In this document: positions 1 to 64,000 of the stretch, in pieces
Layout of the letters: every line of letters begins with the position of its first letter
Position numbering within the stretch: the first letter of the stretch is position 1
IMG/VR virus record: IMGVR_UViG_3300031466_000110
Direction: 5' to 3' (one strand)
DNA: 64,000 nucleotides
From: a virus
Translations under genes and position numbers: made by a program
Notes under the pieces: model-generated
The model's database searches: none
The model's input: only the letters and a program-made list of their open reading frames with translations
What the model was told of the DNA's origin: nothing

Positions 1-132
1 CAGAAACTTGTGCATCCGCGAATAAAACTTATTCATGATGCGGAGTTTTTCCGCCTTGGGTTTTCGGGAGTACCAGAAGAAGATACCCCCAATGGGGATG
101 AATAAGGCGTAGATGATCAACAAAGCTTCCAT
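1..132 (-). CDS. Partial membrane protein running off the window, possibly TadB-like
   Basis: ATG overlaps the stop of the CpaF-like gene (TAATG). Reads MEALLIIYALFIPIGGIFFWYSRKPKAEK..., open to the window edge, with an N-terminal TM helix. TadB assignment is from position only. Confidence 0.55.
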   Translation of the reverse strand, partial: MEALLIIYALFIPIGGIFFWYSRKPKAEKLRIMNKFYSRMHKFL

Positions 133-2294
133 TACGTCTCGACACCTCCAGTGAAGAAGTCGAGCATAACTACATGGTCTTCGTCAATGTCGTTCGGAAG
201 ACCCGGAGTCAACTCATCGCTGGTGTCATTAGAAACCAAACGTTTCTTATGCTCTTCGTCAGCCATAATTTCCTGACGCAGATACTCGATCATGTCATCA
301 GTAAGCATTTCCTCCATATCCGCTTGTTGGGCAGTAGCCGACAAGCCTTGCAAAATCGGAGAGTCGGTATTCTGCTCTTTTGCCGCTTTCAAGCGATAAT
401 GATCGAGAACCGAAAGCGCCACTGGATCTTCCACAACCTGCCCATCCGCCAATGGTTTGCGGCGTCCCCAGTTAGCCAACATGAACTTATCGAACTCCTC
501 GACTTCATGCCCCAAATTATCACGGATAATTTTCTCCAATCGAGGAGAAATACGTTCCACCGCGTAATAAGTCTTCGTTTTCGTATCATATCGCAAGATA
601 TCCTGCGTAATGAAGGTGACCGCCGCTGTGCGTCGAGTGTAATACTCGCGTTGCATAACGGCTTGCGAATACGCCACATTATTCGGATCAATCTCAGGAA
701 GCGGCTGAACCTCCAAGAGCGGGATAATTTCCGTAATCCGCTCAATATAACGCTGACCTTCGGCGTTGTAATCCAAATGGATATCGAAGTTGACAACTTC
801 GAGGATCTGCGCCGTTGCCGTATCCATCGTAAAGCCACCCGCGTTAACCAGCGAGTTCCGCAGAGTATATACCAACTTCTCAGCGGTGTTCGCGTGGTGA
901 GAGAAGATGGTAAACATCGATGCGGTCATACCCATTTGAATCATCCGCGCCGCAACCTCGTCAGTTGCGACCTCACCGACCAACGAAACAGCGGCGTCAG
1001 ATTTCTTCAGAGCGTCCTGAAGCTCCGTAGCAGTAACGTGCGTCGTCTCCTGAACAGAAAGGATGTTACGATTCGGATAAATTTCCCGCAAGTACAACTC
1101 AGGAGCCATTTCCAAGACCCGGATGGTCAAACGCGGATCAATATAACGAATGATCGAGGACATCAGCGTGGTCTTACCGGAACCTTGACGCCCAGTTACC
1201 CCGCACGTCATCTTGCCCTTGATCAAGAACTTGATCAAGTTAATAACCAAATCGCCGTTAACGGTATAATCCTTGATAATAAGCTTCTCAGGTGTCGGAT
1301 CAGAAATGGTGAACTTCCGAACAAAGACCGCCCAGTACTCAGAAGCCGGAGGTCGAAGTGCCAAGACGCGGGATTTGTCATACATAGTATTGACCAAATA
1401 CCCCCGCTTCGCTGTGAGCGCACCCGGATTGTTATAACGAGCGATAAGCTGTACGACCCGACGAACTTCGTCTTCACTACCAAAGGACATGAAGCGGAAA
1501 TGGATGTACTTCCCTTTGTAATACACCCAGACCGAATCCGTCGCTTTGAACGTCCCAGCATTATAAGCATTCAAGTTCGTCATAATACTACCGGAAGTAC
1601 CAATATTGAAGCCGTTGATGTCCATCTCACGTAAGGTGTCAAGGATACCAAAGCCCGCATACTGCTGATACACCAAGATCGCCAAGAGGTCGATTTGCTC
1701 ATCTATCGTAAGCTTGAAGTCCTCTTGCGTATAAATGGAGATCAGTTCCTCGCGAGAAAAATAATAGTTCTGCAGATTCCCGTTCTCATCATAGCGCTCG
1801 CGGTCGAGATTGTACTTAGTAATAATGGCTTCAAGAGCTTTCTTCCCAAGTTGCTGATTGTTCTCATCCAGCATGCGCTTATACTTATACAACAGGATCT
1901 CGAAAATGACATGGTCGGACGGAACCAAACCATCCGACAGACCAAGCAAGTCCGTGACCCGATGATGCGGTACATTATTAGCGATAAAAGAACGGATCAA
2001 CTCAATGACAATAATCTTCGCAGAGTCAATACCATAAACGCAGTTCTTCAAAGCATCATTAATCCGAGCTTTACGCCGATACAACATATTGAACTCCGCT
2101 TCCGAAAGACCAAGAGAGTAATCCTCTTTAACGAGTTCTACCATTTCATGCTTAACCGCTTCCAGAAGCTCTTCCATTGTGTTGTACTCTTCCTCCGGGA
2201 TAAACTCCGTCCGGGATTTAGAGATGTAATACACCACAATGAGAGCGATGACAAAACCAACAATACTCGCTATCGTTAAGACGGTGTTCAACAT
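132..2294 (-). CDS. CpaF/TadA/VirB11-family secretion ATPase with N-terminal TM helix
   Basis: Walker A GRQGSGKTT, Asp box VLEMAPEL, Walker B SLVGEV, His box SHHAN; RBS GGGGGTG. Confidence 0.88.
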   Translation of the reverse strand: MLNTVLTIASIVGFVIALIVVYYISKSRTEFIPEEEYNTMEELLEAVKHEMVELVKEDYSLGLSEAEFNMLYRRKARINDALKNCVYGIDSAKIIVIELIRSFIANNVPHHRVTDLLGLSDGLVPSDHVIFEILLYKYKRMLDENNQQLGKKALEAIITKYNLDRERYDENGNLQNYYFSREELISIYTQEDFKLTIDEQIDLLAILVYQQYAGFGILDTLREMDINGFNIGTSGSIMTNLNAYNAGTFKATDSVWVYYKGKYIHFRFMSFGSEDEVRRVVQLIARYNNPGALTAKRGYLVNTMYDKSRVLALRPPASEYWAVFVRKFTISDPTPEKLIIKDYTVNGDLVINLIKFLIKGKMTCGVTGRQGSGKTTLMSSIIRYIDPRLTIRVLEMAPELYLREIYPNRNILSVQETTHVTATELQDALKKSDAAVSLVGEVATDEVAARMIQMGMTASMFTIFSHHANTAEKLVYTLRNSLVNAGGFTMDTATAQILEVVNFDIHLDYNAEGQRYIERITEIIPLLEVQPLPEIDPNNVAYSQAVMQREYYTRRTAAVTFITQDILRYDTKTKTYYAVERISPRLEKIIRDNLGHEVEEFDKFMLANWGRRKPLADGQVVEDPVALSVLDHYRLKAAKEQNTDSPILQGLSATAQQADMEEMLTDDMIEYLRQEIMADEEHKKRLVSNDTSDELTPGLPNDIDEDHVVMLDFFTGGVET

Positions 2295-2297
2295 CGG

Positions 2298-3092
2298 TTA
2301 AACACCCCCGCGTGACTTCAAGATACGATTTCGAAGTTTAACCACGGAGTTCGAGAGAGCCATATACCCCTTATACACGTCAATAGAGAGTGCATTTTTG
2401 TTTTTGCCGTTGATAAACACCAACGGGAGCTTTCCATTGTTACAACCCCAACGTACCCACGAATTCTCACGAATGAGATGAAGCGGAGTTTTTACCTCCA
2501 AGAAGTTGGTGATAATTTTAGGCTTCTTCATCACAACAGGGTCGTAACGATTACAACAGAGCAAAAGTCTCTTACCCCGAAGGGTACGTTCATTATCCTT
2601 CAACCACTGCTTAAACAACTTAAGCTCCAAGAAATCCGGCGTAATATTCAGCACGACAATATGGGATTTAGCTATAATGGCGCTGGCATTATCCTCCGAA
2701 AGTGGAGTGTCCACATCAATAACCTTATACTCATAAGGCGACTCCGCATCTGCCATATACGCCAAGAGCGTACCCATATCATACGGCGTGAACAGATTAT
2801 CGAAATTGGTGAACACGTCCGTGTAGTCACCGAACTTCGTACAATAATCCGCCACATCCTCTGGCTTCAAAGCACCCTCCCGAAGAAGCTTGACCAACTG
2901 AGTTGAAGTATTGGTCTTATCATCGAGAAGCTTCAAACCCATATAGGTTTGAAACGAATCTGAAAGCGATGACGTATGCGTCAAAAAGACACGACGCTTA
3001 GTCTCAGCCAAAGCCATCGACAACATCATCGCTGTAACCGTCGCTCCATTACGACGAGTATGTGGCGCAAGAACCGAAATTGTGACTGGCAT
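2298..3092 (-). CDS. MinD/ParA/CpaE(TadZ)-like protein with deviant P-loop
   Basis: N-terminal ISVLAPHTRRNGATVTA..LSMALA in P-loop position, YKVIDVDT strand; directly upstream of CpaF. Confidence 0.65.
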   Translation of the reverse strand: MPVTISVLAPHTRRNGATVTAMMLSMALAETKRRVFLTHTSSLSDSFQTYMGLKLLDDKTNTSTQLVKLLREGALKPEDVADYCTKFGDYTDVFTNFDNLFTPYDMGTLLAYMADAESPYEYKVIDVDTPLSEDNASAIIAKSHIVVLNITPDFLELKLFKQWLKDNERTLRGKRLLLCCNRYDPVVMKKPKIITNFLEVKTPLHLIRENSWVRWGCNNGKLPLVFINGKNKNALSIDVYKGYMALSNSVVKLRNRILKSRGGV

Positions 3093-3095
3093 ACG

Positions 3096-3680
3096 TTACT
3101 CCTTTCTAGCCAAAAGCTTGACTATAGTTTTCGACTCCAACCCCAACACTTTCCCAAAAAGTGTAGTGACGACTGCCACAGTTGCCTGATCCTCTAACGG
3201 AAGGAACTTTCGATAATCCTCACAATTGTAAATATACGCCAAAAGCGACGGAGTCGGAGTAATTTTCGGATACTCCAAATTCTTTGCCTTTGTCAGAGAA
3301 ATGAAGACCCGCATGAACTCCTCATTATTCGGGAAATTCCCCACCGTGGTATCCACAAAATCAAAACCCCGATTTACCCCTGATAGGGCTACTACACGCT
3401 CATAACCCTGCGGTATAAAATCATTGGACACCACCACAAGGTACTCGAAGGGTTCATTGAGCGATTGAACCGTCTCCGTAACCACCTCTTGAGTTACAAG
3501 CGGAACGACGCGAATGGTGATATTGTCATTCTCAAACTCCAACGAAAAGTCATCGTCGAAACGGCGGAACGCTGGTTCGTCCGTCACAACCAGCGTCTTC
3601 CCAAGGAATTTCAAACATTGAAGAAGCGGGTAGACAACCGGACGCTTGTCTACCCCACCAATTACCGCTAATGTCTTCAT
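3096..3680 (-). CDS. Hypothetical protein in Tad-like operon
   Basis: 194-aa ORF, RBS AGGGGGT, 3-bp spacing to neighbour. Confidence 0.7.
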   Translation of the reverse strand: MKTLAVIGGVDKRPVVYPLLQCLKFLGKTLVVTDEPAFRRFDDDFSLEFENDNITIRVVPLVTQEVVTETVQSLNEPFEYLVVVSNDFIPQGYERVVALSGVNRGFDFVDTTVGNFPNNEEFMRVFISLTKAKNLEYPKITPTPSLLAYIYNCEDYRKFLPLEDQATVAVVTTLFGKVLGLESKTIVKLLARKE

Positions 3681-3698
3681 GCCTAAACCCCCTACTTA

Positions 3699-4616
3699 TT
3701 AACGATTAGCGCGAGCTTCTTCCATCTCCCGCTTGGTTTCCTCAGCTTGGAATGCACGATCCGCCGCCGAAATAAGCGATGCGAACTGCTGTCTTCCACG
3801 AACGAGAGTTTGCTCCAGCTCTTGCTGACTTTTGAACGTCGACATACCACTAAGGGATTGGTCGATATCCGAACGACGTTGAAGCATATCTGCTTTAATC
3901 GCTTCAAGCAAGTTCGGATCGGCTTGAGCGATAGCCAAAATGTTAGTAGCAACAGGGTAATATACGTCCGCCGCACGTTGAGCGCCACCTTCCAAATACT
4001 CAACTGCATATAGCGAAGTACCCGGATAAACAAGAGAGTCAATCAGCATAGAGTTGTAAGTGTGGATGTCCTTCGAGCTGAGAACAAGCTTCAATACCCC
4101 CGCATTGATAGAGTGAACTCGTTTGCGAGAAAGGGCTATAAAGTCTTCACCCATTGGAAGGGTAATCCGAACGTCTACATATGAACCCGGCTTCAACCCT
4201 ACTGGAATGTTATTCAACACCACGTCAACCAAACGAAGATCATCCGTCAGCGGCTCGTCATACACCATATCCGGAGAAATGATCGTACCAGCGGCAAGGT
4301 CAACTTTATAATATTTACCCACCAGCTCCTCGAAAGAAGTAAGCATATTCGCCGCCGCACCAACCGGAACCAAAACTTCATGGAAGTCCGTTTCCTGAAC
4401 CTGTTTCCCCATCTTCACATCAGAAGACAAAGCATACACCGGAATAAGCTGACCGATACTGTCCAAATCCGACTGCAACCTTGCGATCTCAGAGTCCTTT
4501 TGTTCAATAGTCTTGGTGGTTTTGTCCCAATAAAAATACCCCGCCCCTCCAATAACCAACCAACTGAGAACCAAAGATAGCGTCAAAATCCCTTTCACAC
4601 TCTTTAGAAACGCCAT
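3699..4616 (-). CDS. SAF-domain Flp pilus assembly protein (CpaB/RcpC-like)
   Basis: N-terminal TM, short coiled coil, SAF-like VYALSSDVKMGKQV...DLAAGTIISPDM, and LKPGSYVDVRI motif typical of CpaB. Confidence 0.72.
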   Translation of the reverse strand: MAFLKSVKGILTLSLVLSWLVIGGAGYFYWDKTTKTIEQKDSEIARLQSDLDSIGQLIPVYALSSDVKMGKQVQETDFHEVLVPVGAAANMLTSFEELVGKYYKVDLAAGTIISPDMVYDEPLTDDLRLVDVVLNNIPVGLKPGSYVDVRITLPMGEDFIALSRKRVHSINAGVLKLVLSSKDIHTYNSMLIDSLVYPGTSLYAVEYLEGGAQRAADVYYPVATNILAIAQADPNLLEAIKADMLQRRSDIDQSLSGMSTFKSQQELEQTLVRGRQQFASLISAADRAFQAEETKREMEEARANR

Positions 4617-4639
4617 GTACTTTTCCCTCCAAACCCGAA

Positions 4640-5215
4640 TTAAAATACTTCCTCTAAGTAGTCCTGCAAGGTGGGCAAAACCACACCTTCCTTCACTTCC
4701 CCCGCAAAAATAACGGTACTGAAGACCAGCACCCGAACGAGATTTCTATCCTTACTTAAATAAAATTCAATAAATTGAGATGTGACTGCTTCAGAAACTA
4801 CCGTGTATCCTTGATCTCGAAGAAAGTTTAGATACTTGGCACTTGTCAACAAATCCGCTTCCCACGAATAGGGTGTATCTGTTTCCAAGGTCGTAATATC
4901 AAAAGACTCCTCCGTCTCAGGAAGAACTAAGAGGGGATTGGATTTACGAACCACCGAAGTCAGAAACTTCTGTTCCACCCCATCCTTATAGAGCGCTGTA
5001 CCATATCCGGGATAAGCGCGAAGCTCGTATACCCCCTCTTCATTGGTGTACCGGAGAGCTACCTCGTAATCGAGAACAACTTCACCCTCCTCTGCATTCC
5101 CATTAAGACAGTACAGCATTACCCCCAAAGTAAGAAAAAGCAGGGGGGCGAGTACCATCGTCCAAAACCACCACGAAGCTCGACGTGGGGTTTTCACGTC
5201 CCCTGTTTCCGACAT
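4640..5215 (-). CDS. Membrane-anchored hypothetical protein
   Basis: One TM helix near the N-terminus; ATG at 5215 follows GGGGGTGAG (ORF track starts at 5233). Confidence 0.7.
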   Translation of the reverse strand: MSETGDVKTPRRASWWFWTMVLAPLLFLTLGVMLYCLNGNAEEGEVVLDYEVALRYTNEEGVYELRAYPGYGTALYKDGVEQKFLTSVVRKSNPLLVLPETEESFDITTLETDTPYSWEADLLTSAKYLNFLRDQGYTVVSEAVTSQFIEFYLSKDRNLVRVLVFSTVIFAGEVKEGVVLPTLQDYLEEVF

Positions 5216-5216
5216 C

Positions 5217-6602
5217 TTACTCACCCCCATCAATTTTCAAAAACTCACGCATACTGCTTGCCGAAGGAAGCGAACTATCCGAGGATTCAGAATTGTTGGA
5301 ATGCATCGAATTTGGAGTAGACATAGGTGCAGAAGACCCCGAGGAATTCGCGGTGCTTTCCCCCTCGTACCGAATCGTAGGCTGATCCGAGCGCATCGAA
5401 TCCAACAATGAATCCCAGTCTCGCTTCGAAATCTTAGGTGCAGGAACTTCATACCCCTCCTCCAGCTCCAGATCAACAGCCCCATCCGGCACTTCGCCAT
5501 CACGAATATAGATTTGCTCAGAAGAACCAGAAGAACCACCAGTATCTGTAGTATGGAGTGGCTTGTCCATAATAGCGGAAACCAAAGCTTCCGTCTGCTC
5601 GTTGCGCTCCTCAAGATTACGGCTAAGGTAATCCTTCAACGCATTTGCTCCCATTTTCCCAAAGAAATAGATCGGATCTACACTCTCACCATCCAAATGA
5701 ACCTCAAAGTGCAGATGCGCACCGGTAACCCGACCCGTATCTCCGACCGTACCAATACGATCATACTGCTTTACAGCTTGTCCCGGCTCGACTTCAATTT
5801 CATCCAAGTGCATATACTTAGTTACAAGCCCATTTCCATGATCAATAACGATCACATTACCCCCTCGCTCAGAACGATAGGTGTCCGCTACCGTCCCGTT
5901 CCAAGCCGCAAGAACTGGAGTTCCAACAGGAGCGCCAAGATCGATACCACGATGCATGGCAAGAGTCCCATTGAACGGATCAGCGCGAAGCCCATAAATA
6001 GACGTAAGATGAAAATTACCGAACGCCGGAGACTTCAAAGACGAACCGACATCTCCAAGAGATTGGTAGGTTTGCACCTCTTCCTCAATAGCTTGAATGT
6101 CTTCCACCAAAGACTCCCACTCATTAGGCACGACATCAAGCCGCAGAACTTCCCCAACCTCCTTAACTTGCGTCAACTCATGACGCTTAGTTTGAATCGC
6201 AGAATACCCCGCTAAGACCTCTCGCACCGAAGCGCCAGAAGTAAAGCGATTAGCAAAATCCTTCTGGAGAGCCTGTAATTCTCGCCCCAAGGCGTCGCGT
6301 TTCCGTTTAGGAGCTTCGACCAAGTCCTCCAAAGAAACATTTTGCATCATTTTTGCCACATTATTTCTGTACTCAGTTCGATACCAGTTCAACCAGATTT
6401 CAGACTTCTCTTCCTCCGAATATTTCGTATCTAAACGATCCTTACCCTGCAGTTCCCGAAGATCATCCACAGTGTAAGCATACGCCGGAAAATTTAACTG
6501 CGAAGTTACCAAAAGCGAAGTGACAATGGTCAACGCCATCTTTTTGTTCTGCTTTTTACGCTTTTTCTGCAAGCGCTGTCTTGCCTTCCTCGAAGTTCGC
6601 AT
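5217..6602 (-). CDS. M23-family metallopeptidase (LytM/NlpD-like peptidoglycan hydrolase)
   Basis: HRGID (HxxxD) and HLHFEV (HxH) motifs; basic N-terminus plus TM; coiled-coil stalk; Ser-rich tail. Confidence 0.9.
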   Translation of the reverse strand: MRTSRKARQRLQKKRKKQNKKMALTIVTSLLVTSQLNFPAYAYTVDDLRELQGKDRLDTKYSEEEKSEIWLNWYRTEYRNNVAKMMQNVSLEDLVEAPKRKRDALGRELQALQKDFANRFTSGASVREVLAGYSAIQTKRHELTQVKEVGEVLRLDVVPNEWESLVEDIQAIEEEVQTYQSLGDVGSSLKSPAFGNFHLTSIYGLRADPFNGTLAMHRGIDLGAPVGTPVLAAWNGTVADTYRSERGGNVIVIDHGNGLVTKYMHLDEIEVEPGQAVKQYDRIGTVGDTGRVTGAHLHFEVHLDGESVDPIYFFGKMGANALKDYLSRNLEERNEQTEALVSAIMDKPLHTTDTGGSSGSSEQIYIRDGEVPDGAVDLELEEGYEVPAPKISKRDWDSLLDSMRSDQPTIRYEGESTANSSGSSAPMSTPNSMHSNNSESSDSSLPSASSMREFLKIDGGE

Positions 6603-6666
6603 ACCCCCAACCTCCTTTCGCTGTGCTCAATATAACGAAAAATCAAGGGAAGTCTAAAATTGACGG

Positions 6667-6698
6667 AAAAGAAGCCCTCTAACCAAAGTTAGAGGGCT
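6667..6698 (-). terminator. Intrinsic terminator after the giant gene
   Basis: Perfect 11-bp stem AGCCCTCTAAC/GTTAGAGGGCT, 4-nt loop, T-rich tract on the minus strand. Confidence 0.85.
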
Positions 6699-6714
6699 AT
6701 AGTCACAGAATTGA

Positions 6715-9700
6715 TTAGTGACTTCCCTTAGTCGCGATGTCGATGATCGAACTGGTGTCCGTATCATAGAGCGCGATCACAGGTGGAAGACCGCTGTTAA
6801 CCAAGCTGAATGTCCGGGTTACCCCATTCTTCGAAGCCGTGAACGAGTTAACACCCGGTTGCTGATAACGGAGCGTGTACACGTCACCCAACACCACGAT
6901 ATCAGCCGCCAACAGGATCAAGCTGTTACCCGCCTTCACCGATTCGATGTTCTCCAAGGTCGGTTGCATACCATGCGGTACAAAGACTGCCGACGACGGT
7001 ACCCCGAATTTGAGGTGCCAACGTTGCGCTTGGAAATCGTAGTCCGTTATCGGGAGAACGTTGCCCGGATTCCGGTTGACTCCGTTAGTCGTAGAGGAAC
7101 CGATGAACGTTCGCATCTTCTTATCCAACACCAACCGTTGCGCGTTACCCATGCTGGTATAGCTACCCGCCGGGGCTGGTAACTGTTTCCGACCGATGAC
7201 TTTCTCACCCGAGCTATCGGTGATAATCTCTTCGTAGAAGTTCGTGATCCGTTCAGTAATCGTCGCTTCACTCAAAGAGTAGTTGCGACGTTCACGCTCA
7301 TCCGCCCACGACATGCTGACATTGTACGGAGCCAAATCAGTCGGCAAAGTACCGTTATCCGCCGCCCGATACTTGTTAATCGGCTTATACTCGTCACCCA
7401 CCTTCGTATAAACGTCAAGCGGAGTGATCGTACCTTTATCAAGATCGAGCTTATAGTAGTACGGCAGAACACGTACCAAACCATTCTGATAGTCCCCGAT
7501 AGTCGTCAAATCCGCCAAGATATCGTAACCGATCTTGAGATACTGCCCTTGCAACGCCGGGATGGTGTTATCAAGAGCATTGACCGGAAGTGCCAACGGC
7601 GGCTTATTCTTCCACGATTGGTTACCGTAAGTGTCAAGATAAGTGTTAGTTTTGTTATAGGCCACCCCACGAATGTCAATCAAGTCACCATAGTAACGAT
7701 TTTGCTTCGTTGGGTCAACCGTCGGAACCAACCCTTCGACTTGCCACGTACCATCATTCTTGGCTTCCTTGAACAAGTTGCTGAAGCGGAAGTCTTCCGT
7801 ATCCATGACTGCGAAGTTACCAACACGTCCGACAACGTCGATATAGGACTGCTTATACGCCCCATGCAGAGCGCGGATTCCCGCATAACGTGCGCGGTTA
7901 GCGGTGTCGATATAGTTCTCATTGAAAGGAGAACCAATCGGACGACCGTTAATCGGAACCGCCTCAAACTGCACTTGCGCCGAGACAGATTCCTTATTCG
8001 CCAACGGCAGGTAGAACTCGAAATACTCCTGATTTACAGGGAGATCAATCCACGTACCCGAACGATACAACTTATTGTTATAGATGACATGGAAATCGAA
8101 TCGCACCCGCTTCGCGGCGGTATACTGCGTGGTGTCCATGTTGTTCGTATAACCATACCCCCGCGTATACATAGTGGTTGAGATACCGCGCATATTCGGT
8201 TGCTCTGCGAAGTTACCCCGGTTCGGGAAGTACAGAGTGAACGTGTAGTCAAGGTTAATGAAGTTACTCCGTGTTACCGAACCGCCGCCCGGAAGTTGAA
8301 CATGCTCGTGGTCTTTCTTATGGTTTTCATCGATACCGCAAGCGTCCCAACAGATGGTATTACCCTTATCATAGTGCTGACCGATATGATGCGGCTCTGT
8401 GCAGTCCAACGTCTTGATGAGCCTACAAGATTCGTTGTGCTCGTGCGCATTGTAGATCGGCTTCGGATAAATCCGAATACCCGTGATATACACATCGGTC
8501 GGATTCGGACGTTGCAGGTCGTTGAAGAACCGCAAAGCCGCATTTGCCATATTCGCATTACCGGACTTGAAGGAAAGTTGCGCCTTCTTCACTGTAGACG
8601 ACGCTGTCAAGTGATGCTCTGGCAACATATCCGGGTAAAGGTCAACGTTGAACTTCGTGGTGCCGCCCGACGTCCAGTAACTGAACTCCACAATGTACTC
8701 TGCATTAGGCTTCAAATTCAGCGTTTTAGACGTTGCGGTAGGAACATCCGATCCGCTCGCCAACTTGATAGTCTTAAACTTCAAGTTAGTTCCTGGATAA
8801 GTTTGATCCACAATGCTCGCACCTTGACGGAGCGACGCACCTTCCATCGCACCAAGCGATGTATAACCGCCAATCGAAAGCATGCAGATTAGGAATGGGT
8901 TCGACGAACCATCCGGCATGGTCTTCGGAATCGTGTTCGCCCGTGCATTCAGGTTTGCCTGATTGAGCGTTGCCGTAATGAAACCATTGTTGTCCGTGAT
9001 CGTCAGAATGCTCGACCACTGAGAACCAAGCAACTGCGCCCAAGTATAACCGAACATTCCCGTCGTCGAGATATCCAGACCAGACGTTTCAAACTTCGTC
9101 AGCGGTGTGATCCGAGCATAACCATCACCCGAACGACCCGTCATGGTACCCCCGCTCGGATTTGGCATCGCTTGGTCGCCCGCAAGGAGTGTACCATTCG
9201 TTACCCCGCCGATATAGCCAGAACCACCGCCACCAGCGGCTCCAGAACCGTAGTAACTGCCCCATGAAGTACCGCCGCCATAGTAACCACCACCAGCACC
9301 CGCTCTCGAACCGTTAGCACCTTTTCCAAGCTCACCATTTCCATAGTTGCCTGTGCCGCCGCCCGTTTGCGTACCGCCAGTGCCTGTCACCGTCGAGTTA
9401 TGCGTACCCGCCAAACCTGAAGTACCGCCGCCATGCGGAGTAGCTGTCATCGGCGTTACAACACCGCCACCGCCGCCCGCAACGATCACACGATTAGAGA
9501 GGTTCGTACCCCCAACGCGAATATCCGTAGCGCCACCGCCCGACGAGTTGTTACCGTCCGCATACGGTGATACGACATCACCGCCACCGTTCCAACCTCC
9601 GGCAAGGACACCATTCGTGCCCGTACCGCGAGAACCTTGACCGCCAACATAGATATGGATGGTTTGTCCCTTCGTCAGGTAAATTTCACCCTTCGCATAA

Positions 9701-12700
9701 CCACCCTTACCAGCCGCCGAGCCGCCACCTTGAGCGCCCCAAACCTCCAGTTGATACTTACCCGTTGCCGGAGCCGTGTAGGTTTGGACACTGCCCGTAT
9801 AGCTGAAGTTCTTCACCGGATCGGTAGCTGGAACTTCTGTACCGCCACTGGAGCCACCTTCCAAGATGATTCGGGCAAAACCGTGACCAGAATGCCCCGT
9901 TTGCGTTCCACCACTCGGAGCGGGCATCGTTTGGTTGCCTGCGATGGTTTGCCCTTCGGTTACCCCACCAATATAACCAGAGCCGCCACCGCCGCCAGAG
10001 TCGTCAACCAACGAATGGTCGGAGTTTGCACCGCCTCCACCGTAGTAACCACCGCCGCCAGCACCGCCATAGTTTCCGTCGGAACCCGTTGTACCATTAC
10101 CGCCTTTACCAAGCGAACCCCACTGTCCGCCACCAATACCACCACTGCTTTGCGTACCGCCACGACCCGGATCACCGTAACGGTCTTCCCCGTCACCGCC
10201 AGACATACCGCCACCGTAACCACCGTAGCCCGCTTGAGCGCCACCGCCGCCGCCAGCAACGATAATCCGATGTTCGAGTCCAGTTCCACCGAGCCTCATG
10301 TCGGTACCGCCGCCACCACCGTAAGCCACACCGCCAGTGCTACCACCGCCGTTCCAGCCACCGTTTTTATCGCTAGTGGTACCCCCAACATAGACGTACA
10401 GCTTTTGACCTGCAGACAGATTAATCTTACCTTTCGAGTAACCACCCTTACCGCCACGCGAACCACCACCCTGAGCGCCCCAAACCTCAAGGAGATAAGT
10501 ACCAGAACGCGGAGCCGTGAAGACTTGACTGTTACCCGTGTAGTTGAACGTCCACTCACGCGTCAAGTTCGCATTATGCTCTTCCACCGCTTTTTGAATG
10601 ATGGAATTGATATACGCATAATGGATACAGTTTGCGTCATGAACGTGAACGTTGTTCTGCGACAGGGTATTGAGCGGATAGTTGTTGCAGATCAGCGTCG
10701 TTACCCCGTTCACTACACCCCAACATTCAGTGGTGTGAGTATGTGTGTACTGCTGATCATGAGCCTGCGTATAGATATAGCAAGCCTCGGTATGATGATC
10801 GGTGCCGCCCTTCTTCACGATCTTGAGGTTATCGAACGTGAAGTTCGCTTCATAGTTTTCGTTTGCGCCCCAAGTACCGATATGGAGACGCGACCCAATC
10901 CGGTTCGTCAGAGGGTTCGGTTCAGCCTTCAACGTCGCCGTGCGCTCAGAACCATTTACCCAAACTCGCGTATCCTTCGCGCTACCTAAACTCATATCAA
11001 CGCGAAGTTTGAAGACGGTATTATCATGCGGTACATCCCCAAAGGTAATATCCGCACCCTTACCTGTGGAGAGTGAGAGATACTTCTGATTCGCCGGAAT
11101 CCACAAGGTGTAACCGTCAAAGGAAACCAACATACGACCCTTACTACTTACCGAAGGAATCTTAATGTCCATCTCAACCGAAACAACGTCTTTATTGAGG
11201 TTCGTTACCCCCAAATCCGCAAGGTTGAAGGAGAGACGTTGCCCAGTGATTCGCATCGCATTACCAGAACCCAGACCATTCGAACCTGAAACGATACTTA
11301 CCGTTCCGGTGCGGAAGGTGTTGATATATGCACCTTTCGTCAAGTTCATGAGTTGAGTACCATTAGTATTGGTGAAATCGAAACGTGCCAACTCTTCGTC
11401 CAAATGATAACGACAGTTCAACACCCGGAACTCACAAAGCTCTGGGTCAAGAGGACAGACTTCCAACGCCGCACGTTCTGCGATAAGATTCGCCGCGCTA
11501 CCCGGAGGAAGTTCAACACGCTGGTCACGCAAATCCGGGAGCGAGATAATCATCGCATTTTCGACCGCGACAGGCGTATGAATGACCACATCATTGACCT
11601 TCGAGTGCATGTCCGAATATGGAGCTTTCACAACTACCCCAAGTTGATTACCGTAGTCCGGTTGCGCTTTTGCTCTATAAGTCGAAATTTTGAGTTCCTG
11701 CTCCGTATTCTTCGACTCCCAGCTCAAAATTCGCTTATAAAAGACATCGGCGTCACCTGTCGTATACAAACCGTTTTGGGTAGTCGGAATAATATCAGCA
11801 CTGTTCCAAATATAGAGCTTGCTCGGACGCGCTGGACGAGTGCGCGAAGCATTTACCCCGGCTCCATTACTGTCAAACTTAGTGGCGATAGGACGTTCAC
11901 CCGTTGGTGCGTTATTCAAAACCGTACCAGTAGTCTGATCCAGACCCCAATACTTCTTGTTATTATTCGCACCAGTACCCGTCAGCATGAATTTACCATT
12001 GTAGGAACCAACATAAATTTGGTTCACTTCCCACTTAGCCGCCGAGTTCGGGTTGTTATCCCACATTTCCTCTTTGGTTGCCTTAACAGGATCGAACTGC
12101 TGTTGAGCTTCCTTCGGCGTGGAATCCTTCTCAAAGTAAATAACCGCTTGGTCGCCGGAGGACGTTTGCAAAATCAACATGTCAGAAATGATGGTTGCGA
12201 CGTTCTTGGCTCTCCGACGCGCATCGAATTTCTTCCATTCAGGCGTTTTAACGTCGACGTCATCCGCAAATGAGGAGTAACCTGTATTTACCCCGCCTCG
12301 ACTGCGATGGTAGTTCTCCTCCGTGGTGTACTTCGTGTTGTTATAGAGAATACCAGTCGCCCACTTATTCGTATGCCCACCCTTAGTAGGTGAGTTCGGG
12401 TTACCGTTGTCTCCCATACCATCGGACTTATTCGACCTCGGTCCTTCATTGTACACAACGGTGTCATGCTGATTCCAGTCAAGTGAATACCGGATGCGTC
12501 CATGCTTACTAGACTGCGCCGCGACATCATCACCATTCGCATTCTGCTCTGCGATGTTGTAGAAGATCGTCGGATCACCTTGACGAATCGTTGCCTTCAA
12601 GGTGTCATTGTTATCCCCAAGCAGATTCTTCACTTGGGTAATGCGACCTTCCTGAATCTTATAAACCTCGACCTTCAAAATCTTCATATAGTCGAAGGTT

Positions 12701-15306
12701 ACTTTTTGCTTCCAAGTGTCTTCAACACCCGGAAGAATATGCAGACAGTTCGGTCCGCACAAATAGTGCGCTGGAACTTCAAAAGTCACCGTAATCGTAA
12801 AGTTCCCATCAGGGGAAGGATTCGTAGTAACCGTTACGGAACAAGGTGCACTTCCGCCTTTAGGTAGTGGTTTCCAACAACTTCCCGAGTTAGACGCATC
12901 TTTCGGTGGATTCGGATTATCTGTAGTAATCCGTGCGTTCCAACCCGTCTTTGAACGAGTGACCTTATCACTAGCAGAGGTATGAGTCTGCGTATGTGCA
13001 TTAACCTCGTTGATATACGCCTGAGCTTCCTGCTTTGCCCGATTATACTCCGTCATATCAGGCTCAGCCGGAACTACAACCGTAAGGTTACCAGAGCCAG
13101 TCTGAGTCTTCGGCTTCGCTTTATTCGGAATGGTACCAGTCCAAGTCTTAGTGTACACACCGCCATTATGTGGGTCTACCGTATAACCACCAAGGGTAAA
13201 CGGTTTTGCCGTATCCCCTTCCTTAAACTCATCAGGTACCCCACCCGTGAAGTAGGAGCGATACGTCCGCCATACCGAATCGACATCTTCCTTATATTCA
13301 AGTTGAATATCGACGATAAACTCACTACCCCCAACACCTACATACAAGCGCTTGTTGGAAGGTACACCAGACATAGCGTCCCACTGTTCTTGGTCAGGTT
13401 GATTATCCTTAAACTCCGCATAAGCAGAAGGTGAAGACGTGTAAATGATTGGATCAACCTTTGGTGGGTCAGGGTCGCGGATATACTCAGCGTAGTCACT
13501 GTTCGTGTAATATGTGTACTCTTGCTTTTGTCCAGTACGATCCGTATAGTAGAAAGTCAAAGCCAGCACATAATCAAAACGACGAGTTTTGTTAGGCTCG
13601 ATGGTATCGTTGATTGTTGCGATATCTTGTGTTTTAAGGACATGTTTCCCTTCAAGCCACTCAATGAACCAATTCGAGTCCAACCCAAACCCGTTACCTG
13701 CACCTCGATCAAGGTTAGCCTTACCATCAGGTTTCGGTGTACTAGACCGACGAGCTTCCGTAATCTTAACAATAACCATTTGCTGATTATTGACAAACTG
13801 CTCTTTCCACGCCGCGATCATTTCAACCGCACTTGGATCGTGCGTCAACTCCAATGGAGTAGGTACCCCAATCGTTTCCGAACGCCCTACCCGATAAGGT
13901 GCCTTATACTCAGAAGGAATAGTCAAACGAACCTTTGCACCTTTCGGAGGTGGACACTTAGAAGGATCTTCCGGACAATCTGGCTTTAACGTAATATCCT
14001 CCTTGGGCTTATCAAGAGCTTTTGCACTTATCGCGATAAAACCAAGGATGTTCCCGGAACCATTTGGATTCGTACCAAAAATCAGAGCGTCCATCGCGCC
14101 AACATTAGAACTAGTTGGCTTCCAAGTACCCGAGGACTTAGCGGAAGTACTGTAATACATACCCGGATACGCGATAGCCGATGAACCGTGAGAGAAGGGG
14201 TTATTTTCATCGTAAGCGTTTGAAATGCGATACTGGTTAGACCCTTCATCCTCAATCGTCTTATCAACGATGTAGTCCAGCATCTTATGCGTATTTCCGG
14301 CAACCGAATCATCCAACTTCGTCGTGTTGTACAAATCCCAACGAGAGTTGATCGACGTATAAAACATGAAGTAATCCAAACTTGGAATAATCGTCATCTT
14401 ACCCCCAGTGTAACTTACCGTGAGGGCAGTATCAATGACGATGGAAACCGGAAGACCGCCGCCCTCCAAATTACCGTAGCGCATCGCATCCTCGATGGCA
14501 CTATCCCACTCTTGCCGTTCGGGGGTTCCCGGATTAGTCAGAGCGCGACCAGCAAAAAGTAGACCGAGGAAACCGCGAAAAACTTCCTCTTTCTCCTCCT
14601 CAGTCATATCAGTATATTTCTTGCTTGCATTCGGGGAAATGAACTTATCAGCGCGATTCTTAATATCATAAGTCCGCATATCCGAGTTCCCACCAGTAGG
14701 AGCAAGGATATACGACCAGATCGCAAGAGCATGCTCTCGTGTGGTTTCATCCGCCTTTTTCTTCCACTCTCCACTTTTTACTAACTCCGCATAATTTGCA
14801 TTCCCCGTAAACGACCACCCGTTAAGGGATGAATCGCGTCCGGTGTTGTAAGGCGTACCCCACGTAGACGTTTGTAGAAAGACCACGCGTGCCTTAGCCT
14901 CCGGTGAATTCGCCGTCTCCAGCTTCTTCTGCCCAGAGTTATACCACGCGATCTCATAATTACCGTTGCTATACAACCCTTTCACGGCATCGGCAACCAT
15001 GAAAATCCCATTTTTATTCTTCGGGAAGCGATGCGAAAAAGTCTTACGCATTTCCACATATACCCCATCCTGCGGGTTGCGAAGACCCTCGTCCCGCACA
15101 ACACCGACCCGGAATGTCAGGTAGTCGATGTGCTTAATACCACCACTCAACCCGGTGGTAGCACCGGTTGAAGAAATACTTCCCGTACTACCCGTCGTAA
15201 CGTCCGCATGAGCGATGTCCGCCATTTGAAAGAAGGACGAGAAGAACATGACAAACACCATCAAGTATGCGAAGATACGGGTCTTAAGGCTGTACTGTGG
15301 ACTCAT
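6715..15306 (-). CDS. Giant (2863 aa) secreted adhesin-like protein with two Gly-rich domains and LamG-like and CBM-like regions
   Basis: Signal peptide ending IAHA-D. Tandem domains starting FNYTG..Q..TAP..G.Y.LEVWGAQGG at about 10555-9860 and 9812-9105, of the ALK/LTK-type glycine-rich family. LamG- and CBM-like calls rest on weak motif resemblance. No LPXTG or SLH recognised. Confidence 0.75.
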   Translation of the reverse strand: MSPQYSLKTRIFAYLMVFVMFFSSFFQMADIAHADVTTGSTGSISSTGATTGLSGGIKHIDYLTFRVGVVRDEGLRNPQDGVYVEMRKTFSHRFPKNKNGIFMVADAVKGLYSNGNYEIAWYNSGQKKLETANSPEAKARVVFLQTSTWGTPYNTGRDSSLNGWSFTGNANYAELVKSGEWKKKADETTREHALAIWSYILAPTGGNSDMRTYDIKNRADKFISPNASKKYTDMTEEEKEEVFRGFLGLLFAGRALTNPGTPERQEWDSAIEDAMRYGNLEGGGLPVSIVIDTALTVSYTGGKMTIIPSLDYFMFYTSINSRWDLYNTTKLDDSVAGNTHKMLDYIVDKTIEDEGSNQYRISNAYDENNPFSHGSSAIAYPGMYYSTSAKSSGTWKPTSSNVGAMDALIFGTNPNGSGNILGFIAISAKALDKPKEDITLKPDCPEDPSKCPPPKGAKVRLTIPSEYKAPYRVGRSETIGVPTPLELTHDPSAVEMIAAWKEQFVNNQQMVIVKITEARRSSTPKPDGKANLDRGAGNGFGLDSNWFIEWLEGKHVLKTQDIATINDTIEPNKTRRFDYVLALTFYYTDRTGQKQEYTYYTNSDYAEYIRDPDPPKVDPIIYTSSPSAYAEFKDNQPDQEQWDAMSGVPSNKRLYVGVGGSEFIVDIQLEYKEDVDSVWRTYRSYFTGGVPDEFKEGDTAKPFTLGGYTVDPHNGGVYTKTWTGTIPNKAKPKTQTGSGNLTVVVPAEPDMTEYNRAKQEAQAYINEVNAHTQTHTSASDKVTRSKTGWNARITTDNPNPPKDASNSGSCWKPLPKGGSAPCSVTVTTNPSPDGNFTITVTFEVPAHYLCGPNCLHILPGVEDTWKQKVTFDYMKILKVEVYKIQEGRITQVKNLLGDNNDTLKATIRQGDPTIFYNIAEQNANGDDVAAQSSKHGRIRYSLDWNQHDTVVYNEGPRSNKSDGMGDNGNPNSPTKGGHTNKWATGILYNNTKYTTEENYHRSRGGVNTGYSSFADDVDVKTPEWKKFDARRRAKNVATIISDMLILQTSSGDQAVIYFEKDSTPKEAQQQFDPVKATKEEMWDNNPNSAAKWEVNQIYVGSYNGKFMLTGTGANNNKKYWGLDQTTGTVLNNAPTGERPIATKFDSNGAGVNASRTRPARPSKLYIWNSADIIPTTQNGLYTTGDADVFYKRILSWESKNTEQELKISTYRAKAQPDYGNQLGVVVKAPYSDMHSKVNDVVIHTPVAVENAMIISLPDLRDQRVELPPGSAANLIAERAALEVCPLDPELCEFRVLNCRYHLDEELARFDFTNTNGTQLMNLTKGAYINTFRTGTVSIVSGSNGLGSGNAMRITGQRLSFNLADLGVTNLNKDVVSVEMDIKIPSVSSKGRMLVSFDGYTLWIPANQKYLSLSTGKGADITFGDVPHDNTVFKLRVDMSLGSAKDTRVWVNGSERTATLKAEPNPLTNRIGSRLHIGTWGANENYEANFTFDNLKIVKKGGTDHHTEACYIYTQAHDQQYTHTHTTECWGVVNGVTTLICNNYPLNTLSQNNVHVHDANCIHYAYINSIIQKAVEEHNANLTREWTFNYTGNSQVFTAPRSGTYLLEVWGAQGGGSRGGKGGYSKGKINLSAGQKLYVYVGGTTSDKNGGWNGGGSTGGVAYGGGGGTDMRLGGTGLEHRIIVAGGGGGAQAGYGGYGGGMSGGDGEDRYGDPGRGGTQSSGGIGGGQWGSLGKGGNGTTGSDGNYGGAGGGGYYGGGGANSDHSLVDDSGGGGGSGYIGGVTEGQTIAGNQTMPAPSGGTQTGHSGHGFARIILEGGSSGGTEVPATDPVKNFSYTGSVQTYTAPATGKYQLEVWGAQGGGSAAGKGGYAKGEIYLTKGQTIHIYVGGQGSRGTGTNGVLAGGWNGGGDVVSPYADGNNSSGGGATDIRVGGTNLSNRVIVAGGGGGVVTPMTATPHGGGTSGLAGTHNSTVTGTGGTQTGGGTGNYGNGELGKGANGSRAGAGGGYYGGGTSWGSYYGSGAAGGGGSGYIGGVTNGTLLAGDQAMPNPSGGTMTGRSGDGYARITPLTKFETSGLDISTTGMFGYTWAQLLGSQWSSILTITDNNGFITATLNQANLNARANTIPKTMPDGSSNPFLICMLSIGGYTSLGAMEGASLRQGASIVDQTYPGTNLKFKTIKLASGSDVPTATSKTLNLKPNAEYIVEFSYWTSGGTTKFNVDLYPDMLPEHHLTASSTVKKAQLSFKSGNANMANAALRFFNDLQRPNPTDVYITGIRIYPKPIYNAHEHNESCRLIKTLDCTEPHHIGQHYDKGNTICWDACGIDENHKKDHEHVQLPGGGSVTRSNFINLDYTFTLYFPNRGNFAEQPNMRGISTTMYTRGYGYTNNMDTTQYTAAKRVRFDFHVIYNNKLYRSGTWIDLPVNQEYFEFYLPLANKESVSAQVQFEAVPINGRPIGSPFNENYIDTANRARYAGIRALHGAYKQSYIDVVGRVGNFAVMDTEDFRFSNLFKEAKNDGTWQVEGLVPTVDPTKQNRYYGDLIDIRGVAYNKTNTYLDTYGNQSWKNKPPLALPVNALDNTIPALQGQYLKIGYDILADLTTIGDYQNGLVRVLPYYYKLDLDKGTITPLDVYTKVGDEYKPINKYRAADNGTLPTDLAPYNVSMSWADERERRNYSLSEATITERITNFYEEIITDSSGEKVIGRKQLPAPAGSYTSMGNAQRLVLDKKMRTFIGSSTTNGVNRNPGNVLPITDYDFQAQRWHLKFGVPSSAVFVPHGMQPTLENIESVKAGNSLILLAADIVVLGDVYTLRYQQPGVNSFTASKNGVTRTFSLVNSGLPPVIALYDTDTSSIIDIATKGSH

Positions 15307-15541
15307 CCGAAATTCCTCCTTTCTTACGTCTAAAGAAACGCGAAAACCAAGGTTTTCGCGACGGAACTTTAGGCGTTAATTGAGCTTCTAGAAGCGACGA
15401 CATACTGTCCGAGAACTCCGTGGAAACTTCTTTCTGGGGGCGGTAAGTACCCCCTTCCTGCTCGGAATGCTTATCCGCTTCCTCCAATAACTCGTTCAGC
15501 CGATCCGTCAGGGTAATTCGAGTCTTAACCACACATACCAC
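15284..15541 (-). CDS. Small hypothetical protein
   Basis: 85-aa ORF with RBS TAGGGGGTG (likely GTG start at 15532); overlaps the start of the giant gene. Confidence 0.6.
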   Translation of the reverse strand: MVCVVKTRITLTDRLNELLEEADKHSEQEGGTYRPQKEVSTEFSDSMSSLLEAQLTPKVPSRKPWFSRFFRRKKGGISDESTVQP

Positions 15542-15544
15542 CCC

Positions 15545-16270
15545 CTAACCTGCTTCATGGTCGAGTTCAGCTTCATCCCGATTCGAATACCCCACCACTG
15601 TGAAAACTAACTTGGTGTCAGGATCGACAGGTTCCGCCCGCTTACTTTTGTAAGCCTCGGTCAAACAACCCAAATACTCCCGATACGACAAGCCGGACAG
15701 AATATCGCGGTCAAAGGTAAGTACGACCGGATAATTCAAATCCTCCGTGCGCACAAGATATTTGAGTTTGACCGGATTCTCGACCTGCATCAAGGTTCGA
15801 TTAAGTTCCTTGAAAGACAACGGCTGAATCCGAAGAATGTTATTGGGGAACGAGAGCTTAAAAGCGCTCCGCAGATTCCACGCATTCAAACCCAACAACT
15901 CGCGACTGGAAACGTAAGAGTCATCCAACATGTCCTGAATTATGCTTCCATTCAAAGTTTTGAAGAATCCGAACCCTCCGGTATTTTTGAAGATCAGAAA
16001 AAGATTCAATTGTTGAAGGGGTGCGCAAACATAACTCAGGGCAGAGACTTCACGTTTAACGCGATAGTAAATCTCTTCCTGCACAGGTGCAGGAAGATCT
16101 TGCAAAAGTGGTTGCAACAACGAAAGATCCATAAGAACACCCCTGTGCCCGTAGTGTATAAAATACTCCTCACTCAACAGTACGGAAATAAAGTCTGAAA
16201 GAGCCGAAAAATTTCCGGTAACAGGGAATAAGATGCTTCCAACAGGAAAGAAAAGGACAATCGCCTTCAT
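15545..16270 (-). CDS. Hypothetical protein
   Basis: 241-aa ORF; start overlaps the upstream stop. Confidence 0.6.
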   Translation of the reverse strand: MKAIVLFFPVGSILFPVTGNFSALSDFISVLLSEEYFIHYGHRGVLMDLSLLQPLLQDLPAPVQEEIYYRVKREVSALSYVCAPLQQLNLFLIFKNTGGFGFFKTLNGSIIQDMLDDSYVSSRELLGLNAWNLRSAFKLSFPNNILRIQPLSFKELNRTLMQVENPVKLKYLVRTEDLNYPVVLTFDRDILSGLSYREYLGCLTEAYKSKRAEPVDPDTKLVFTVVGYSNRDEAELDHEAG

Positions 16271-17064
16271 TAGACGATTGTCCGGGAAAGGAAATCCCGC
16301 GATTTATCGCTGGTTGAAAAAGTACGAACCAACTCATAATAGGTAGCCGAATACATCGACGGGAGCGAGGTATGCCCAAAACCATACAAACCGCAACTAT
16401 AAAAGTGATGCATCTCCACCGGAACGGTGAATGTTCGACCTTTATACCGCATCAAACCAATGTCGAGCGTGTAAGCTATCGGGATGCGAACAGCGGCGTA
16501 AGAAGCACGACGGTACTCTTCGAGAACACGAACAAAGGTTTTCAAGCGATCTGAATTGAAGTGCCTGTCGTAGTCCCCCAAATATTGACGTACCCCAAGG
16601 ATTTCATCGCGAAAAACGAAAACTCGCCACTCCGCTTCAAAGTCCACGTACTCAGAGATGAAATATTTCCCCGAAAGGGTAATTTCCCCCTTAGAACGGA
16701 AAGGTGGGTTGCCTTTATATCGCTCAAGCGGCTTCACGAACCAATCCCCTTTAGGGATTTCCGATACCCCCGTGATTGTGAACACCCGGCGAATCGCCAT
16801 TTTCGGTACTGTTAACGGGTACGGAAGTTGAAGCGGAGGAACTCGCTCAATGCCGTGGTCACGCTTCAGAACCGCCTCCACAAAGTCAATGGAACCGACC
16901 GGAACCGTACCAAAAGGAACCTCATCCAATGAACGGTAGGCAGTTAAAGTATGATCGCTGGTACCTCGAAAGTCCCGAAGGAAGTTGATTTGCTCGCGGA
17001 GGGTGTAGACCGAGAGATCGGCAAAATGCCCTTCCGCATCAAGCAGAGTGGAGAAATTCGCCAT
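16270..17064 (-). CDS. ATP-grasp domain protein (DUF4343/R2K-like)
   Basis: WFVKP, ISEYVDFEAEWRVFV, YTLDIG and VEMHHFYSCGLYG match the DUF4343-type ATP-grasp pattern; RBS AAGGAGGGTG. Confidence 0.72.
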   Translation of the reverse strand: MANFSTLLDAEGHFADLSVYTLREQINFLRDFRGTSDHTLTAYRSLDEVPFGTVPVGSIDFVEAVLKRDHGIERVPPLQLPYPLTVPKMAIRRVFTITGVSEIPKGDWFVKPLERYKGNPPFRSKGEITLSGKYFISEYVDFEAEWRVFVFRDEILGVRQYLGDYDRHFNSDRLKTFVRVLEEYRRASYAAVRIPIAYTLDIGLMRYKGRTFTVPVEMHHFYSCGLYGFGHTSLPSMYSATYYELVRTFSTSDKSRDFLSRTIV

Positions 17065-17095
17065 CGGTTACACCCTCCTTTCAGCGATACAGATA

Positions 17096-18355
17096 TCAAA
17101 GATACGTGTCGGCAAGCTCCAACTCGGTGACGAGATGTCCTTCCGGGGTGAGAGGGATTACCCCTGCCTCTCCACCGTACTTGAAATGAATCGTGTTGCC
17201 CGGATACGCCTCCAAAAGCAGAATATAAACCGGAGCATAGAGCGGTACGTTCACCACTTTGTTGCCCGTAGCGGTGAGTACCCCATCACCTTCAAGAACA
17301 GCGACCGGAGTGAGTTTGGACTTACCTTTCTCCCACTTAATACGGGAGATGGTACCGCTGTAATTTTCCTGCTTCCACTTCCCGAGCTTCAAGGCAAGGT
17401 TTCCGTAACGGAACGATTCCTCCTGCCCCATCGCGGCAAAGACAGAAAGGTCGTCGACCGTAAGAACCAAACCGTCAGTGTAATAGGGATAACCTTGCGT
17501 CTCTTGCGCCGCTTTCTGGAGAGCGGTGTTGATGGTCATGTCCAGATCACGCACCGAGGACTGCATGGTGAAGAAGTAAGGGGTCTTGAACCCCAAAGAC
17601 GCGAGAAAATTGAACTTCTCCGTGAGCGTGGCGAAGCGCAACCCGTCCGCAAGAATATCATAGAACACCACGTCCAACAGACGCGTCTCCTCCGGCGTAG
17701 CCGAAGCCCGAATCATGGACGCGACCGCCGTAAATGCCGACTTGATTTGCGGGTTAAACGAACGCGCCTTCGCCAAATTGGAGAACGGCAGAACCGCCTC
17801 AGCGCGGGCTTCCACCAACCCGTAAGGGGCTAAGGTCGGATGGTACTCGCCCAAAATGAGCCGCATTTGCGGCGTGAGATCTTTCCCGACCGTCGAACGA
17901 CCGCGAGAAGTTGCCTTAACAAGATGCCCGTCCTTCCAAACGACACGGATGCCGTGACCGTTGAGCTTAATGCCAAAATGAAACGTATGCAAACCGGGCG
18001 GGAGTGCATCCTTGAACGTTTGCACACATTTGTCCGAAAGAGACTTGACCGTCTGGATGGACAGCATCGGATAAACCTTCAGGAAACGATCAAGGTCGGC
18101 ATCGAATACCCCCTGCGGGTCGTCAGCCGACCAAACGGTCTTGAGAACCGGGGAGTCCGGGTGAAGTTGCTGAAGATAATCCTTCAACGTGTCATATACC
18201 CCATCAGACACCAGTTCTTCACCACGTTGCGCGGCTTCATTCAATTCGAGGATCGCAGATTCCAAACGGTCGATAAGCTCCGCTCGTTGCTCCTGCGCCT
18301 CAATAAAGTTGAAGCGCGTGAATATCCACTGCAACCTATCATTCAAAGAGGACAC
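17096..18355 (-). CDS. Truncated NAD+-dependent DNA ligase-like protein (Ia + adenylation + OB domains only)
   Basis: VSDGVYD.L (domain Ia), PMLSI, motif I KLNG, SRG, TDGLV, LALK, TPVAVL. Ends at GGEAGVIP, the end of the OB fold; no Zn finger, HhH or BRCT. Confidence 0.82.
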   Translation of the reverse strand: MSSLNDRLQWIFTRFNFIEAQEQRAELIDRLESAILELNEAAQRGEELVSDGVYDTLKDYLQQLHPDSPVLKTVWSADDPQGVFDADLDRFLKVYPMLSIQTVKSLSDKCVQTFKDALPPGLHTFHFGIKLNGHGIRVVWKDGHLVKATSRGRSTVGKDLTPQMRLILGEYHPTLAPYGLVEARAEAVLPFSNLAKARSFNPQIKSAFTAVASMIRASATPEETRLLDVVFYDILADGLRFATLTEKFNFLASLGFKTPYFFTMQSSVRDLDMTINTALQKAAQETQGYPYYTDGLVLTVDDLSVFAAMGQEESFRYGNLALKLGKWKQENYSGTISRIKWEKGKSKLTPVAVLEGDGVLTATGNKVVNVPLYAPVYILLLEAYPGNTIHFKYGGEAGVIPLTPEGHLVTELELADTYL

Positions 18356-18431
18356 TGAAAAACCTCCTTACCGCAAAAGGATTTGACTTTTATAAAAATT
18401 GTAACTTGTAAGTTGGCAAAAAGAAAGCCCC

Positions 18432-18728
18432 TCACTCAGAGGGTGCGTAATAATATCCGGTTCCGCATTTGTTGCACCAAGCATAAACCAACGGAGTCCC
18501 ATCAGGAAAAGTCGCCTGATGCGACTGAAGAATGGTTACCCCCGTGGGGACACAGGCGTGGCGAAAAATCTCCGGTGGTTCCTTGAACTGCCTAAACGCT
18601 ACCGGACGTGGCGCACGAATAAGCTGATTGAGAAATACCTCTAAATTCGCCTTCGTCCGACGAGGTGGCTTAGGAGATTCCATCGGTGGAACACCCGGAT
18701 GCGGTGGTTGATTCGGAAACCCCTGCAT
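18432..18728 (-). CDS. Small protein with Pro-rich N-terminus and possible zinc ribbon
   Basis: HAC...WCNKC; RBS GGAGGGGT. Confidence 0.6.
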   Translation of the reverse strand: MQGFPNQPPHPGVPPMESPKPPRRTKANLEVFLNQLIRAPRPVAFRQFKEPPEIFRHACVPTGVTILQSHQATFPDGTPLVYAWCNKCGTGYYYAPSE

Positions 18729-19719
18729 GACTACCCCTCCTTACGCTTTTCTTCACACTGCGTGGTAAATACACCACAAGGTGCGTAATTTCATCCGACA
18801 AGTCAAAACCCCGTTGCAGGGCGACGGAGCCGATTCGCGTAGTGGGAACAATGATGTGATAAATACCGGAGTCATCTTCCTGCTCTTCGATATACTTACG
18901 GAAATTGTACTTCAAATCCCGAGGTCGATCCGTGAAATCCAAAGTATGCACATAACCCCCAAGATCATGAGCGCGAAGGGCGGCGTCCGTCTCATTGAAG
19001 AACTGCTCAATTCGATAGACCTTGGTAATATCCGTGCGGAGCTTGGTGTTCTTCTTAGGCTTCGGTTTAATGAAGCGGTTAAACGCCGTTCCAACCGCCA
19101 ACCCCATCGCATCACACACGTCCTCACGCGGCTTAGGTTCCGTGTCGCTGAACCCGATTAAGCGTAACGCTTCAATCGTGTCTTTTTTATCGTCTCTCGA
19201 ACCTTTAACCGAAGGAGAATACCCGGAGACTTTCTTAAGTCCGGATTTCCATTCAGAGTTGCCCTCCCGAAGAAGGGCTTTTGCCTGAATTACCCCGTCC
19301 GCGATAAGATCGTCAGGAATAACATTGAGTTGATAGAGGATTTTATTGGTACGGAAGTTTACCCCTCCAATTACATCCTCCACCAGCACATGATCGAAGG
19401 AATACCCCCGCGTGATCTCTTTCAAAAACTCACGAAATTCCTGTCGACGTCCCAAGTCGTCCAAGGCTTCAAGTTTACGTGTTCCAAAAGCAAGCTCACC
19501 TTGGACATAACGCACCCAGCCCGTGCTGTTAACAGAAATGTCAAGGCTAAGGAAATCTCCCAAATGAGCGATTACGTCCTTAAACGTTACCGCACGAATA
19601 GAAAGAAGGAAATCTGTTGGTGTGTCTGCTTTCGCGCCACCAAGATCCGGGATCTGTAAGAGATGGGAAATATCTGTTGAAACAACAGGTTTGAAAAATC
19701 GCGCCCGTGGTATTGACAC
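18670..19719 (-). CDS. RuvC-like Holliday junction resolvase with C-terminal extension
   Basis: LSLDISVNSTGW, VLVEDV and EDVCDAMGLA give the D/E/D/D acidic tetrad spacing; RBS AAGGAGGGG. Confidence 0.7.
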   Translation of the reverse strand: MSIPRARFFKPVVSTDISHLLQIPDLGGAKADTPTDFLLSIRAVTFKDVIAHLGDFLSLDISVNSTGWVRYVQGELAFGTRKLEALDDLGRRQEFREFLKEITRGYSFDHVLVEDVIGGVNFRTNKILYQLNVIPDDLIADGVIQAKALLREGNSEWKSGLKKVSGYSPSVKGSRDDKKDTIEALRLIGFSDTEPKPREDVCDAMGLAVGTAFNRFIKPKPKKNTKLRTDITKVYRIEQFFNETDAALRAHDLGGYVHTLDFTDRPRDLKYNFRKYIEEQEDDSGIYHIIVPTTRIGSVALQRGFDLSDEITHLVVYLPRSVKKSVRRGSHAGVSESTTASGCSTDGIS

Positions 19720-19736
19720 ATATACCCCTCCTTTCC

Positions 19737-20321
19737 TTATAACATTCCGTCAGACGGACGAGATTCACTCAAATACGCCGAAATGACCAAATCCAAGTTG
19801 GCGAAGTTGCTGATTCTATCCTCCAGCGAAAGATTGGATTTAATAATCCGGTCATTACTTTTGGTGAAATCCAACAAAGAAGGTTGAGTCTTCGGAAGGG
19901 AGAGTGCGTCCTTATCCAAAAGAATACCCCGTGCCCGCTGGAAAGGAGAGTCCGTGTCGTCCCCAGATTCCTCATCAAGCTGAATGTTATAAAGCTGAGC
20001 AAGGATATGCACAACTTCCTTCACAGTTTTCTTAATACCATGATACTGCTGAAGGATCATTTGATGCGTCCTAATGACATCCCCAGAATACCCGCAACCG
20101 AAACAGTGGAAAACACCGCCCTCTTCCCAGTTACGGAAAGAAGGGTCGGTGTCATGATGGAATGGACAAAGCCCTGAGTTGCGAGAAGGTGACATAGGTT
20201 GAAACTGCCGCTTGGCAAGCGGAGCCAGCGGCACAATTTGTTCGTTATAATAGCGGACGCGATCAACGCCCTTGAGAACCCGAAGTTCATTGACCGAACG
20301 TTTGCGTTTAATAGGCGGCAT
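19737..20321 (-). CDS. Stand-alone CHC2 zinc-finger (DnaG zinc-binding domain) protein
   Basis: GLCPFHHDTDPSF...FHCFGCGYSGDVI; only 194 aa, no TOPRIM domain. Confidence 0.85.
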   Translation of the reverse strand: MPPIKRKRSVNELRVLKGVDRVRYYNEQIVPLAPLAKRQFQPMSPSRNSGLCPFHHDTDPSFRNWEEGGVFHCFGCGYSGDVIRTHQMILQQYHGIKKTVKEVVHILAQLYNIQLDEESGDDTDSPFQRARGILLDKDALSLPKTQPSLLDFTKSNDRIIKSNLSLEDRISNFANLDLVISAYLSESRPSDGML

Positions 20322-20325
20322 ACCG

Positions 20326-20733
20326 TCACAACCTCAAATCTTTATTAAAGTTATCCATATAACGATAGTACAACACCGATTCGCGAAGATCATTTTCCTT
20401 CAAATAATCGATGCAGTAGGTGTAGAGGTATCGCATAAGTTCCGTGAACTGCAGATTGAAAATGCGCGGAACCTCAAAAACTACAACCGAGGACTCCCTA
20501 CCCCAGTTCCAGTAGTAAAAATCGTCATCTACCTTGCAAGCATATTTACGCGCTGAAGGAGAAAGATGCCGTTCCGCAAAAACTTTGGTTACCATGAGCA
20601 GACCATTCGTCTGATCAATTTTCACATTCCGACTAAGGATGTAGTAACTCGACGAGTCCGTGGTGGACTTACCACGAATATTCACCCTGGGAGCATGAGT
20701 TTTCGCGTTCTTTTTCACACTTTGATTACTCAC
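20326..20733 (-). CDS. Hypothetical protein
   Basis: 135-aa ORF coupled to the EAL gene (ATGA overlap). Confidence 0.65.
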   Translation of the reverse strand: MSNQSVKKNAKTHAPRVNIRGKSTTDSSSYYILSRNVKIDQTNGLLMVTKVFAERHLSPSARKYACKVDDDFYYWNWGRESSVVVFEVPRIFNLQFTELMRYLYTYCIDYLKENDLRESVLYYRYMDNFNKDLRL

Positions 20734-21521
20734 TTCGAACCCTCCTTAATCAATAAAGCAGTCAAATTATCTAAAGTTAAAGGCTTCGACAAATAGTACC
20801 CCTGCAGTTTATCTACCCCAAGTCGCCGTGCCAATTCGAGATGCTCCGCAGACTCCACACCCTCAAGGGTAGTAAGAATATTCAACTTCTTACAAAGCTT
20901 CACAATACTATGAAGAATAGCAAAGTTGCGCGTTGAACCAAAATAAAACGGGCTTAAGAAAGCTTGATCCAACTTTAACTCTGAAAAGTTACTATCGTGT
21001 AAATACATGAGGGAGGTCGAACCTGAACCAAAATCATCAATAATAAGCGTTACTCCTTCAGCAACTACCAAAATCTCAGGATGTTGATGAATGTACCCCC
21101 TCGGGAGGATGTGCGTCTCCGTAACCTCCAACATCAAGAAGCAAGGATCTACTCCCTGCGTCTGAAGCGTATGTAATACCTTATAACTAAACTCCGGCAA
21201 AAAGACCAAACTGAAAGGAACATTCACCGACAACTTAAAAGAGGGAGAAAGATACTCCTTCAACTGACTCAACGCCAAATTCAGCGTATAGAAGAAAAAG
21301 TAAGAATTAAGAATGGAGTTCTCAATAACCGGGATATAATCAGCCGCAGAAAGAAGCGAGTCCTTAGAGTTCCAACGTGTCAAACACTCCACCCCGGCTA
21401 AAGAAAGGGTTGAGTCATTGTTATAAATGGGTTGGTACAAATTGAAAAATTCGTTCCTATCCAAACCCTGCTTTATTCTGGACAACAAGTCCAAGTCCTG
21501 ATGAAGTGAAATATGCTCCAT
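20730..21521 (-). CDS. Stand-alone EAL-domain c-di-GMP phosphodiesterase
   Basis: YQPI, ECLTRW, SVNV, LEVTE, IDDFGSG, KLD, EGVE and QGY all present; ATG 21521 after GGAGGT. Confidence 0.9.
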   Translation of the reverse strand: MEHISLHQDLDLLSRIKQGLDRNEFFNLYQPIYNNDSTLSLAGVECLTRWNSKDSLLSAADYIPVIENSILNSYFFFYTLNLALSQLKEYLSPSFKLSVNVPFSLVFLPEFSYKVLHTLQTQGVDPCFLMLEVTETHILPRGYIHQHPEILVVAEGVTLIIDDFGSGSTSLMYLHDSNFSELKLDQAFLSPFYFGSTRNFAILHSIVKLCKKLNILTTLEGVESAEHLELARRLGVDKLQGYYLSKPLTLDNLTALLIKEGSK

Positions 21522-21536
21522 AAGCAACCTCCAACA

Positions 21537-21737
21537 TCAATCGTCACCTGCAAACCAAAAATAAACCAAGAAAGTTGGAATTGATATTCCAAGAACTGAT
21601 ACCGTCGAATCCGGCGACGGAAGCAACTCAGGAGGAAAGATCTCGACCAAATCGTTATAAAAAGACGCATACAAGCTGGTGAAAATTCGAGAAAGTGGAG
21701 AAGTAAGAAACTCCCACAATGCCGCCATGTTCATCAA
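21537..21737 (-). CDS. Small membrane protein
   Basis: 66 aa, hydrophobic C-terminus, RBS AAAGGGG. Confidence 0.55.
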   Translation of the reverse strand: MMNMAALWEFLTSPLSRIFTSLYASFYNDLVEIFPPELLPSPDSTVSVLGISIPTFLVYFWFAGDD

Positions 21738-21745
21738 TCCCCTTT

Positions 21746-21961
21746 CTACTCATCTGGTTTCTCGTAAAAGTAACCTCGTACCCCCGAGAGCTTCATTACT
21801 CGCACTGCCAATAAATCCAGTGCAAAAACGATCAAGACCGAGATCAATACCCCCTGCCACCCTTCTAGGGGTAAATAACGATGCGTCAACAGGTACGCTA
21901 ACACGACCATAAACGTCCGCACCAAAGCACGAAGACTTCTTTTCCTATGCAACAAATTCAT
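21746..21961 (-). CDS. Small two-TM membrane protein
   Basis: 71 aa, two hydrophobic helices, RBS AAAGGAG. Confidence 0.6.
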   Translation of the reverse strand: MNLLHRKRSLRALVRTFMVVLAYLLTHRYLPLEGWQGVLISVLIVFALDLLAVRVMKLSGVRGYFYEKPDE

Positions 21962-22031
21962 ACGAAGACTCCTTTGCGTATTTACTCAATATACCCTCAT
22001 GTCTGCACAGGGGATACTACCTTATAAAGAC

Positions 22032-22069
22032 AAAAAGAAAAGGTTCGACCAGTAATAGATCGAACCTTT
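22032..22069 (-). terminator. Intrinsic terminator ending the parM-ATPase operon
   Basis: Stem AAAGGTTCGA/TCGAACCTTT followed by a T tract on the minus strand. Confidence 0.75.
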
Positions 22070-22090
22070 CGGAAGTAGAGTGACAAAGTA

Positions 22091-22261
22091 TTAGTTTGCT
22101 TGCGCTACCGGAGCTTGCTCCCTTACGGAACGTTGCAAAACTTGCGCCTCCAAAATCGGAATCAATGCCAACCCTTCCGGGGTAAGATACTCAGAAGCGG
22201 CTTTAGAACGAATCACCACAACTTCCGAATAGACCAACAGATCTTTCACAGAGAAGCTCAT
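22091..22261 (-). CDS. 56-aa protein missing from the ORF track
   Basis: GGGAGG RBS 7 nt before ATG; MSFSVKDLLVYSEVVVIRSKAASEYLTPEGLALIPILEAQVLQRSVREQAPVAQAN*. Confidence 0.65.
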   Translation of the reverse strand: MSFSVKDLLVYSEVVVIRSKAASEYLTPEGLALIPILEAQVLQRSVREQAPVAQAN

Positions 22262-22285
22262 TTAGATTCCTCCCTAAAAAGTAAT

Positions 22286-25081
22286 TTATTCGTCAACTCT
22301 TGACTTAGCAAGAGAACTACGAACGGTCTTTGAGTTCGTAACTCTGGAATTCTTACCAGAGTTCGATGCAGAAGACTTACTACCAGATGGCGATACCCCT
22401 TCCTCATCCGGCTCCGAAGACTCCCCAGCGAGAGATTTTGCATAACGATTTCGCTCACGAATGCTTTCCATAACCTCTTCAATAGGTCGACCAAAACGCT
22501 TCGAGTGCTCAAGAGTCAGATGCGAATTGTCCCGCGTCGGATATCGTTCCGAAACCAACGGAAGGGAATCTGCAACGAACGGATCGTAATACTCACCATC
22601 CTGATTGAGCCAAATACCGATATACTGAAACTTCTTCGTGGCTTCAAAGGCTTCTTGTGGAGAAGTAAAAGTGCGTGACAAGTAAGGAAACAATTCCTTA
22701 TAAACTTCCTCATTCGTATTACGGAACAAATGCCAGTTAACCGAAGCCGATTTCATAATATCCACAAATCCCGGTACGTCGCGGAACTGCTTAAAATTGT
22801 GGAAAATGAGCGTCGGAATGAACCGGTATTTCGGTCCTTCTGCAAAAATACGTTGAATAAAATGTGCCAATTCCTTAGTCATATACTGATGAGGTTCGTT
22901 CAAAATGAGGAACGTCCCTTCATTGTTACGAGACTTACCGTCCTGCGCTAATTTAATAAGGAAAGTTACAAGAACGATCCAATAACACAGAATTTCGATA
23001 ACCCGACGGGGCATTACCCCAGTCTTCATGCGGAAGATAATGACCTTCCCTTCGTCAATGAATTTATACAAATCAAGTTCCGGATTCGGAAGCTGACAAA
23101 AAATCGGTTTCAAATACTCGCTATTAACAATTTGCCCCAAACGACGCATGATTGGCGTATAAATCATAACTTGTTGCTTTTCCGAAAGCGCGTCATAGTC
23201 ATCCCAAATATCCGTATCCAACGTCGACGGAGCTTTCATGCGAAGCTCATCCCGATACCCCTTCGAAGTAAAGATGTGTCGAATCGCTAACATATCAGCA
23301 TTCGCCAGCTTAGAAGCCTCGCGGAGAAACTCGGAAGTCTGCAAACGATCCGCATCAGAGTCCGTAAGCAAGAACGAGCAAATTTCCTCCGCCACCCGGT
23401 CAGCGGCGATGCGAGAATCGTCAATGAGCTTGATAATCGGTTCAAGTCCAAGATAAATTGGGTTCTTGTAATCCATAAGATTAAGATCAATAACGTATTC
23501 CGGTGGTAAATGATCCCGAATCGCATCCGCCATACCCCGATGCCCATTCTGCTCGTTAATGACGTCCAAGACCACCGCACCCATACGATGATTCATGCGC
23601 CCTTCAACCACAAGGTTGATAACGTGCTGATCTTTCCCCATACGCGGTGAACCAACAACAATACGCGCAGTTGATGCCAAATCCAAATTTTTACGCTGAA
23701 TATGCACATCCAAGACCTCACCACGATTAGTAACCGTACCCGCCAACAAACCGTGATCTTCTGCCAGTTCATCAGAAATATCAATTTCAACCCTACGATT
23801 AGACTCCAAACAATCCTCAAACTCCCTTTGTAACTCCGCAGTAGGCAGTTGTTCCAACTTCCCAACCTCCTCAACACTCATAACATTTGGATTGAGGAAC
23901 TCAGTCTTAAACTTCCGAAGTTTGATAAGCTCCTCACGCAAATTATTCTTAACCTGCTTTAAGACAAGTGCGTTATCCCCATTAAGTTCCGACAAAGTGT
24001 TAGCAAACGACCTACCAAGCATGGAACGCTTAACCTTATCTGGAGAAGTAACCGTAATGATGATATGCGTTTTGAAAGTTGGTAAGAAACGCTTTGTCTT
24101 AGTCCGACGAGAAAGATCTCCATTGACCAACAGAGCTTGACGTTCTGCAGAGACATAAGAGTACTCTCGATACATCGGCTGATCTTCACTACCCCCGAAA
24201 AATAATGCTCCGCGAAAACCCCGCAAAATATCCTCGACCATGTTGATGGTGTAGGTGTAGCTATAACTACCGAATTTGATAAGCTGGTCTTTCAACGCCT
24301 GAGCATCGAACCCTTCCTTCGGAGGAACATCACCACGATCCCATACCTTCCAAGTGTAATCCGTAATGTTTTGCCATCTTCGACGAGGAACAGCCTCCGT
24401 CTTTACGATAAACTGAATTTGCTCGCCGGGAGCAAGCTCCCTAACCAAACCCATCATTTCTCGGATAGGAAGATGCTGATCTTTATAGTCAAACTCAAGC
24501 GAGAACATGCTGTTTCGCTTATACTTCAGCAGGAACATGTCAGTATTTTCAAGAGGGGGATGCTGATAAGAGTACCCCTGAGCGCGAACCTCCGCATCCT
24601 GCAGGTTTTTCAAGGTACACTTAGACCACTGCAAATGGTTGGAAAACTTGATCTCAAAAGCATCCGCAAAGTCAACAGGAAGGGCTACATAGAAGCCAAT
24701 ACGATGATTATACTGCCCTTCCTGACCCTCTAATCCTTCAAGCACCATCATCCACCAGAAAGACGGATTCTGCGAAATATTCAAATACAGATTATCCGCT
24801 TTGAACGATGAAAAGAATTTAGTACCCCGTTCCCAAGGGAACAAACCAACTTTATAATTCAGCAACTCATACAGAGAAGACTGAAAACGCCGAGAGGATG
24901 AATTGAGAGTCGAGGAATGAGGAATAATCTGATATATCGCAAAATCGTACTCCTCATTTACCAAGACCCGGTCGATTAAAGACCGCAAAGGGGCGGGGAG
25001 CTGGTCTAAAAACGACGGTTGCAACTCATCCTCGGACGGGAGTTCCCTTCGCTTGAAGGTAAATAAACGCTTCGCATTCAT
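22286..25081 (-). CDS. VirB4/TraG/HerA-like P-loop transfer ATPase
   Basis: Walker A GSPRMGKD, Walker B variant LILNEPHQ; start refined to ATG 25081, an ATGA overlap with the upstream gene. Confidence 0.75.
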   Translation of the reverse strand: MNAKRLFTFKRRELPSEDELQPSFLDQLPAPLRSLIDRVLVNEEYDFAIYQIIPHSSTLNSSSRRFQSSLYELLNYKVGLFPWERGTKFFSSFKADNLYLNISQNPSFWWMMVLEGLEGQEGQYNHRIGFYVALPVDFADAFEIKFSNHLQWSKCTLKNLQDAEVRAQGYSYQHPPLENTDMFLLKYKRNSMFSLEFDYKDQHLPIREMMGLVRELAPGEQIQFIVKTEAVPRRRWQNITDYTWKVWDRGDVPPKEGFDAQALKDQLIKFGSYSYTYTINMVEDILRGFRGALFFGGSEDQPMYREYSYVSAERQALLVNGDLSRRTKTKRFLPTFKTHIIITVTSPDKVKRSMLGRSFANTLSELNGDNALVLKQVKNNLREELIKLRKFKTEFLNPNVMSVEEVGKLEQLPTAELQREFEDCLESNRRVEIDISDELAEDHGLLAGTVTNRGEVLDVHIQRKNLDLASTARIVVGSPRMGKDQHVINLVVEGRMNHRMGAVVLDVINEQNGHRGMADAIRDHLPPEYVIDLNLMDYKNPIYLGLEPIIKLIDDSRIAADRVAEEICSFLLTDSDADRLQTSEFLREASKLANADMLAIRHIFTSKGYRDELRMKAPSTLDTDIWDDYDALSEKQQVMIYTPIMRRLGQIVNSEYLKPIFCQLPNPELDLYKFIDEGKVIIFRMKTGVMPRRVIEILCYWIVLVTFLIKLAQDGKSRNNEGTFLILNEPHQYMTKELAHFIQRIFAEGPKYRFIPTLIFHNFKQFRDVPGFVDIMKSASVNWHLFRNTNEEVYKELFPYLSRTFTSPQEAFEATKKFQYIGIWLNQDGEYYDPFVADSLPLVSERYPTRDNSHLTLEHSKRFGRPIEEVMESIRERNRYAKSLAGESSEPDEEGVSPSGSKSSASNSGKNSRVTNSKTVRSSLAKSRVDE

Positions 25082-25404
25082 GTCAGAATCCGCAGGACAG
25101 CGCCCACGAACGCGATCAGCATAGCTCTCCCCGCCCAGACCCCCGGAGATTTCCCAATTAAGGGCGATACCATAATCCCGATAGCACAGACTATGATCCC
25201 AATCTCGATAAAGTCGACCGAATTGGCGACAATAAAGTCCCAAATGGAATGTAGAACTTTAACACACCAATTTGCCACCGGGATGACAATGTAGTCCATG
25301 AACTTATCTTGAACAAAACCTGCTATCCCACCTCCGCCTTCCTTTGCCACCTCCACTACAGGCTCCAGATAGGCGGCAACCTGCCCGTTAATACGGAGAA
25401 TCAT
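25078..25404 (-). CDS. Small two-TM membrane protein
   Basis: RBS AGGAGGTG; two hydrophobic helices. Confidence 0.7.
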   Translation of the reverse strand: MILRINGQVAAYLEPVVEVAKEGGGGIAGFVQDKFMDYIVIPVANWCVKVLHSIWDFIVANSVDFIEIGIIVCAIGIMVSPLIGKSPGVWAGRAMLIAFVGAVLRILT

Positions 25405-25416
25405 TTACCCCACCTC

Positions 25417-25875
25417 CTACCAAATTCTAAAGGTGTTTAACACATCCATAAAGATACGCTGAATTTCTTGCCCCTCCCGCCGCAGGATGTCCCCAAGTGT
25501 ACCCCCGCGACCGCCATGTGGGCGACGAGCGTAACCCCCATAACCGCCATAACTCGAAGGGCGTCGCGGCTGTACAGACCGGGTACGCACTTTTCCATAC
25601 CTAGAACGCGGCGCACCCCAAGAACCGTTGGCGAACGAATTGACAAACGATTCATCTGACTCCCAGTCATCATACGGAGCCGATTCAAAAGACTCCTCCT
25701 GCTTCCCGAAAGTGAAGGACTTGTTGCGACGACGTTTGGGCGCTCCCCAATCATTCGAGCCGCCCCAAGCATCGTCGCCCCAAGAAGATGAGAAGTCATT
25801 CGAGATCCCCAGATTTTCAAAGTCCAAATTGACGTTAGAAGACTTACCAAAGTCCCCAGTACGCTTAATCGCCAT
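25417..25875 (-). CDS. Low-complexity Gly/Ser/Trp-rich protein
   Basis: ATG 25875 after GGGAGG; four WG motifs; amphipathic C-terminus. Confidence 0.65.
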   Translation of the reverse strand: MAIKRTGDFGKSSNVNLDFENLGISNDFSSSWGDDAWGGSNDWGAPKRRRNKSFTFGKQEESFESAPYDDWESDESFVNSFANGSWGAPRSRYGKVRTRSVQPRRPSSYGGYGGYARRPHGGRGGTLGDILRREGQEIQRIFMDVLNTFRIW

Positions 25876-25900
25876 CGCAAAACCTCCCCACAAAATCGTA

Positions 25901-26782
25901 TCACAGCGACGCAAAGAACCGAGCGATATCATCATGATGCCGCACAATGATGTAACCAATACCCCCACTCAGCAACGTCTCAAGGGCGCGAGTCCGGTTG
26001 CCGAACATCCACGATACCCCCGCGAAGATAATGATACCCTTGATAAGGACGTCAACGAGCGAAAGTACCTGACGAATAACCATTTGCCAGCCCGGAGACG
26101 AACCAATCACCGCCGGAGCTTGCGCCATCACCGGAACTGCCGCCGCACTCCCCGGAATCGTAGCCGAAGAAGCCGCTACCCCCGAGAGTGGATCGACCGG
26201 AACCATCGTACTTACCGACAGCGGATCAGACATCAACGGTGTCGTCACCATATCAGAAGGAATCGAAGCCGGAGCAAAGGAAGACGAAACGCTCGAAAAG
26301 ACATGTTGGAAGAAGTCGGTAAAGAGATTACACAACAACGATATCCCCGGTGCGATAAAGTACGCCACGCAAGCAACCGTTGCGATTCGCAAAACCAAGA
26401 AGCCCGCCTTCTTAAGTGCCTCTCGGCGTTCCGGCGTAAGCCCTTCTTGCACCCCATCTTCTGCGAGCGAGTACACCTTGACATCCGGCTGTTTGACCGT
26501 TGGAGCGTCCGTCTTCACCCGATAGGAGAAAAACCAACGGTTCTTTCCTTCCGAAGCTGGGTTCGCTTGCAGGTCATCGAGCAGATTCAGATCCCGCAAA
26601 ACCGCCAAATCCTTCTGAGTCGGGCGATCAGACTTAGAAAACTGGAGTTTTTCCGACGACATAGAACAGGAAGTGTTCTTTGAAATTTCAAAGTCCGGAA
26701 AAATAAGCTCCTTCCGAAAAGAAGGATTGGAGCGTACCCCTAAATAAACTCGGGGCGTGGCATAACCAACTACCGCTACCAT
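25901..26782 (-). CDS. Membrane protein with C-terminal TrbC/VirB2-pilin-like hairpin
   Basis: TM helix, Pro/Ala/Ser linker, then VLSLVDVLIKGIIIFAGVSWMFGNRTRALETLLSGGIGYIIV; RBS AAGGGAG. Confidence 0.55.
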   Translation of the reverse strand: MVAVVGYATPRVYLGVRSNPSFRKELIFPDFEISKNTSCSMSSEKLQFSKSDRPTQKDLAVLRDLNLLDDLQANPASEGKNRWFFSYRVKTDAPTVKQPDVKVYSLAEDGVQEGLTPERREALKKAGFLVLRIATVACVAYFIAPGISLLCNLFTDFFQHVFSSVSSSFAPASIPSDMVTTPLMSDPLSVSTMVPVDPLSGVAASSATIPGSAAAVPVMAQAPAVIGSSPGWQMVIRQVLSLVDVLIKGIIIFAGVSWMFGNRTRALETLLSGGIGYIIVRHHDDIARFFASL

Positions 26783-26854
26783 AATTTCTCAACTCCCTTG
26801 CTGATTATTAAATAGGCTTTCGGACATCCTACAAAGAGAAAGGGGTGATCCCAC

Positions 26855-26920
26855 ATGAATTTTATCTGGATGGTTATAGGCGGTATTATCGGATACTGTA
26901 TGAACCAAGTGCTAGGATAA
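26855..26920 (+). CDS. 21-aa hydrophobic peptide, the only credible plus-strand gene
   Basis: AGAAAGGGGTGAT RBS; MNFIWMVIGGIIGYCMNQVLG*. Confidence 0.6.
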   Translation: MNFIWMVIGGIIGYCMNQVLG

Positions 26921-26936
26921 ATATAACATTCCGAAG

Positions 26937-27251
26937 CTAAAACATACTCGCCATTGATTCAGCATCAGAATACCCCCGATGCGGGGTGCTATCGGATTCC
27001 ACCTCTTCCACTACCGGAGTGGCGGATTCGAAGGGGAGGTTCATCGAACCGCCCTCCGACCGTGATACAAACGCAGACGACCCAACTGCCGCGATGGATG
27101 ACGCGCCATGCCGCATATAATGAAACAGAATCGAACGAGCAAAATCGCTAAAGTTTGACGTCTGCGAACAGCACCAATGATACAACTCCGCATGCGCGGG
27201 ATTCTTCATGTTGAAGACCACACCGCACCTTTTATACTGACTTTCACCCAC
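26937..27251 (-). CDS. ParR-like DNA-binding adaptor (probable ribbon-helix-helix)
   Basis: Directly downstream of parM; beta-strand GVVFN followed by helices (NFSDFARSILFHY) and an acidic tail. Confidence 0.6.
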   Translation of the reverse strand: MGESQYKRCGVVFNMKNPAHAELYHWCCSQTSNFSDFARSILFHYMRHGASSIAAVGSSAFVSRSEGGSMNLPFESATPVVEEVESDSTPHRGYSDAESMASMF

Positions 27252-27253
27252 CG

Positions 27254-28108
27254 CTACACGCTCCTTCCCATCGTATAGTACCCAATCGCATTGGCAAAGA
27301 GGTTAGGATCGATGATTTGACCAGTAGTCGAAACACGTTTTCCTGCATCAAACAGGTGAGCATTCGGGAAATACCTTTTCAACTCCGCCGTAAGAGCGAC
27401 AGCATTACCCCCAAGCACCCCTATTTGATCGTGGGAGTACCAACGCTTACCGACCTCACCCACAATCGCCGCCGTCAACTCACGCAAATTCGTCGATTTA
27501 TTGGTGTCGAAACCAAAGTCGAGCGTGCCCGATTCCTTATCAACATAACGGCGATCCCGCATGGTGATGTAGTTGATGGTACGACTGCCCGCATCGATAA
27601 GGCGATAGGTTCCGTCTTTAGGGGATACCCAAAATGCGCCACCACCCTCGACCGTAACCCGAACGCGAGTAACATGCACTCGCTTAAGTACCCCGTCAAC
27701 CGTGAGTGTACAAGACCGCTGAAGCAGATCAATCAGCCGCTGTTTCGTGACTGGATCATGATCCCGCACCGGAACTCCCGTGATGACATCGAAATACCCC
27801 TCCGTCTGTTCCTCCGGGATGTACTGCGAAAGTGCAGTCATCGCCAAGCGATACGTATCCGGGGTAGCTTTTTCCCGCAAGAGCATTTGGCGGGCAAACT
27901 CACTTTCATCCCGAGCCAAAGTGCCGATGAAACAATGCTCCGGTTCAGCATGATCATGAAAAGTCACTCGAAAACCTTGGTCGTCCTGATGATAATCCAG
28001 CTTCAGTTCCCGAGCCTCTCCGACGATAGAAGGAAAAGTCAAATACTTGCGACCATCAAAAACCTTGACATTACTACGCCCAACGTCCAACCCAATTTTG
28101 ATAGTCAT
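27254..28108 (-). CDS. parM: ParM/StbA actin-like ATPase
   Basis: IGLDVGRSNVK (phosphate 1), VEGGGA (connect 1), LIDAGSRT (phosphate 2), VLGGNA (adenosine), FANAIG (connect 2). Confidence 0.88.
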   Translation of the reverse strand: MTIKIGLDVGRSNVKVFDGRKYLTFPSIVGEARELKLDYHQDDQGFRVTFHDHAEPEHCFIGTLARDESEFARQMLLREKATPDTYRLAMTALSQYIPEEQTEGYFDVITGVPVRDHDPVTKQRLIDLLQRSCTLTVDGVLKRVHVTRVRVTVEGGGAFWVSPKDGTYRLIDAGSRTINYITMRDRRYVDKESGTLDFGFDTNKSTNLRELTAAIVGEVGKRWYSHDQIGVLGGNAVALTAELKRYFPNAHLFDAGKRVSTTGQIIDPNLFANAIGYYTMGRSV

Positions 28109-28272
28109 GTTGTCACCTCCAAGAAGTTATAAGATAAAGGCTAAAGCTTCTAGGGAAGCTTCACACCTCCTCCCGGACAACGTGTTAAGTTCAAACGTAC
28201 TAGATATTACGATGGGTAATAACCAAATATGCTTGGGCAGGTATTAAGGACGAGTAAAAATTTAGTAGCTCA

Positions 28273-28360
28273 TGTCCAAACAAAGAAGATCGTGTCCAAA
28301 TAAAAGAGGGGGATGTCCGAAAAAGGACAAGAAGCGACAAGAGAATAAATGTGCGGACAA
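28273..28360. repeat. Phased TGTCC/GGACA repeats upstream of parM (candidate centromere/operator)
   Basis: TGTCC at 28273, 28293 and 28314; GGACA at 28325 and 28355 plus CGACA at 28335; central TGTCC-N6-GGACA palindrome. Confidence 0.5.
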
Positions 28361-28393
28361 ATAAAGGATTGAAAAAGAAAGAAGGGAGGAAAC

Positions 28394-28416
28394 AAAAAAG
28401 CCCCGGAAAAGGGCTT
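28394..28416 (-). terminator. Intrinsic terminator
   Basis: AAGCCC-7nt-GGGCTT plus T tract. Confidence 0.55.
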
Positions 28417-28530
28417 CTTATATAGGAGAAGACGAGTTCATGGCGAAGAAGCAAAGTCAAAGTTGCAGAACACGCCTTAAAGAGAAAGGACAAGAAACCG
28501 AAGAATGAGAGCGCTTAAAAAGCGGACAAC

Positions 28531-28914
28531 TTACAACATCGAGACGTCCTGCCGCTGAAAATGCCGCAAGAAGCGCTGGACAAATTTGCGCTGACGGTAT
28601 TCCGCCACAAGCTGACGGCGACGCTCTTTGAGTTCTTCTAAGCGTGTATGAATGCGCATCACTTCCGCCCGATACGACTCAGTAAGCGCGTCATAATGAT
28701 TCAGATGAGCGCAGAGCAAATCCACATTGGAGTCGAACTCCTCAAACGTTCGAACGTATTGAGTACGTGCCTCCTTCAACTGCTGTTCAGCCCGTTGAAG
28801 TTCTGTCGTGAGACGGAAAATTACCCCCTGCAACTGACGTTCGGTCATATGACTGTAATCCAAGGTCAACAACATGTTGAGATCGGACTCTTCTCTAGTC
28901 ACTGTCTTCGCCAC
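28531..28914 (-). CDS. Coiled-coil hypothetical protein
   Basis: 127 aa, RBS GAGGAGGG, has its own promoter. Confidence 0.7.
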   Translation of the reverse strand: MAKTVTREESDLNMLLTLDYSHMTERQLQGVIFRLTTELQRAEQQLKEARTQYVRTFEEFDSNVDLLCAHLNHYDALTESYRAEVMRIHTRLEELKERRRQLVAEYRQRKFVQRFLRHFQRQDVSML

Positions 28915-28960
28915 TTTAATCCCTCCTCAAAATAACTAGTCAATCCGAAAGAACCTAGTT

Positions 28961-28989
28961 ATTATAAAGGGAATCCATTTTTAAGTCAA
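28961..28989 (-). promoter_or_regulatory. Sigma-A type promoter
   Basis: TTGACT-17 bp-TATAAT. Confidence 0.85.
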
Positions 28990-29022
28990 AAAAGTAGGAC
29001 ACATTCCGAAAAATGTGTCCTA
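28988..29022 (-). terminator. Intrinsic terminator
   Basis: Perfect 11-bp stem TAGGACACATT/AATGTGTCCTA plus T6. Confidence 0.85.
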
Positions 29023-29080
29023 AAAATATATGAACAGCGAAGGAGAAAGAACCGGACGTAAATGGTGCAAAACCAAAGGA

Positions 29081-29806
29081 TTACTTACGACGCAGATGCA
29101 CCGTGACGAATACCCCGGTGTCCGTCTCCGAAATCGAAAGCCCGCGATAGACCGCTTGCACACCTTTGCTATTGGTCATAGCGGCAAAAACCGGAGCGAA
29201 AACACGCTGATTGTCTTCCGTGACGGCATAAACCTCGGAAACAAGGTTTTGTTGCTTACTGAGCTTATCGATGATGTCGAGAGCTTCAAACAACGTCAAC
29301 TTGTAAGCCGGATACTCTACCCCATTGAGACGGATGGAGTTGGTCTCGTTGATCGAGTATACCCCAAGCTGAAGTTCGTATATGCCGTTCTTCTTGGTCA
29401 CTTGCTCCTTGCCGTCCAGCACGTTTTGAATGAACTTGATGAAGCGCTCCGTTTCCGCCTGACGACGCTTGATCGCCTTTTGAGCGAAATCCTGCGTAAT
29501 GGCTCCCGGAAGAAGCGCATTGACCGCGTTGGCGAGGAAGTTCTCGTTGGCGTGAATCAAAGCGCCATTCGACACCTTGAACAACCGAACGTTTTGATGC
29601 TCCTTGCGAAACTCCTCAATGCACTCGCGGAAATTCTCCTTCGTGCTACGAAGGAACCCCCATGCGCCGCCATAATGGAACGCTGACGAACAGAGCATGA
29701 TCGCCAACTTCGCACCTTCCGACAGCTTGTCTTCCCGACTGGAAACGATTCTCTCAAGTTGCTTTTCCCGCATTTCGCGTTGCTCGCGTTCTTTATCCTT
29801 GGACAT
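29081..29806 (-). CDS. Hypothetical protein
   Basis: ATG 29806 after AGGAGAGGTG (ORF track starts at 29851). Confidence 0.7.
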   Translation of the reverse strand: MSKDKEREQREMREKQLERIVSSREDKLSEGAKLAIMLCSSAFHYGGAWGFLRSTKENFRECIEEFRKEHQNVRLFKVSNGALIHANENFLANAVNALLPGAITQDFAQKAIKRRQAETERFIKFIQNVLDGKEQVTKKNGIYELQLGVYSINETNSIRLNGVEYPAYKLTLFEALDIIDKLSKQQNLVSEVYAVTEDNQRVFAPVFAAMTNSKGVQAVYRGLSISETDTGVFVTVHLRRK

Positions 29807-29893
29807 TGTACTGCACCTCTCCTGATTGGATTTGCTTAATATAAATGCCACTCCTCAGAAAGAAGCGTGACATTGATATTACAAAAGGAAAAA

Positions 29894-31039
29894 TTACCCC
29901 TGTGAGTCGCTATTGTCACTGGACACGGAATCAGACTCAGCATCCGAATTTACCCCTGCGTCCGCGTTCGAGGATTGACCTTCTTCTGTGGAAGGCGTTT
30001 CTTGAGGAACTACCACATTGGGCTTAGGAGCCTTAATCGTGTAGCCGTTAAGTACAAATTCCAACGTACTATCAAGATTGTAGAAATGGTTTGCATACTC
30101 CGCCGTGGTCAAAGTGCTGAGCAACTTCTTCGTTGCAGTAAGACTTCCCGTACCTGTAGCGTAAAGTGCTTTCGGCTTGGTGTGATCGATCAACCCAGAA
30201 GGAATTTCGTACTCAGGACGACGATAGCTGAGATACAAAGCATCGATGTAAGTCGGCAGAAGATCAAGTCGATCCTCATCGATCCTCATAAGATCGCCCG
30301 TGAAGACAATTTTAGACGCACCATGATAATACGTCAACATGAGCGATCCTTTCTCATGTGTTTGATGGACTTCGAGTACCCCCTGATCCAAGGGGTAGCG
30401 CCCATGCTTGGAGCCGACCGTATACAACAGTCGCTTCTGGTCAAAGTACCGTAAGAGCGGCTTACCTTCCTCTTCGGTGACCACACTTTCCGCCACCACA
30501 ATAAAATCTACAGGGATACTATCCAGAATCTTTTCCGCCCCACCAAGAGCAAACGTATTGTAATTAGTAATGATGAGGTAACGAAGTGATTTGACCTGAT
30601 TCTCTTTCAACACCGAGAGAATTTTGTCCGTATCCCGACCTGTGGAGGTGTCAACCAACACCCAATAAATTCCGTCTTGAATCAGGTAAGACGCACCTTC
30701 CGTATTAAGCGAAATGATTCTAGCTGTCACCGGATAATCGGCATAAGGGTCATGCTCCTCTTCAACGGGCTGTTGCTCAGGATTATTAAAGAAGTCCAAG
30801 TCACCTTCCTCCGTGATAATTGACTGATACTGCCCAGTCGAAGGATCAAAATTAGACTGACTCGGCTTCGTAGCGATATCCGAAACGGCAGATGACGTAT
30901 TCCCGAAAAGTTGAGACATCGTTGCCGAAATACCAGAACGAAAGTCCGGTACCAAGATATACACTCCTACAAAGACCAAGATCAGTAGGAGTACCCCTAG
31001 TGAAATGAGAATTCTACTGTCCTTTAACGAGAACTTCAA
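29894..31039 (-). CDS. Membrane-anchored ComEC/Rec2-type metallo-beta-lactamase-fold protein, metal ligands lost
   Basis: VLVDT...LRYLIITNYNTFALGG (HxHxDH replaced), FTGD; N-terminal TM; TTG 31039 after GGAGGTG. Confidence 0.65.
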   Translation of the reverse strand: MKFSLKDSRILISLGVLLLILVFVGVYILVPDFRSGISATMSQLFGNTSSAVSDIATKPSQSNFDPSTGQYQSIITEEGDLDFFNNPEQQPVEEEHDPYADYPVTARIISLNTEGASYLIQDGIYWVLVDTSTGRDTDKILSVLKENQVKSLRYLIITNYNTFALGGAEKILDSIPVDFIVVAESVVTEEEGKPLLRYFDQKRLLYTVGSKHGRYPLDQGVLEVHQTHEKGSLMLTYYHGASKIVFTGDLMRIDEDRLDLLPTYIDALYLSYRRPEYEIPSGLIDHTKPKALYATGTGSLTATKKLLSTLTTAEYANHFYNLDSTLEFVLNGYTIKAPKPNVVVPQETPSTEEGQSSNADAGVNSDAESDSVSSDNSDSQG

Positions 31040-31151
31040 GTATAACACCTCCGAAAATAAATCAACTGAACCAACGTATTCCACACTCCGAACAGGACAT
31101 AAAGTAATCCTATTTTCCCGCCTAAATTGACCAAGAGCGGACAGATTTCGC

Positions 31152-31181
31152 AAAGAAAAGACAACTCAAAAATGAGTTGTC
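31152..31181 (-). terminator. Intrinsic terminator after dnaB
   Basis: GACAACTCA-4nt-TGAGTTGTC plus T-rich tract. Confidence 0.75.
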
Positions 31182-31211
31182 CTCCCAAAAGAAAAACGCT
31201 AAGTGTATTTC

Positions 31212-33326
31212 TTACTCGTCTTCGTCATAGTTGTCATCCCCGTCTTCGAAAACCTCGTATTCCCCATCGTCCCCATACATTTCGGGATCGTAATCGTCCT
31301 CTGGGAAGTCACCGCCAAGATCACTTTCAGTCGCTTCCCCACCCAACTCAGAAACAGGTACCCCATCATTCGGAGAGATTGGTGCCGCTACCGGGGCGGG
31401 AACGCCCGGAGCATTTACCCCAACAGGTGCCGTTGCGGGGATCGACGCAAGCGGATTGACCGCTACCGAAGGTGCTACACCTCCAAGCGAAGCAGGAACC
31501 GCACTGACTACCGCAGGAGCCGCAGGTTGGGCGGGTTCCACTTGCTTCGGCAGAAGCCCATCAAGCGTAAGCAGAGCGTCATCCTTCTGAATGCTACGGA
31601 ACGTGCAAGTTCCCGCCTCGACATGCAAGTCAATCGGATGGAACGGAGCGATGTTCCGAGAAGGAATGGAGAGCAGTTTCATACTACCCCGACGAATATC
31701 GGAAACCGTACCGTACAAAGCAAGGTTAACGTCCGGCGTTTTGATGACCTCGTAAGACTCACCAGCGGAGTCACGCATTTCCATTTCCGCCAACTCATCC
31801 ACCGATTTTCCGCCCAAGTTTGAAACCACCGTTTGCTTAAGCTGACCGGGGAAAATACCAGCGATACTCTTTTGCTTCAAAAACTGAAGCATTTGAATGT
31901 ACGCCGCCGCGATGCGCTCATTCTTTTGAATGTTGGTGGACGACTGAATCAACTGCAAATAGTCCACCGCGATGAGCTTTGCACCGACAGTTTCAATCGC
32001 CAGTTGAATAGTGTCGAGAAAACTCTCCAACAAGAAGTTTTCATCAATGACCACGAAACGACCATAGTTCTTATTAGTTTTGAGATCGTTCCACGAAGCG
32101 AGTTCCTTCTTCTCCAGCTCCCCAGAAAGATCACCTTTACGAATCATGTCGGAGTCGAGATAAATCTTCTTATGGGCAGTTTCCACGTTTCGGTTATACA
32201 ACCAGTTGAAGTGCCTTGCACGAAGTAACGCTTCGAAGTTTTTCGGTCCGTTTTCAACTGGCCATACGGCTACGTCAACGCCATTAACAATAGCGTGATG
32301 AATGATACTCGTAACAAAACGAGTTTTACATCCTTTCGCCGGAGCCAAAATCGACACCATATCGCCTTCGTAAATACCCCCAACATACTGATCGAGAAGT
32401 TGGATACCAAAAGTCGAGACGAGCTTGACTTTCCCGGAATTGTCCTCACTCTCATCATTAGCTCCGTAAGTAATGATACCGCGACGCGTACTCTTAGCAT
32501 TGATATTGTCAAGATACGAAAATCGCTGATTCAGCATACGACGCATGTCTTCATACCCCGCCGAAACTCTGCGTCCCCGACTTACCCCTTCAGAAATAAT
32601 CGTGACGGCTTCTTCGAGGACTTGAATACTCTCGCGAGAGAGGTACTCCATTTTATACATCTCGAGCGCCATTTCAAAGTCCGACTCGGAGATGCGAAGA
32701 CCTTTAAGCTCGCGAAGGGTATTGATCACGACCGCCGTAAACTCCGCATAGGGATCACTGTCCCCCATTCGATAGGCAGAGTAATCAATCTGCTTATGAT
32801 TCCGAAGTTTGGCTTGATTGGTACGCATGAACAACTCCAAAAAGCGCTCCGTTGGAATGATTTTCGGATACTCCTTCAGCAGAATCGCAAAAACCGCCCA
32901 CTCGTTCGTGAACATATCCCGCGTGTTAGGAAACATGGTGTTGAATTTAGCACGACGGGAACGGAACAGTTCATGATCGTCGCAGTAAACCCCAGCAAAA
33001 ATGATCTGCTCATTGGACAGATTGTCCGTAAGCGAATAAGCCGCAAAAGACGGCGTTCCCGAAGCGGGCGCGGCAGGAGCGCCGGGAACGCCCGGAGCCG
33101 GAGCGAAACCGGAAGGAGCCGACTGAAGGGGCTGTCCGGGCATTTGCGCCGCCTGAACGGGCGCAGAAACCGCAGGATCGCCTTGAACCACTCCCGGAGC
33201 CGGAGCGACCGGAGAAGCGCCTTGCGCGGGCTGAAGTGGATTAGGTACACCTTGCGATGAAGAAGGTGTCATATGAGGAATCCCGTGAGAGGAACCATCG
33301 ATAAAGAAAGATGCTTGATCAGACAT
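31212..33326 (-). CDS. dnaB: DnaB-like replicative helicase with Pro/Ala-rich termini and acidic tail
   Basis: EGDMVSILAPAKGCKT (Walker A variant), VWPVEN, IAVDYLQL; no intein. Confidence 0.8.
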   Translation of the reverse strand: MSDQASFFIDGSSHGIPHMTPSSSQGVPNPLQPAQGASPVAPAPGVVQGDPAVSAPVQAAQMPGQPLQSAPSGFAPAPGVPGAPAAPASGTPSFAAYSLTDNLSNEQIIFAGVYCDDHELFRSRRAKFNTMFPNTRDMFTNEWAVFAILLKEYPKIIPTERFLELFMRTNQAKLRNHKQIDYSAYRMGDSDPYAEFTAVVINTLRELKGLRISESDFEMALEMYKMEYLSRESIQVLEEAVTIISEGVSRGRRVSAGYEDMRRMLNQRFSYLDNINAKSTRRGIITYGANDESEDNSGKVKLVSTFGIQLLDQYVGGIYEGDMVSILAPAKGCKTRFVTSIIHHAIVNGVDVAVWPVENGPKNFEALLRARHFNWLYNRNVETAHKKIYLDSDMIRKGDLSGELEKKELASWNDLKTNKNYGRFVVIDENFLLESFLDTIQLAIETVGAKLIAVDYLQLIQSSTNIQKNERIAAAYIQMLQFLKQKSIAGIFPGQLKQTVVSNLGGKSVDELAEMEMRDSAGESYEVIKTPDVNLALYGTVSDIRRGSMKLLSIPSRNIAPFHPIDLHVEAGTCTFRSIQKDDALLTLDGLLPKQVEPAQPAAPAVVSAVPASLGGVAPSVAVNPLASIPATAPVGVNAPGVPAPVAAPISPNDGVPVSELGGEATESDLGGDFPEDDYDPEMYGDDGEYEVFEDGDDNYDEDE

Positions 33327-33360
33327 TCAGCTACCCCCAACAATAGAAGTGAAAGCTACC

Positions 33361-33389
33361 AGTATGCCAAACGTCCGATCAACAGTCAA
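33361..33389 (-). promoter_or_regulatory. Sigma-A type promoter for dnaB
   Basis: TTGACT-17 bp-CATACT with TGn extension. Confidence 0.65.
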
Positions 33390-33399
33390 AAGAGGAAAG

Positions 33400-33427
33400 A
33401 AAAAAGCCCCGAAGGATTCCGGGGCTT
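33400..33427 (-). terminator. Intrinsic terminator
   Basis: AAGCCCCG-8nt-CGGGGCTT plus T tract. Confidence 0.8.
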
Positions 33428-34229
33428 AAGAGGAACTCAACTCCAGATTCGGTAGTACGAATTTTGCACGATCCACACGGCTGTCCGCCGACAAGTTGTA
33501 CAGGAAGATGAAGCAGTCTCCGTAGATAAAACGCGACAAGTCCACCAAGGCATTGATAACGTTGTCAGAGTAATAACGACCGTTAACAAAGAAGACCCCC
33601 TGATGCAGTCCTTTACTCAAAATCCGATAGATAAGACGCACCAAGACGTACACTTCATCCGAAGGAATGTCTTCCACTTGAATCTGCTTCTTCCGACGAC
33701 GGTCAATGACCGTCAACTTGTCGTTCGTGTACACCAAAGAGCAAGAGCCAATGTGCTTAGTGACAGCGGCGATAGCGCCCGTCAGATGCTCCTTCTCCAT
33801 CGCGGCGGCTTTGCTCTTCTGGTTCAAGAGCGAGTTGAGCCATACAGGTTGTGTATCAATACGACCACTTTTCGTGGAATACACCACATCGGCAACGTAC
33901 ATGTCCTCATCCAACTTAGCGTCACCAAGCGAATAAACCACCACGAAAAACTTGTCGATCCGGGGTTCCCACTTGATTGAGAAGCCGTCACGTTCGATCT
34001 TACCGAACCAACTCTTCTCGACCGAAAGACGGAGCAAATTCCCTGTCACCATGTTGGTTACCCCTTGAAAGAGGTACTTCAGGGACTGGACATAAAACTG
34101 CAACGACCGAGCTTGCGACGGAAAATCCCCAACGTTCTCCACCGCCAACTCAATCGGCTTGGGTACAATAGAGTCGACCGATGCCTCGAAATCCCTTGGC
34201 GGTGTCCCATACCTCAAACTGATTTTCAT
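33426..34229 (-). CDS. Hypothetical protein, possibly a degenerate ABC/AAA-type fold
   Basis: ATG 34229 after GGGAGG; no intact Walker A; fold call is weak. Confidence 0.6.
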   Translation of the reverse strand: MKISLRYGTPPRDFEASVDSIVPKPIELAVENVGDFPSQARSLQFYVQSLKYLFQGVTNMVTGNLLRLSVEKSWFGKIERDGFSIKWEPRIDKFFVVVYSLGDAKLDEDMYVADVVYSTKSGRIDTQPVWLNSLLNQKSKAAAMEKEHLTGAIAAVTKHIGSCSLVYTNDKLTVIDRRRKKQIQVEDIPSDEVYVLVRLIYRILSKGLHQGVFFVNGRYYSDNVINALVDLSRFIYGDCFIFLYNLSADSRVDRAKFVLPNLELSSS

Positions 34230-34255
34230 ACCGGAACCTCCCAAAAAGCGGGGCA

Positions 34256-36415
34256 TTAAGCCCCGCTCAGTGTGTTGAGATACTCCGTATTGAAGGTGTC
34301 GTCCGCCGCCAGTGCCCCGAGCTTGTCGATATAACGCGCCGCGTTGCTGACCAACTTCAGCAGATCCACGCCGGAAACAGGCAACGCATAAGTGAGATCT
34401 TCTCCCGGCTTAAGATTGATCAGCTTGGTTCGAGCCGTGCGATGCTTGTGCTTGAACTCATTGGCAGTGAAGAAACCAAAACGTCCCTTCGACGTGACAA
34501 CGTACAAGTACTCGCTCGGAATCGGGAACTCAGCGATGATCTTATAGGCTTCAGGAGATACCCCATTCTGCGTCATCCGGGTGGTGCGCTTGCTATCCGC
34601 CCACTCGGACAGATCCAAGACGGACACGAAACCATCGGAGTATACATAACCTACTTTTTTGTCCGAGATGACATCGCACGCAACGATTTCAAAATCGTCG
34701 GGAATCTCCAAGAAGGACGGCAGATAAACGCCACGCCCATTTCCAGAGACCGGTTCGATGTCTTCGACCTTGACACGCAAGAGTCGACCGTGCGTGTCGA
34801 TCATCGAGATAACGTCCTTCGACGAGCAACGGATACCTTCGTAGTTCTTCGTGATGACGTCTACGTTGTAGCGTTTGAAGAACTTCCCATCCAGTTGCAC
34901 AATACAAGGCATCGCCGGAAGTTCAACCTTCGCCGGAGCTTCACGTTCAAAGGTGTAGTCGACGTCGGAAACCGTGGTTTTGCGTGGGAAGCTGTATTTC
35001 TGATTGTACTCGCGCAGTTGCTTAGCGATATACTGCGGAATGTGCTCAAGGTCATATTCCAGTTGCTTCCGCGCCGCATACAGTCGCTCCAGACGAGCGC
35101 CCTTGTTGCCTACCCCACCAAGTGAGGACAGCCGCATACCGAGAATCCAGTCGAAGATATCGTTGTCCGCGTCCGGGTAGAACTCCCGAAGCACCATGCG
35201 AGCTTCCTTCGTACCCTGCTTGGACAACGTCGCCATGAAACGCTCACGCTTATAATCGGTACCAAGCAAATCCACCAACAGTTCGTAGCGCGGGATCTCA
35301 AAATTGACCGCTTCAAGTTCCGCCGTAAGCTCCCGACGCACGACTTCCTTGCGGAATTCCAACCACTCGTGGATGTAGTCCTTGATACCCACCAACTTCG
35401 GACGGTCGCGAACAATGACCATCATATTCGCCGGAACGGTCATTTGCAGGTTGGTGTTCTTCAGAAGTTGCGGAAGCACTGTGGAAACCGCATTCTTGCT
35501 GGAACAAACCACCTCGATACCAACTCGACGCAAGTCCGTGATCTCCCGGTAGTCCGATACCCCCGGAATTTGGGCTTTGGCGATTTGGCTGAGGATTTCA
35601 TCGATGGTGGTGTAATACGGAATTTCGCTGAACCGAATAGTATTCCCATCAACAACCCATTTTGCCCGAAGCTTGAAGGAACCTTTCCCCTCATCGCGGA
35701 GCCGCTTCAGCGTGCTCTCCGAGATGACAATATCGGAACCCATCGTGTAGTCCGGTACCAAGAGCTTGGTGATGTTGCCCGTCTCGATATACTCCAACGT
35801 CGCCTCCAACACCTCATGGAAGTTGAAAGACGGAATGTTGGAAGCCATCCCGACCGCGATACCCGAGCTGGCGTTCAGCAGTCCAAGCGGAACCGCTATC
35901 GGAAGAAGCGAAGGCTCATAATCCTCACCGCTTTCAGTGAGAACCATGTCAATACCCCGCATGCCCTCGAAAGCCAGCTTCGCATTGTCATTGAGCGTAG
36001 CTTGAGTGTAACGCATATGGGCTGGTTTGCTCTTGGAATAAACCGAACCCAAGTCTCCCTTGCCGTCCAGCATCGGGAAGTTGAAGTACAAGGAGCTGGA
36101 CACCATCCGCGTCATGGAGAGATAGATACTCTCGTCACCGTGCGGGTGGAGGGAAATAATGTCACCGACAACCTTCGCGCTCTTGTGAAGCTCATTGTAC
36201 CAACCCTTCTTATGCATCGCATAGAGGATGCGGCGTTGGACAGGCTTCAAACCGTCCAGATTGATGATGGCGCGGTCGATAACAACCTCTTTAGCATACT
36301 CCGAGTACCAATGAATCAGGAACTGGAGTGCCTGCAAAGTGTCGGGATCGTTCCGCGACAACCACTCCAAATCCAGATCCGTAGTCGGACTGGAGTCATA
36401 CTGACGTTTCGCCAC
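34256..36415 (-). CDS. Type IIA topoisomerase subunit A (GyrA/ParC family)
   Basis: DGLKPVQRRILYAM, KSAKVVG, HPHGD, MRYT (catalytic Tyr), PTG-like VGMASNIPSFN; short divergent CTD. Confidence 0.92.
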   Translation of the reverse strand: MAKRQYDSSPTTDLDLEWLSRNDPDTLQALQFLIHWYSEYAKEVVIDRAIINLDGLKPVQRRILYAMHKKGWYNELHKSAKVVGDIISLHPHGDESIYLSMTRMVSSSLYFNFPMLDGKGDLGSVYSKSKPAHMRYTQATLNDNAKLAFEGMRGIDMVLTESGEDYEPSLLPIAVPLGLLNASSGIAVGMASNIPSFNFHEVLEATLEYIETGNITKLLVPDYTMGSDIVISESTLKRLRDEGKGSFKLRAKWVVDGNTIRFSEIPYYTTIDEILSQIAKAQIPGVSDYREITDLRRVGIEVVCSSKNAVSTVLPQLLKNTNLQMTVPANMMVIVRDRPKLVGIKDYIHEWLEFRKEVVRRELTAELEAVNFEIPRYELLVDLLGTDYKRERFMATLSKQGTKEARMVLREFYPDADNDIFDWILGMRLSSLGGVGNKGARLERLYAARKQLEYDLEHIPQYIAKQLREYNQKYSFPRKTTVSDVDYTFEREAPAKVELPAMPCIVQLDGKFFKRYNVDVITKNYEGIRCSSKDVISMIDTHGRLLRVKVEDIEPVSGNGRGVYLPSFLEIPDDFEIVACDVISDKKVGYVYSDGFVSVLDLSEWADSKRTTRMTQNGVSPEAYKIIAEFPIPSEYLYVVTSKGRFGFFTANEFKHKHRTARTKLINLKPGEDLTYALPVSGVDLLKLVSNAARYIDKLGALAADDTFNTEYLNTLSGA

Positions 36416-36506
36416 AGAAACAACCTCCTATAAGTAAAATTGATAAAACCATGTTAAGTATGAAACCACTGCAACACATACTGCGAAAATTTACCCCTGT
36501 TTGGGC

Positions 36507-36542
36507 AAAAAGTAAAGTAAGTGTAAAAATCTACACTTACTT
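36507..36542 (-). terminator. Terminator-like hairpin in the gyrA/parC leader
   Basis: 11-bp stem AAGTAAGTGTA/TACACTTACTT followed by TACTTTTT. Confidence 0.6.
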
Positions 36543-36564
36543 CACCATACGGAATTATGTTCCT

Positions 36565-36593
36565 ATTTTAATAAACCCCTCTGCAAGTGTCAA
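36565..36593 (-). promoter_or_regulatory. Sigma-A type promoter upstream of gyrA/parC
   Basis: TTGACA-17 bp-TAAAAT. Confidence 0.8.
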
Positions 36594-36610
36594 CCAACTC
36601 AGTCACAAAT

Positions 36611-37231
36611 TTAACGCCTAGTCAACCCAAGCTTCCGCAAAGAACGATCATAAAGAGCCGCAGTCTTTTTCAGAGGAAAACCCGAATTTACCGGAGAGAT
36701 CGGACGTCCAGTATTGACCGAAAAGTACGCCCCAACTTGCGGTTGCCAAAGGGAATAATTTGCATACTCAGGAACCCGATACACCGCATTCTCAGCCAAA
36801 CCATTTACCCCTGACGCTACCTGTCGCGCTACCGGAAGCAAACCGCAAGCGATCACGTCCACCCCACGAACTTGTCCCGGCTTCTGCAAATGAATATTGA
36901 CATGCCCCGCCAAAACTGCATGCGATTGATCATAACTCGCGTATACCCCTGTGAAAAACAAGAGACTTCCTTGTGGCTTGCCGGGAATGCGAATAATAGC
37001 TGGGTACCCTTGCACCACGTCCACTTTAACATTCGCCTGTTCAATACAAGCCGCCGGATCATCGTCGCCTTCAAGAATATCAGCATCAATCAACACAACA
37101 TTATAAGGAAAACCGCGAGACACTTCTCCAAGATTAAAAGCGAAAAATGCCCGAGGTCTCCCTTCATAGGGCAACCTAACATACTTCGAGCGAAGATGGA
37201 GAACATCAATATCCAAATTTCTAATCTGCAT
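36611..37231 (-). CDS. Hypothetical protein
   Basis: 206 aa, RBS AGGAGGAGGGG. Confidence 0.7.
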   Translation of the reverse strand: MQIRNLDIDVLHLRSKYVRLPYEGRPRAFFAFNLGEVSRGFPYNVVLIDADILEGDDDPAACIEQANVKVDVVQGYPAIIRIPGKPQGSLLFFTGVYASYDQSHAVLAGHVNIHLQKPGQVRGVDVIACGLLPVARQVASGVNGLAENAVYRVPEYANYSLWQPQVGAYFSVNTGRPISPVNSGFPLKKTAALYDRSLRKLGLTRR

Positions 37232-37248
37232 AATAGAACCCCTCCTCC

Positions 37249-37731
37249 TTATAAAGATAAAACCGGGAATGAAGATAATCCCGGAAAGGATGGAATGTGA
37301 AGTTGCTTAGGACTCAATCTACCTTCTACAACTTCCGCATTCCAGTACCCCACATCCGCGTAGGAGAGCGCTGTAGGAATGTCAAAAAAGTGAATTTGAG
37401 CTTGATAATCCGTAACCCAATACCCCTGTACCTCCGTACCGCGCCGCTTCTCACCAAGAACAATAACCGTATCGTTCCGTGAGGGAACATTTCTCCCCTC
37501 TGGGATGAATGGCAACTCGTAACTAAGTCCGTCATACGGACTAAAAACAGGATAGTCCAACGCAGTCGGAACAAAAACACGACCCAACTGAATCTTAAAC
37601 CCATGTTGCATAATCGCAGTAAGCGGCAAATCCCACCACTCACCCGTATAGATTGAAAGCAAACGATACCGATTCCCTGTAAAGAGCGGTTGCCCCTGCA
37701 ACACCGCTACAATTTTGAACTTTCCATCCAT
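37249..37731 (-). CDS. Hypothetical protein
   Basis: 160 aa, RBS GGAGTGGAG. Confidence 0.65.
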   Translation of the reverse strand: MDGKFKIVAVLQGQPLFTGNRYRLLSIYTGEWWDLPLTAIMQHGFKIQLGRVFVPTALDYPVFSPYDGLSYELPFIPEGRNVPSRNDTVIVLGEKRRGTEVQGYWVTDYQAQIHFFDIPTALSYADVGYWNAEVVEGRLSPKQLHIPSFPGLSSFPVLSL

Positions 37732-38056
37732 GACACCAACTCCACTCCAAAAGAATTGAATGGTTATTGTAACTTACCACCTGATCCGAAAGAGAGCGAT
37801 ACAAGTCCATAAACAGGACGATTTCGTTTCCTTTATTATAACATTAAAGTGTTACAGTTAACTACCGAGTTCGTATAGGAAGATTACGCCAAGTACAGCC
37901 GTGAAGAATGAAAATCGTAAATTTTTACACCTTTTTCCGTCTAATATAATATAAAACTCTCTCCTATTAACAAAGCGACCAGCAAGGAATCGGTTGAGGT
38001 TACTTTGAGTCGTAAAATTATGCGATTGTTATAACATTAGTGTCCAAAAACGTTAA

Positions 38057-38092
38057 GAGGGCTGAGAACAAATTGGTCAGTTCTCAACCCTC
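38057..38092 (-). terminator. Imperfect hairpin after gyrB/parE
   Basis: GAGGG.TGAGAAC...GTTCTCA.CCCTC; T tract displaced by several nt. Confidence 0.4.
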
Positions 38093-38110
38093 AAAGTCGG
38101 CAGTATGAAG

Positions 38111-40213
38111 TTAGCCAACTTCCTGTTCAAGCGGAGTGGTTTCCGTATTATCACCAGACTCCAACGCCTCAACAGTTTCAGCCAGAAGCTTCAAATCCAT
38201 ATCCAACGAGATTTTCTCGCTGAGCAGATCGAAGACATAATCCCGACGCTCGTTGTTGACGTCGTTGCCGAACAGCATGTCGGAGATCTTCCGAACCGTC
38301 TCATTCTTCGGATCGATCTTGAGTTGCACCAAACGACGAGTTTCCGGGTTCATAGTCGTATGCCACAGCATTTCCGGGTTATTTTCGCCAAGACCCTTAG
38401 AACGATGAATCTTGCGAATCTTGATACCCTCACGCGCCGCCTTCGCCATGAGCTGGTCGCGCTCCTCAATGCTATAAGCGAACCACGACAGATCATCCGA
38501 GATTTCGAGTTCAAACAACGGCGACTCGACAACGTAGACATAACCATTCTCCAACAGTTTCGGGAACAGCCGCAGGAACAGCGTGAACAGCAGAACCCGA
38601 ATTTGCTGACCGTCAATATCCGCATCGGTTGCAAAGATGATTTTGCTCCAATGGAGCTTCGATTCATCAAAGGTACTAACCCCATCAACCGAAGCATCTA
38701 CCCCGCAACCAAGCGCCTTGATGATGGTCTTGACAACCTCCAACTCAAGGAGCTTGTCGAGCGATAACTTCAGACCATTCGGCGGTTTACCCCGGAGAGG
38801 GAGGATGGCTTGGTAATTAGCGTCACGCGCCTTTTTACAAGAACTACCCGCCGAGTTACCTTCCGTGATATAGAGTTCGGTCTTCTCCGGGTCACGCGAA
38901 ATGCAGTCGACCAGCGTGTCCGGTTTATCAATCGGACGACGGCTGGACTTCGAAGCACGTTCCAGCTTACGGCGTTGGGCTTCGCGTTCTTTCGCTTCTT
39001 TACGCGCTTGCGCGGCGGCGAGTACGCGCTCCACCATGAACATGAAATCTGGCGACTTTTTCGCATATTCGGTTTCCAGAATATCCGCCAGCACGTATTC
39101 AATGTTATCCGCGATAAAAGCGTTGGTTACCCCGTCCTTGGTCTGACCGATGAAGGACGTGACCTCAGTGTTCGAGAAGGAACTGATCGCCACGCTGATA
39201 TAATCCTTATAGTCCATCGGCAGAACAGTCAGCCCTTGCTCACGACCAAGCCGCGAGAAGAAACGCGACAGCACCGCGTCCGTAACCGTGGGATGAACCC
39301 CTTGATTCATTACCCCGGTATTATGGAAGAACATCATGCGGTTTTTGGAGTCCTCCGTAATGGCGAGATAAACGTCCGCCTTAGTACGGAACTTCTTGGT
39401 GCCTTCCTTACCGGAGTTTTTGCGCGTACCGTAGTACATCGCGATGATATTCTCTTCACCGATGGTTTGCCGGAAGTACTTTTCCAGCCCCAGACCTTCG
39501 ATCACAACGGTTCCCTTGCCGTGGCGCAGGTTGGTGAACTCAATCGTCACCTTGTTCAGATGCGCTTGCGGAATCAAGAAGCGCATGAACATCTCGTGCG
39601 TGAAGTCCGTGCTGGTGAAGACCTTATCGTCCGGCTTCCAATGAACGAGCGTACCCGTTTCGTTATTGGGATTTTCCAGTTCGATAGCCGGTCCCATGTC
39701 CAGTGGGTTACCTTCCTTGAATTCCTTCAAGAAGGCTTTACCTTCGCGGTACGAGATAACCTTGCACCAAGCCGAAGTGTACTGCGTCGAGGTTGCACCC
39801 AGACCATTAAGCCCCATCGGGAACTCATAAGCAAGGTCTTTTTCATCTTCAACCTCTTCGGCATATTTACCCCCAGCATACAGCTCATTGAAGACCAAGT
39901 CCCAGTTGTAACGCTGTTCCTTCTCGTTCCAACCCATTGGTACCCCGCGACCGAAGTCACGCACTGAAACGGAACCGTCTTCATGGTAGATGACGATCAG
40001 CTTGTTGCCGTATCCCGAACGGGCTTCGTCCATCGAGTTGCCCACGATCTCAATGACGCTATGAAACGCCCCGTGGACATTGTCCGTACCGAACATAACG
40101 GACACCCGGTCGCGTACCCGTGCCGCGCCTTTCTTGGACGAAATACTATCGTCGTTATACTCCCCTCGAACTTGAGGGGATTCGGATTCCGGCATTTTGT
40201 CCATATCCGACAT
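38111..40213 (-). CDS. Type IIA topoisomerase subunit B (GyrB/ParE family)
   Basis: GHKL motifs EIVGNSMDE, DFGRGVP, GGKY, GLNGLG; TOPRIM EGNSA, PLRGK, DADIDG; KGLGE. Confidence 0.92.
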   Translation of the reverse strand: MSDMDKMPESESPQVRGEYNDDSISSKKGAARVRDRVSVMFGTDNVHGAFHSVIEIVGNSMDEARSGYGNKLIVIYHEDGSVSVRDFGRGVPMGWNEKEQRYNWDLVFNELYAGGKYAEEVEDEKDLAYEFPMGLNGLGATSTQYTSAWCKVISYREGKAFLKEFKEGNPLDMGPAIELENPNNETGTLVHWKPDDKVFTSTDFTHEMFMRFLIPQAHLNKVTIEFTNLRHGKGTVVIEGLGLEKYFRQTIGEENIIAMYYGTRKNSGKEGTKKFRTKADVYLAITEDSKNRMMFFHNTGVMNQGVHPTVTDAVLSRFFSRLGREQGLTVLPMDYKDYISVAISSFSNTEVTSFIGQTKDGVTNAFIADNIEYVLADILETEYAKKSPDFMFMVERVLAAAQARKEAKEREAQRRKLERASKSSRRPIDKPDTLVDCISRDPEKTELYITEGNSAGSSCKKARDANYQAILPLRGKPPNGLKLSLDKLLELEVVKTIIKALGCGVDASVDGVSTFDESKLHWSKIIFATDADIDGQQIRVLLFTLFLRLFPKLLENGYVYVVESPLFELEISDDLSWFAYSIEERDQLMAKAAREGIKIRKIHRSKGLGENNPEMLWHTTMNPETRRLVQLKIDPKNETVRKISDMLFGNDVNNERRDYVFDLLSEKISLDMDLKLLAETVEALESGDNTETTPLEQEVG

Positions 40214-40337
40214 CCTATCTCCTCCTAATCAAGTAATCACGCGATGAAAGAAACTCAATAACGCGTGTAATACATAAAATTTCTCGGTGTTTCACCGCCT
40301 TTAAGGGTGCGTACCATAATATACGAACTATACACCC

Positions 40338-40366
40338 AGTTTAATAGCTTTTTCTGCAGACGTCAA
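40338..40366 (-). promoter_or_regulatory. Sigma-A type promoter upstream of gyrB/parE
   Basis: TTGACG-17 bp-TAAACT. Confidence 0.75.
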
Positions 40367-40460
40367 CAAACTCGACCAAAGACAGAAAATATTCGAAGTT
40401 TAGAAGTAAACTCAATCAGAAAAAAGCAAACTGACAGCAAACTTACCGAAAATGAGTGTA

Positions 40461-41384
40461 CTACCCGCCAAGCAGATCTCGAGTGGATAAGCCAGCGGTG
40501 ACAGAAGAACGCGCGTCAGGTACATTGACAACCTTTTTAATGGGCGTCGGAGCATTACCGCTCTCTCCTTTCGGTTGAAGTTCATACGGAATCAACATGT
40601 CCAAACGGTGTACCCCTAAACCCTCTGGGGCAAGCAGGTACTTCAGACCACGACCACCGACTCCTCTGGAGTAACGAACGCTCCAATACCCCATTACATA
40701 GGTAGGAAGTCCATTTTTCGCCCGCTCCGAAAGAAGATCGGCAAGCGCCGTCCAGCCTTTATCTGTAGTATTAGCAGTTGCCTCAATAAAACACAAGTCC
40801 GCGTTGACGAAATCGTAGTAAGTCAGCTTAGTGTCTGCGACAAAACGAAATCCATCAACAGCGGCGATCAGTTCAGGGGAGTACTCCTTAATGTTAGTGT
40901 TCTCGCTGGCTTCTCGAAGGGTACCGTAAGGATAATCCCCGAGCTTTTGAATACCATAAAGAGTGTGACAGGAAACGAAAGGACATACCCCCAAACCCTT
41001 CTCAAAGGCAAAGCGCATCGCTCCATATACGAAAAGGCGGGTATCAACGACATTCGGATTATGAAAATAGACGCTGAGTCGATACACATTCCCATGATAA
41101 AGAGAACGATTAATATTGGAAAAAAGAGTCTTCATTTCATAGACAGACTCAGGTGTGAAGTTGGAAACCAAACTCGGACGAAATAATGCCTCGTCAACGA
41201 GCGTCGCATCCCGATACTGCGGTGGGATGCGAAGCTGAGAAAACAAATCCTCTCCCGTTGTCTCCAACACCGTTTCCGCAACTTTTACCAAATCGGAACA
41301 ATGCGGACAGGGAACATACCCCTGAGTCTCCAAAAATACGCGCCCTTCCACACAACGGTAAGGACAAAGAGCATTACTGTTCAT
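40461..41384 (-). CDS. DnaC/IstB-like helicase-loader homolog lacking a P-loop
   Basis: N-terminal CPYRC...CPHC zinc knuckle then LRIPPQYRDATL, typical of DnaC/DnaI/IstB N-termini; no GxxGxGKT; ATG 41384 after GGAGGGGG. Confidence 0.55.
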   Translation of the reverse strand: MNSNALCPYRCVEGRVFLETQGYVPCPHCSDLVKVAETVLETTGEDLFSQLRIPPQYRDATLVDEALFRPSLVSNFTPESVYEMKTLFSNINRSLYHGNVYRLSVYFHNPNVVDTRLFVYGAMRFAFEKGLGVCPFVSCHTLYGIQKLGDYPYGTLREASENTNIKEYSPELIAAVDGFRFVADTKLTYYDFVNADLCFIEATANTTDKGWTALADLLSERAKNGLPTYVMGYWSVRYSRGVGGRGLKYLLAPEGLGVHRLDMLIPYELQPKGESGNAPTPIKKVVNVPDARSSVTAGLSTRDLLGG

Positions 41385-41775
41385 GAGCTGATACCCCCTC
41401 CAGCTCAGTTTCACCGTGTTCCTTGAACTTGGTAAAAACCAGCAAGCAGAGATCGTAAATACATGACTTGTAGAACGGATTCTTCATAAGACCCTTCAGA
41501 CCATTTTCCTTCATGGCGTTCGTTACCACAGAAGTCAGGTCTTTCAAAAGATCCTTCGGATATGTAACCTTGGAAGTCACCTCGATACCCAAAGAAGAAC
41601 CGATGGCGTATTTATACAGTTGCTCGTAATGTTCCACGGAAATATCCAAGCGCTCTTGGATATAGAGCGGATTTCCTGCGTCTACCTGATGCTTGATATG
41701 GTTCACGAAAGACCGAACCACTACTCGAGCGGCGTTTCGGATTCTTTCATTCGTTTCTACCATTTTCACTTTCAT
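41374..41775 (-). CDS. Hypothetical protein
   Basis: 133-aa ORF, RBS AGGAGCGGTG. Confidence 0.65.
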   Translation of the reverse strand: MKVKMVETNERIRNAARVVVRSFVNHIKHQVDAGNPLYIQERLDISVEHYEQLYKYAIGSSLGIEVTSKVTYPKDLLKDLTSVVTNAMKENGLKGLMKNPFYKSCIYDLCLLVFTKFKEHGETELEGVSAHEQ

Positions 41776-41801
41776 AACAACACCGCTCCTACATATTCAA
41801 A

Positions 41802-43442
41802 TTAGGTCGCACCTACCTCAACAAACAAATCACAGAGTTCAAAGTTTAACCCATCCACGACCGAGGACGTAATCAGGCTTTGCCCCTGATTGGAGAGCTT
41901 TTGCGCCTCTGAAATACGAAGCTTGAGAACTTTCTCAACGCGTTGCTTCTCCTTCCCCATCATAACAAGCATCCAGATGTTTTTACCGATAACGTCAAGG
42001 GTTCGAATAATACGCCCTTCAACCTGAGTAAGCTTGCCGGGATTAGGGTCAACCGTATAAAGAATACAGTTGTCACAAGAGGTAAGGTCAAGACCGCGAA
42101 TAACATTAGAAATAAGAATATCGTACAACTTATTATTGAAGTCCGCACAGATCTCAGCACGGACGCGAGTGCTTCCTCCACCTTTGCGCCCATTCAAGAT
42201 CGCTACCCGATACCCCTCATCGCGAAGACGAGCCGCTAGTGCTTCCTGTGCCTCAACATACCGACAGTAAATGAACAGTTGCTCCCCCTGCTGACCAACC
42301 ACTTTCTCCGCCAAATGAAGTACCGCCTTGAGCTTTGGCGTAGTCTCCTCATTAAAAAGGATATCGGGTTTCACCATCGTAGGATAGTTGGAGACAAGGT
42401 CATAGAGATTAGTCTTCTTCATGAGCATCTTTTGCTCCGCCGAAAGAGGTAAAAAGACCACCTTGACCGTATTGTCCTCAAACTTCGCCCCAAGATTGGC
42501 ACGGGTACGGGCAAGATAACGCAAAGAAATCGATTCTTTGAAAAAGCTCTCGTTTTTGTACCCCTTTTTCTCCAAGCGACGGAACCGCCCCATCTTTTTC
42601 TCCACAAACAAACGCTCAAACTCCGTTACCGGAGGAAGCAAAAGTGGGTCAACGAGATACAGTTGATTGTAGATATCCCGCAGATTGGTCTCAAAAACCG
42701 TAGCATTGAGCAAAATGCGACGCGGAATGAACTTAAACAGAGCTTTCGCCGCATCATAAAGATCCGTCGTCGAGTTTTTAAGCGCACTACTTTCATCAAA
42801 AATGATCAAGTCAAAAGGATGCTTCGAAACACGCGCAAGAAATTCCGGATTAAGCAGAATGGCATGGGTCGCCACGACGTGATGAGAGTACCCCTGCGGG
42901 TTACGTTGGAAGAACTTCTCCACTTCCACCTTGGTACCACTCTCAATCAAGTCCACATAATCACCAGTGAACTTGATGAATTTATCCTGTATTTGCGCGG
43001 CAGAACTCTTCTCCGCAAGAAAAAGAGCGCGAAACGGTGGTTTACCTTCAGCTTCAAAGCGTTTTTCCCAACAGCGAATCAACCCGGCGGCTTGCACCGT
43101 TTTCCCTACCCCTACATCGTCTCCAAGCAAAAGCGAACCCGCATAGTACATATACGCTACACCAATCGTCTGCTCCGGGCGCAAGGTACCAACAGGCATA
43201 TTGTCCTTGAAACGACTGGAGTACCCCTGAAGGGTACCGTGTTGCTTAAGATACTGCTCTGCCTCATACTTGATTTGCAAAACAGTATGCGTCGGAAGAT
43301 CGTAAATACAATGCCGGAGCGACTCCACCTCCCCCACCTTGGCGAGACGCAGAAGGATGTCCGCTGTTTCCGCAGACAGAGAACCTTGATAGTATTTTCC
43401 TTGATAAATCGCACTCCCTCTAGTTTGCGTCATGATGACCAC
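41802..43442 (-). CDS. SF2 (SNF2-like) helicase
   Basis: LLGDDVGVGKT, IIFDESS, LLNAT, QVEGRIIR. Confidence 0.85.
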   Translation of the reverse strand: MVIMTQTRGSAIYQGKYYQGSLSAETADILLRLAKVGEVESLRHCIYDLPTHTVLQIKYEAEQYLKQHGTLQGYSSRFKDNMPVGTLRPEQTIGVAYMYYAGSLLLGDDVGVGKTVQAAGLIRCWEKRFEAEGKPPFRALFLAEKSSAAQIQDKFIKFTGDYVDLIESGTKVEVEKFFQRNPQGYSHHVVATHAILLNPEFLARVSKHPFDLIIFDESSALKNSTTDLYDAAKALFKFIPRRILLNATVFETNLRDIYNQLYLVDPLLLPPVTEFERLFVEKKMGRFRRLEKKGYKNESFFKESISLRYLARTRANLGAKFEDNTVKVVFLPLSAEQKMLMKKTNLYDLVSNYPTMVKPDILFNEETTPKLKAVLHLAEKVVGQQGEQLFIYCRYVEAQEALAARLRDEGYRVAILNGRKGGGSTRVRAEICADFNNKLYDILISNVIRGLDLTSCDNCILYTVDPNPGKLTQVEGRIIRTLDVIGKNIWMLVMMGKEKQRVEKVLKLRISEAQKLSNQGQSLITSSVVDGLNFELCDLFVEVGAT

Positions 43443-43446
43443 CTCA

Positions 43447-43785
43447 TTATATCAAAACATTAAGCGTGGGGGTGAAATCCATTCGAAGCGGTTCCGACAA
43501 AGAAGGAGCATTAACGCTCCGCTTAAAATCCTGATAACACAAACAAAGCAAACGTTGCTTTTCCTTGTTCAACGGATTCGCAGAATAATGCACATATTGA
43601 GCAACGAGTGCTTCCGCATACTTATTCCCTTGTTTACAGTACTCCCCAACGACGCGACCTTCCCCGTGATCCTCCAAATTCGCCAGAACAGTGCGAAGAC
43701 TGACCAGCGGACGCCGCGCTCCTTTGCGATAAGGATCGAACTTATTCTTCGGCTTTGCCGCTTTATGTGAAGTCGACTTAGACAT
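43447..43785 (-). CDS. Small basic hypothetical protein
   Basis: ATG 43785 after GGGGGTTG (ORF track starts at 43935). Confidence 0.6.
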   Translation of the reverse strand: MSKSTSHKAAKPKNKFDPYRKGARRPLVSLRTVLANLEDHGEGRVVGEYCKQGNKYAEALVAQYVHYSANPLNKEKQRLLCLCYQDFKRSVNAPSLSEPLRMDFTPTLNVLI

Positions 43786-43879
43786 ATACAACCCCCAGAA
43801 AAATTGATACCTATATAAGATATCTGCGATGAAAAGTACAGAAAGGTAACTATGAGTCAAAAATAAAGCTGGACTGCCC

Positions 43880-44083
43880 TTAAAAGAGCAGTCCAGCTTG
43901 CAGACAAACCTTAACTTCCTCGAAAACTTCCGCATCTAGAATAGCAAACCCGGATTCCGAAAGTTGAAGTAAGGCAAGATACCCCTGCGGGGTCACGTGG
44001 AGATTGTGGTAAAAGAGATAGGTAGAGACACGAATCCCTTCAAACTTAGGTACATAGAGTAAGTAAAGCAGATCCCCTCTCAA
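43880..44083 (-). CDS. Possible small hypothetical protein
   Basis: 67-aa TTG-start ORF filling an intergenic gap; weak RBS. Confidence 0.35.
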   Translation of the reverse strand: MRGDLLYLLYVPKFEGIRVSTYLFYHNLHVTPQGYLALLQLSESGFAILDAEVFEEVKVCLQAGLLF

Positions 44084-44123
44084 TAGTCATCACCAATAAT
44101 AGTGTACCCCCGAGTAGGGAACG

Positions 44124-45011
44124 TTATACATCCTCTTTGACATCCGAAAGTACGATACTACCCCTGCAGACACTCCCGTTAACCTTCTTCGGACAGTAGT
44201 ACGTATGAAGCGGGTGAGACAAACGCTTCATGCGCGTGAAGGTATGCCCGCACTTATCGCAACGATACTCATACCGCCAATCAAGTGACTCACTGCAGTA
44301 AACCGAGATATTGAACCCATGTTGATTATTCATCGTATGCATCATACCTTTGAACTCCGCACCATGCCCCTTGCCCGGAAAACGAACATGGATCATCTCA
44401 TGCAAAAGAACGTCACGAAACTCTTCCGGCGTTCGGTTGCGAAGTAAAGAAGAAAGCTCAATACGCCCCGGAAACGTTTCAACGATACGCCGATTATACC
44501 GACGAACTCGGTAACGATAACGACCCCAAGTACGGGAAAGGCGTGGATTCCACTTGATTCCTATATAAGTAGGTAACACACCCCCAAAATACTGCTGGTT
44601 ATACTGATTATACAAGAGCTTAAGTTGCGTGTCCGTCCCCTGCATGTTCGAATACCCCAAGAGCGTTGCTACGGTATCGTACTGCATAGTCGGGGCGTCC
44701 CCGCCCTTATCCGAAGGAACCATATACTGCTCACCCTGTAAAACCAACGGAAGCGGATTAACAAGTGCGGTATCCCGATGGATCGTAAAATCGGGATGTC
44801 CTGAAATGTCCTGATGTTCACCAAAATCTTTCACAATAAGGTTGTAGGTATCGAGGTCGATATCATATACACGTTCGTTACGTCCAGAAAAAGACCTCGA
44901 ATTCAACGAACGAGAAGAACGAACGGATTCAAGCGCAACTCGTTTTCCCACAACCTGTCCACCCAACAAAAGATCATGCAAGGTGCGCAAAATGTACCCC
45001 GAACTAGACAT
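44124..45011 (-). CDS. SprT-like zinc metalloprotease
   Basis: LLHEMIH, HGAEFK, C-terminal YRCDKC...YCP..CRG zinc ribbon; ATG 45011 after GAGGGAGGGG. Confidence 0.85.
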   Translation of the reverse strand: MSSSGYILRTLHDLLLGGQVVGKRVALESVRSSRSLNSRSFSGRNERVYDIDLDTYNLIVKDFGEHQDISGHPDFTIHRDTALVNPLPLVLQGEQYMVPSDKGGDAPTMQYDTVATLLGYSNMQGTDTQLKLLYNQYNQQYFGGVLPTYIGIKWNPRLSRTWGRYRYRVRRYNRRIVETFPGRIELSSLLRNRTPEEFRDVLLHEMIHVRFPGKGHGAEFKGMMHTMNNQHGFNISVYCSESLDWRYEYRCDKCGHTFTRMKRLSHPLHTYYCPKKVNGSVCRGSIVLSDVKEDV

Positions 45012-45030
45012 CAAATACCCCTCCCTCACG

Positions 45031-45061
45031 AAAACAGAAGCTATACCGAGTATAGCTTCTG
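45031..45061 (-). terminator. Intrinsic terminator after tdk
   Basis: 12-bp stem CAGAAGCTATAC/GTATAGCTTCTG plus TTTT. Confidence 0.8.
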
Positions 45062-45100
45062 CTTTGAAAGAGGATCAACCTTATTCGATTGAGTGTTAAA

Positions 45101-45721
45101 TCAATGTCCGTTTCGCCTTTTACGAATTTCCGGGAATTTACCAGTCTTTCGAGCGAGATTGTAGCAAGAACGACAAACCGAACGGTAGATGTCCTTATCA
45201 CCTACCAAAACCTGCTCACCCTCAAAGACCGGAATTTGTGCCTTCGGATCAAGGCGAAGGTTGAACAGCGCCTTACGGTTACAGCACCAGCAAATGGCTT
45301 TACTCTCACGAATATCATCCGCAATCTCAAAGAGCCGTTTGCTCGCCGGGAAGATTTTTGTCTGGAAGTCCGAACGCAAACCAAAATGCATAACCGGGAT
45401 ATTCAACTCGTCAACGATACGAGCCGTCTCGTCAATGTGAGCTTCCGTCAAGAAATGACACTCATCAACGAGAATGAGATCAACCGGATTCTGCTGTGCA
45501 AAACGGAACATAGAACCGTCTGCTACCAAACCCACCACCAAGTCAACCTTCACACAAAGATCTTTGGCGCGAGAGTAAATTACACCGGGGTTGCGAGTGT
45601 CGATGATCGACTTGAAGGTAGCAACCTCTTTACCACACTCCAAATAGGAGTGCCGAATGTTCAATATTTCATTGGACTTACCAGAATTCATCGTCCCGTA
45701 ACGGAAATACAATTTCGCCAT
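45101..45721 (-). CDS. tdk: Thymidine kinase (TK1 type)
   Basis: YGTMNSGKS, ILVDECHF, FGLRSDF, C-terminal zinc site CWCC...VCRSC. Confidence 0.93.
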   Translation of the reverse strand: MAKLYFRYGTMNSGKSNEILNIRHSYLECGKEVATFKSIIDTRNPGVIYSRAKDLCVKVDLVVGLVADGSMFRFAQQNPVDLILVDECHFLTEAHIDETARIVDELNIPVMHFGLRSDFQTKIFPASKRLFEIADDIRESKAICWCCNRKALFNLRLDPKAQIPVFEGEQVLVGDKDIYRSVCRSCYNLARKTGKFPEIRKRRNGH

Positions 45722-45742
45722 TAAATTCGACCCTTTCTGCGA

Positions 45743-47461
45743 TTAAGATTTCTTATTCTGACTGAGCGCGTTTTTCGTACTGAGAGTGTTACCATTCACC
45801 TTGACGTTCTGTACCCGCGTATAATTGACAACTTTCCAAGTACCATTACGGTTCACCAAGTCGACCAAAGCCTCAGTGTCATAAGTGCCTTGCGAAGTCT
45901 CAAAAATCTCACGAACCCGGACGCTGACAAAGACGTTCGTTTTCGTTTCCCACGCCACGATGTAGTTCGTCTTTTGATGGCTATCCTTAATAGCGGTAAC
46001 GTATTCCGAGATCTTCAGCAACGTAGGTTGCGATACCCCGATGTCTACAACGTTGGTAAAGGCGTCGGTGTCAACCTTCGCTTCAAAGACAACTTGCATG
46101 AAGTCCCGAAGGGCATTTTCGACCTTGGTTTTATTCGTCTCAGTGAAAGCCGTATTCGAGAACTGGATCAAATCCGAAATACCACTGACATTCTTTATGA
46201 CCGAAACAGGCTCACCAGTCAAGGTAGAGCTAACCAAATTAACACTCTTTACGCGGATCTTATCATCATTACCGAGTGCCATGCGATAGATAAGCGTCTC
46301 TTCATAAGTCGGCAACGACATATTAGCCCCACGCGCACGAATCTTATACACGCGATTAACTTGAACCACAACAGTATTATCATTACTCCGCTGGAGGGTC
46401 TTGAAATTATACCCGCCAATGCTGAGATAAGTGTAGTTGTGGATATCCTGATAATACTTATCAATATTGGCGAAATTGTCATGCAGAGAATACAAACCGA
46501 CGTAATTGGTTTCCTCAACCGCTTTATGGTAAGAGTTAATGGTTTCATCGATAAAAGGCTTCAAAACCTCTACCCCATAATCCTGCGAGGATTCATAGCT
46601 CTTCAGAAGATCCTCCGCATTATTGACCTTATAATCCTTGAGGTAAAGGGCTTCTACCCCCAGATCTGTGACTTCCCCGAGATTGAACTTGTACGCGAAG
46701 ATATACCGAATGGTCATTTTCGCCCCGCGTTCAAAACGATCCTCCGATACCAAACCACCATAGGTGAGCTTCCCGATACCGGGAATGTCTCGCATGGTTT
46801 GCGTTCGTTTCAACAGAGAAATTCCCTGTTGTTCCTCCATAATACTATCAATACTCCCCCACGTCCGCTCAAACTCCGCTTTTATCGCCTCAGATTGTTC
46901 GGGGAGCATATTCCGTTTACTGTTCAAATACGAGATATAATCAGAATAACGCTGACTCTTCAGATGCTCCTCATCCGGCGCACCGAGCGGAATGCGGCTA
47001 GAAGGAACTACCGCCTTCAAATTCGAAGTCGTTTTATACGTCACATCAACAAAGAAGAAACGTGTCGCCGGGTCAAAACCAACGATATCCGTCGATTCAT
47101 ACTCCCAAGTATATGCAGTACGTGCGAACTCAGTCAAAAGATAATTGGCATACTCTTCAGTCAAATACTTACTCGTTCCATTCATCAAATCCGAGTTGAT
47201 ACGAGAAACAAGTGTATTGATCGCAGAACGGTCTTGATTCGTAACCTCAATGAGATTGTCACGATCCACCATGATCATATCACTGACATACCGATAAATC
47301 AAACCTTCTCGCTCATTCGTTGTCAGCTTTGCCAACCGATTACCCGCGACCTCTTCCAGTGTCAAAGGAGCGATCTCCTTAACACTATTACCCCCTCCAC
47401 ACGCCGACAAAAGCAGGGCTACCGCCAAAGAAACACTCAATACTTTACCAAACTTACGCAT
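45743..47461 (-). CDS. Lipoprotein (probable transfer-machinery component)
   Basis: Lipobox LLLSAC at about residue 21; repeated NTF2/cystatin-like beta-rich segments (weak call). Confidence 0.75.
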   Translation of the reverse strand: MRKFGKVLSVSLAVALLLSACGGGNSVKEIAPLTLEEVAGNRLAKLTTNEREGLIYRYVSDMIMVDRDNLIEVTNQDRSAINTLVSRINSDLMNGTSKYLTEEYANYLLTEFARTAYTWEYESTDIVGFDPATRFFFVDVTYKTTSNLKAVVPSSRIPLGAPDEEHLKSQRYSDYISYLNSKRNMLPEQSEAIKAEFERTWGSIDSIMEEQQGISLLKRTQTMRDIPGIGKLTYGGLVSEDRFERGAKMTIRYIFAYKFNLGEVTDLGVEALYLKDYKVNNAEDLLKSYESSQDYGVEVLKPFIDETINSYHKAVEETNYVGLYSLHDNFANIDKYYQDIHNYTYLSIGGYNFKTLQRSNDNTVVVQVNRVYKIRARGANMSLPTYEETLIYRMALGNDDKIRVKSVNLVSSTLTGEPVSVIKNVSGISDLIQFSNTAFTETNKTKVENALRDFMQVVFEAKVDTDAFTNVVDIGVSQPTLLKISEYVTAIKDSHQKTNYIVAWETKTNVFVSVRVREIFETSQGTYDTEALVDLVNRNGTWKVVNYTRVQNVKVNGNTLSTKNALSQNKKS

Positions 47462-47472
47462 TACGACACCAC

Positions 47473-48615
47473 CTAAATCGTAATTTTATCCCCTCGGAAG
47501 AACAGACGATTCGCCGCAACTTCCGCGTTGATTTGCTCCTTCGTGAAGAACTTCAAAAGGATCACTTTGCTTCGAATATGCTTATTGGTACGCAGAAACT
47601 CACGAATTGTCATCATTGGGTTAAAAACTGCATTATACTCAGACAAGTCCACCTCTCCAGCATGGGTTTTAACCACCATAGGAGAAACGGAAAAAGAAGT
47701 ACCCCCTGTCGACGCTGGGCTGACCTCCTTCTCCACCACCGGAGCGCTTGTAGCAAACGGAGCTTCTGACACAGAAGACTTGTTACCAGATACGAAAGGA
47801 ACCACATTCGATGATTTCTGAACAGGAGTTGGCGAAGGAGTTACTGACTCTACTGGACGAGCCGTGGATTGTGGTGCCGGAACAGAAACATCCTCCTCTT
47901 CGCCCTCGTCGGAGTCAGCAGGAAAGTCCTCCTCTTCCTGATCGAAGTCAGAAAAGTCCTCATTGTCCTCGTCGCCTTCAAAATCGGATAGATCATCTTC
48001 CACATCGTCATCCGGGAAGTCGTCATCTTCCGGGTAGTCATCCTCTTCCGGGTAGTCATCCTCTTCCGGGTAGTCATCCTCTTCCGGGTAGTCATCCTCT
48101 TCCGGGTAGTCATCCTCTTCCGGATAGTCGTCCTCCTCCTCCGGATAGTCTTCCTCTTCTGGGTAGTCGTCCTCTTCCTCATCGAAGTCTGAAAGACCGT
48201 CCTCCTCTTCCTCGTCCGGGTAATCCTCGTCCTCGGCAGGGTAGTCGTCCTCTTCATCAGCAAACTCATCGTCATCCTCTTCCGGATAGTCGTCCTCAGA
48301 GAACTCCTCGTCCTCTTCGTCAGAAAACTCCTCGTCGCCCTCGTCCTCTTCATCAAAAAGTTCCTCGTCGCCCTCGTCGAAGGAGTCGTTCTCTTCCGGG
48401 TAGCCCTCTAATTCATCGGAACCCGCATCATCTTCAGATACCCCCGAATTGGTGCCCGTAGATGAAGTGAAAGGCTGAGTCAACTTCGAATAAGGATAGA
48501 CAGAAGAAAGAGCCGGAGTAGCGGTTGACTCCGGCTCCGCCACAGACTCAGACGCGGGTGCCTTTTTTCCTTGCACCAAAGAAAGAAAAGCTGAGCGCGT
48601 CAATTCATTCGACAT
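47473..48615 (-). CDS. Highly acidic repeat protein
   Basis: Central D/E-rich block with YPEEDD repeats; ATG 48615 after AGGGGGT. Confidence 0.75.
   Translation of the reverse strand: MSNELTRSAFLSLVQGKKAPASESVAEPESTATPALSSVYPYSKLTQPFTSSTGTNSGVSEDDAGSDELEGYPEENDSFDEGDEELFDEEDEGDEEFSDEEDEEFSEDDYPEEDDDEFADEEDDYPAEDEDYPDEEEEDGLSDFDEEEDDYPEEEDYPEEEDDYPEEDDYPEEDDYPEEDDYPEEDDYPEEDDYPEDDDFPDDDVEDDLSDFEGDEDNEDFSDFDQEEEDFPADSDEGEEEDVSVPAPQSTARPVESVTPSPTPVQKSSNVVPFVSGNKSSVSEAPFATSAPVVEKEVSPASTGGTSFSVSPMVVKTHAGEVDLSEYNAVFNPMMTIREFLRTNKHIRSKVILLKFFTKEQINAEVAANRLFFRGDKITI
48013..48120 (-). repeat. 18-bp in-frame tandem repeat encoding YPEEDD
   Basis: Five perfect copies of CGGGTAGTCATCCTCTTC (+ strand) at 48031-48120, with degenerate flanking copies. 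Confidence 0.95.
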
Positions 48616-48637
48616 GGGCAAATACCCCCTTATACGC

Positions 48638-51070
48638 TTAATCGTCCAACAAGTCTAACCCATCACCCTGTAACTCCGCAAGAAGCTCAGAGCGCTCTTG
48701 ATCCGTAAGCCGCACCCGACCCGTCGTTTTCGTAGAAGCCTCATTGACAGGAGCGAAAGAGATATCCGTTTTCGGACGGGCTACCTCCGCACTAGCCATT
48801 TCATTCAACGATGCCTCATAGTACGAACCCTTCAAAGAATCGGGATCGACTTTTGACCAGAACTTGAACAAGAAATCGAAGATCGCCGCCGTTTCATCAT
48901 TGGTTTTCGCCAGCACCGCCGCATGCACGAATTGTGCTTCACCACTCTTAAAGGATACCGCCATATCCCCCGGATGAACAAGACTATGCTCGAATTTGCG
49001 TACCCCCAAGGTGTCTTCAATATGCTCTGCCGAACCGCGAACCGAAATACGGCAAGTAATAAGAGCAGTAATGCTCTTCTTGATGAACTCGTTTTTCACA
49101 AGGTGCGGAATCATAATAATTCTGATCCCTAAAGCTGGCAGACGCGAAACCAGTTCCATGATAAGACCCTGAAACTCATCTTTTGTTTCCTTGTCCATAC
49201 GCTCAGACAGAGAAACAATCTCGTCAATGATGACGTACAGAAGCGGCATCTTTTTGTCTGGGTTTGCCTTATTGTAATCGAAGATGTTCACACAACCCGC
49301 ATCCGCCAAAACCTTCGTTCTCCGCGCACCCTCGACCCGAACAACATGCCGAAGGGTGCGAATGATATCCGCATCATCCGAAACAAACTTACGCACATGC
49401 GGAACCTTGATCTTTTTGAAATCCGAGATCCCTTCTTTCGGGTCGCAAATATAAAAATGCAACTCCGAAGGAGAAAGGAAAGTCATCATTTGCGCCAGCA
49501 TCGACAAGACCAACCAAGTCTTACCGGAACGTGGCATCCCGGTTACCAGCAAAGACTCAATGTTTTTGATATCCCTCCAAATTTCGTTCCCTTTATCATC
49601 TACCCCGAAGACAACCGGGATCATATTGTCTAGATTAAGGATTTCCTTGCTGATATTTTGGTACAAGTCACGAACCGAAACCATCGCAGTTTCGCCCTTC
49701 ATGATCGTAATATTGATGTTATTCCCGACCTGTACCCCGAACCCGTACACCAAGTCATTCAGGCGAGCCGTCGTTTCATCGAAGCTGTAAATATTGGTGA
49801 TCTCTGTCACAAACTGATTGACATTCTTAATCCAAGGAACCCGCTTGACCACCAAACGATAGAAAAACAACCGCTCCTCCGCCTTAATAAGATACGGCAT
49901 TTCCACGTCGGAACCTTTCGGCTTAAGGATATTTGCAGACTGTTGTACCACCGCATCCCAAGCATCAAACTCCGCTCCCGTTATTTCCCGTACTTTATTG
50001 TAATCCCGGCGAATATAAGGGTACATTGACACGATGTTTTCATAAAGATACTGACGAGTTAGCAGTTTATTCCCCTCTTGAACCTGACTCAAAATTTTAT
50101 CCTGATCCGCATCGGAAAGTGGAGAATACCCCGTGCCCCCGAGAGCAGAGAATTCCAACTCTTCGCTGGAACCCCACTCACTCGCAGAGAAAGACGTATC
50201 GAATGACTCCTCTTCTTCGAAGTCATCCTCAAACGGTTCTTCCTCATCACCAAAAGAATCCAATTCCTCGCCCCAACCATCACTTTCAGTACCCCAACCA
50301 TCATCCGACCCACCACCGCCGAAAGGATCGGAGAAGCTATCAGGCTGTGCAAAAGGATCAGCTTGTGCATCTCCAAAAGCATCCGGTTGCGATTCTGGTT
50401 GAAACGCTTCCGGGTTGGCGCTTACCTTCTCGTAACAGGACATAAAGATCATAAGCCCAATACCCCCGGAAGCCAACCCGGAAACGATGAGCGAAAGTCC
50501 AAGAGATTTGGTAGATGCGAAGATAAGGAACAAACAACCCGAAAGAAATGCCACAATACTGATAATGAGCTGAGTCCGACCCATAACCATATAACTCAAG
50601 GTGTTCATCGACTTGAAAGAATTAACAAACTCCGAAGCAAAGGTGAAAAACCCCTTCATAACCCCTTTGGCAGTATCCCACAAAGCATCCTCTATTTTGG
50701 AAGACTGCCCCTGTTGCCCTTGCGGTTGCCCCCAAGCCGATTGTCCCGTGTCAAAAGAACCAAAACCACCCCAAGCAGAGCCACCGCCAAACGGTGTCGA
50801 AGCGCCGCCACCAAACAGATTCGCACCGCCACCGAAGGGATCACTACCCCCTCCTACAGAGCCAGCACCACCAGCGCCGCCACCAAAACCTCCAAAAGAG
50901 GAACCCCAAGCGTCACCGCCACCCATACCTTCACCTCCCGCAAAGGTCGACGCATCGTCGAACCCCCAATCGTCCATTCCTGGCTCGGCGGCAGGAGGAT
51001 TCATTTGCCGTTCCCGCTCAATTCGAGCATTATTCATGTCCTCTTTACTGACCTTGTCCATAATACCCAT
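48638..51070 (-). CDS. FtsK/SpoIIIE-family ATPase (TcpA-like coupling protein candidate)
   Basis: LLVTGMPRSGKT, LYVIIDE, RISVR; two TM helices; Gly/acidic disordered N-terminal regions; no recognisable C-terminal winged-helix gamma domain. Confidence 0.85.
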   Translation of the reverse strand: MGIMDKVSKEDMNNARIERERQMNPPAAEPGMDDWGFDDASTFAGGEGMGGGDAWGSSFGGFGGGAGGAGSVGGGSDPFGGGANLFGGGASTPFGGGSAWGGFGSFDTGQSAWGQPQGQQGQSSKIEDALWDTAKGVMKGFFTFASEFVNSFKSMNTLSYMVMGRTQLIISIVAFLSGCLFLIFASTKSLGLSLIVSGLASGGIGLMIFMSCYEKVSANPEAFQPESQPDAFGDAQADPFAQPDSFSDPFGGGGSDDGWGTESDGWGEELDSFGDEEEPFEDDFEEEESFDTSFSASEWGSSEELEFSALGGTGYSPLSDADQDKILSQVQEGNKLLTRQYLYENIVSMYPYIRRDYNKVREITGAEFDAWDAVVQQSANILKPKGSDVEMPYLIKAEERLFFYRLVVKRVPWIKNVNQFVTEITNIYSFDETTARLNDLVYGFGVQVGNNINITIMKGETAMVSVRDLYQNISKEILNLDNMIPVVFGVDDKGNEIWRDIKNIESLLVTGMPRSGKTWLVLSMLAQMMTFLSPSELHFYICDPKEGISDFKKIKVPHVRKFVSDDADIIRTLRHVVRVEGARRTKVLADAGCVNIFDYNKANPDKKMPLLYVIIDEIVSLSERMDKETKDEFQGLIMELVSRLPALGIRIIMIPHLVKNEFIKKSITALITCRISVRGSAEHIEDTLGVRKFEHSLVHPGDMAVSFKSGEAQFVHAAVLAKTNDETAAIFDFLFKFWSKVDPDSLKGSYYEASLNEMASAEVARPKTDISFAPVNEASTKTTGRVRLTDQERSELLAELQGDGLDLLDD

Positions 51071-51085
51071 TTAGAACCCTCCTTC

Positions 51086-51223
51086 CTAGAGAAACGAGAA
51101 TAGCACAATCAAAACACACAGAACGAAAAAGGTGATATAAAAAGACGTCTTCGTCTCCTCCTTAATCGGAGATGCCACCACATACGACAGTAAAGTGAAC
51201 ATCAAGATGAAGAACAAGACCAT
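51086..51223 (-). CDS. 45-aa two-TM peptide missing from the ORF track
   Basis: GGGAGGGGG RBS; MVLFFILMFTLLSYVVASPIKEETKTSFYITFFVLCVLIVLFSFL*. Confidence 0.7.
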   Translation of the reverse strand: MVLFFILMFTLLSYVVASPIKEETKTSFYITFFVLCVLIVLFSFL

Positions 51224-51226
51224 AAA

Positions 51227-53290
51227 TCAATCCCCCTCCCCCTGTGAAACAGGGTCGTCCTTCGACTTCGGTGTACTTACCCCCGTCTTATACAGTTTGG
51301 AGGATCGAATTTCTGGTGGATTCATGATCTTCACCACACTATACTTACTCCGGTCAAGACCCGCAAGGAATGCAAAAGTCAAAGGATCTTCCGCAGAATC
51401 GTCCTCCGTACCATAATCCTCCGCATCGTCAGGTTTCTTTGCTTTAGCGATAGCGTCCAAGTCATCAAGCATATGTTCAATAGAAAGACGCCTACTCAAC
51501 TCCGCCCGAACATTTCGGTCAGAAATAGCTCCAATGAGGAATGAAGTAATGTTCCCCAAGATAGCGAAACGATCAGCTTTAAGCAAATCCGCCACGTTGT
51601 TGGTGATAATAAAGTTAATATCCCCCAACTTACGACCACCTGTTACAGCAACCCCGATAGTCTTGTCAGAGCCGGGGAAATTACCCCAACGTTGAAATTC
51701 CTCCCAGACTTTGAAGTTGTAAAGCCCTTGCATATAGGAGAACAACGAACGTTGGTGAGAGATTTGCGCCGCCCCCAACTGCATAAGCGCCAACTGCACC
51801 GGGTCAACCGATTGTTCTGACTTACCCGCCATCCCGAACGAACAAACAACCAGACGGGCATCGATAATGTCTGAAATATTTACTCGCTCCCGGAACAAGG
51901 AACGCCGAAGTCCGAGAGGGGAAAAATATCGATCTAAAACCGCGATAGCTTGCTCCAAAGCGTCCAAGTATTCATCATTATTCCGATACTCACTCTCTTG
52001 AAGCTGATAGAACTTACGATAGACATCAAACAAAGTAAGCCCCTTAGACTTATACCAAGTCGACTTGTCATCCGTTACCCCTGCATCAGCATAGGTCTGA
52101 GACACCGCATCGTTAATAGCGATATCCAACCAACCATTGTTATCCGGCAAACCTGAAAGTAACGTCCTAAAGTACGCCAATGTAAAATTGGTAGCGAACG
52201 TTTTCGCCGCATCATCAATCTCCGGCAAACCAACAGGCTCTGGAATTTCCAATGGATCGATATAACGTCCGGTACCTTCCGCCATGTTAATTGTCAAAAC
52301 CTTATAGTCGTTACTGAGGAAATTGGCGATAGGTGCATACTCCAGACCTTCGACGTCCATAATCGTTCCGTTTACCCCGTGCGCGATAAGCTGAAGCAGA
52401 ATATCCTTTACAAAGTTCGACTTACCGCCACCCGTTTCCGCTGTAATAAGCCAAACCTCAGCCGCGTCATCCCGCGCTTTGAAACGCTTCAATACCGGGT
52501 ATAACGAATAAACGTCCGAACCAACATACACCCCCAGCGCTCCGAGCGTTCCCTGATCGTAGGTGTTGAAACGGGAAGCAACCTCGTCCGTAATAACCAA
52601 CTCGGGAATAATCGCCATAGACTCCTTCGTAAACATCCGTTTGTACGGGCTGAAATGCCCAATAACATCCGGGATATCATAAAGGACACGCTCCATGTTC
52701 AAACCCAAGTCCGAGGTCACCTTTTCAATACTCCGAACACTGATATCAAGGTCTTCCCCACGATCTCCCAACACCATCATAAGCATAGAAAGACGAAAAA
52801 GGGATCGCCCTCTCCGCACACTCGCCAAGGAAAGATAAGAGAGGGAATCCCGTATCCAAGCTTGCTTGTCCATCGTACCAATAATGCTATGCAGGTTAAA
52901 AGCATTGACTTCCTTATTCTGCCGCTCCTCATCAACCCGAGAAAGGACACGCAAACGGTTCTTCATCTCCGTAGAATTCCAGTTGATCATGTGGGGCTTA
53001 AAAGTAGTGATAAAATTCACCCGTACCCCCTGTCGACAACAGCTACGAATGATTTCCTTAAAGTCCGCAAGCAAATGACGGGGAAAAGACTTAAGAACGT
53101 AGTAATACACCATTTTCTCCCCATCATAAGACGCGACGAAGTCCACCCCGACTTTGTCCGGAACGTGAGGTAACTCACGCCCGAACGCCGAGTTGTTCTT
53201 CGTCTTCGCGGCAAAATACATATCGTCATAGAGGGAGATTGTCTCCCTCCAATACTTCCTGAAACCACCTTTACCCCAAAGCCCCAACAT
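51227..53290 (-). CDS. VirB4-like (ConE/TcpF-type) T4SS ATPase
   Basis: LITAETGGGKSN, IMDVEG.EY, VWEEF, GGRKLG. Confidence 0.82.
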   Translation of the reverse strand: MLGLWGKGGFRKYWRETISLYDDMYFAAKTKNNSAFGRELPHVPDKVGVDFVASYDGEKMVYYYVLKSFPRHLLADFKEIIRSCCRQGVRVNFITTFKPHMINWNSTEMKNRLRVLSRVDEERQNKEVNAFNLHSIIGTMDKQAWIRDSLSYLSLASVRRGRSLFRLSMLMMVLGDRGEDLDISVRSIEKVTSDLGLNMERVLYDIPDVIGHFSPYKRMFTKESMAIIPELVITDEVASRFNTYDQGTLGALGVYVGSDVYSLYPVLKRFKARDDAAEVWLITAETGGGKSNFVKDILLQLIAHGVNGTIMDVEGLEYAPIANFLSNDYKVLTINMAEGTGRYIDPLEIPEPVGLPEIDDAAKTFATNFTLAYFRTLLSGLPDNNGWLDIAINDAVSQTYADAGVTDDKSTWYKSKGLTLFDVYRKFYQLQESEYRNNDEYLDALEQAIAVLDRYFSPLGLRRSLFRERVNISDIIDARLVVCSFGMAGKSEQSVDPVQLALMQLGAAQISHQRSLFSYMQGLYNFKVWEEFQRWGNFPGSDKTIGVAVTGGRKLGDINFIITNNVADLLKADRFAILGNITSFLIGAISDRNVRAELSRRLSIEHMLDDLDAIAKAKKPDDAEDYGTEDDSAEDPLTFAFLAGLDRSKYSVVKIMNPPEIRSSKLYKTGVSTPKSKDDPVSQGEGD

Positions 53291-53293
53291 GTG

Positions 53294-54787
53294 TTAATCA
53301 CTCCCGAAAATATGACTTCTAATCAACTCAAACATATTTCGATGCTTATTCATAAACGCATTGACTCGTTCCGCTTCCGATGCAGGTTCTCCTCCGGGAC
53401 GATACCACTCATTGACGTGCATGACCTTAATTACCCCACTCTTCGCAGTCAAAGAGCGAATGTAATGCGTCTCGGGAATAGACGAATCCGGGATGCCCTG
53501 ACCGCGAGTTACCCCAAAACGCGTCATACGGGAACCTTTCAAGAGCTGATCCCCCATCAAATAGTCTACAACAATATACAGATTCACGTTGGGCTGTTGG
53601 AAGAACAAGTCGAGAACGCGCTTATAAGGCTCATAAGTGATATAATAGTCAGACTCCTTCAGCACACTTTCAATCGTTGCTACCCCCGAACTGGAGAGAA
53701 GCGGAAGATGCTTGTACCGCTCCGTATACTTTTTAAGTTGCGGGTAGACAAAGAGAAGTTTACTGTTGACCCGCTTAGTTGCTTCGTATTTCAACCAACG
53801 CTGGAACATAATCATGAAAGTGTTGAGGTAGTTGATAGGTGAAAAGACCTCAACATACATGACATGCGGGGTCGTAACCGGAATCATAACCGTAGGAAAG
53901 AGGAAAGTGGTGCTAGTGACGTTCTTCTGTTGCTCCAACCGAAGCTGTTTCTCCATTTCCTCCTTAGCTTCCTTCTCCAACCGAAGCTTCAGTTCCAGTT
54001 CACGAAGTCTAGCCTCATATTCCCTGAGTTTCTCTTCACTAGGAGCCAGCTTATCATGTGCCTCCTGCAACTGCCCCTTGACCTCGGCAAGTTCTTTATC
54101 CTTCTCCGAGAGCTGAGTTTCATATTCCTTGATGGTTTGCGAAAGCTCCAAGTGACTGGACTGCAAAGAGGAAATCTCCTCCCCATAATGGGAGTCGAGC
54201 TTTTGCACCTCTTCCTGTGCTTCAAGCAGGGTATTGTAAACCTGCTTGTACTGATCCTTTAACCTATCGAGCATGACCTTAGCTTCACTTAAAGCATGAA
54301 CAACCCGCTGATTGGAGTTTGAAGCTACAGTCAAGGCTTCAGTGATGTTATCGAGAGCCAAGTTAACCTTGCGGGCGATCAGCTCATTCCGTTTAGAGGA
54401 ATCGTTACCCCCAACCGTGGAGATAAACTTGCGAAGTACCGAAATGTCCTCCGTAAAGTTGTTCAAGGGGATACCGTAGTTCCCATAGTCTGCGATAAGT
54501 TCGTCCAACAAAGACTTGTCATAAAGAGCGTCCTCATAGTCATGAAAATCCGCAGAAAGTGCTGAAAAGATAACCAAAAGCAAGGGTTCAAAGACCTTGT
54601 TGATATACAGAATCTTCAAACCCTTACCTTTAAGCCCACTCAAATACATCGCTATGTTAACGTCCGAATCAACAGACGAGTGATATACCAAACAATCGAT
54701 AGACTCGATATCCTCTGGCAGTTCTGTCAGAGATTTAACACAGTTTACCCCCTCAAGGGTTACCGTCGCACTGACGAGATGCACCAT
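53294..54787 (-). CDS. Coiled-coil protein
   Basis: Long heptad region in the middle; RBS AAGGGTGG. Confidence 0.7.
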   Translation of the reverse strand: MVHLVSATVTLEGVNCVKSLTELPEDIESIDCLVYHSSVDSDVNIAMYLSGLKGKGLKILYINKVFEPLLLVIFSALSADFHDYEDALYDKSLLDELIADYGNYGIPLNNFTEDISVLRKFISTVGGNDSSKRNELIARKVNLALDNITEALTVASNSNQRVVHALSEAKVMLDRLKDQYKQVYNTLLEAQEEVQKLDSHYGEEISSLQSSHLELSQTIKEYETQLSEKDKELAEVKGQLQEAHDKLAPSEEKLREYEARLRELELKLRLEKEAKEEMEKQLRLEQQKNVTSTTFLFPTVMIPVTTPHVMYVEVFSPINYLNTFMIMFQRWLKYEATKRVNSKLLFVYPQLKKYTERYKHLPLLSSSGVATIESVLKESDYYITYEPYKRVLDLFFQQPNVNLYIVVDYLMGDQLLKGSRMTRFGVTRGQGIPDSSIPETHYIRSLTAKSGVIKVMHVNEWYRPGGEPASEAERVNAFMNKHRNMFELIRSHIFGSD

Positions 54788-54800
54788 TTTATCGCCACCC

Positions 54801-57146
54801 TTAACTGATGTTGCTCAAAACCTCAACGTACATATTCACCCCACCCACGGACGGAACGATCAGAGGAACCTTACTCCAATCGATCTCCTTTTCACTGAGA
54901 TCAAACAGATCAGCGATATACGCCATGTTCCGATAATGCATTTCCGGGTTTCCGCCTTTAGCGAGGAAATAATGCAGATTACTAAACAGTCTAACCTTAT
55001 GCCGATTGTCCGGGAACGCAGTATCTAAAGTAATAAACGAGTTCAACGCACTCCCCAAATCATCCTCCAAACAAAAGACCACAGAAGCGTACTGAACCAG
55101 ATCCGGGAAATATTTCAGATTCTCAGCAGGACAATCAAAAACAACAGTGCGATACAAACGCTGAGCGATGAAGACGTCTTGCAGAAGTTGCAAATGGTCA
55201 TCATCAAACTCCGTGTCATACAGATTTGCGATACAATCGAAACCCCCTTCAAAGAAAGGAAGGGAAACGTTGTCTAACATAGCGGCAGATTTAAGGCTGA
55301 GAAGACCTCTCTGAACATTTTCCTCTTCTTGAAGCAAATGATCGAGAACTCCGAAAATAAGAGAACCCTTCCGCTTCAAATCAAAGTCCACGAAAAGTGT
55401 CTTCTTACGCCGACCAGCCGCCGCCGCAAGGTTAAAAGCAGTTGTCGTTACCCCCGAGCGTCGATCCCCAGTAACAATGATGAGTTCAGGAGCATTACTG
55501 CTACCCCCACGACGTCCACTACCCACTTCCTTGACAATAACACGCTCAACAACGACTTTATTCCGTTCTGCTTGCTCCCGCTCCAACTCTTCTGCCAGTT
55601 TCGCGGCATCCGGCAAGTCCAAGTTCTCTTCCTCAGACACCACTTCGACCGAAGGCGTGATAATTTTCGGGGCAAATACTTGCGGAACAGAGTCAGGAAT
55701 GGGTGGAACATTTTCTTGTTTAAGTTTTTCCCCCAACTCGGTCAAACGACGTGTTTTATCTTGCCAAGAGGTATCTTCACTCAGTCTTGGTGTATCTGAC
55801 TCTTCCGGGTACTGAATGGTAGTCGAAGCAGATGGAGTTTCAAATTCAGATGAAGAAGGAGACTCCGACTCAGACTCAAAAGCAGTAATCGACTCAGAGG
55901 ACGAATCGATCTCTTCTGTATCCAAACCCCAATTGTCCTCGTCCCCTTCTGCATCCGCAAAAACGCCATCGGATGATTCCGACTCTACCGAAGGAGTAGA
56001 AGTGTCACCGAGTGATGAAGAACCCTCATCACCAGCACCTCCCCATGAAATACCCCCACCACGAACCGTGAAATCCATCCAAGAGTCATCACCATTGACA
56101 GAATGACCCTCATCCCCAGACGAACCTTCAAGAGAACTATCCTTCCCACTCGAAGGGAAAACACCTTCATCAGATGGCGATCCCCACCCCTCCAAAGAAG
56201 ACTGATCTCCCGACGAAGGAAACAACTCCTCACTACCCGAAGGAGTGTCCCAGACATCTTCCGGCGGGAAGTCATCGTCTGCCATAGGCTCTCCGAAAGA
56301 AGAAACCTCCGATGTTTCGGACGGAAACGCAGACTCATCACCAGACTGAACCTCAGTGTCCCAAGCGTCTGAAGATTCATCCTCTGGAAGCCTTACCCCC
56401 AAACCAACATCGTTACCCGATTCAAAAGAAAAACCGGGAAGCGAAACCGGAGTTTCCTCTTCAGGTAAGGAGTCTGGATTGTCGAAATACCCCTCAAAGG
56501 ATTCCGGCACAGGCTCAGACGCGGGAACCTCTTCTTCCGTGGCGGGAGATTCCGCTTCCTGTCCCTTCTTTTTCTTACCCCTACCGAACAAACCAAACAA
56601 GCCGCCCTTATCCTTCTTCTTTTCCGTGGGTACAGGTTTCTTTGGTTGAGAAGTAGACTTGGGCTTGGACTCGATAGTCTCATTGATAAGGTCTTCCCCA
56701 TCACCAGCAGGACTCAATGCATCTTCACAATATGTCTTTTTAATACGGTCAATATCCCACTCAACCACCGTGAAGATAAAGGAGGGCTTAACCTTCTCAC
56801 AGAGAACAACCGCTGTGTAGATAGAAGAAAAGATTCGATTAAACAGACGATAAACCGTTTCCCCAGTAGTAATGAAGATCACGCGACAACCAAAAAAGCG
56901 TTCGTAAAGATAAGTATTGAACGACGACAAAACTTCCTCGGGTTTCACATGCTCCGAGAGATTCTCGAAATCAAAGGCATTTTGCAGAATCAACAACCGA
57001 TCATGATCAATACGACGAACTTGCGTCTCCCGCATAAAGTCCTGCACGGAATTATAAGTGGTGATCTGAATATTGTCAAAGCGACCAAGAATGAGTTGCT
57101 TCAACTGATCCGCCCGTGCTTTCTTACCGATAATACCGAGCTTCAT
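54801..57146 (-). CDS. CpaE/TadZ-like protein: N-terminal alpha/beta domain, long acidic linker, C-terminal MinD/ParA-like domain
   Basis: C-terminal IIVTGDRRSGVTTTAFNLA, LFVDFD, VVFDCP. Confidence 0.65.
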   Translation of the reverse strand: MKLGIIGKKARADQLKQLILGRFDNIQITTYNSVQDFMRETQVRRIDHDRLLILQNAFDFENLSEHVKPEEVLSSFNTYLYERFFGCRVIFITTGETVYRLFNRIFSSIYTAVVLCEKVKPSFIFTVVEWDIDRIKKTYCEDALSPAGDGEDLINETIESKPKSTSQPKKPVPTEKKKDKGGLFGLFGRGKKKKGQEAESPATEEEVPASEPVPESFEGYFDNPDSLPEEETPVSLPGFSFESGNDVGLGVRLPEDESSDAWDTEVQSGDESAFPSETSEVSSFGEPMADDDFPPEDVWDTPSGSEELFPSSGDQSSLEGWGSPSDEGVFPSSGKDSSLEGSSGDEGHSVNGDDSWMDFTVRGGGISWGGAGDEGSSSLGDTSTPSVESESSDGVFADAEGDEDNWGLDTEEIDSSSESITAFESESESPSSSEFETPSASTTIQYPEESDTPRLSEDTSWQDKTRRLTELGEKLKQENVPPIPDSVPQVFAPKIITPSVEVVSEEENLDLPDAAKLAEELEREQAERNKVVVERVIVKEVGSGRRGGSSNAPELIIVTGDRRSGVTTTAFNLAAAAGRRKKTLFVDFDLKRKGSLIFGVLDHLLQEEENVQRGLLSLKSAAMLDNVSLPFFEGGFDCIANLYDTEFDDDHLQLLQDVFIAQRLYRTVVFDCPAENLKYFPDLVQYASVVFCLEDDLGSALNSFITLDTAFPDNRHKVRLFSNLHYFLAKGGNPEMHYRNMAYIADLFDLSEKEIDWSKVPLIVPSVGGVNMYVEVLSNIS

Positions 57147-57161
57147 ATGAATACCCCCTCG

Positions 57162-58190
57162 TTAATCCAACGAAATCTCCTCGTCCGGTTGCTCATTTTT
57201 ACGCTTAAACCAAGTGCGCTTCCGTTTGAGCTTCCGCTCCCCAGCAGATACACGCATATTGGCTCTCTTCTCTTCAGAAGTAAGGTTAAAGACGGTCTTA
57301 ACTCCGTCCTTTTCTCCCCAAATTACTGTGAGCGGTGCGCTCAACTCGCGACTATTAAGTACATTCTCAATAGCATTATTGGGTGAGAAGGACTCCAAGT
57401 TAAACACCGTTTGCACTAGTTGACCAATCATATACTTGTTAAGGTACCGAATACGCGCAAAGTTCGCCCGCTTAAAACCAGACACCGCTTCACGGATATC
57501 CAAAAGAGCGTCATAATCGTCCTTCCGCCAATACAAACAGTACACATCGTAAGTAGAAAATGCCCGTTGCATCGCTTTCTCCAGATAATCGTACTTCATA
57601 GTGATGAGGTAACGAAGATTCTTCCCATCAATCGAAGCGGCGGCGCTAAAAAGGTTATTCAAACGAGAATCTTTTCCGATGCTGTCCATGTAATCAATAT
57701 GCGTAAACTCAATTTCTGCCTTCGCCAATTCCTTATAAACATCCGCTATAGCCTGATGATGGTCAAAAACATAATCGTCTTCCTTACCGACGATTACCCC
57801 CTTATCGAGAGCGATGAAGACCCCACGATAACCGTTACGGAACGTTACCACATACGGAAAGGTGTTCGATACCTCCACAATCGACCACAACAAATTTGTT
57901 CCGAACATATAGTTCGACTCTTCCAACGCCGCCCGCTTCTCCCGATAATAATGCTCCCGGAAAAGAAGAAAACGCATGACGTAAATGTACGCGATAGTCA
58001 CTACCACCATCCAAAGCAGAGTTTGCCCAAGCGTGGACGCGGCAAGCGTAAGAAACATAAGAAAACCCCAAACCAACGTAAGCCCAATCCCAAGAAATAC
58101 CTTAGAAGCTGTACTAGGCTTTCCACGCCGCTTCGAGTCAAAAGTCAAGGGTATTTCAATATGAGAGGTATTCTCGCGAGTAGGTTCCAT
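57162..58190 (-). CDS. Two-TM membrane protein of the transfer block
   Basis: Two N-terminal TM helices and a soluble domain. Confidence 0.7.
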   Translation of the reverse strand: MEPTRENTSHIEIPLTFDSKRRGKPSTASKVFLGIGLTLVWGFLMFLTLAASTLGQTLLWMVVVTIAYIYVMRFLLFREHYYREKRAALEESNYMFGTNLLWSIVEVSNTFPYVVTFRNGYRGVFIALDKGVIVGKEDDYVFDHHQAIADVYKELAKAEIEFTHIDYMDSIGKDSRLNNLFSAAASIDGKNLRYLITMKYDYLEKAMQRAFSTYDVYCLYWRKDDYDALLDIREAVSGFKRANFARIRYLNKYMIGQLVQTVFNLESFSPNNAIENVLNSRELSAPLTVIWGEKDGVKTVFNLTSEEKRANMRVSAGERKLKRKRTWFKRKNEQPDEEISLD

Positions 58191-58202
58191 CCCTTATCCT
58201 CC

Positions 58203-58715
58203 TCAAACAAACCTAAAGTCTTCAATAATACCGTTGATAACTGTCACCAACACCCGTGCAGTATAGGTTTGCCCACCCTTCTCAAAATTCAAAAGGACAT
58301 AGTAGTCCGTAAACAGCGGATCACCAAGCTGATACTGCACCTCGACAAACGAAACCTTAGAAGCCCCAATGAAACGATAGGGATCATATGACTTACCATA
58401 TAACGAGCTTACAACGTTTTCCGACAATTTTGGACTTGACTTAGAAGATTGATACGATGTTGCATCCGAAACCAAGAAAAAGTTACGTACCTCCGTAATC
58501 ACCGTCTGCTTGTGATCCTCATACAACAAAAAGTGCGGATTCATGGTGGAGTTAACATAAGCGATTTGCTTATTCTCCCATACCCCCATAACCACCACCC
58601 ACACCATGATCACAAACGACACTGAAAACACAACCCAATACAAGATCTTCTTCCATCGTTTCTTAGGTTGCATAGAAATGTTTCTATCTTCAACAACCGA
58701 AGATTTATCGACCAT
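58203..58715 (-). CDS. Single-pass membrane protein (VirB8/NTF2-like candidate)
   Basis: Basic stretch, TM helix, about 120-aa extracellular domain. Confidence 0.65.
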   Translation of the reverse strand: MVDKSSVVEDRNISMQPKKRWKKILYWVVFSVSFVIMVWVVVMGVWENKQIAYVNSTMNPHFLLYEDHKQTVITEVRNFFLVSDATSYQSSKSSPKLSENVVSSLYGKSYDPYRFIGASKVSFVEVQYQLGDPLFTDYYVLLNFEKGGQTYTARVLVTVINGIIEDFRFV

Positions 58716-59151
58716 CGCGTAATACCCCCACTTCGATCTTTTCTAAACCTTGAGGTGTCCAAATAGCCTCTACACGATATCTGAAGTCCGCCGCACTAAA
58801 CAGCATAAAATGACGAACCCCATTATACCCGAATGCCGTGAAAAAGGCTTCATACGCCGGAGTGTCGTAGGGGAGAGTCCCCAAAATATTTCGCACTTCT
58901 TCCGAAAAAGAGAACCCTTCTGGGATAGTTAAATTTCCAGAGTTCTCTCCAGTAGTAACGAAGTCAATCAAAACATCACGATTTTTCTCAGCTAATCTCT
59001 TAGCAGAGAGGTAGGAATCTAATGTACTTTCCACAACTCCATTATATTCCTCAATCTCACGCGCAAGAGTTTCCGAAGATGCCCCACAAGCCGAGAGTAG
59101 TAGAGGGAGCGCCCCGAGTACAAGAACAAACAGTAAACGTCTCACGTTCAT
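58705..59151 (-). CDS. Small lipoprotein
   Basis: Lipobox LLSAC; RBS AGGAGGT. Confidence 0.7.
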   Translation of the reverse strand: MNVRRLLFVLVLGALPLLLSACGASSETLAREIEEYNGVVESTLDSYLSAKRLAEKNRDVLIDFVTTGENSGNLTIPEGFSFSEEVRNILGTLPYDTPAYEAFFTAFGYNGVRHFMLFSAADFRYRVEAIWTPQGLEKIEVGVLRDGR

Positions 59152-59181
59152 ACCTCCTAATAGAAAAGGTGTTCTAGAAAC

Positions 59182-59634
59182 CTAGAACACCTTGTATAAA
59201 TTTGCTATGCGTCCTTCTTCAAAGATGATCAAGGTTGTAAACTGGCGATCCCCGGTTGGGGTACGCTGAACCAAATCCGCCTTAAAGACGAAATCCCCGG
59301 AAGGAGAAGGTTGACCAACAATACGTTTGACCGCCAGTGGATAGTAAGTTCCTTCCTGATAGGAAGAAAAGTAGTTCAACCAAAAGTCCGATGTCATGCG
59401 AGAGAAGTAACGCTGTCGCTTAGACTGGAAGTCTTCTTCCGAACTAAAATATAAGATGTCGGGTAACTCCAAAACCAACGACTTTGCCGTGAAATAAGCA
59501 GTCAACTCATGCTTCGTCCTATTTAATTCCGCTCGGTAGGGTGAGCCGACAATCAAGTCATAAGCGATAAACGCCACGACTATAACAAACGCCACCACGC
59601 TAGACAGCGTGAATAACCGTCTCCACGTCAACAA
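59182..59634 (-). CDS. Single-pass membrane protein
   Basis: TTG 59634 after AAGGAGGGTG; TM helix then about 110-aa domain. Confidence 0.65.
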   Translation of the reverse strand: MLTWRRLFTLSSVVAFVIVVAFIAYDLIVGSPYRAELNRTKHELTAYFTAKSLVLELPDILYFSSEEDFQSKRQRYFSRMTSDFWLNYFSSYQEGTYYPLAVKRIVGQPSPSGDFVFKADLVQRTPTGDRQFTTLIIFEEGRIANLYKVF

Positions 59635-60031
59635 TCTCACCCTCCTTATACCAAATGAAAATAGATGCCGACTTACCATTTGAGTTGTAAAAATGAATCA
59701 TTTGTTCAACTACACCCGTAGTGTCATCAAGAAACAAATAGTTTTCAATATATGGATCGAAGGGTACGTCTGGTGACTGATATTTGTTGATATGCTCAAC
59801 GAATGCTCTAATATTGTCCTCGTACCCCGCATAAGGGGAGTTGGACACCGAGAACGTATTCGAGTTTAAGTAATGGATAACCTCCAAATAAAACTCCTTC
59901 GAAGGGGCTTCTGCCACCGCATAAGCCGACAAAAGAGACTGTACTTTCTCATTCTCAGCGGTATTACCCCCTTCACACCCCACCAATACACACAAGAGCA
60001 GGAGAACAAACACCAAACGAACCCACTTCAT
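59600..60031 (-). CDS. Small lipoprotein
   Basis: Lipobox VLVGC. Confidence 0.7.
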   Translation of the reverse strand: MKWVRLVFVLLLLCVLVGCEGGNTAENEKVQSLLSAYAVAEAPSKEFYLEVIHYLNSNTFSVSNSPYAGYEDNIRAFVEHINKYQSPDVPFDPYIENYLFLDDTTGVVEQMIHFYNSNGKSASIFIWYKEGEIVDVETVIHAV

Positions 60032-60792
60032 TGTCGCACCTCAAAACGAGTGAACTTATACCCCTCGAAATACAACCTGACCAATAGGGGTTTTTGCGTC
60101 ACCGACGACGCGAAAGTCGCATCAAAGAAACCAGAGGACTTATTCTCCCTCCGTAAGAAGGAGTCCTTAAAATTGTAATGATAGTCAAGGTCATTTTTCA
60201 TCATCTCGAAGGTGATAGGAACAAGGGATTTCGAGATAACGTACTCAGACCCATCATACACAACAACGTCCCAACCCTCGTCATTAAAGTGCAAATCATT
60301 AACCCGAATTACCCAATCCCCATTTTGATCAAACAAACGAGGATCGAACATACCGAAGGTTTCTTTGTTCAAGTCGATATCCTCAATATCAGAATCTGGA
60401 ACCTCGGTGTCCTCTTCATCGGAAGGGATGCTATCCAAATCAGGCATCGCTTCAATTTCCGAACCAGACATACTCTCGCTTTCCAACCACTGCGTCATAT
60501 TAAAAACCTGCTCGTCCTTCGATTCCAAGTCCCGATAATGTTGCTCATAAGCAACAAACACACCCGGATCAAAGAAAGAAGAATCCACTGTCAACTGCAA
60601 ATTAGGGTCGTACCAACCGTAGAAAGAAGCCGCCAAAGACTTAGCGAAAAGCAAACCATTTTCCTGCAGTGCATCAACCTTTTGCTTTTCCAAATCCCCA
60701 AGCAGTTTTGCCATTGTAACCCCTGCTACCAATAGCGTGAGAAAACTAATGATAAGCACCCACAGCAAATACTTCCGAGACAACAGCTCCAT
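60028..60792 (-). CDS. Single-pass membrane protein with acidic insert
   Basis: N-terminal TM; RBS GAGGAGGT. Confidence 0.7.
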   Translation of the reverse strand: MELLSRKYLLWVLIISFLTLLVAGVTMAKLLGDLEKQKVDALQENGLLFAKSLAASFYGWYDPNLQLTVDSSFFDPGVFVAYEQHYRDLESKDEQVFNMTQWLESESMSGSEIEAMPDLDSIPSDEEDTEVPDSDIEDIDLNKETFGMFDPRLFDQNGDWVIRVNDLHFNDEGWDVVVYDGSEYVISKSLVPITFEMMKNDLDYHYNFKDSFLRRENKSSGFFDATFASSVTQKPLLVRLYFEGYKFTRFEVRQ

Positions 60793-60805
60793 CTCAAATA
60801 CCTCC

Positions 60806-63043
60806 TCAATATACTAAGAGTACATAGTTTGCGGCTGAACTCGCTTTCCGCAGTTCCTCACGACCCCACAACTTAAGGGAATCCGATACATCAGACGAAG
60901 AATACATTCGATATTTCTTCGTACCATTTTCCTCGATTAACTTATTAATAACCACAAAGTGATCCGAACCCCTTGAAGCGATTGGAGGATCGGAGAATTT
61001 AGCGATAACCAAACCCCCATTCCGCAAAGTTTCATCGATCTTATCCCACGTACTCGTTGCACGAATATTCGAAACTTCCTTCACCTTCAAACCGAACAAC
61101 CCAAAAAGAGTCGGTAACCCAGAACGCTGTAGCCCATCACTGCTAAGCGAATTTGTCATATACATAAGCGCCGCCGTTTCAGGGGGATTAATCCCGATCC
61201 GCGTCTTTGCCGTGAGGACGTAAGCAACAGAATAGATCATACAACCATTACGAGAGAACGTCCATCTGCCATTCTTATCCCGACGAGTACTCCAAGGTTG
61301 CCCACCATACAACTCGATATCAGCACTCTGACGTTGGAAAGGCACTTGATAAGGGTCAGATTCTAAAGGATAGGCTTCACGCAAAGCCTCAGCTTTAGAA
61401 TCCTCCCCTTGCTCATATGCAGAAACACCAAAGTAGTTAATCAAATTATTGATGATAGTTACTGCATCATCCGGCAACTGCGATTTCTTTACCTCTTCAT
61501 AATAACGACGAGTAGTGTAGGTTTGCCCGCCAATCGTAAAGGTCGCGTTACCCTCGGGATTCTTACCCCCGTAAACGATTTCGGAGCGGAGCGGTACGAC
61601 CTTCTTTTCAAGGATTTCAATAATAGCTTTTCCTTGAATGAAAGAGTTAAACCCATAATGGAAGTTCAAAGTGCGAGTTTGCATGTTACCGGAGTAGCCC
61701 GACATTTTCTTAAGCTCTTGCCAAGCCTCCTCCATCGCTACACGCCGACTTTCAGGGTAAGTCGACATATTTGCTTCTGACATAATGAACTTCCAAACAG
61801 GCTCCTCCAAAACCCTACCATTAAGCTTCATTCTAATAGAATTATCACCCAACTTCAACTCCGTGTGATGCTTCCACTTCGGATCATTCATACCCTCGCT
61901 ACCAATAAAAATCTTACGGAACTTGTACTCCGGTACAGCAGGAAAGGCGTCTTCATCCTTATTTGTCAAAGCTACAAGTTCCCAATTATAGAGACTGCGA
62001 GTATCGTCCGAATCACCAGAAACATAGTAAAGAGCGCACCAAAAATTGAAATAATGTTCGTACTCCGTTTGAGATACCCCATGATAATGGGCTTGAAGAA
62101 GGAAATAGTAAAGCATAGTGTAAAGCTCCATACGGCGTTTCTCACTAATACCCCAAGCCTCGATGACCTTCATTAAACGGTCTTCATGCGCACCCAATTC
62201 GCCCTTATTCTTAAGGAAACTATTTGCATAGTCAGCCTTCCCAGCGATGTGCGCAACCGACATAAAAGTCGCCCAAGGATAGTAGTTTGCAGGATACGAA
62301 TACGACCCCGTAGGTGAGGGATATAACCGATAAAGGGCATCTACAACGTCCTTACCCGCAACAGACGTGTAGTTTCGCGGCGTATCATTCTTACTAATAC
62401 CAAAGTTCACAAAACCAGCATTACTTTCCGTCGCCATATACGGGTGTTGGAAAACGTTTTTATTTGGGAGATCCTTTTCAGGATAAATAACCATAGACTG
62501 CTCGGTACTCAACTTCCCCAAAAACATAGCTATGTCAACATCAATGCTAGGAGTTGGCAGATCAAGAACACGCTTTTTGGTGTCATACCCCGTAATCGCT
62601 TGGTTGATAAGAATCCCCAAACGATAGATGTTCTGCTCCAACGGGGTAAGATTTGCCATGTTTGCATTCAACTCTTCTACCGACCAAGAGAGCTTATTAC
62701 CTTTGATCCCATTGTGTCCAGTGACAACCGTCTCTTCCTCCACAGGAAACGTCAAATCAGGAGGTACCACATCAGGAGTTACGGAGAAAAAAGAAACGAT
62801 TGATAGATAAATACCTAAAATTACGACTATAAGTATCCCTGCAAGGAGAGCAAATAGGAAGACTTGCGCTAAAACCAGAAAAATTGGCATCATCTCGAAA
62901 GCCGCCAATACTACAAGCACACTTTCCAAGATGGCTTGTCCAAAAGAGCGCTTTGCCTTCTCAACCTGACCCTTCGAATTCTTCTTAAACAATGAAGTGA
63001 CCCGAATAAAAAGAGACTTTATAAGTAAAAGAAAACTCAGCAT
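60806..63043 (-). CDS. Membrane-anchored protein with C-terminal C39-like (papain-fold) peptidase domain
   Basis: N-terminal TM helices; PFQRQS...NGCMIYSVA (Q, Cys) and SDHFVVI (His). Confidence 0.65.
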   Translation of the reverse strand: MLSFLLLIKSLFIRVTSLFKKNSKGQVEKAKRSFGQAILESVLVVLAAFEMMPIFLVLAQVFLFALLAGILIVVILGIYLSIVSFFSVTPDVVPPDLTFPVEEETVVTGHNGIKGNKLSWSVEELNANMANLTPLEQNIYRLGILINQAITGYDTKKRVLDLPTPSIDVDIAMFLGKLSTEQSMVIYPEKDLPNKNVFQHPYMATESNAGFVNFGISKNDTPRNYTSVAGKDVVDALYRLYPSPTGSYSYPANYYPWATFMSVAHIAGKADYANSFLKNKGELGAHEDRLMKVIEAWGISEKRRMELYTMLYYFLLQAHYHGVSQTEYEHYFNFWCALYYVSGDSDDTRSLYNWELVALTNKDEDAFPAVPEYKFRKIFIGSEGMNDPKWKHHTELKLGDNSIRMKLNGRVLEEPVWKFIMSEANMSTYPESRRVAMEEAWQELKKMSGYSGNMQTRTLNFHYGFNSFIQGKAIIEILEKKVVPLRSEIVYGGKNPEGNATFTIGGQTYTTRRYYEEVKKSQLPDDAVTIINNLINYFGVSAYEQGEDSKAEALREAYPLESDPYQVPFQRQSADIELYGGQPWSTRRDKNGRWTFSRNGCMIYSVAYVLTAKTRIGINPPETAALMYMTNSLSSDGLQRSGLPTLFGLFGLKVKEVSNIRATSTWDKIDETLRNGGLVIAKFSDPPIASRGSDHFVVINKLIEENGTKKYRMYSSSDVSDSLKLWGREELRKASSAANYVLLVY

Positions 63044-63063
63044 ACAAACACCCCTCTAAGAAA

Positions 63064-63091
63064 TGGAGGGGCAGACAGAGCTACCCCTCCA
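63064..63091. terminator. Intergenic hairpin, possible terminator
   Basis: TGGAGGGG-12nt-CCCCTCCA; short T tract. Confidence 0.4.
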
Positions 63092-63106
63092 CTAACGGGT
63101 TCAAAC

Positions 63107-63988
63107 TTATTTCTTTTTCTTCCGACGCTTCTTCGACTTAACCTTACCAGAAGCGACTTGCGCCTGTTTATTCGCTTCTCGACGAGCGGCTTCATCAGCC
63201 TTCCGTTGCTCCTTCTCCTTCAGATACTTTTCGAACTCTTCCGGGGAACGCAACTTCATGCTGATAGAAATATCGCCCGCCTTTGAACGAGTAACCCTCA
63301 TTTGCTTCATATATGGATCATTGAAATCCATACCCCGTGCTGGTTCATCGAACGGAGGTACAGCAGGTTGACGAGGTTGCGGCTCGACTGCAGGTTGTGA
63401 TGCCTCTACCGATGTCGGCTCTGCCGAAATCTCTGGCTGGTTAGACTGACTTGCCAACTTATCAATTTCTTCCGTCGTCATACCTGCAGATGGTGCAGAA
63501 TCCGCCTGATTATCCGTTTTACGAGCCTGATCCTCCACAGAACGCGCCGTAAGCCAACGAGCAGTACGACGAATCAAACGACGCTTCGGCTTCTCAGGCG
63601 AAACTTTCAACCGCCCCTTATACCGAACCGAAGGACGACCAAACCCAAAAACTCGACCAAACCCACGCAAAGCACCACCCGTAACCTTTTGCAGTAAACC
63701 AGCGCTGGCGTCTGCCACCATACCCACCACAGAACCAAGCAACGCTGAACCCTCATCCCGAATAGTACGGAAGAACTTGAGTGCCAGAATGAACATGACA
63801 AAGATGTAAATGAGCGAAACCACGATCATAATGAGCAACGTGATAGTCGGGTCAGTCATGCCAATCGTCGGCAAGCGGGAACCAACGTACCCCGTCAAAC
63901 CTTCGCCCATAATCATCGAGACGATAATGGCGAAGACCACTGTCGCTACCATGAAGCTCAAAACTGGCACAAAGATTTTCTTCATCAC
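63107..63988 (-). CDS. Membrane protein with Pro/Gln-rich and basic tail
   Basis: Two to three N-terminal hydrophobic helices. Confidence 0.7.
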   Translation of the reverse strand: MMKKIFVPVLSFMVATVVFAIIVSMIMGEGLTGYVGSRLPTIGMTDPTITLLIMIVVSLIYIFVMFILALKFFRTIRDEGSALLGSVVGMVADASAGLLQKVTGGALRGFGRVFGFGRPSVRYKGRLKVSPEKPKRRLIRRTARWLTARSVEDQARKTDNQADSAPSAGMTTEEIDKLASQSNQPEISAEPTSVEASQPAVEPQPRQPAVPPFDEPARGMDFNDPYMKQMRVTRSKAGDISISMKLRSPEEFEKYLKEKEQRKADEAARREANKQAQVASGKVKSKKRRKKKK

Positions 63989-64000
63989 GTGAGAAAGAAC

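What the first reader, a model, noticed from the sequence alone, without database searches (positions are those of the whole stretch)
1..64000. Giant conjugative element carrying a near-autonomous, phage-like DNA replication and repair toolkit but no virion genes
SEEN: ligase, RuvC-like, CHC2 finger, DnaB, DnaC-like, both topoisomerase II subunits, SF2 helicase, SprT and TK sit between a Tad-like block and a T4SS-like block. All genes are on one strand for 64 kb, and most others have no recognisable family. KNOWN: typical plasmids and ICEs rely on the host replisome, while such gene sets are typical of large phages and some clostridial/bacillar megaplasmids. INFERENCE: this is part of a very large (well over 64 kb) self-replicating, self-transmissible replicon of a poorly described class.
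Basis: partly seen in the sequence, partly recalled or inferred. Interest (0 to 1): 0.7.

Follow-up and report, generated by a model that had tools for sequence, protein, structure and literature searches.

The report
Distant relative of giant plasmid pXO16
This window is the middle of a roughly 273-kb, probably circular plasmid-like element from an uncultured Bacillales-type bacterium, and its genes line up in the same order as those of pXO16, the puzzling 350-kb conjugative plasmid of Bacillus thuringiensis, so that odd plasmid type is an old family rather than a one-off.

Summary
All 52 sizeable ORFs lie on the minus strand. Pfam or fold evidence confirms the NAD ligase, RuvC-like nuclease, CHC2 finger, DnaB-like helicase, both topoisomerase II subunits, SNF2 helicase, SprT, TK, a VirB4-like and an FtsK-like ATPase, and a CpaF/SAF block. 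The "DnaC-like" label fails: that protein has a Rad50/SMC-type head fold without a P-loop.

The window matches a 229-kb metagenome contig exactly. Contigs from other samples sum to 272-273.5 kb with different start points, so a circle of about 273 kb is likely. The flanks add PolA, a Toprim primase core, a clamp-loader ATPase, NrdIEF, SbcCD-like genes, a RecD2-like helicase, ArdC and sortase.

The key result is kinship with pXO16. Thirty-six proteins (19-44% identity) match pXO16 (NC_018516) with no change of order (Spearman 0.9999). pXO16 also has every gene on one strand. GGGGTA is the most over-represented hexamer in both, almost wholly on the gene strand (430:17 and 658:5). pXO16 conjugates in the laboratory, has no known relaxase and has no capsid, portal or terminase match.

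About 109 kb of the element was not seen. Earlier scan notes called it a giant plasmid; none shown to me named pXO16.

The parts
132..2294 (-). 720-aa secretion ATPase of the CpaF/VirB11/PilB superfamily, with an N-terminal membrane helix. It is the motor of the Tad-like block, which continues beyond the window start.
   Evidence: Pfam T2SSE, E 1.2e-6, 27.9 bits against a cut-off of 24.9. N-terminal hydrophobic helix seen. pXO16 has no PF00437 match.
2298..6602 (-). Accessory genes of the Tad-like block: 264-aa and 194-aa proteins, a 305-aa SAF-domain (CpaB-like) protein, a 197-aa membrane protein and a 461-aa M23 peptidase.
   Evidence: Pfam SAF E 1.9e-5 and Peptidase_M23 E 3.6e-32. No pXO16 homologues.
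6715..15306 (-). 2863-aa secreted glycine-rich giant protein; candidate surface adhesin.
   Evidence: Pfam ALK_LTK_GRD E 3.4e-58. PHROG families of unknown function match the same domain. It has a signal peptide and no LPXTG motif.
16270..18355 (-). R2K-clade ATP-grasp protein (16270-17064) and NAD-dependent DNA ligase (17096-18355).
   Evidence: Pfam R2K_2 E 3.5e-15 and DNA_ligase_aden E 1.3e-14. The ligase is 37% identical to the pXO16 ligase, at the syntenic position.
18670..19719 (-). 349-aa RuvC-like nuclease (RNase H fold) with an extra C-terminal domain.
   Evidence: AlphaFold2 pLDDT 79. Foldseek best hits are RuvC (6lw3_A E 1.3e-7, TM on target 0.70). D60, E114, D200 and D203 are conserved. 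There is a pXO16 homologue at the syntenic position.
19737..20321 (-). 194-aa stand-alone CHC2 primase zinc-ribbon protein. Its likely catalytic partner is a separate Toprim_2 protein about 71 kb downstream on the element.
   Evidence: Pfam Zn_ribbon_DnaG E 1.3e-13. Toprim_2 277-aa gene at L202:16629-17462. Both have syntenic pXO16 homologues.
20730..21527 (-). EAL-domain protein; putative c-di-GMP phosphodiesterase.
   Evidence: Pfam EAL E 2.3e-43.
22286..28108 (-). ParM-like partition ATPase (27254-28108), small proteins, and a 985-aa ATPase of the SPP1 gene-32 family (22286-25243).
   Evidence: Pfam ALP_N E 1.9e-21. phrog_5156 E 1.7e-137. 36% identity to Alicyclobacillus phage MMB025, and 26-27% to SPP1-like phages and Bacillus cereus-group plasmids.
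29081..33326 (-). 256-aa conserved protein, metallo-beta-lactamase-fold protein, and 704-aa DnaB-like helicase.
   Evidence: Pfam Lactamase_B E 1.5e-9 and DnaB_C E 1.3e-7. The 256-aa protein and the helicase have syntenic pXO16 homologues.
33426..34256 (-). 276-aa protein between the gyrA-like and dnaB-like genes. It has an ABC-ATPase-head-like fold with no P-loop.
   Evidence: Only 46 cluster representatives among 1.84 billion proteins. pLDDT 89. Foldseek best hits are PtuA, SbcC, Rad50 and SMC heads, TM about 0.44.
34256..40213 (-). Type IIA topoisomerase: A subunit (34256-36415, lacking the C-terminal beta-pinwheel) and B subunit (38111-40213), with two small ORFs between them.
   Evidence: Pfam DNA_topoisoIV E 9.5e-80; GyrB_C, Toprim and DNA_gyraseB. 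30% and 36% identity to the pXO16 pair in the same order. A clade of about 80 metagenome-only clusters lacks PF03989.
41802..45721 (-). SNF2-family helicase (41802-43442), SprT-like metalloprotease with a zinc ribbon (44124-45029) and thymidine kinase (45101-45721).
   Evidence: Pfam SNF2-rel_dom, Helicase_C, SprT-like and TK. The helicase is 33% identical to its pXO16 homologue at the syntenic position.
45743..63043 (-). Transfer (T4SS-like) block: 745-aa, 254-aa and several small membrane proteins; a 342-aa protein; a 781-aa protein; a 497-aa coiled-coil protein; the 687-aa VirB4-like ATPase (51227-53290); the 810-aa FtsK/SpoIIIE-like ATPase (48638-51070); then 382-aa and 572-aa unknowns.
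   Evidence: Pfam DUF87 and FtsK_SpoIIIE. NCBIfam VirB4-like models E 6e-9 and 2e-7, and EssC/FtsK models, all below cut-off. 40%, 38% and 29% identity to pXO16 ORFs in the same order. In PLSDB the VirB4-like protein matches only 21 Bacillus plasmids, and it matches no phage record.
1..64000 (-). One-strand polarity of the whole window: genes, G-over-C skew and the hexamer GGGGTA all on the same strand.
   Evidence: Over the 164 kb examined GGGGTA occurs 430 times on the gene strand and 17 on the other, 7.7 times expectation, and ranks first of all hexamers.

Best explanation
What it is. The window is the central part of an extrachromosomal, probably circular megaplasmid of about 273 kb. It belongs to the same lineage as pXO16 of Bacillus thuringiensis serovar israelensis.

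Replication (inferred). Like pXO16, the element replicates largely with its own machinery:
- a family A polymerase with proofreading;
- a clamp-loader ATPase;
- a DnaB-like helicase;
- a primase split into a CHC2 zinc-finger protein and a separate Toprim protein;
- an NAD ligase;
- a type IIA topoisomerase;
- NrdIEF and TK for nucleotide supply;
- RuvC-like, SbcCD-like, Fpg and RecD2-like repair enzymes.
Every gene, the GC skew and a dense GGGGTA word share one strand. That pattern suggests a single replication fork running in the direction of the genes.

Segregation (inferred). A ParM-like actin ATPase most likely partitions the copies.

Transfer (inferred from pXO16). The element probably moves between cells by an atypical Gram-positive conjugation system homologous to the pXO16 transfer genes. 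That system comprises a VirB4-like ATPase, an FtsK/SpoIIIE-like ATPase acting as coupling motor, and very large envelope proteins. No recognisable relaxase is present. A secreted giant protein and a Tad-like type IV filament, both absent from pXO16, probably mediate cell contact.

Status of each step. Shown here: gene content, homology, gene order, strand polarity, and absence of virion genes in what was examined. Inferred: circularity, unidirectional replication, conjugative function and host.
For: Kinship with pXO16.
- Thirty-six element proteins match pXO16 ORFs at 19-44% identity, with no adjacent order inversion and Spearman 0.9999. The match wraps around pXO16's numbering origin.
- The polymerase is 41% identical to pXO16's at E = 0. 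The VirB4-like ATPase is 40% and the FtsK-like ATPase 38% identical.
- All 454 annotated pXO16 features lie on one strand. The element's called genes over coordinates 67-231 kb lie on one strand, apart from two small ORFs.
- GGGGTA is the top-ranked hexamer in both replicons, at 430:17 and 658:5.

What is known of pXO16. It conjugates in the laboratory, transfers single-stranded DNA, has a 25-kb tip locus with two ATPases and a hydrolase, and has no identified relaxase or oriT (PMC9673590, PMC6199540).

Not a phage, as far as seen.
- The complete pXO16 record has no TerL, Terminase_6N, HK97 capsid or portal match.
- IMG/VR holds no close relative, and the VirB4-like protein matches no phage record.

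Size and topology. Two contigs from one sample sum to about 272 kb, a further JGI contig is 272,853 bp, and an ENA contig of 273,538 bp (98.9% identical over 20.8 kb) starts about 24.7 kb later.

Plasmid-type accessory genes. ArdC-like antirestriction, sortase and ParM-like genes fit a plasmid lifestyle.
Against: - About 109 kb of the element (coordinates 1-67 kb and 231-273 kb) was not read, so virion genes, a relaxase, an integrase or a strand switch could lie there.
- Circularity rests on contig lengths and offsets, not on a closed junction.
- The T4SS assignments are weak by curated thresholds: the NCBIfam scores are far below their cut-offs.
- I could not read the primary tip-locus paper. 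That the homologous pXO16 ORFs are the tip genes is therefore my inference from the review's description.
- Only 36 of 155 ORFs match pXO16. The Tad-like block, giant protein, ParM module, RNR, TK, PARP and RT have no counterpart there at the syntenic positions.
- The 985-aa ATPase and several replication genes have phage relatives.
Confidence: 0.8

Rival explanations
1. It is a jumbo phage or a phage-plasmid. The virion module would lie in the unread 109 kb, and the FtsK/HerA-type ATPases would serve DNA packaging rather than conjugation.
For: The replication and nucleotide-metabolism gene set (PolA, topoisomerase II, RNR, TK, SbcCD-like, RuvC-like, split primase) is typical of large phages. 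The 985-aa ATPase belongs to a phage family, phrog_5156, that includes SPP1 gene 32. One-strand coding and many paralogues led the pXO16 authors themselves to write of a 'phage-like nature' (PMC6199540).
Against: No virion family was found in 164 kb, by precomputed Pfam and by PHROGs on seven of the largest proteins. The complete collinear relative pXO16 has no terminase, capsid or portal match and is reported to give no plaques while conjugating efficiently. IMG/VR holds no relative. ArdC, sortase and ParM-like genes fit a plasmid.
Confidence: 0.08
2. It is a member of the Inocle family, the giant extrachromosomal elements of oral Streptococcus.
For: The two are similar in concept: 245-395-kb plasmid-like elements of Bacillota with gyrase, a RecD-like helicase, sortase, VirB4 and VirD4, and mostly unknown genes (PMC12340149).
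Against: Inocles are defined by InoC, which has a PF13814 domain; no such domain appears in the 164 kb examined. They have two replichores with a switch of gene orientation, carry Pol III alpha rather than PolA, and are 24-32% GC. No Inocle sequence was on hand, so homology was not tested directly.
Confidence: 0.04
3. It is an integrated element (ICE or prophage) or a secondary chromosome of the host, not a free plasmid.
For: A 44-aa ORF plus the 488-aa CAP/stalk-domain gene is identical on small contigs next to a chromosomal-type rlmH fragment. That shows exchange with another replicon of the community.
Against: No integrase, tRNA, rRNA or ribosomal protein gene occurs in 164 kb (and the gene tables). 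Contigs from separate assemblies all total about 273 kb with no chromosomal flank, and one is permuted. The relative pXO16 is a circular plasmid.
Confidence: 0.04

Closest known systems
pXO16 (pBTHD789-1, NC_018516.1 / CP003764), the 349.6-kb conjugative plasmid of Bacillus thuringiensis sv. israelensis
   Same: Thirty-six homologous proteins lie in identical order. They include the clamp-loader ATPase, a YdjM-like hydrolase, the 1835-aa envelope protein, the VirB4-like and FtsK-like ATPases, the SNF2 helicase, GyrB, GyrA, the DnaB-like helicase, the CHC2 finger, the RuvC-like nuclease, the ligase, an HNH protein, PolA, an HD protein, the Toprim protein, SbcCD-like proteins and a DnaJ-domain protein. 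In both, every gene is on one strand, GC skew keeps one sign, GGGGTA is the top polar hexamer, and no relaxase or virion gene is recognisable.
   Different: Protein identity is only 19-44%. GC is 48% against 33%, and size about 273 kb against 350 kb. The host lineage differs and is uncultured. This element adds a Tad-like filament block, a 2863-aa glycine-rich protein, NrdIEF, TK, PARP, a reverse transcriptase, ArdC and the ParM/SPP1-gp32-like module at non-syntenic places. No counterpart of pXO16's agr locus (LPXTG-type giant adhesins) was seen in the part examined. Conjugation is shown by experiment for pXO16 only.
Unnamed 215-kb plasmids of Bacillus velezensis and B. amyloliquefaciens (NZ_CP076292.1, NZ_CP071971.1), and 136-155-kb plasmids of the B. 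subtilis group
   Same: They carry homologues of PolA (32%), GyrA/B, NrdEF, the clamp loader and the VirB4-like ATPase (25-26%). In the B. velezensis plasmid all matches are on one strand, and GC skew is 0.31-0.37 all the way round.
   Different: The shared genes are not collinear with the element. GGGGTA is not enriched (rank 278). These are more distant relatives, and I found no description of them in the searchable literature.
Inocles, giant extrachromosomal elements of oral Streptococcus (PMC12340149)
   Same: They are giant plasmid-like replicons of Bacillota with their own gyrase, helicases, sortase and VirB4/VirD4, and mostly unknown genes.
   Different: They have the InoC marker, two replichores, Pol III alpha and low GC.
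Tcp conjugation system of Clostridium perfringens pCW3, and the ICEBs1-type Gram-positive T4SS
   Same: They combine an FtsK/SpoIIIE-family coupling ATPase, a VirB4-like ATPase, large membrane proteins and a peptidoglycan hydrolase. The literature likens pXO16 transfer to pCW3.
   Different: No TcpC/VirB8-like, TcpH/VirB6-like or relaxase family is detectable by Pfam or NCBIfam. Matches to VirB4 models are far below their cut-offs.
Replication modules of large Bacillales phages (SPP1 gene 32 family; topoisomerase II of Bacillus phages)
   Same: The 985-aa ATPase matches phrog_5156 over nearly its whole length. The A subunit of the topoisomerase is about 30% identical to those of 160-kb Bacillus phages.
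   Different: Those phages have terminase, portal and capsid genes next to these modules. None was found here.

Membership tests
pXO16-type megaplasmid lineage | Shared backbone proteins in conserved order | tested here: met
   36 blastp pairs, 0 adjacent inversions, Spearman 0.9999; 33 by tblastn.
pXO16-type megaplasmid lineage | All coding sequences in one orientation | tested here: met
   All 52 window ORFs are on the minus strand. Gene tables for coordinates 67-231 kb show only two small opposite-strand ORFs. All 454 pXO16 features lie on one strand. The unread 109 kb is untested.
pXO16-type megaplasmid lineage | Homologues of the two transfer ATPases of the tip locus | tested here: met
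   The 687-aa protein is 40% identical to pXO16 ORF 208,841-210,778, and the 810-aa protein 38% identical to the FtsK/SpoIIIE protein at 204,229-206,559. That these ORFs are the published tip ATPases is inferred from the review.
pXO16-type megaplasmid lineage | TipB cell-wall hydrolase homologue | not tested
   The TipB paper and its coordinates were not readable. The element has an M23 peptidase and a glucosaminidase at other positions.
pXO16-type megaplasmid lineage | Strand-polar, highly over-represented GGGGTA | tested here: met
   Element 430:17 at 7.7 times expectation; pXO16 658:5 at 10.8 times; first-ranked hexamer in both. This feature is my own observation, not a published criterion.
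pXO16-type megaplasmid lineage | Circular extrachromosomal replicon | tested here: inconclusive
   Contig totals of 272-273.5 kb in three or more assemblies, one of them offset by about 24.7 kb. No junction sequence was seen.
pXO16-type megaplasmid lineage | Demonstrated conjugative self-transfer with aggregation | not testable with these tools
   This needs a cultured host and mating assays.
Canonical conjugative plasmid or ICE (T4SS plus relaxase) | VirB4-family ATPase | tested here: inconclusive
   Pfam DUF87 E 7.5e-7. NCBIfam VirB4_plasma scores 34 bits against a cut-off of 590, and conju_CD1110 scores 30 bits against 325.
Canonical conjugative plasmid or ICE (T4SS plus relaxase) | Relaxase (MOB family) and oriT | tested here: not met
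   No relaxase Pfam family appears in any called gene of the 164 kb (gene tables). The N-terminal region of the 1204-aa helicase resembles the RecD2 HHH/OB region, as a lead only. Unread regions are untested. oriT was not searched for.
Tailed phage or jumbo phage | Terminase large subunit, portal and major capsid protein | tested here: not met
   None in the 164 kb by Pfam, nor by PHROGs for seven of the largest proteins. None in the complete pXO16 or in the B. velezensis plasmid for TerL. The unread 109 kb is untested.
Inocle | InoC marker (PF13814 replication-relaxation domain), two replichores, Pol III alpha | tested here: not met
   No PF13814 or Pol III alpha in the examined genes. Strand polarity is single over 164 kb. 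No direct sequence comparison was possible.
Tad/Flp type IV filament system | CpaF-type ATPase and CpaB (SAF) protein | tested here: met
   PF00437 above its cut-off and PF08666 at E 1.9e-5.
Tad/Flp type IV filament system | TadB/C platform, Flp-type pilin and prepilin peptidase | tested here: not met
   No Pfam match at E up to 1. Only a 653-aa membrane protein and small proteins with pilin-like N-terminal helices were seen.

The most novel reading that the evidence does not exclude
pXO16-like elements are an ancient and widespread lineage of giant Bacillota replicons written on one strand, standing between phage and plasmid. Their conserved polar word GGGGTA would be read by the element's own split primase, or by the FtsK-like transfer motor. 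That would allow relaxase-independent, very fast conjugation, with immediate priming on the transferred strand. The roughly 80 metagenome-only GyrA-like clusters, on contigs of up to 300-650 kb, would be further members.
Probability: 0.3. Interest if true: 0.8.

Novelty: new member of a known kind. Interest (0 to 1): 0.55.

Why it matters
pXO16 has been studied for almost 40 years as a unique object. It transfers 350 kb within minutes, mobilises plasmids that have no oriT and chromosomal segments of up to 791 kb, and yet has no recognisable replicon type, relaxase or oriT.

A relative at only 19-44% protein identity that keeps the gene order, the one-strand layout and the same polar hexamer shows which parts of pXO16 are conserved. 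It supplies the comparative data that have been missing. Conserved unknown genes next to the two ATPases become candidates for the missing relaxase and channel functions. GGGGTA together with the split primase becomes a testable hypothesis in a tractable Bacillus system.

The result also indicates that such elements occur outside the Bacillus cereus group and go unclassified: MOB-suite types the Bacillus members as non-mobilizable, and IMG/VR holds no close relative.

Tried and rejected
Searches that gave nothing useful:
- Megablast of 25 kb against PLSDB and against phage records found nothing.
- Scans of IMG/VR with the A-subunit protein and with its alignment found only relatives at 38% identity or less, about 30% for near-full-length matches.
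- The single genome-contig scan was swamped by ordinary cellular GyrA/ParC, because the most conserved motifs are generic. It says nothing about whether the family is present in GTDB genomes.
- The metagenome-contig scan with a flank protein found nothing, so that collection seems not to hold these samples.
- One contig look-up was lost because the gene starts with TTG.
- phmmer against PDB sequences gave nothing for the 349-, 276-, 572- and 781-aa proteins.
- Paper searches for the sample accessions and for 'pXO16-like' returned nothing.

Host and habitat remain undetermined:
- NrdE against 401 genomes of one class gave at most 57% identity and no names.
- The nearest named relatives of the CAP/stalk protein are Paenibacillus, at 31-34%.
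- The best phage hit of the 985-aa ATPase is from Alicyclobacillus.
- I can therefore say only 'Bacillales-like'.

Readings rejected:
- The 1204-aa RecD-like protein as a relaxase-helicase: I found no support.
- Treating the GGGGTA asymmetry of the B. velezensis plasmid as shared: its 13:1 ratio is explained by its strong GC skew, and the word is not enriched there.

Full report
**Observation**

The window has about 52 ORFs that tile it, and all are on the minus strand. GC skew keeps one sign across all 64 kb. There is no tRNA and no Rfam RNA.

The DUF87 protein also matches two NCBIfam VirB4-like conjugation ATPase models. The FtsK-like protein matches EssC/FtsK models. All of these scores are far below the curated cut-offs.

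The 'RuvC-like' gene (18670-19719) has no Pfam hit, but it folds as RuvC. The model has pLDDT 79. The best Foldseek hits are RuvC structures, at E 1e-7 and TM 0.70 on the target, and the acidic residues are conserved.

The 'DnaC-like' gene (33426-34256) is not an AAA+ loader. Its confident model (pLDDT 89) resembles Rad50/SMC/PtuA ABC-ATPase heads. The family has no conserved P-loop and only 46 cluster representatives among 1.84 billion proteins.

The Tad-like label is partly supported. There is an ATPase and a SAF protein. Just beyond the window start lie a 653-aa membrane protein and a run of small proteins with pilin-like N-terminal helices. No recognisable TadB/C, Flp pilin or prepilin peptidase was found.

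**Where the window sits**

Exact-protein look-ups place the window on JGI contig Ga0373396_000077 (229,235 bp). It is the reverse complement of positions 95,607-159,606, with no mismatch.

By walking with the twelve look-ups allowed, I read coordinates 67,042-231,336, which is 164 kb. With two small exceptions, every called gene there is on the same strand.

- Upstream of the window lie NrdI/NrdE/NrdF, a DnaX-like clamp-loader ATPase, a YdjM-type hydrolase, and 732-aa and 1835-aa envelope proteins.
- Downstream lie the rest of the filament block, thioredoxin with DsbD, a CAP/stalk-domain protein, NERD, HNH, bactofilin, a glucosaminidase, a PARP-like protein, a reverse transcriptase, a Dam methylase, MecA, sortase and an ArdC-like antirestriction protein.
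- Further downstream lie a 1154-aa family A polymerase with 3'-5' exonuclease, an HD protein, a 1204-aa RecD2-like helicase, a 277-aa Toprim_2 protein, SbcC/SbcD-like proteins, Fpg, a 1309-aa protein and a DnaJ-domain protein.

The lone CHC2 finger in the window has a plausible catalytic partner about 71 kb away. No capsid, terminase, portal, tail, relaxase or integrase family appears in these 164 kb.

**Size and topology**

- In sample 3300033753 two contigs cover coordinates 1-169.9 kb and about 170.4-272.1 kb. The break between them falls at a gene that is also present elsewhere in the community.
- Another JGI contig is 272,853 bp.
- An ENA SPAdes contig is 273,538 bp. It is 98.9% identical over 20.8 kb and starts about 24.7 kb further along.

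A permuted contig of the same total length is what a circle of about 273 kb would give. This is an inference, because I saw no junction. Several assemblies also break at coordinate 229.2 kb, inside a 1.4-kb AT-rich non-coding stretch that has no strong repeats.

**What it is related to**

Nucleotide searches of PLSDB and of phage records find nothing, and IMG/VR holds no close relative.

The A subunit of the topoisomerase defines a clade of about 80 clusters at 31-67% identity. All lack the C-terminal pinwheel, almost all are known only from metagenome assemblies (two also from NCBI records), and some sit on contigs of 300-650 kb.

The decisive lead came from the polymerase. It is 41% identical (E = 0) to the 'DNA polymerase' of the 349.6-kb plasmid found in ten B. 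thuringiensis israelensis records. The same plasmid is also the best PLSDB hit of the A subunit. That plasmid, pBTHD789-1 (NC_018516.1 / CP003764), is pXO16 (PMC6199540, PMC9673590).

I fetched all of it. All 454 annotated features lie on one strand.

A blastp comparison of 155 element ORFs with 457 pXO16 ORFs gives 36 pairs at 19-44% identity. There is no adjacent inversion and Spearman is 0.9999. Element coordinates 69-226 kb map in rising order onto 113-326 kb of the reverse-complemented pXO16, and then wrap to 3 kb.

Eleven of the pairs lie in the window, in this order: the 342-aa protein, the VirB4-like ATPase, the FtsK-like ATPase, the SNF2 helicase, GyrB, GyrA, the DnaB-like helicase, the 256-aa protein, the CHC2 finger, the RuvC-like nuclease and the ligase.

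GGGGTA is the most over-represented hexamer relative to base composition in both replicons, and it lies almost only on the gene strand. The counts are 430:17 in the element (7.7 times expectation, 48% GC) and 658:5 in pXO16 (10.8 times, 33% GC). GC skew keeps one sign right round pXO16.

The VirB4-like protein has relatives in only 21 PLSDB plasmids, all from Bacillus, and in no phage record. The B. velezensis 215-kb plasmid shares 17 proteins and the one-strand layout. It does not share the gene order or the GGGGTA enrichment.

**What is known of pXO16**

The reviews describe it as follows.
- It is a low-copy 350-kb plasmid that transfers in about 4 minutes.
- It mobilises plasmids lacking mob and oriT, and it moves chromosomal segments.
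- Few of its 434 CDS have homologues.
- The common orientation of its CDS and its many paralogues suggested a 'phage-like nature', though no plaques have been obtained.
- It transfers single-stranded DNA by a system distantly related to T4SS, like pCW3.
- Its 25-kb tip locus of 16 CDS holds two ATPases and a hydrolase (TipB).
- Its relaxase and oriT remain unidentified.

My searches of the complete record found no TerL_ATPase, Terminase_6N, HK97 capsid, phage portal or SPP1 portal match, and no T2SSE ATPase. I could not read the primary tip-locus papers. That the pXO16 ORFs homologous to the window's ATPases are the tip ATPases is therefore my inference, drawn from the size and content of that 25-kb stretch.

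**Mechanism**

Homology and gene order show that this is a pXO16-type replicon with its own replisome, topoisomerase, nucleotide supply and repair enzymes, a ParM-like partition ATPase, and a transfer block homologous to that of pXO16.

The following steps are inferred.
- Replication is unidirectional and runs with the genes, because genes, skew and GGGGTA share one strand over all that was seen, and right round pXO16.
- Transfer is conjugative, driven by the VirB4-like and FtsK-like ATPases, without a classical relaxase.
- Cell contact uses the secreted 2863-aa protein and the Tad-like filament. pXO16 lacks both and instead has an agr locus with giant surface proteins and a sortase.

The GGGGTA word lies on the strand that serves as lagging-strand template if forks move with the genes. 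A primase-site role is therefore attractive, given that the split CHC2 and Toprim proteins are conserved. So is a role in priming the transferred strand. Neither role is tested.

**Rivals**

- A jumbo phage or phage-plasmid remains possible only if the unread 109 kb hides a virion module. The complete relative has none.
- Inocles are the nearest recent concept, but they differ in marker gene, polymerase and replichore structure. I could not compare sequences.
- An integrated element or a chromid is unlikely, given the consistent 273-kb totals, the permuted contig and the absence of core genes.

**Novelty and limits**

The specific result appears to be new: I found no mention of 'pXO16-like' elements in the searchable literature. 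That result is a deeply diverged, collinear relative in another, uncultured host, within a large metagenome-only clade, sharing the same polar hexamer.

Earlier notes of this scan on the same contig called it a giant plasmid-like element. They flagged the replisome, the hexamer, the RT array and the envelope proteins. I used them as leads. I verified PolA, Toprim, the clamp loader, the RVT_1 domain and the hexamer counts. I did not verify the DnaN-like, HolA-like and gp32-like calls.

Host and habitat remain undetermined. Weak signs point to Bacillales.

Noticed in passing
whole window; stitched coordinates 67-231 kb; pXO16 L224-L230: GGGGTA is the most over-represented hexamer in both this element (430 on the gene strand, 17 on the other) and pXO16 (658:5), although the two differ in GC content (48% and 33%) and share only 19-44% protein identity. 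It is not enriched in the related B. velezensis 215-kb plasmid. Median spacing is 325 nt in the element and 435 nt in pXO16.
   Followed up: partly
window 22286-28108: A ParM-like gene, small proteins and a 985-aa ATPase form a module. The ATPase belongs to phrog_5156, the SPP1 gene-32 family. The best hit is Alicyclobacillus phage MMB025 at 36%, where the gene also follows annotated partition proteins. The family is also found in 45-100-kb Bacillus cereus-group plasmids. Its function is unknown.
   Followed up: partly
window 33426-34256: A 276-aa protein lies between the gyrA-like and dnaB-like genes. It has an ABC-ATPase-head-like fold but no P-loop, and the family has only 46 cluster representatives among 1.84 billion proteins. 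pXO16 has a 222-aa ORF at the same position with no detectable sequence similarity.
   Followed up: partly
L011:16724-18133 (element coordinate about 176-177.4 kb): A 469-aa protein has WGR, PARP regulatory and PARP catalytic domains, a eukaryote-like poly(ADP-ribose) polymerase architecture. It sits near bactofilin, NERD and HNH genes.
   Followed up: no
L011:10001-11620; L019, L020, L012, L015: A 44-aa ORF plus a 488-aa CAP/Cu_amine_oxidN1 (stalk-domain) gene is identical on small contigs beside an rlmH fragment. Two assemblies of the element break at this point. It is probably shared with the host chromosome or another element. The nearest named relatives are Paenibacillus proteins at 31-34%.
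   Followed up: partly
L197:18282-19427: An ArdC-like protein (ArdcN plus the MPTase-PolyVal metalloprotease domain) is present. This is a typical antirestriction function of conjugative plasmids. I detected no pXO16 homologue.
   Followed up: no
L031:12541-16218: A 420-aa RVT_1 reverse transcriptase is followed by about 480 nt of non-coding sequence, a 349-aa ORF and a Dam-type methylase. Earlier notes describe structured RNA units after the RT.
   Followed up: no
L216:18990-20430 (element coordinate about 228.9-230.3 kb): A 1.4-kb AT-rich stretch (41% GC) has almost no coding sequence, and at least three assemblies end within it. No strong direct or inverted repeats were found. It is a candidate origin, terminus or hypervariable junction.
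   Followed up: partly
L232-L242 (NZ_CP076292.1): The B. velezensis 215-kb plasmid has an extreme GC skew of one sign (0.31-0.37) around the whole circle. All of its matches to element proteins are on one strand. It looks like another one-strand giant replicon, and I found no description of it.
   Followed up: partly
window 20730-21527 and 16270-17064: An EAL-domain protein (c-di-GMP phosphodiesterase type) and an R2K-clade ATP-grasp protein lie among the replication genes. Neither has a pXO16 counterpart.
   Followed up: no
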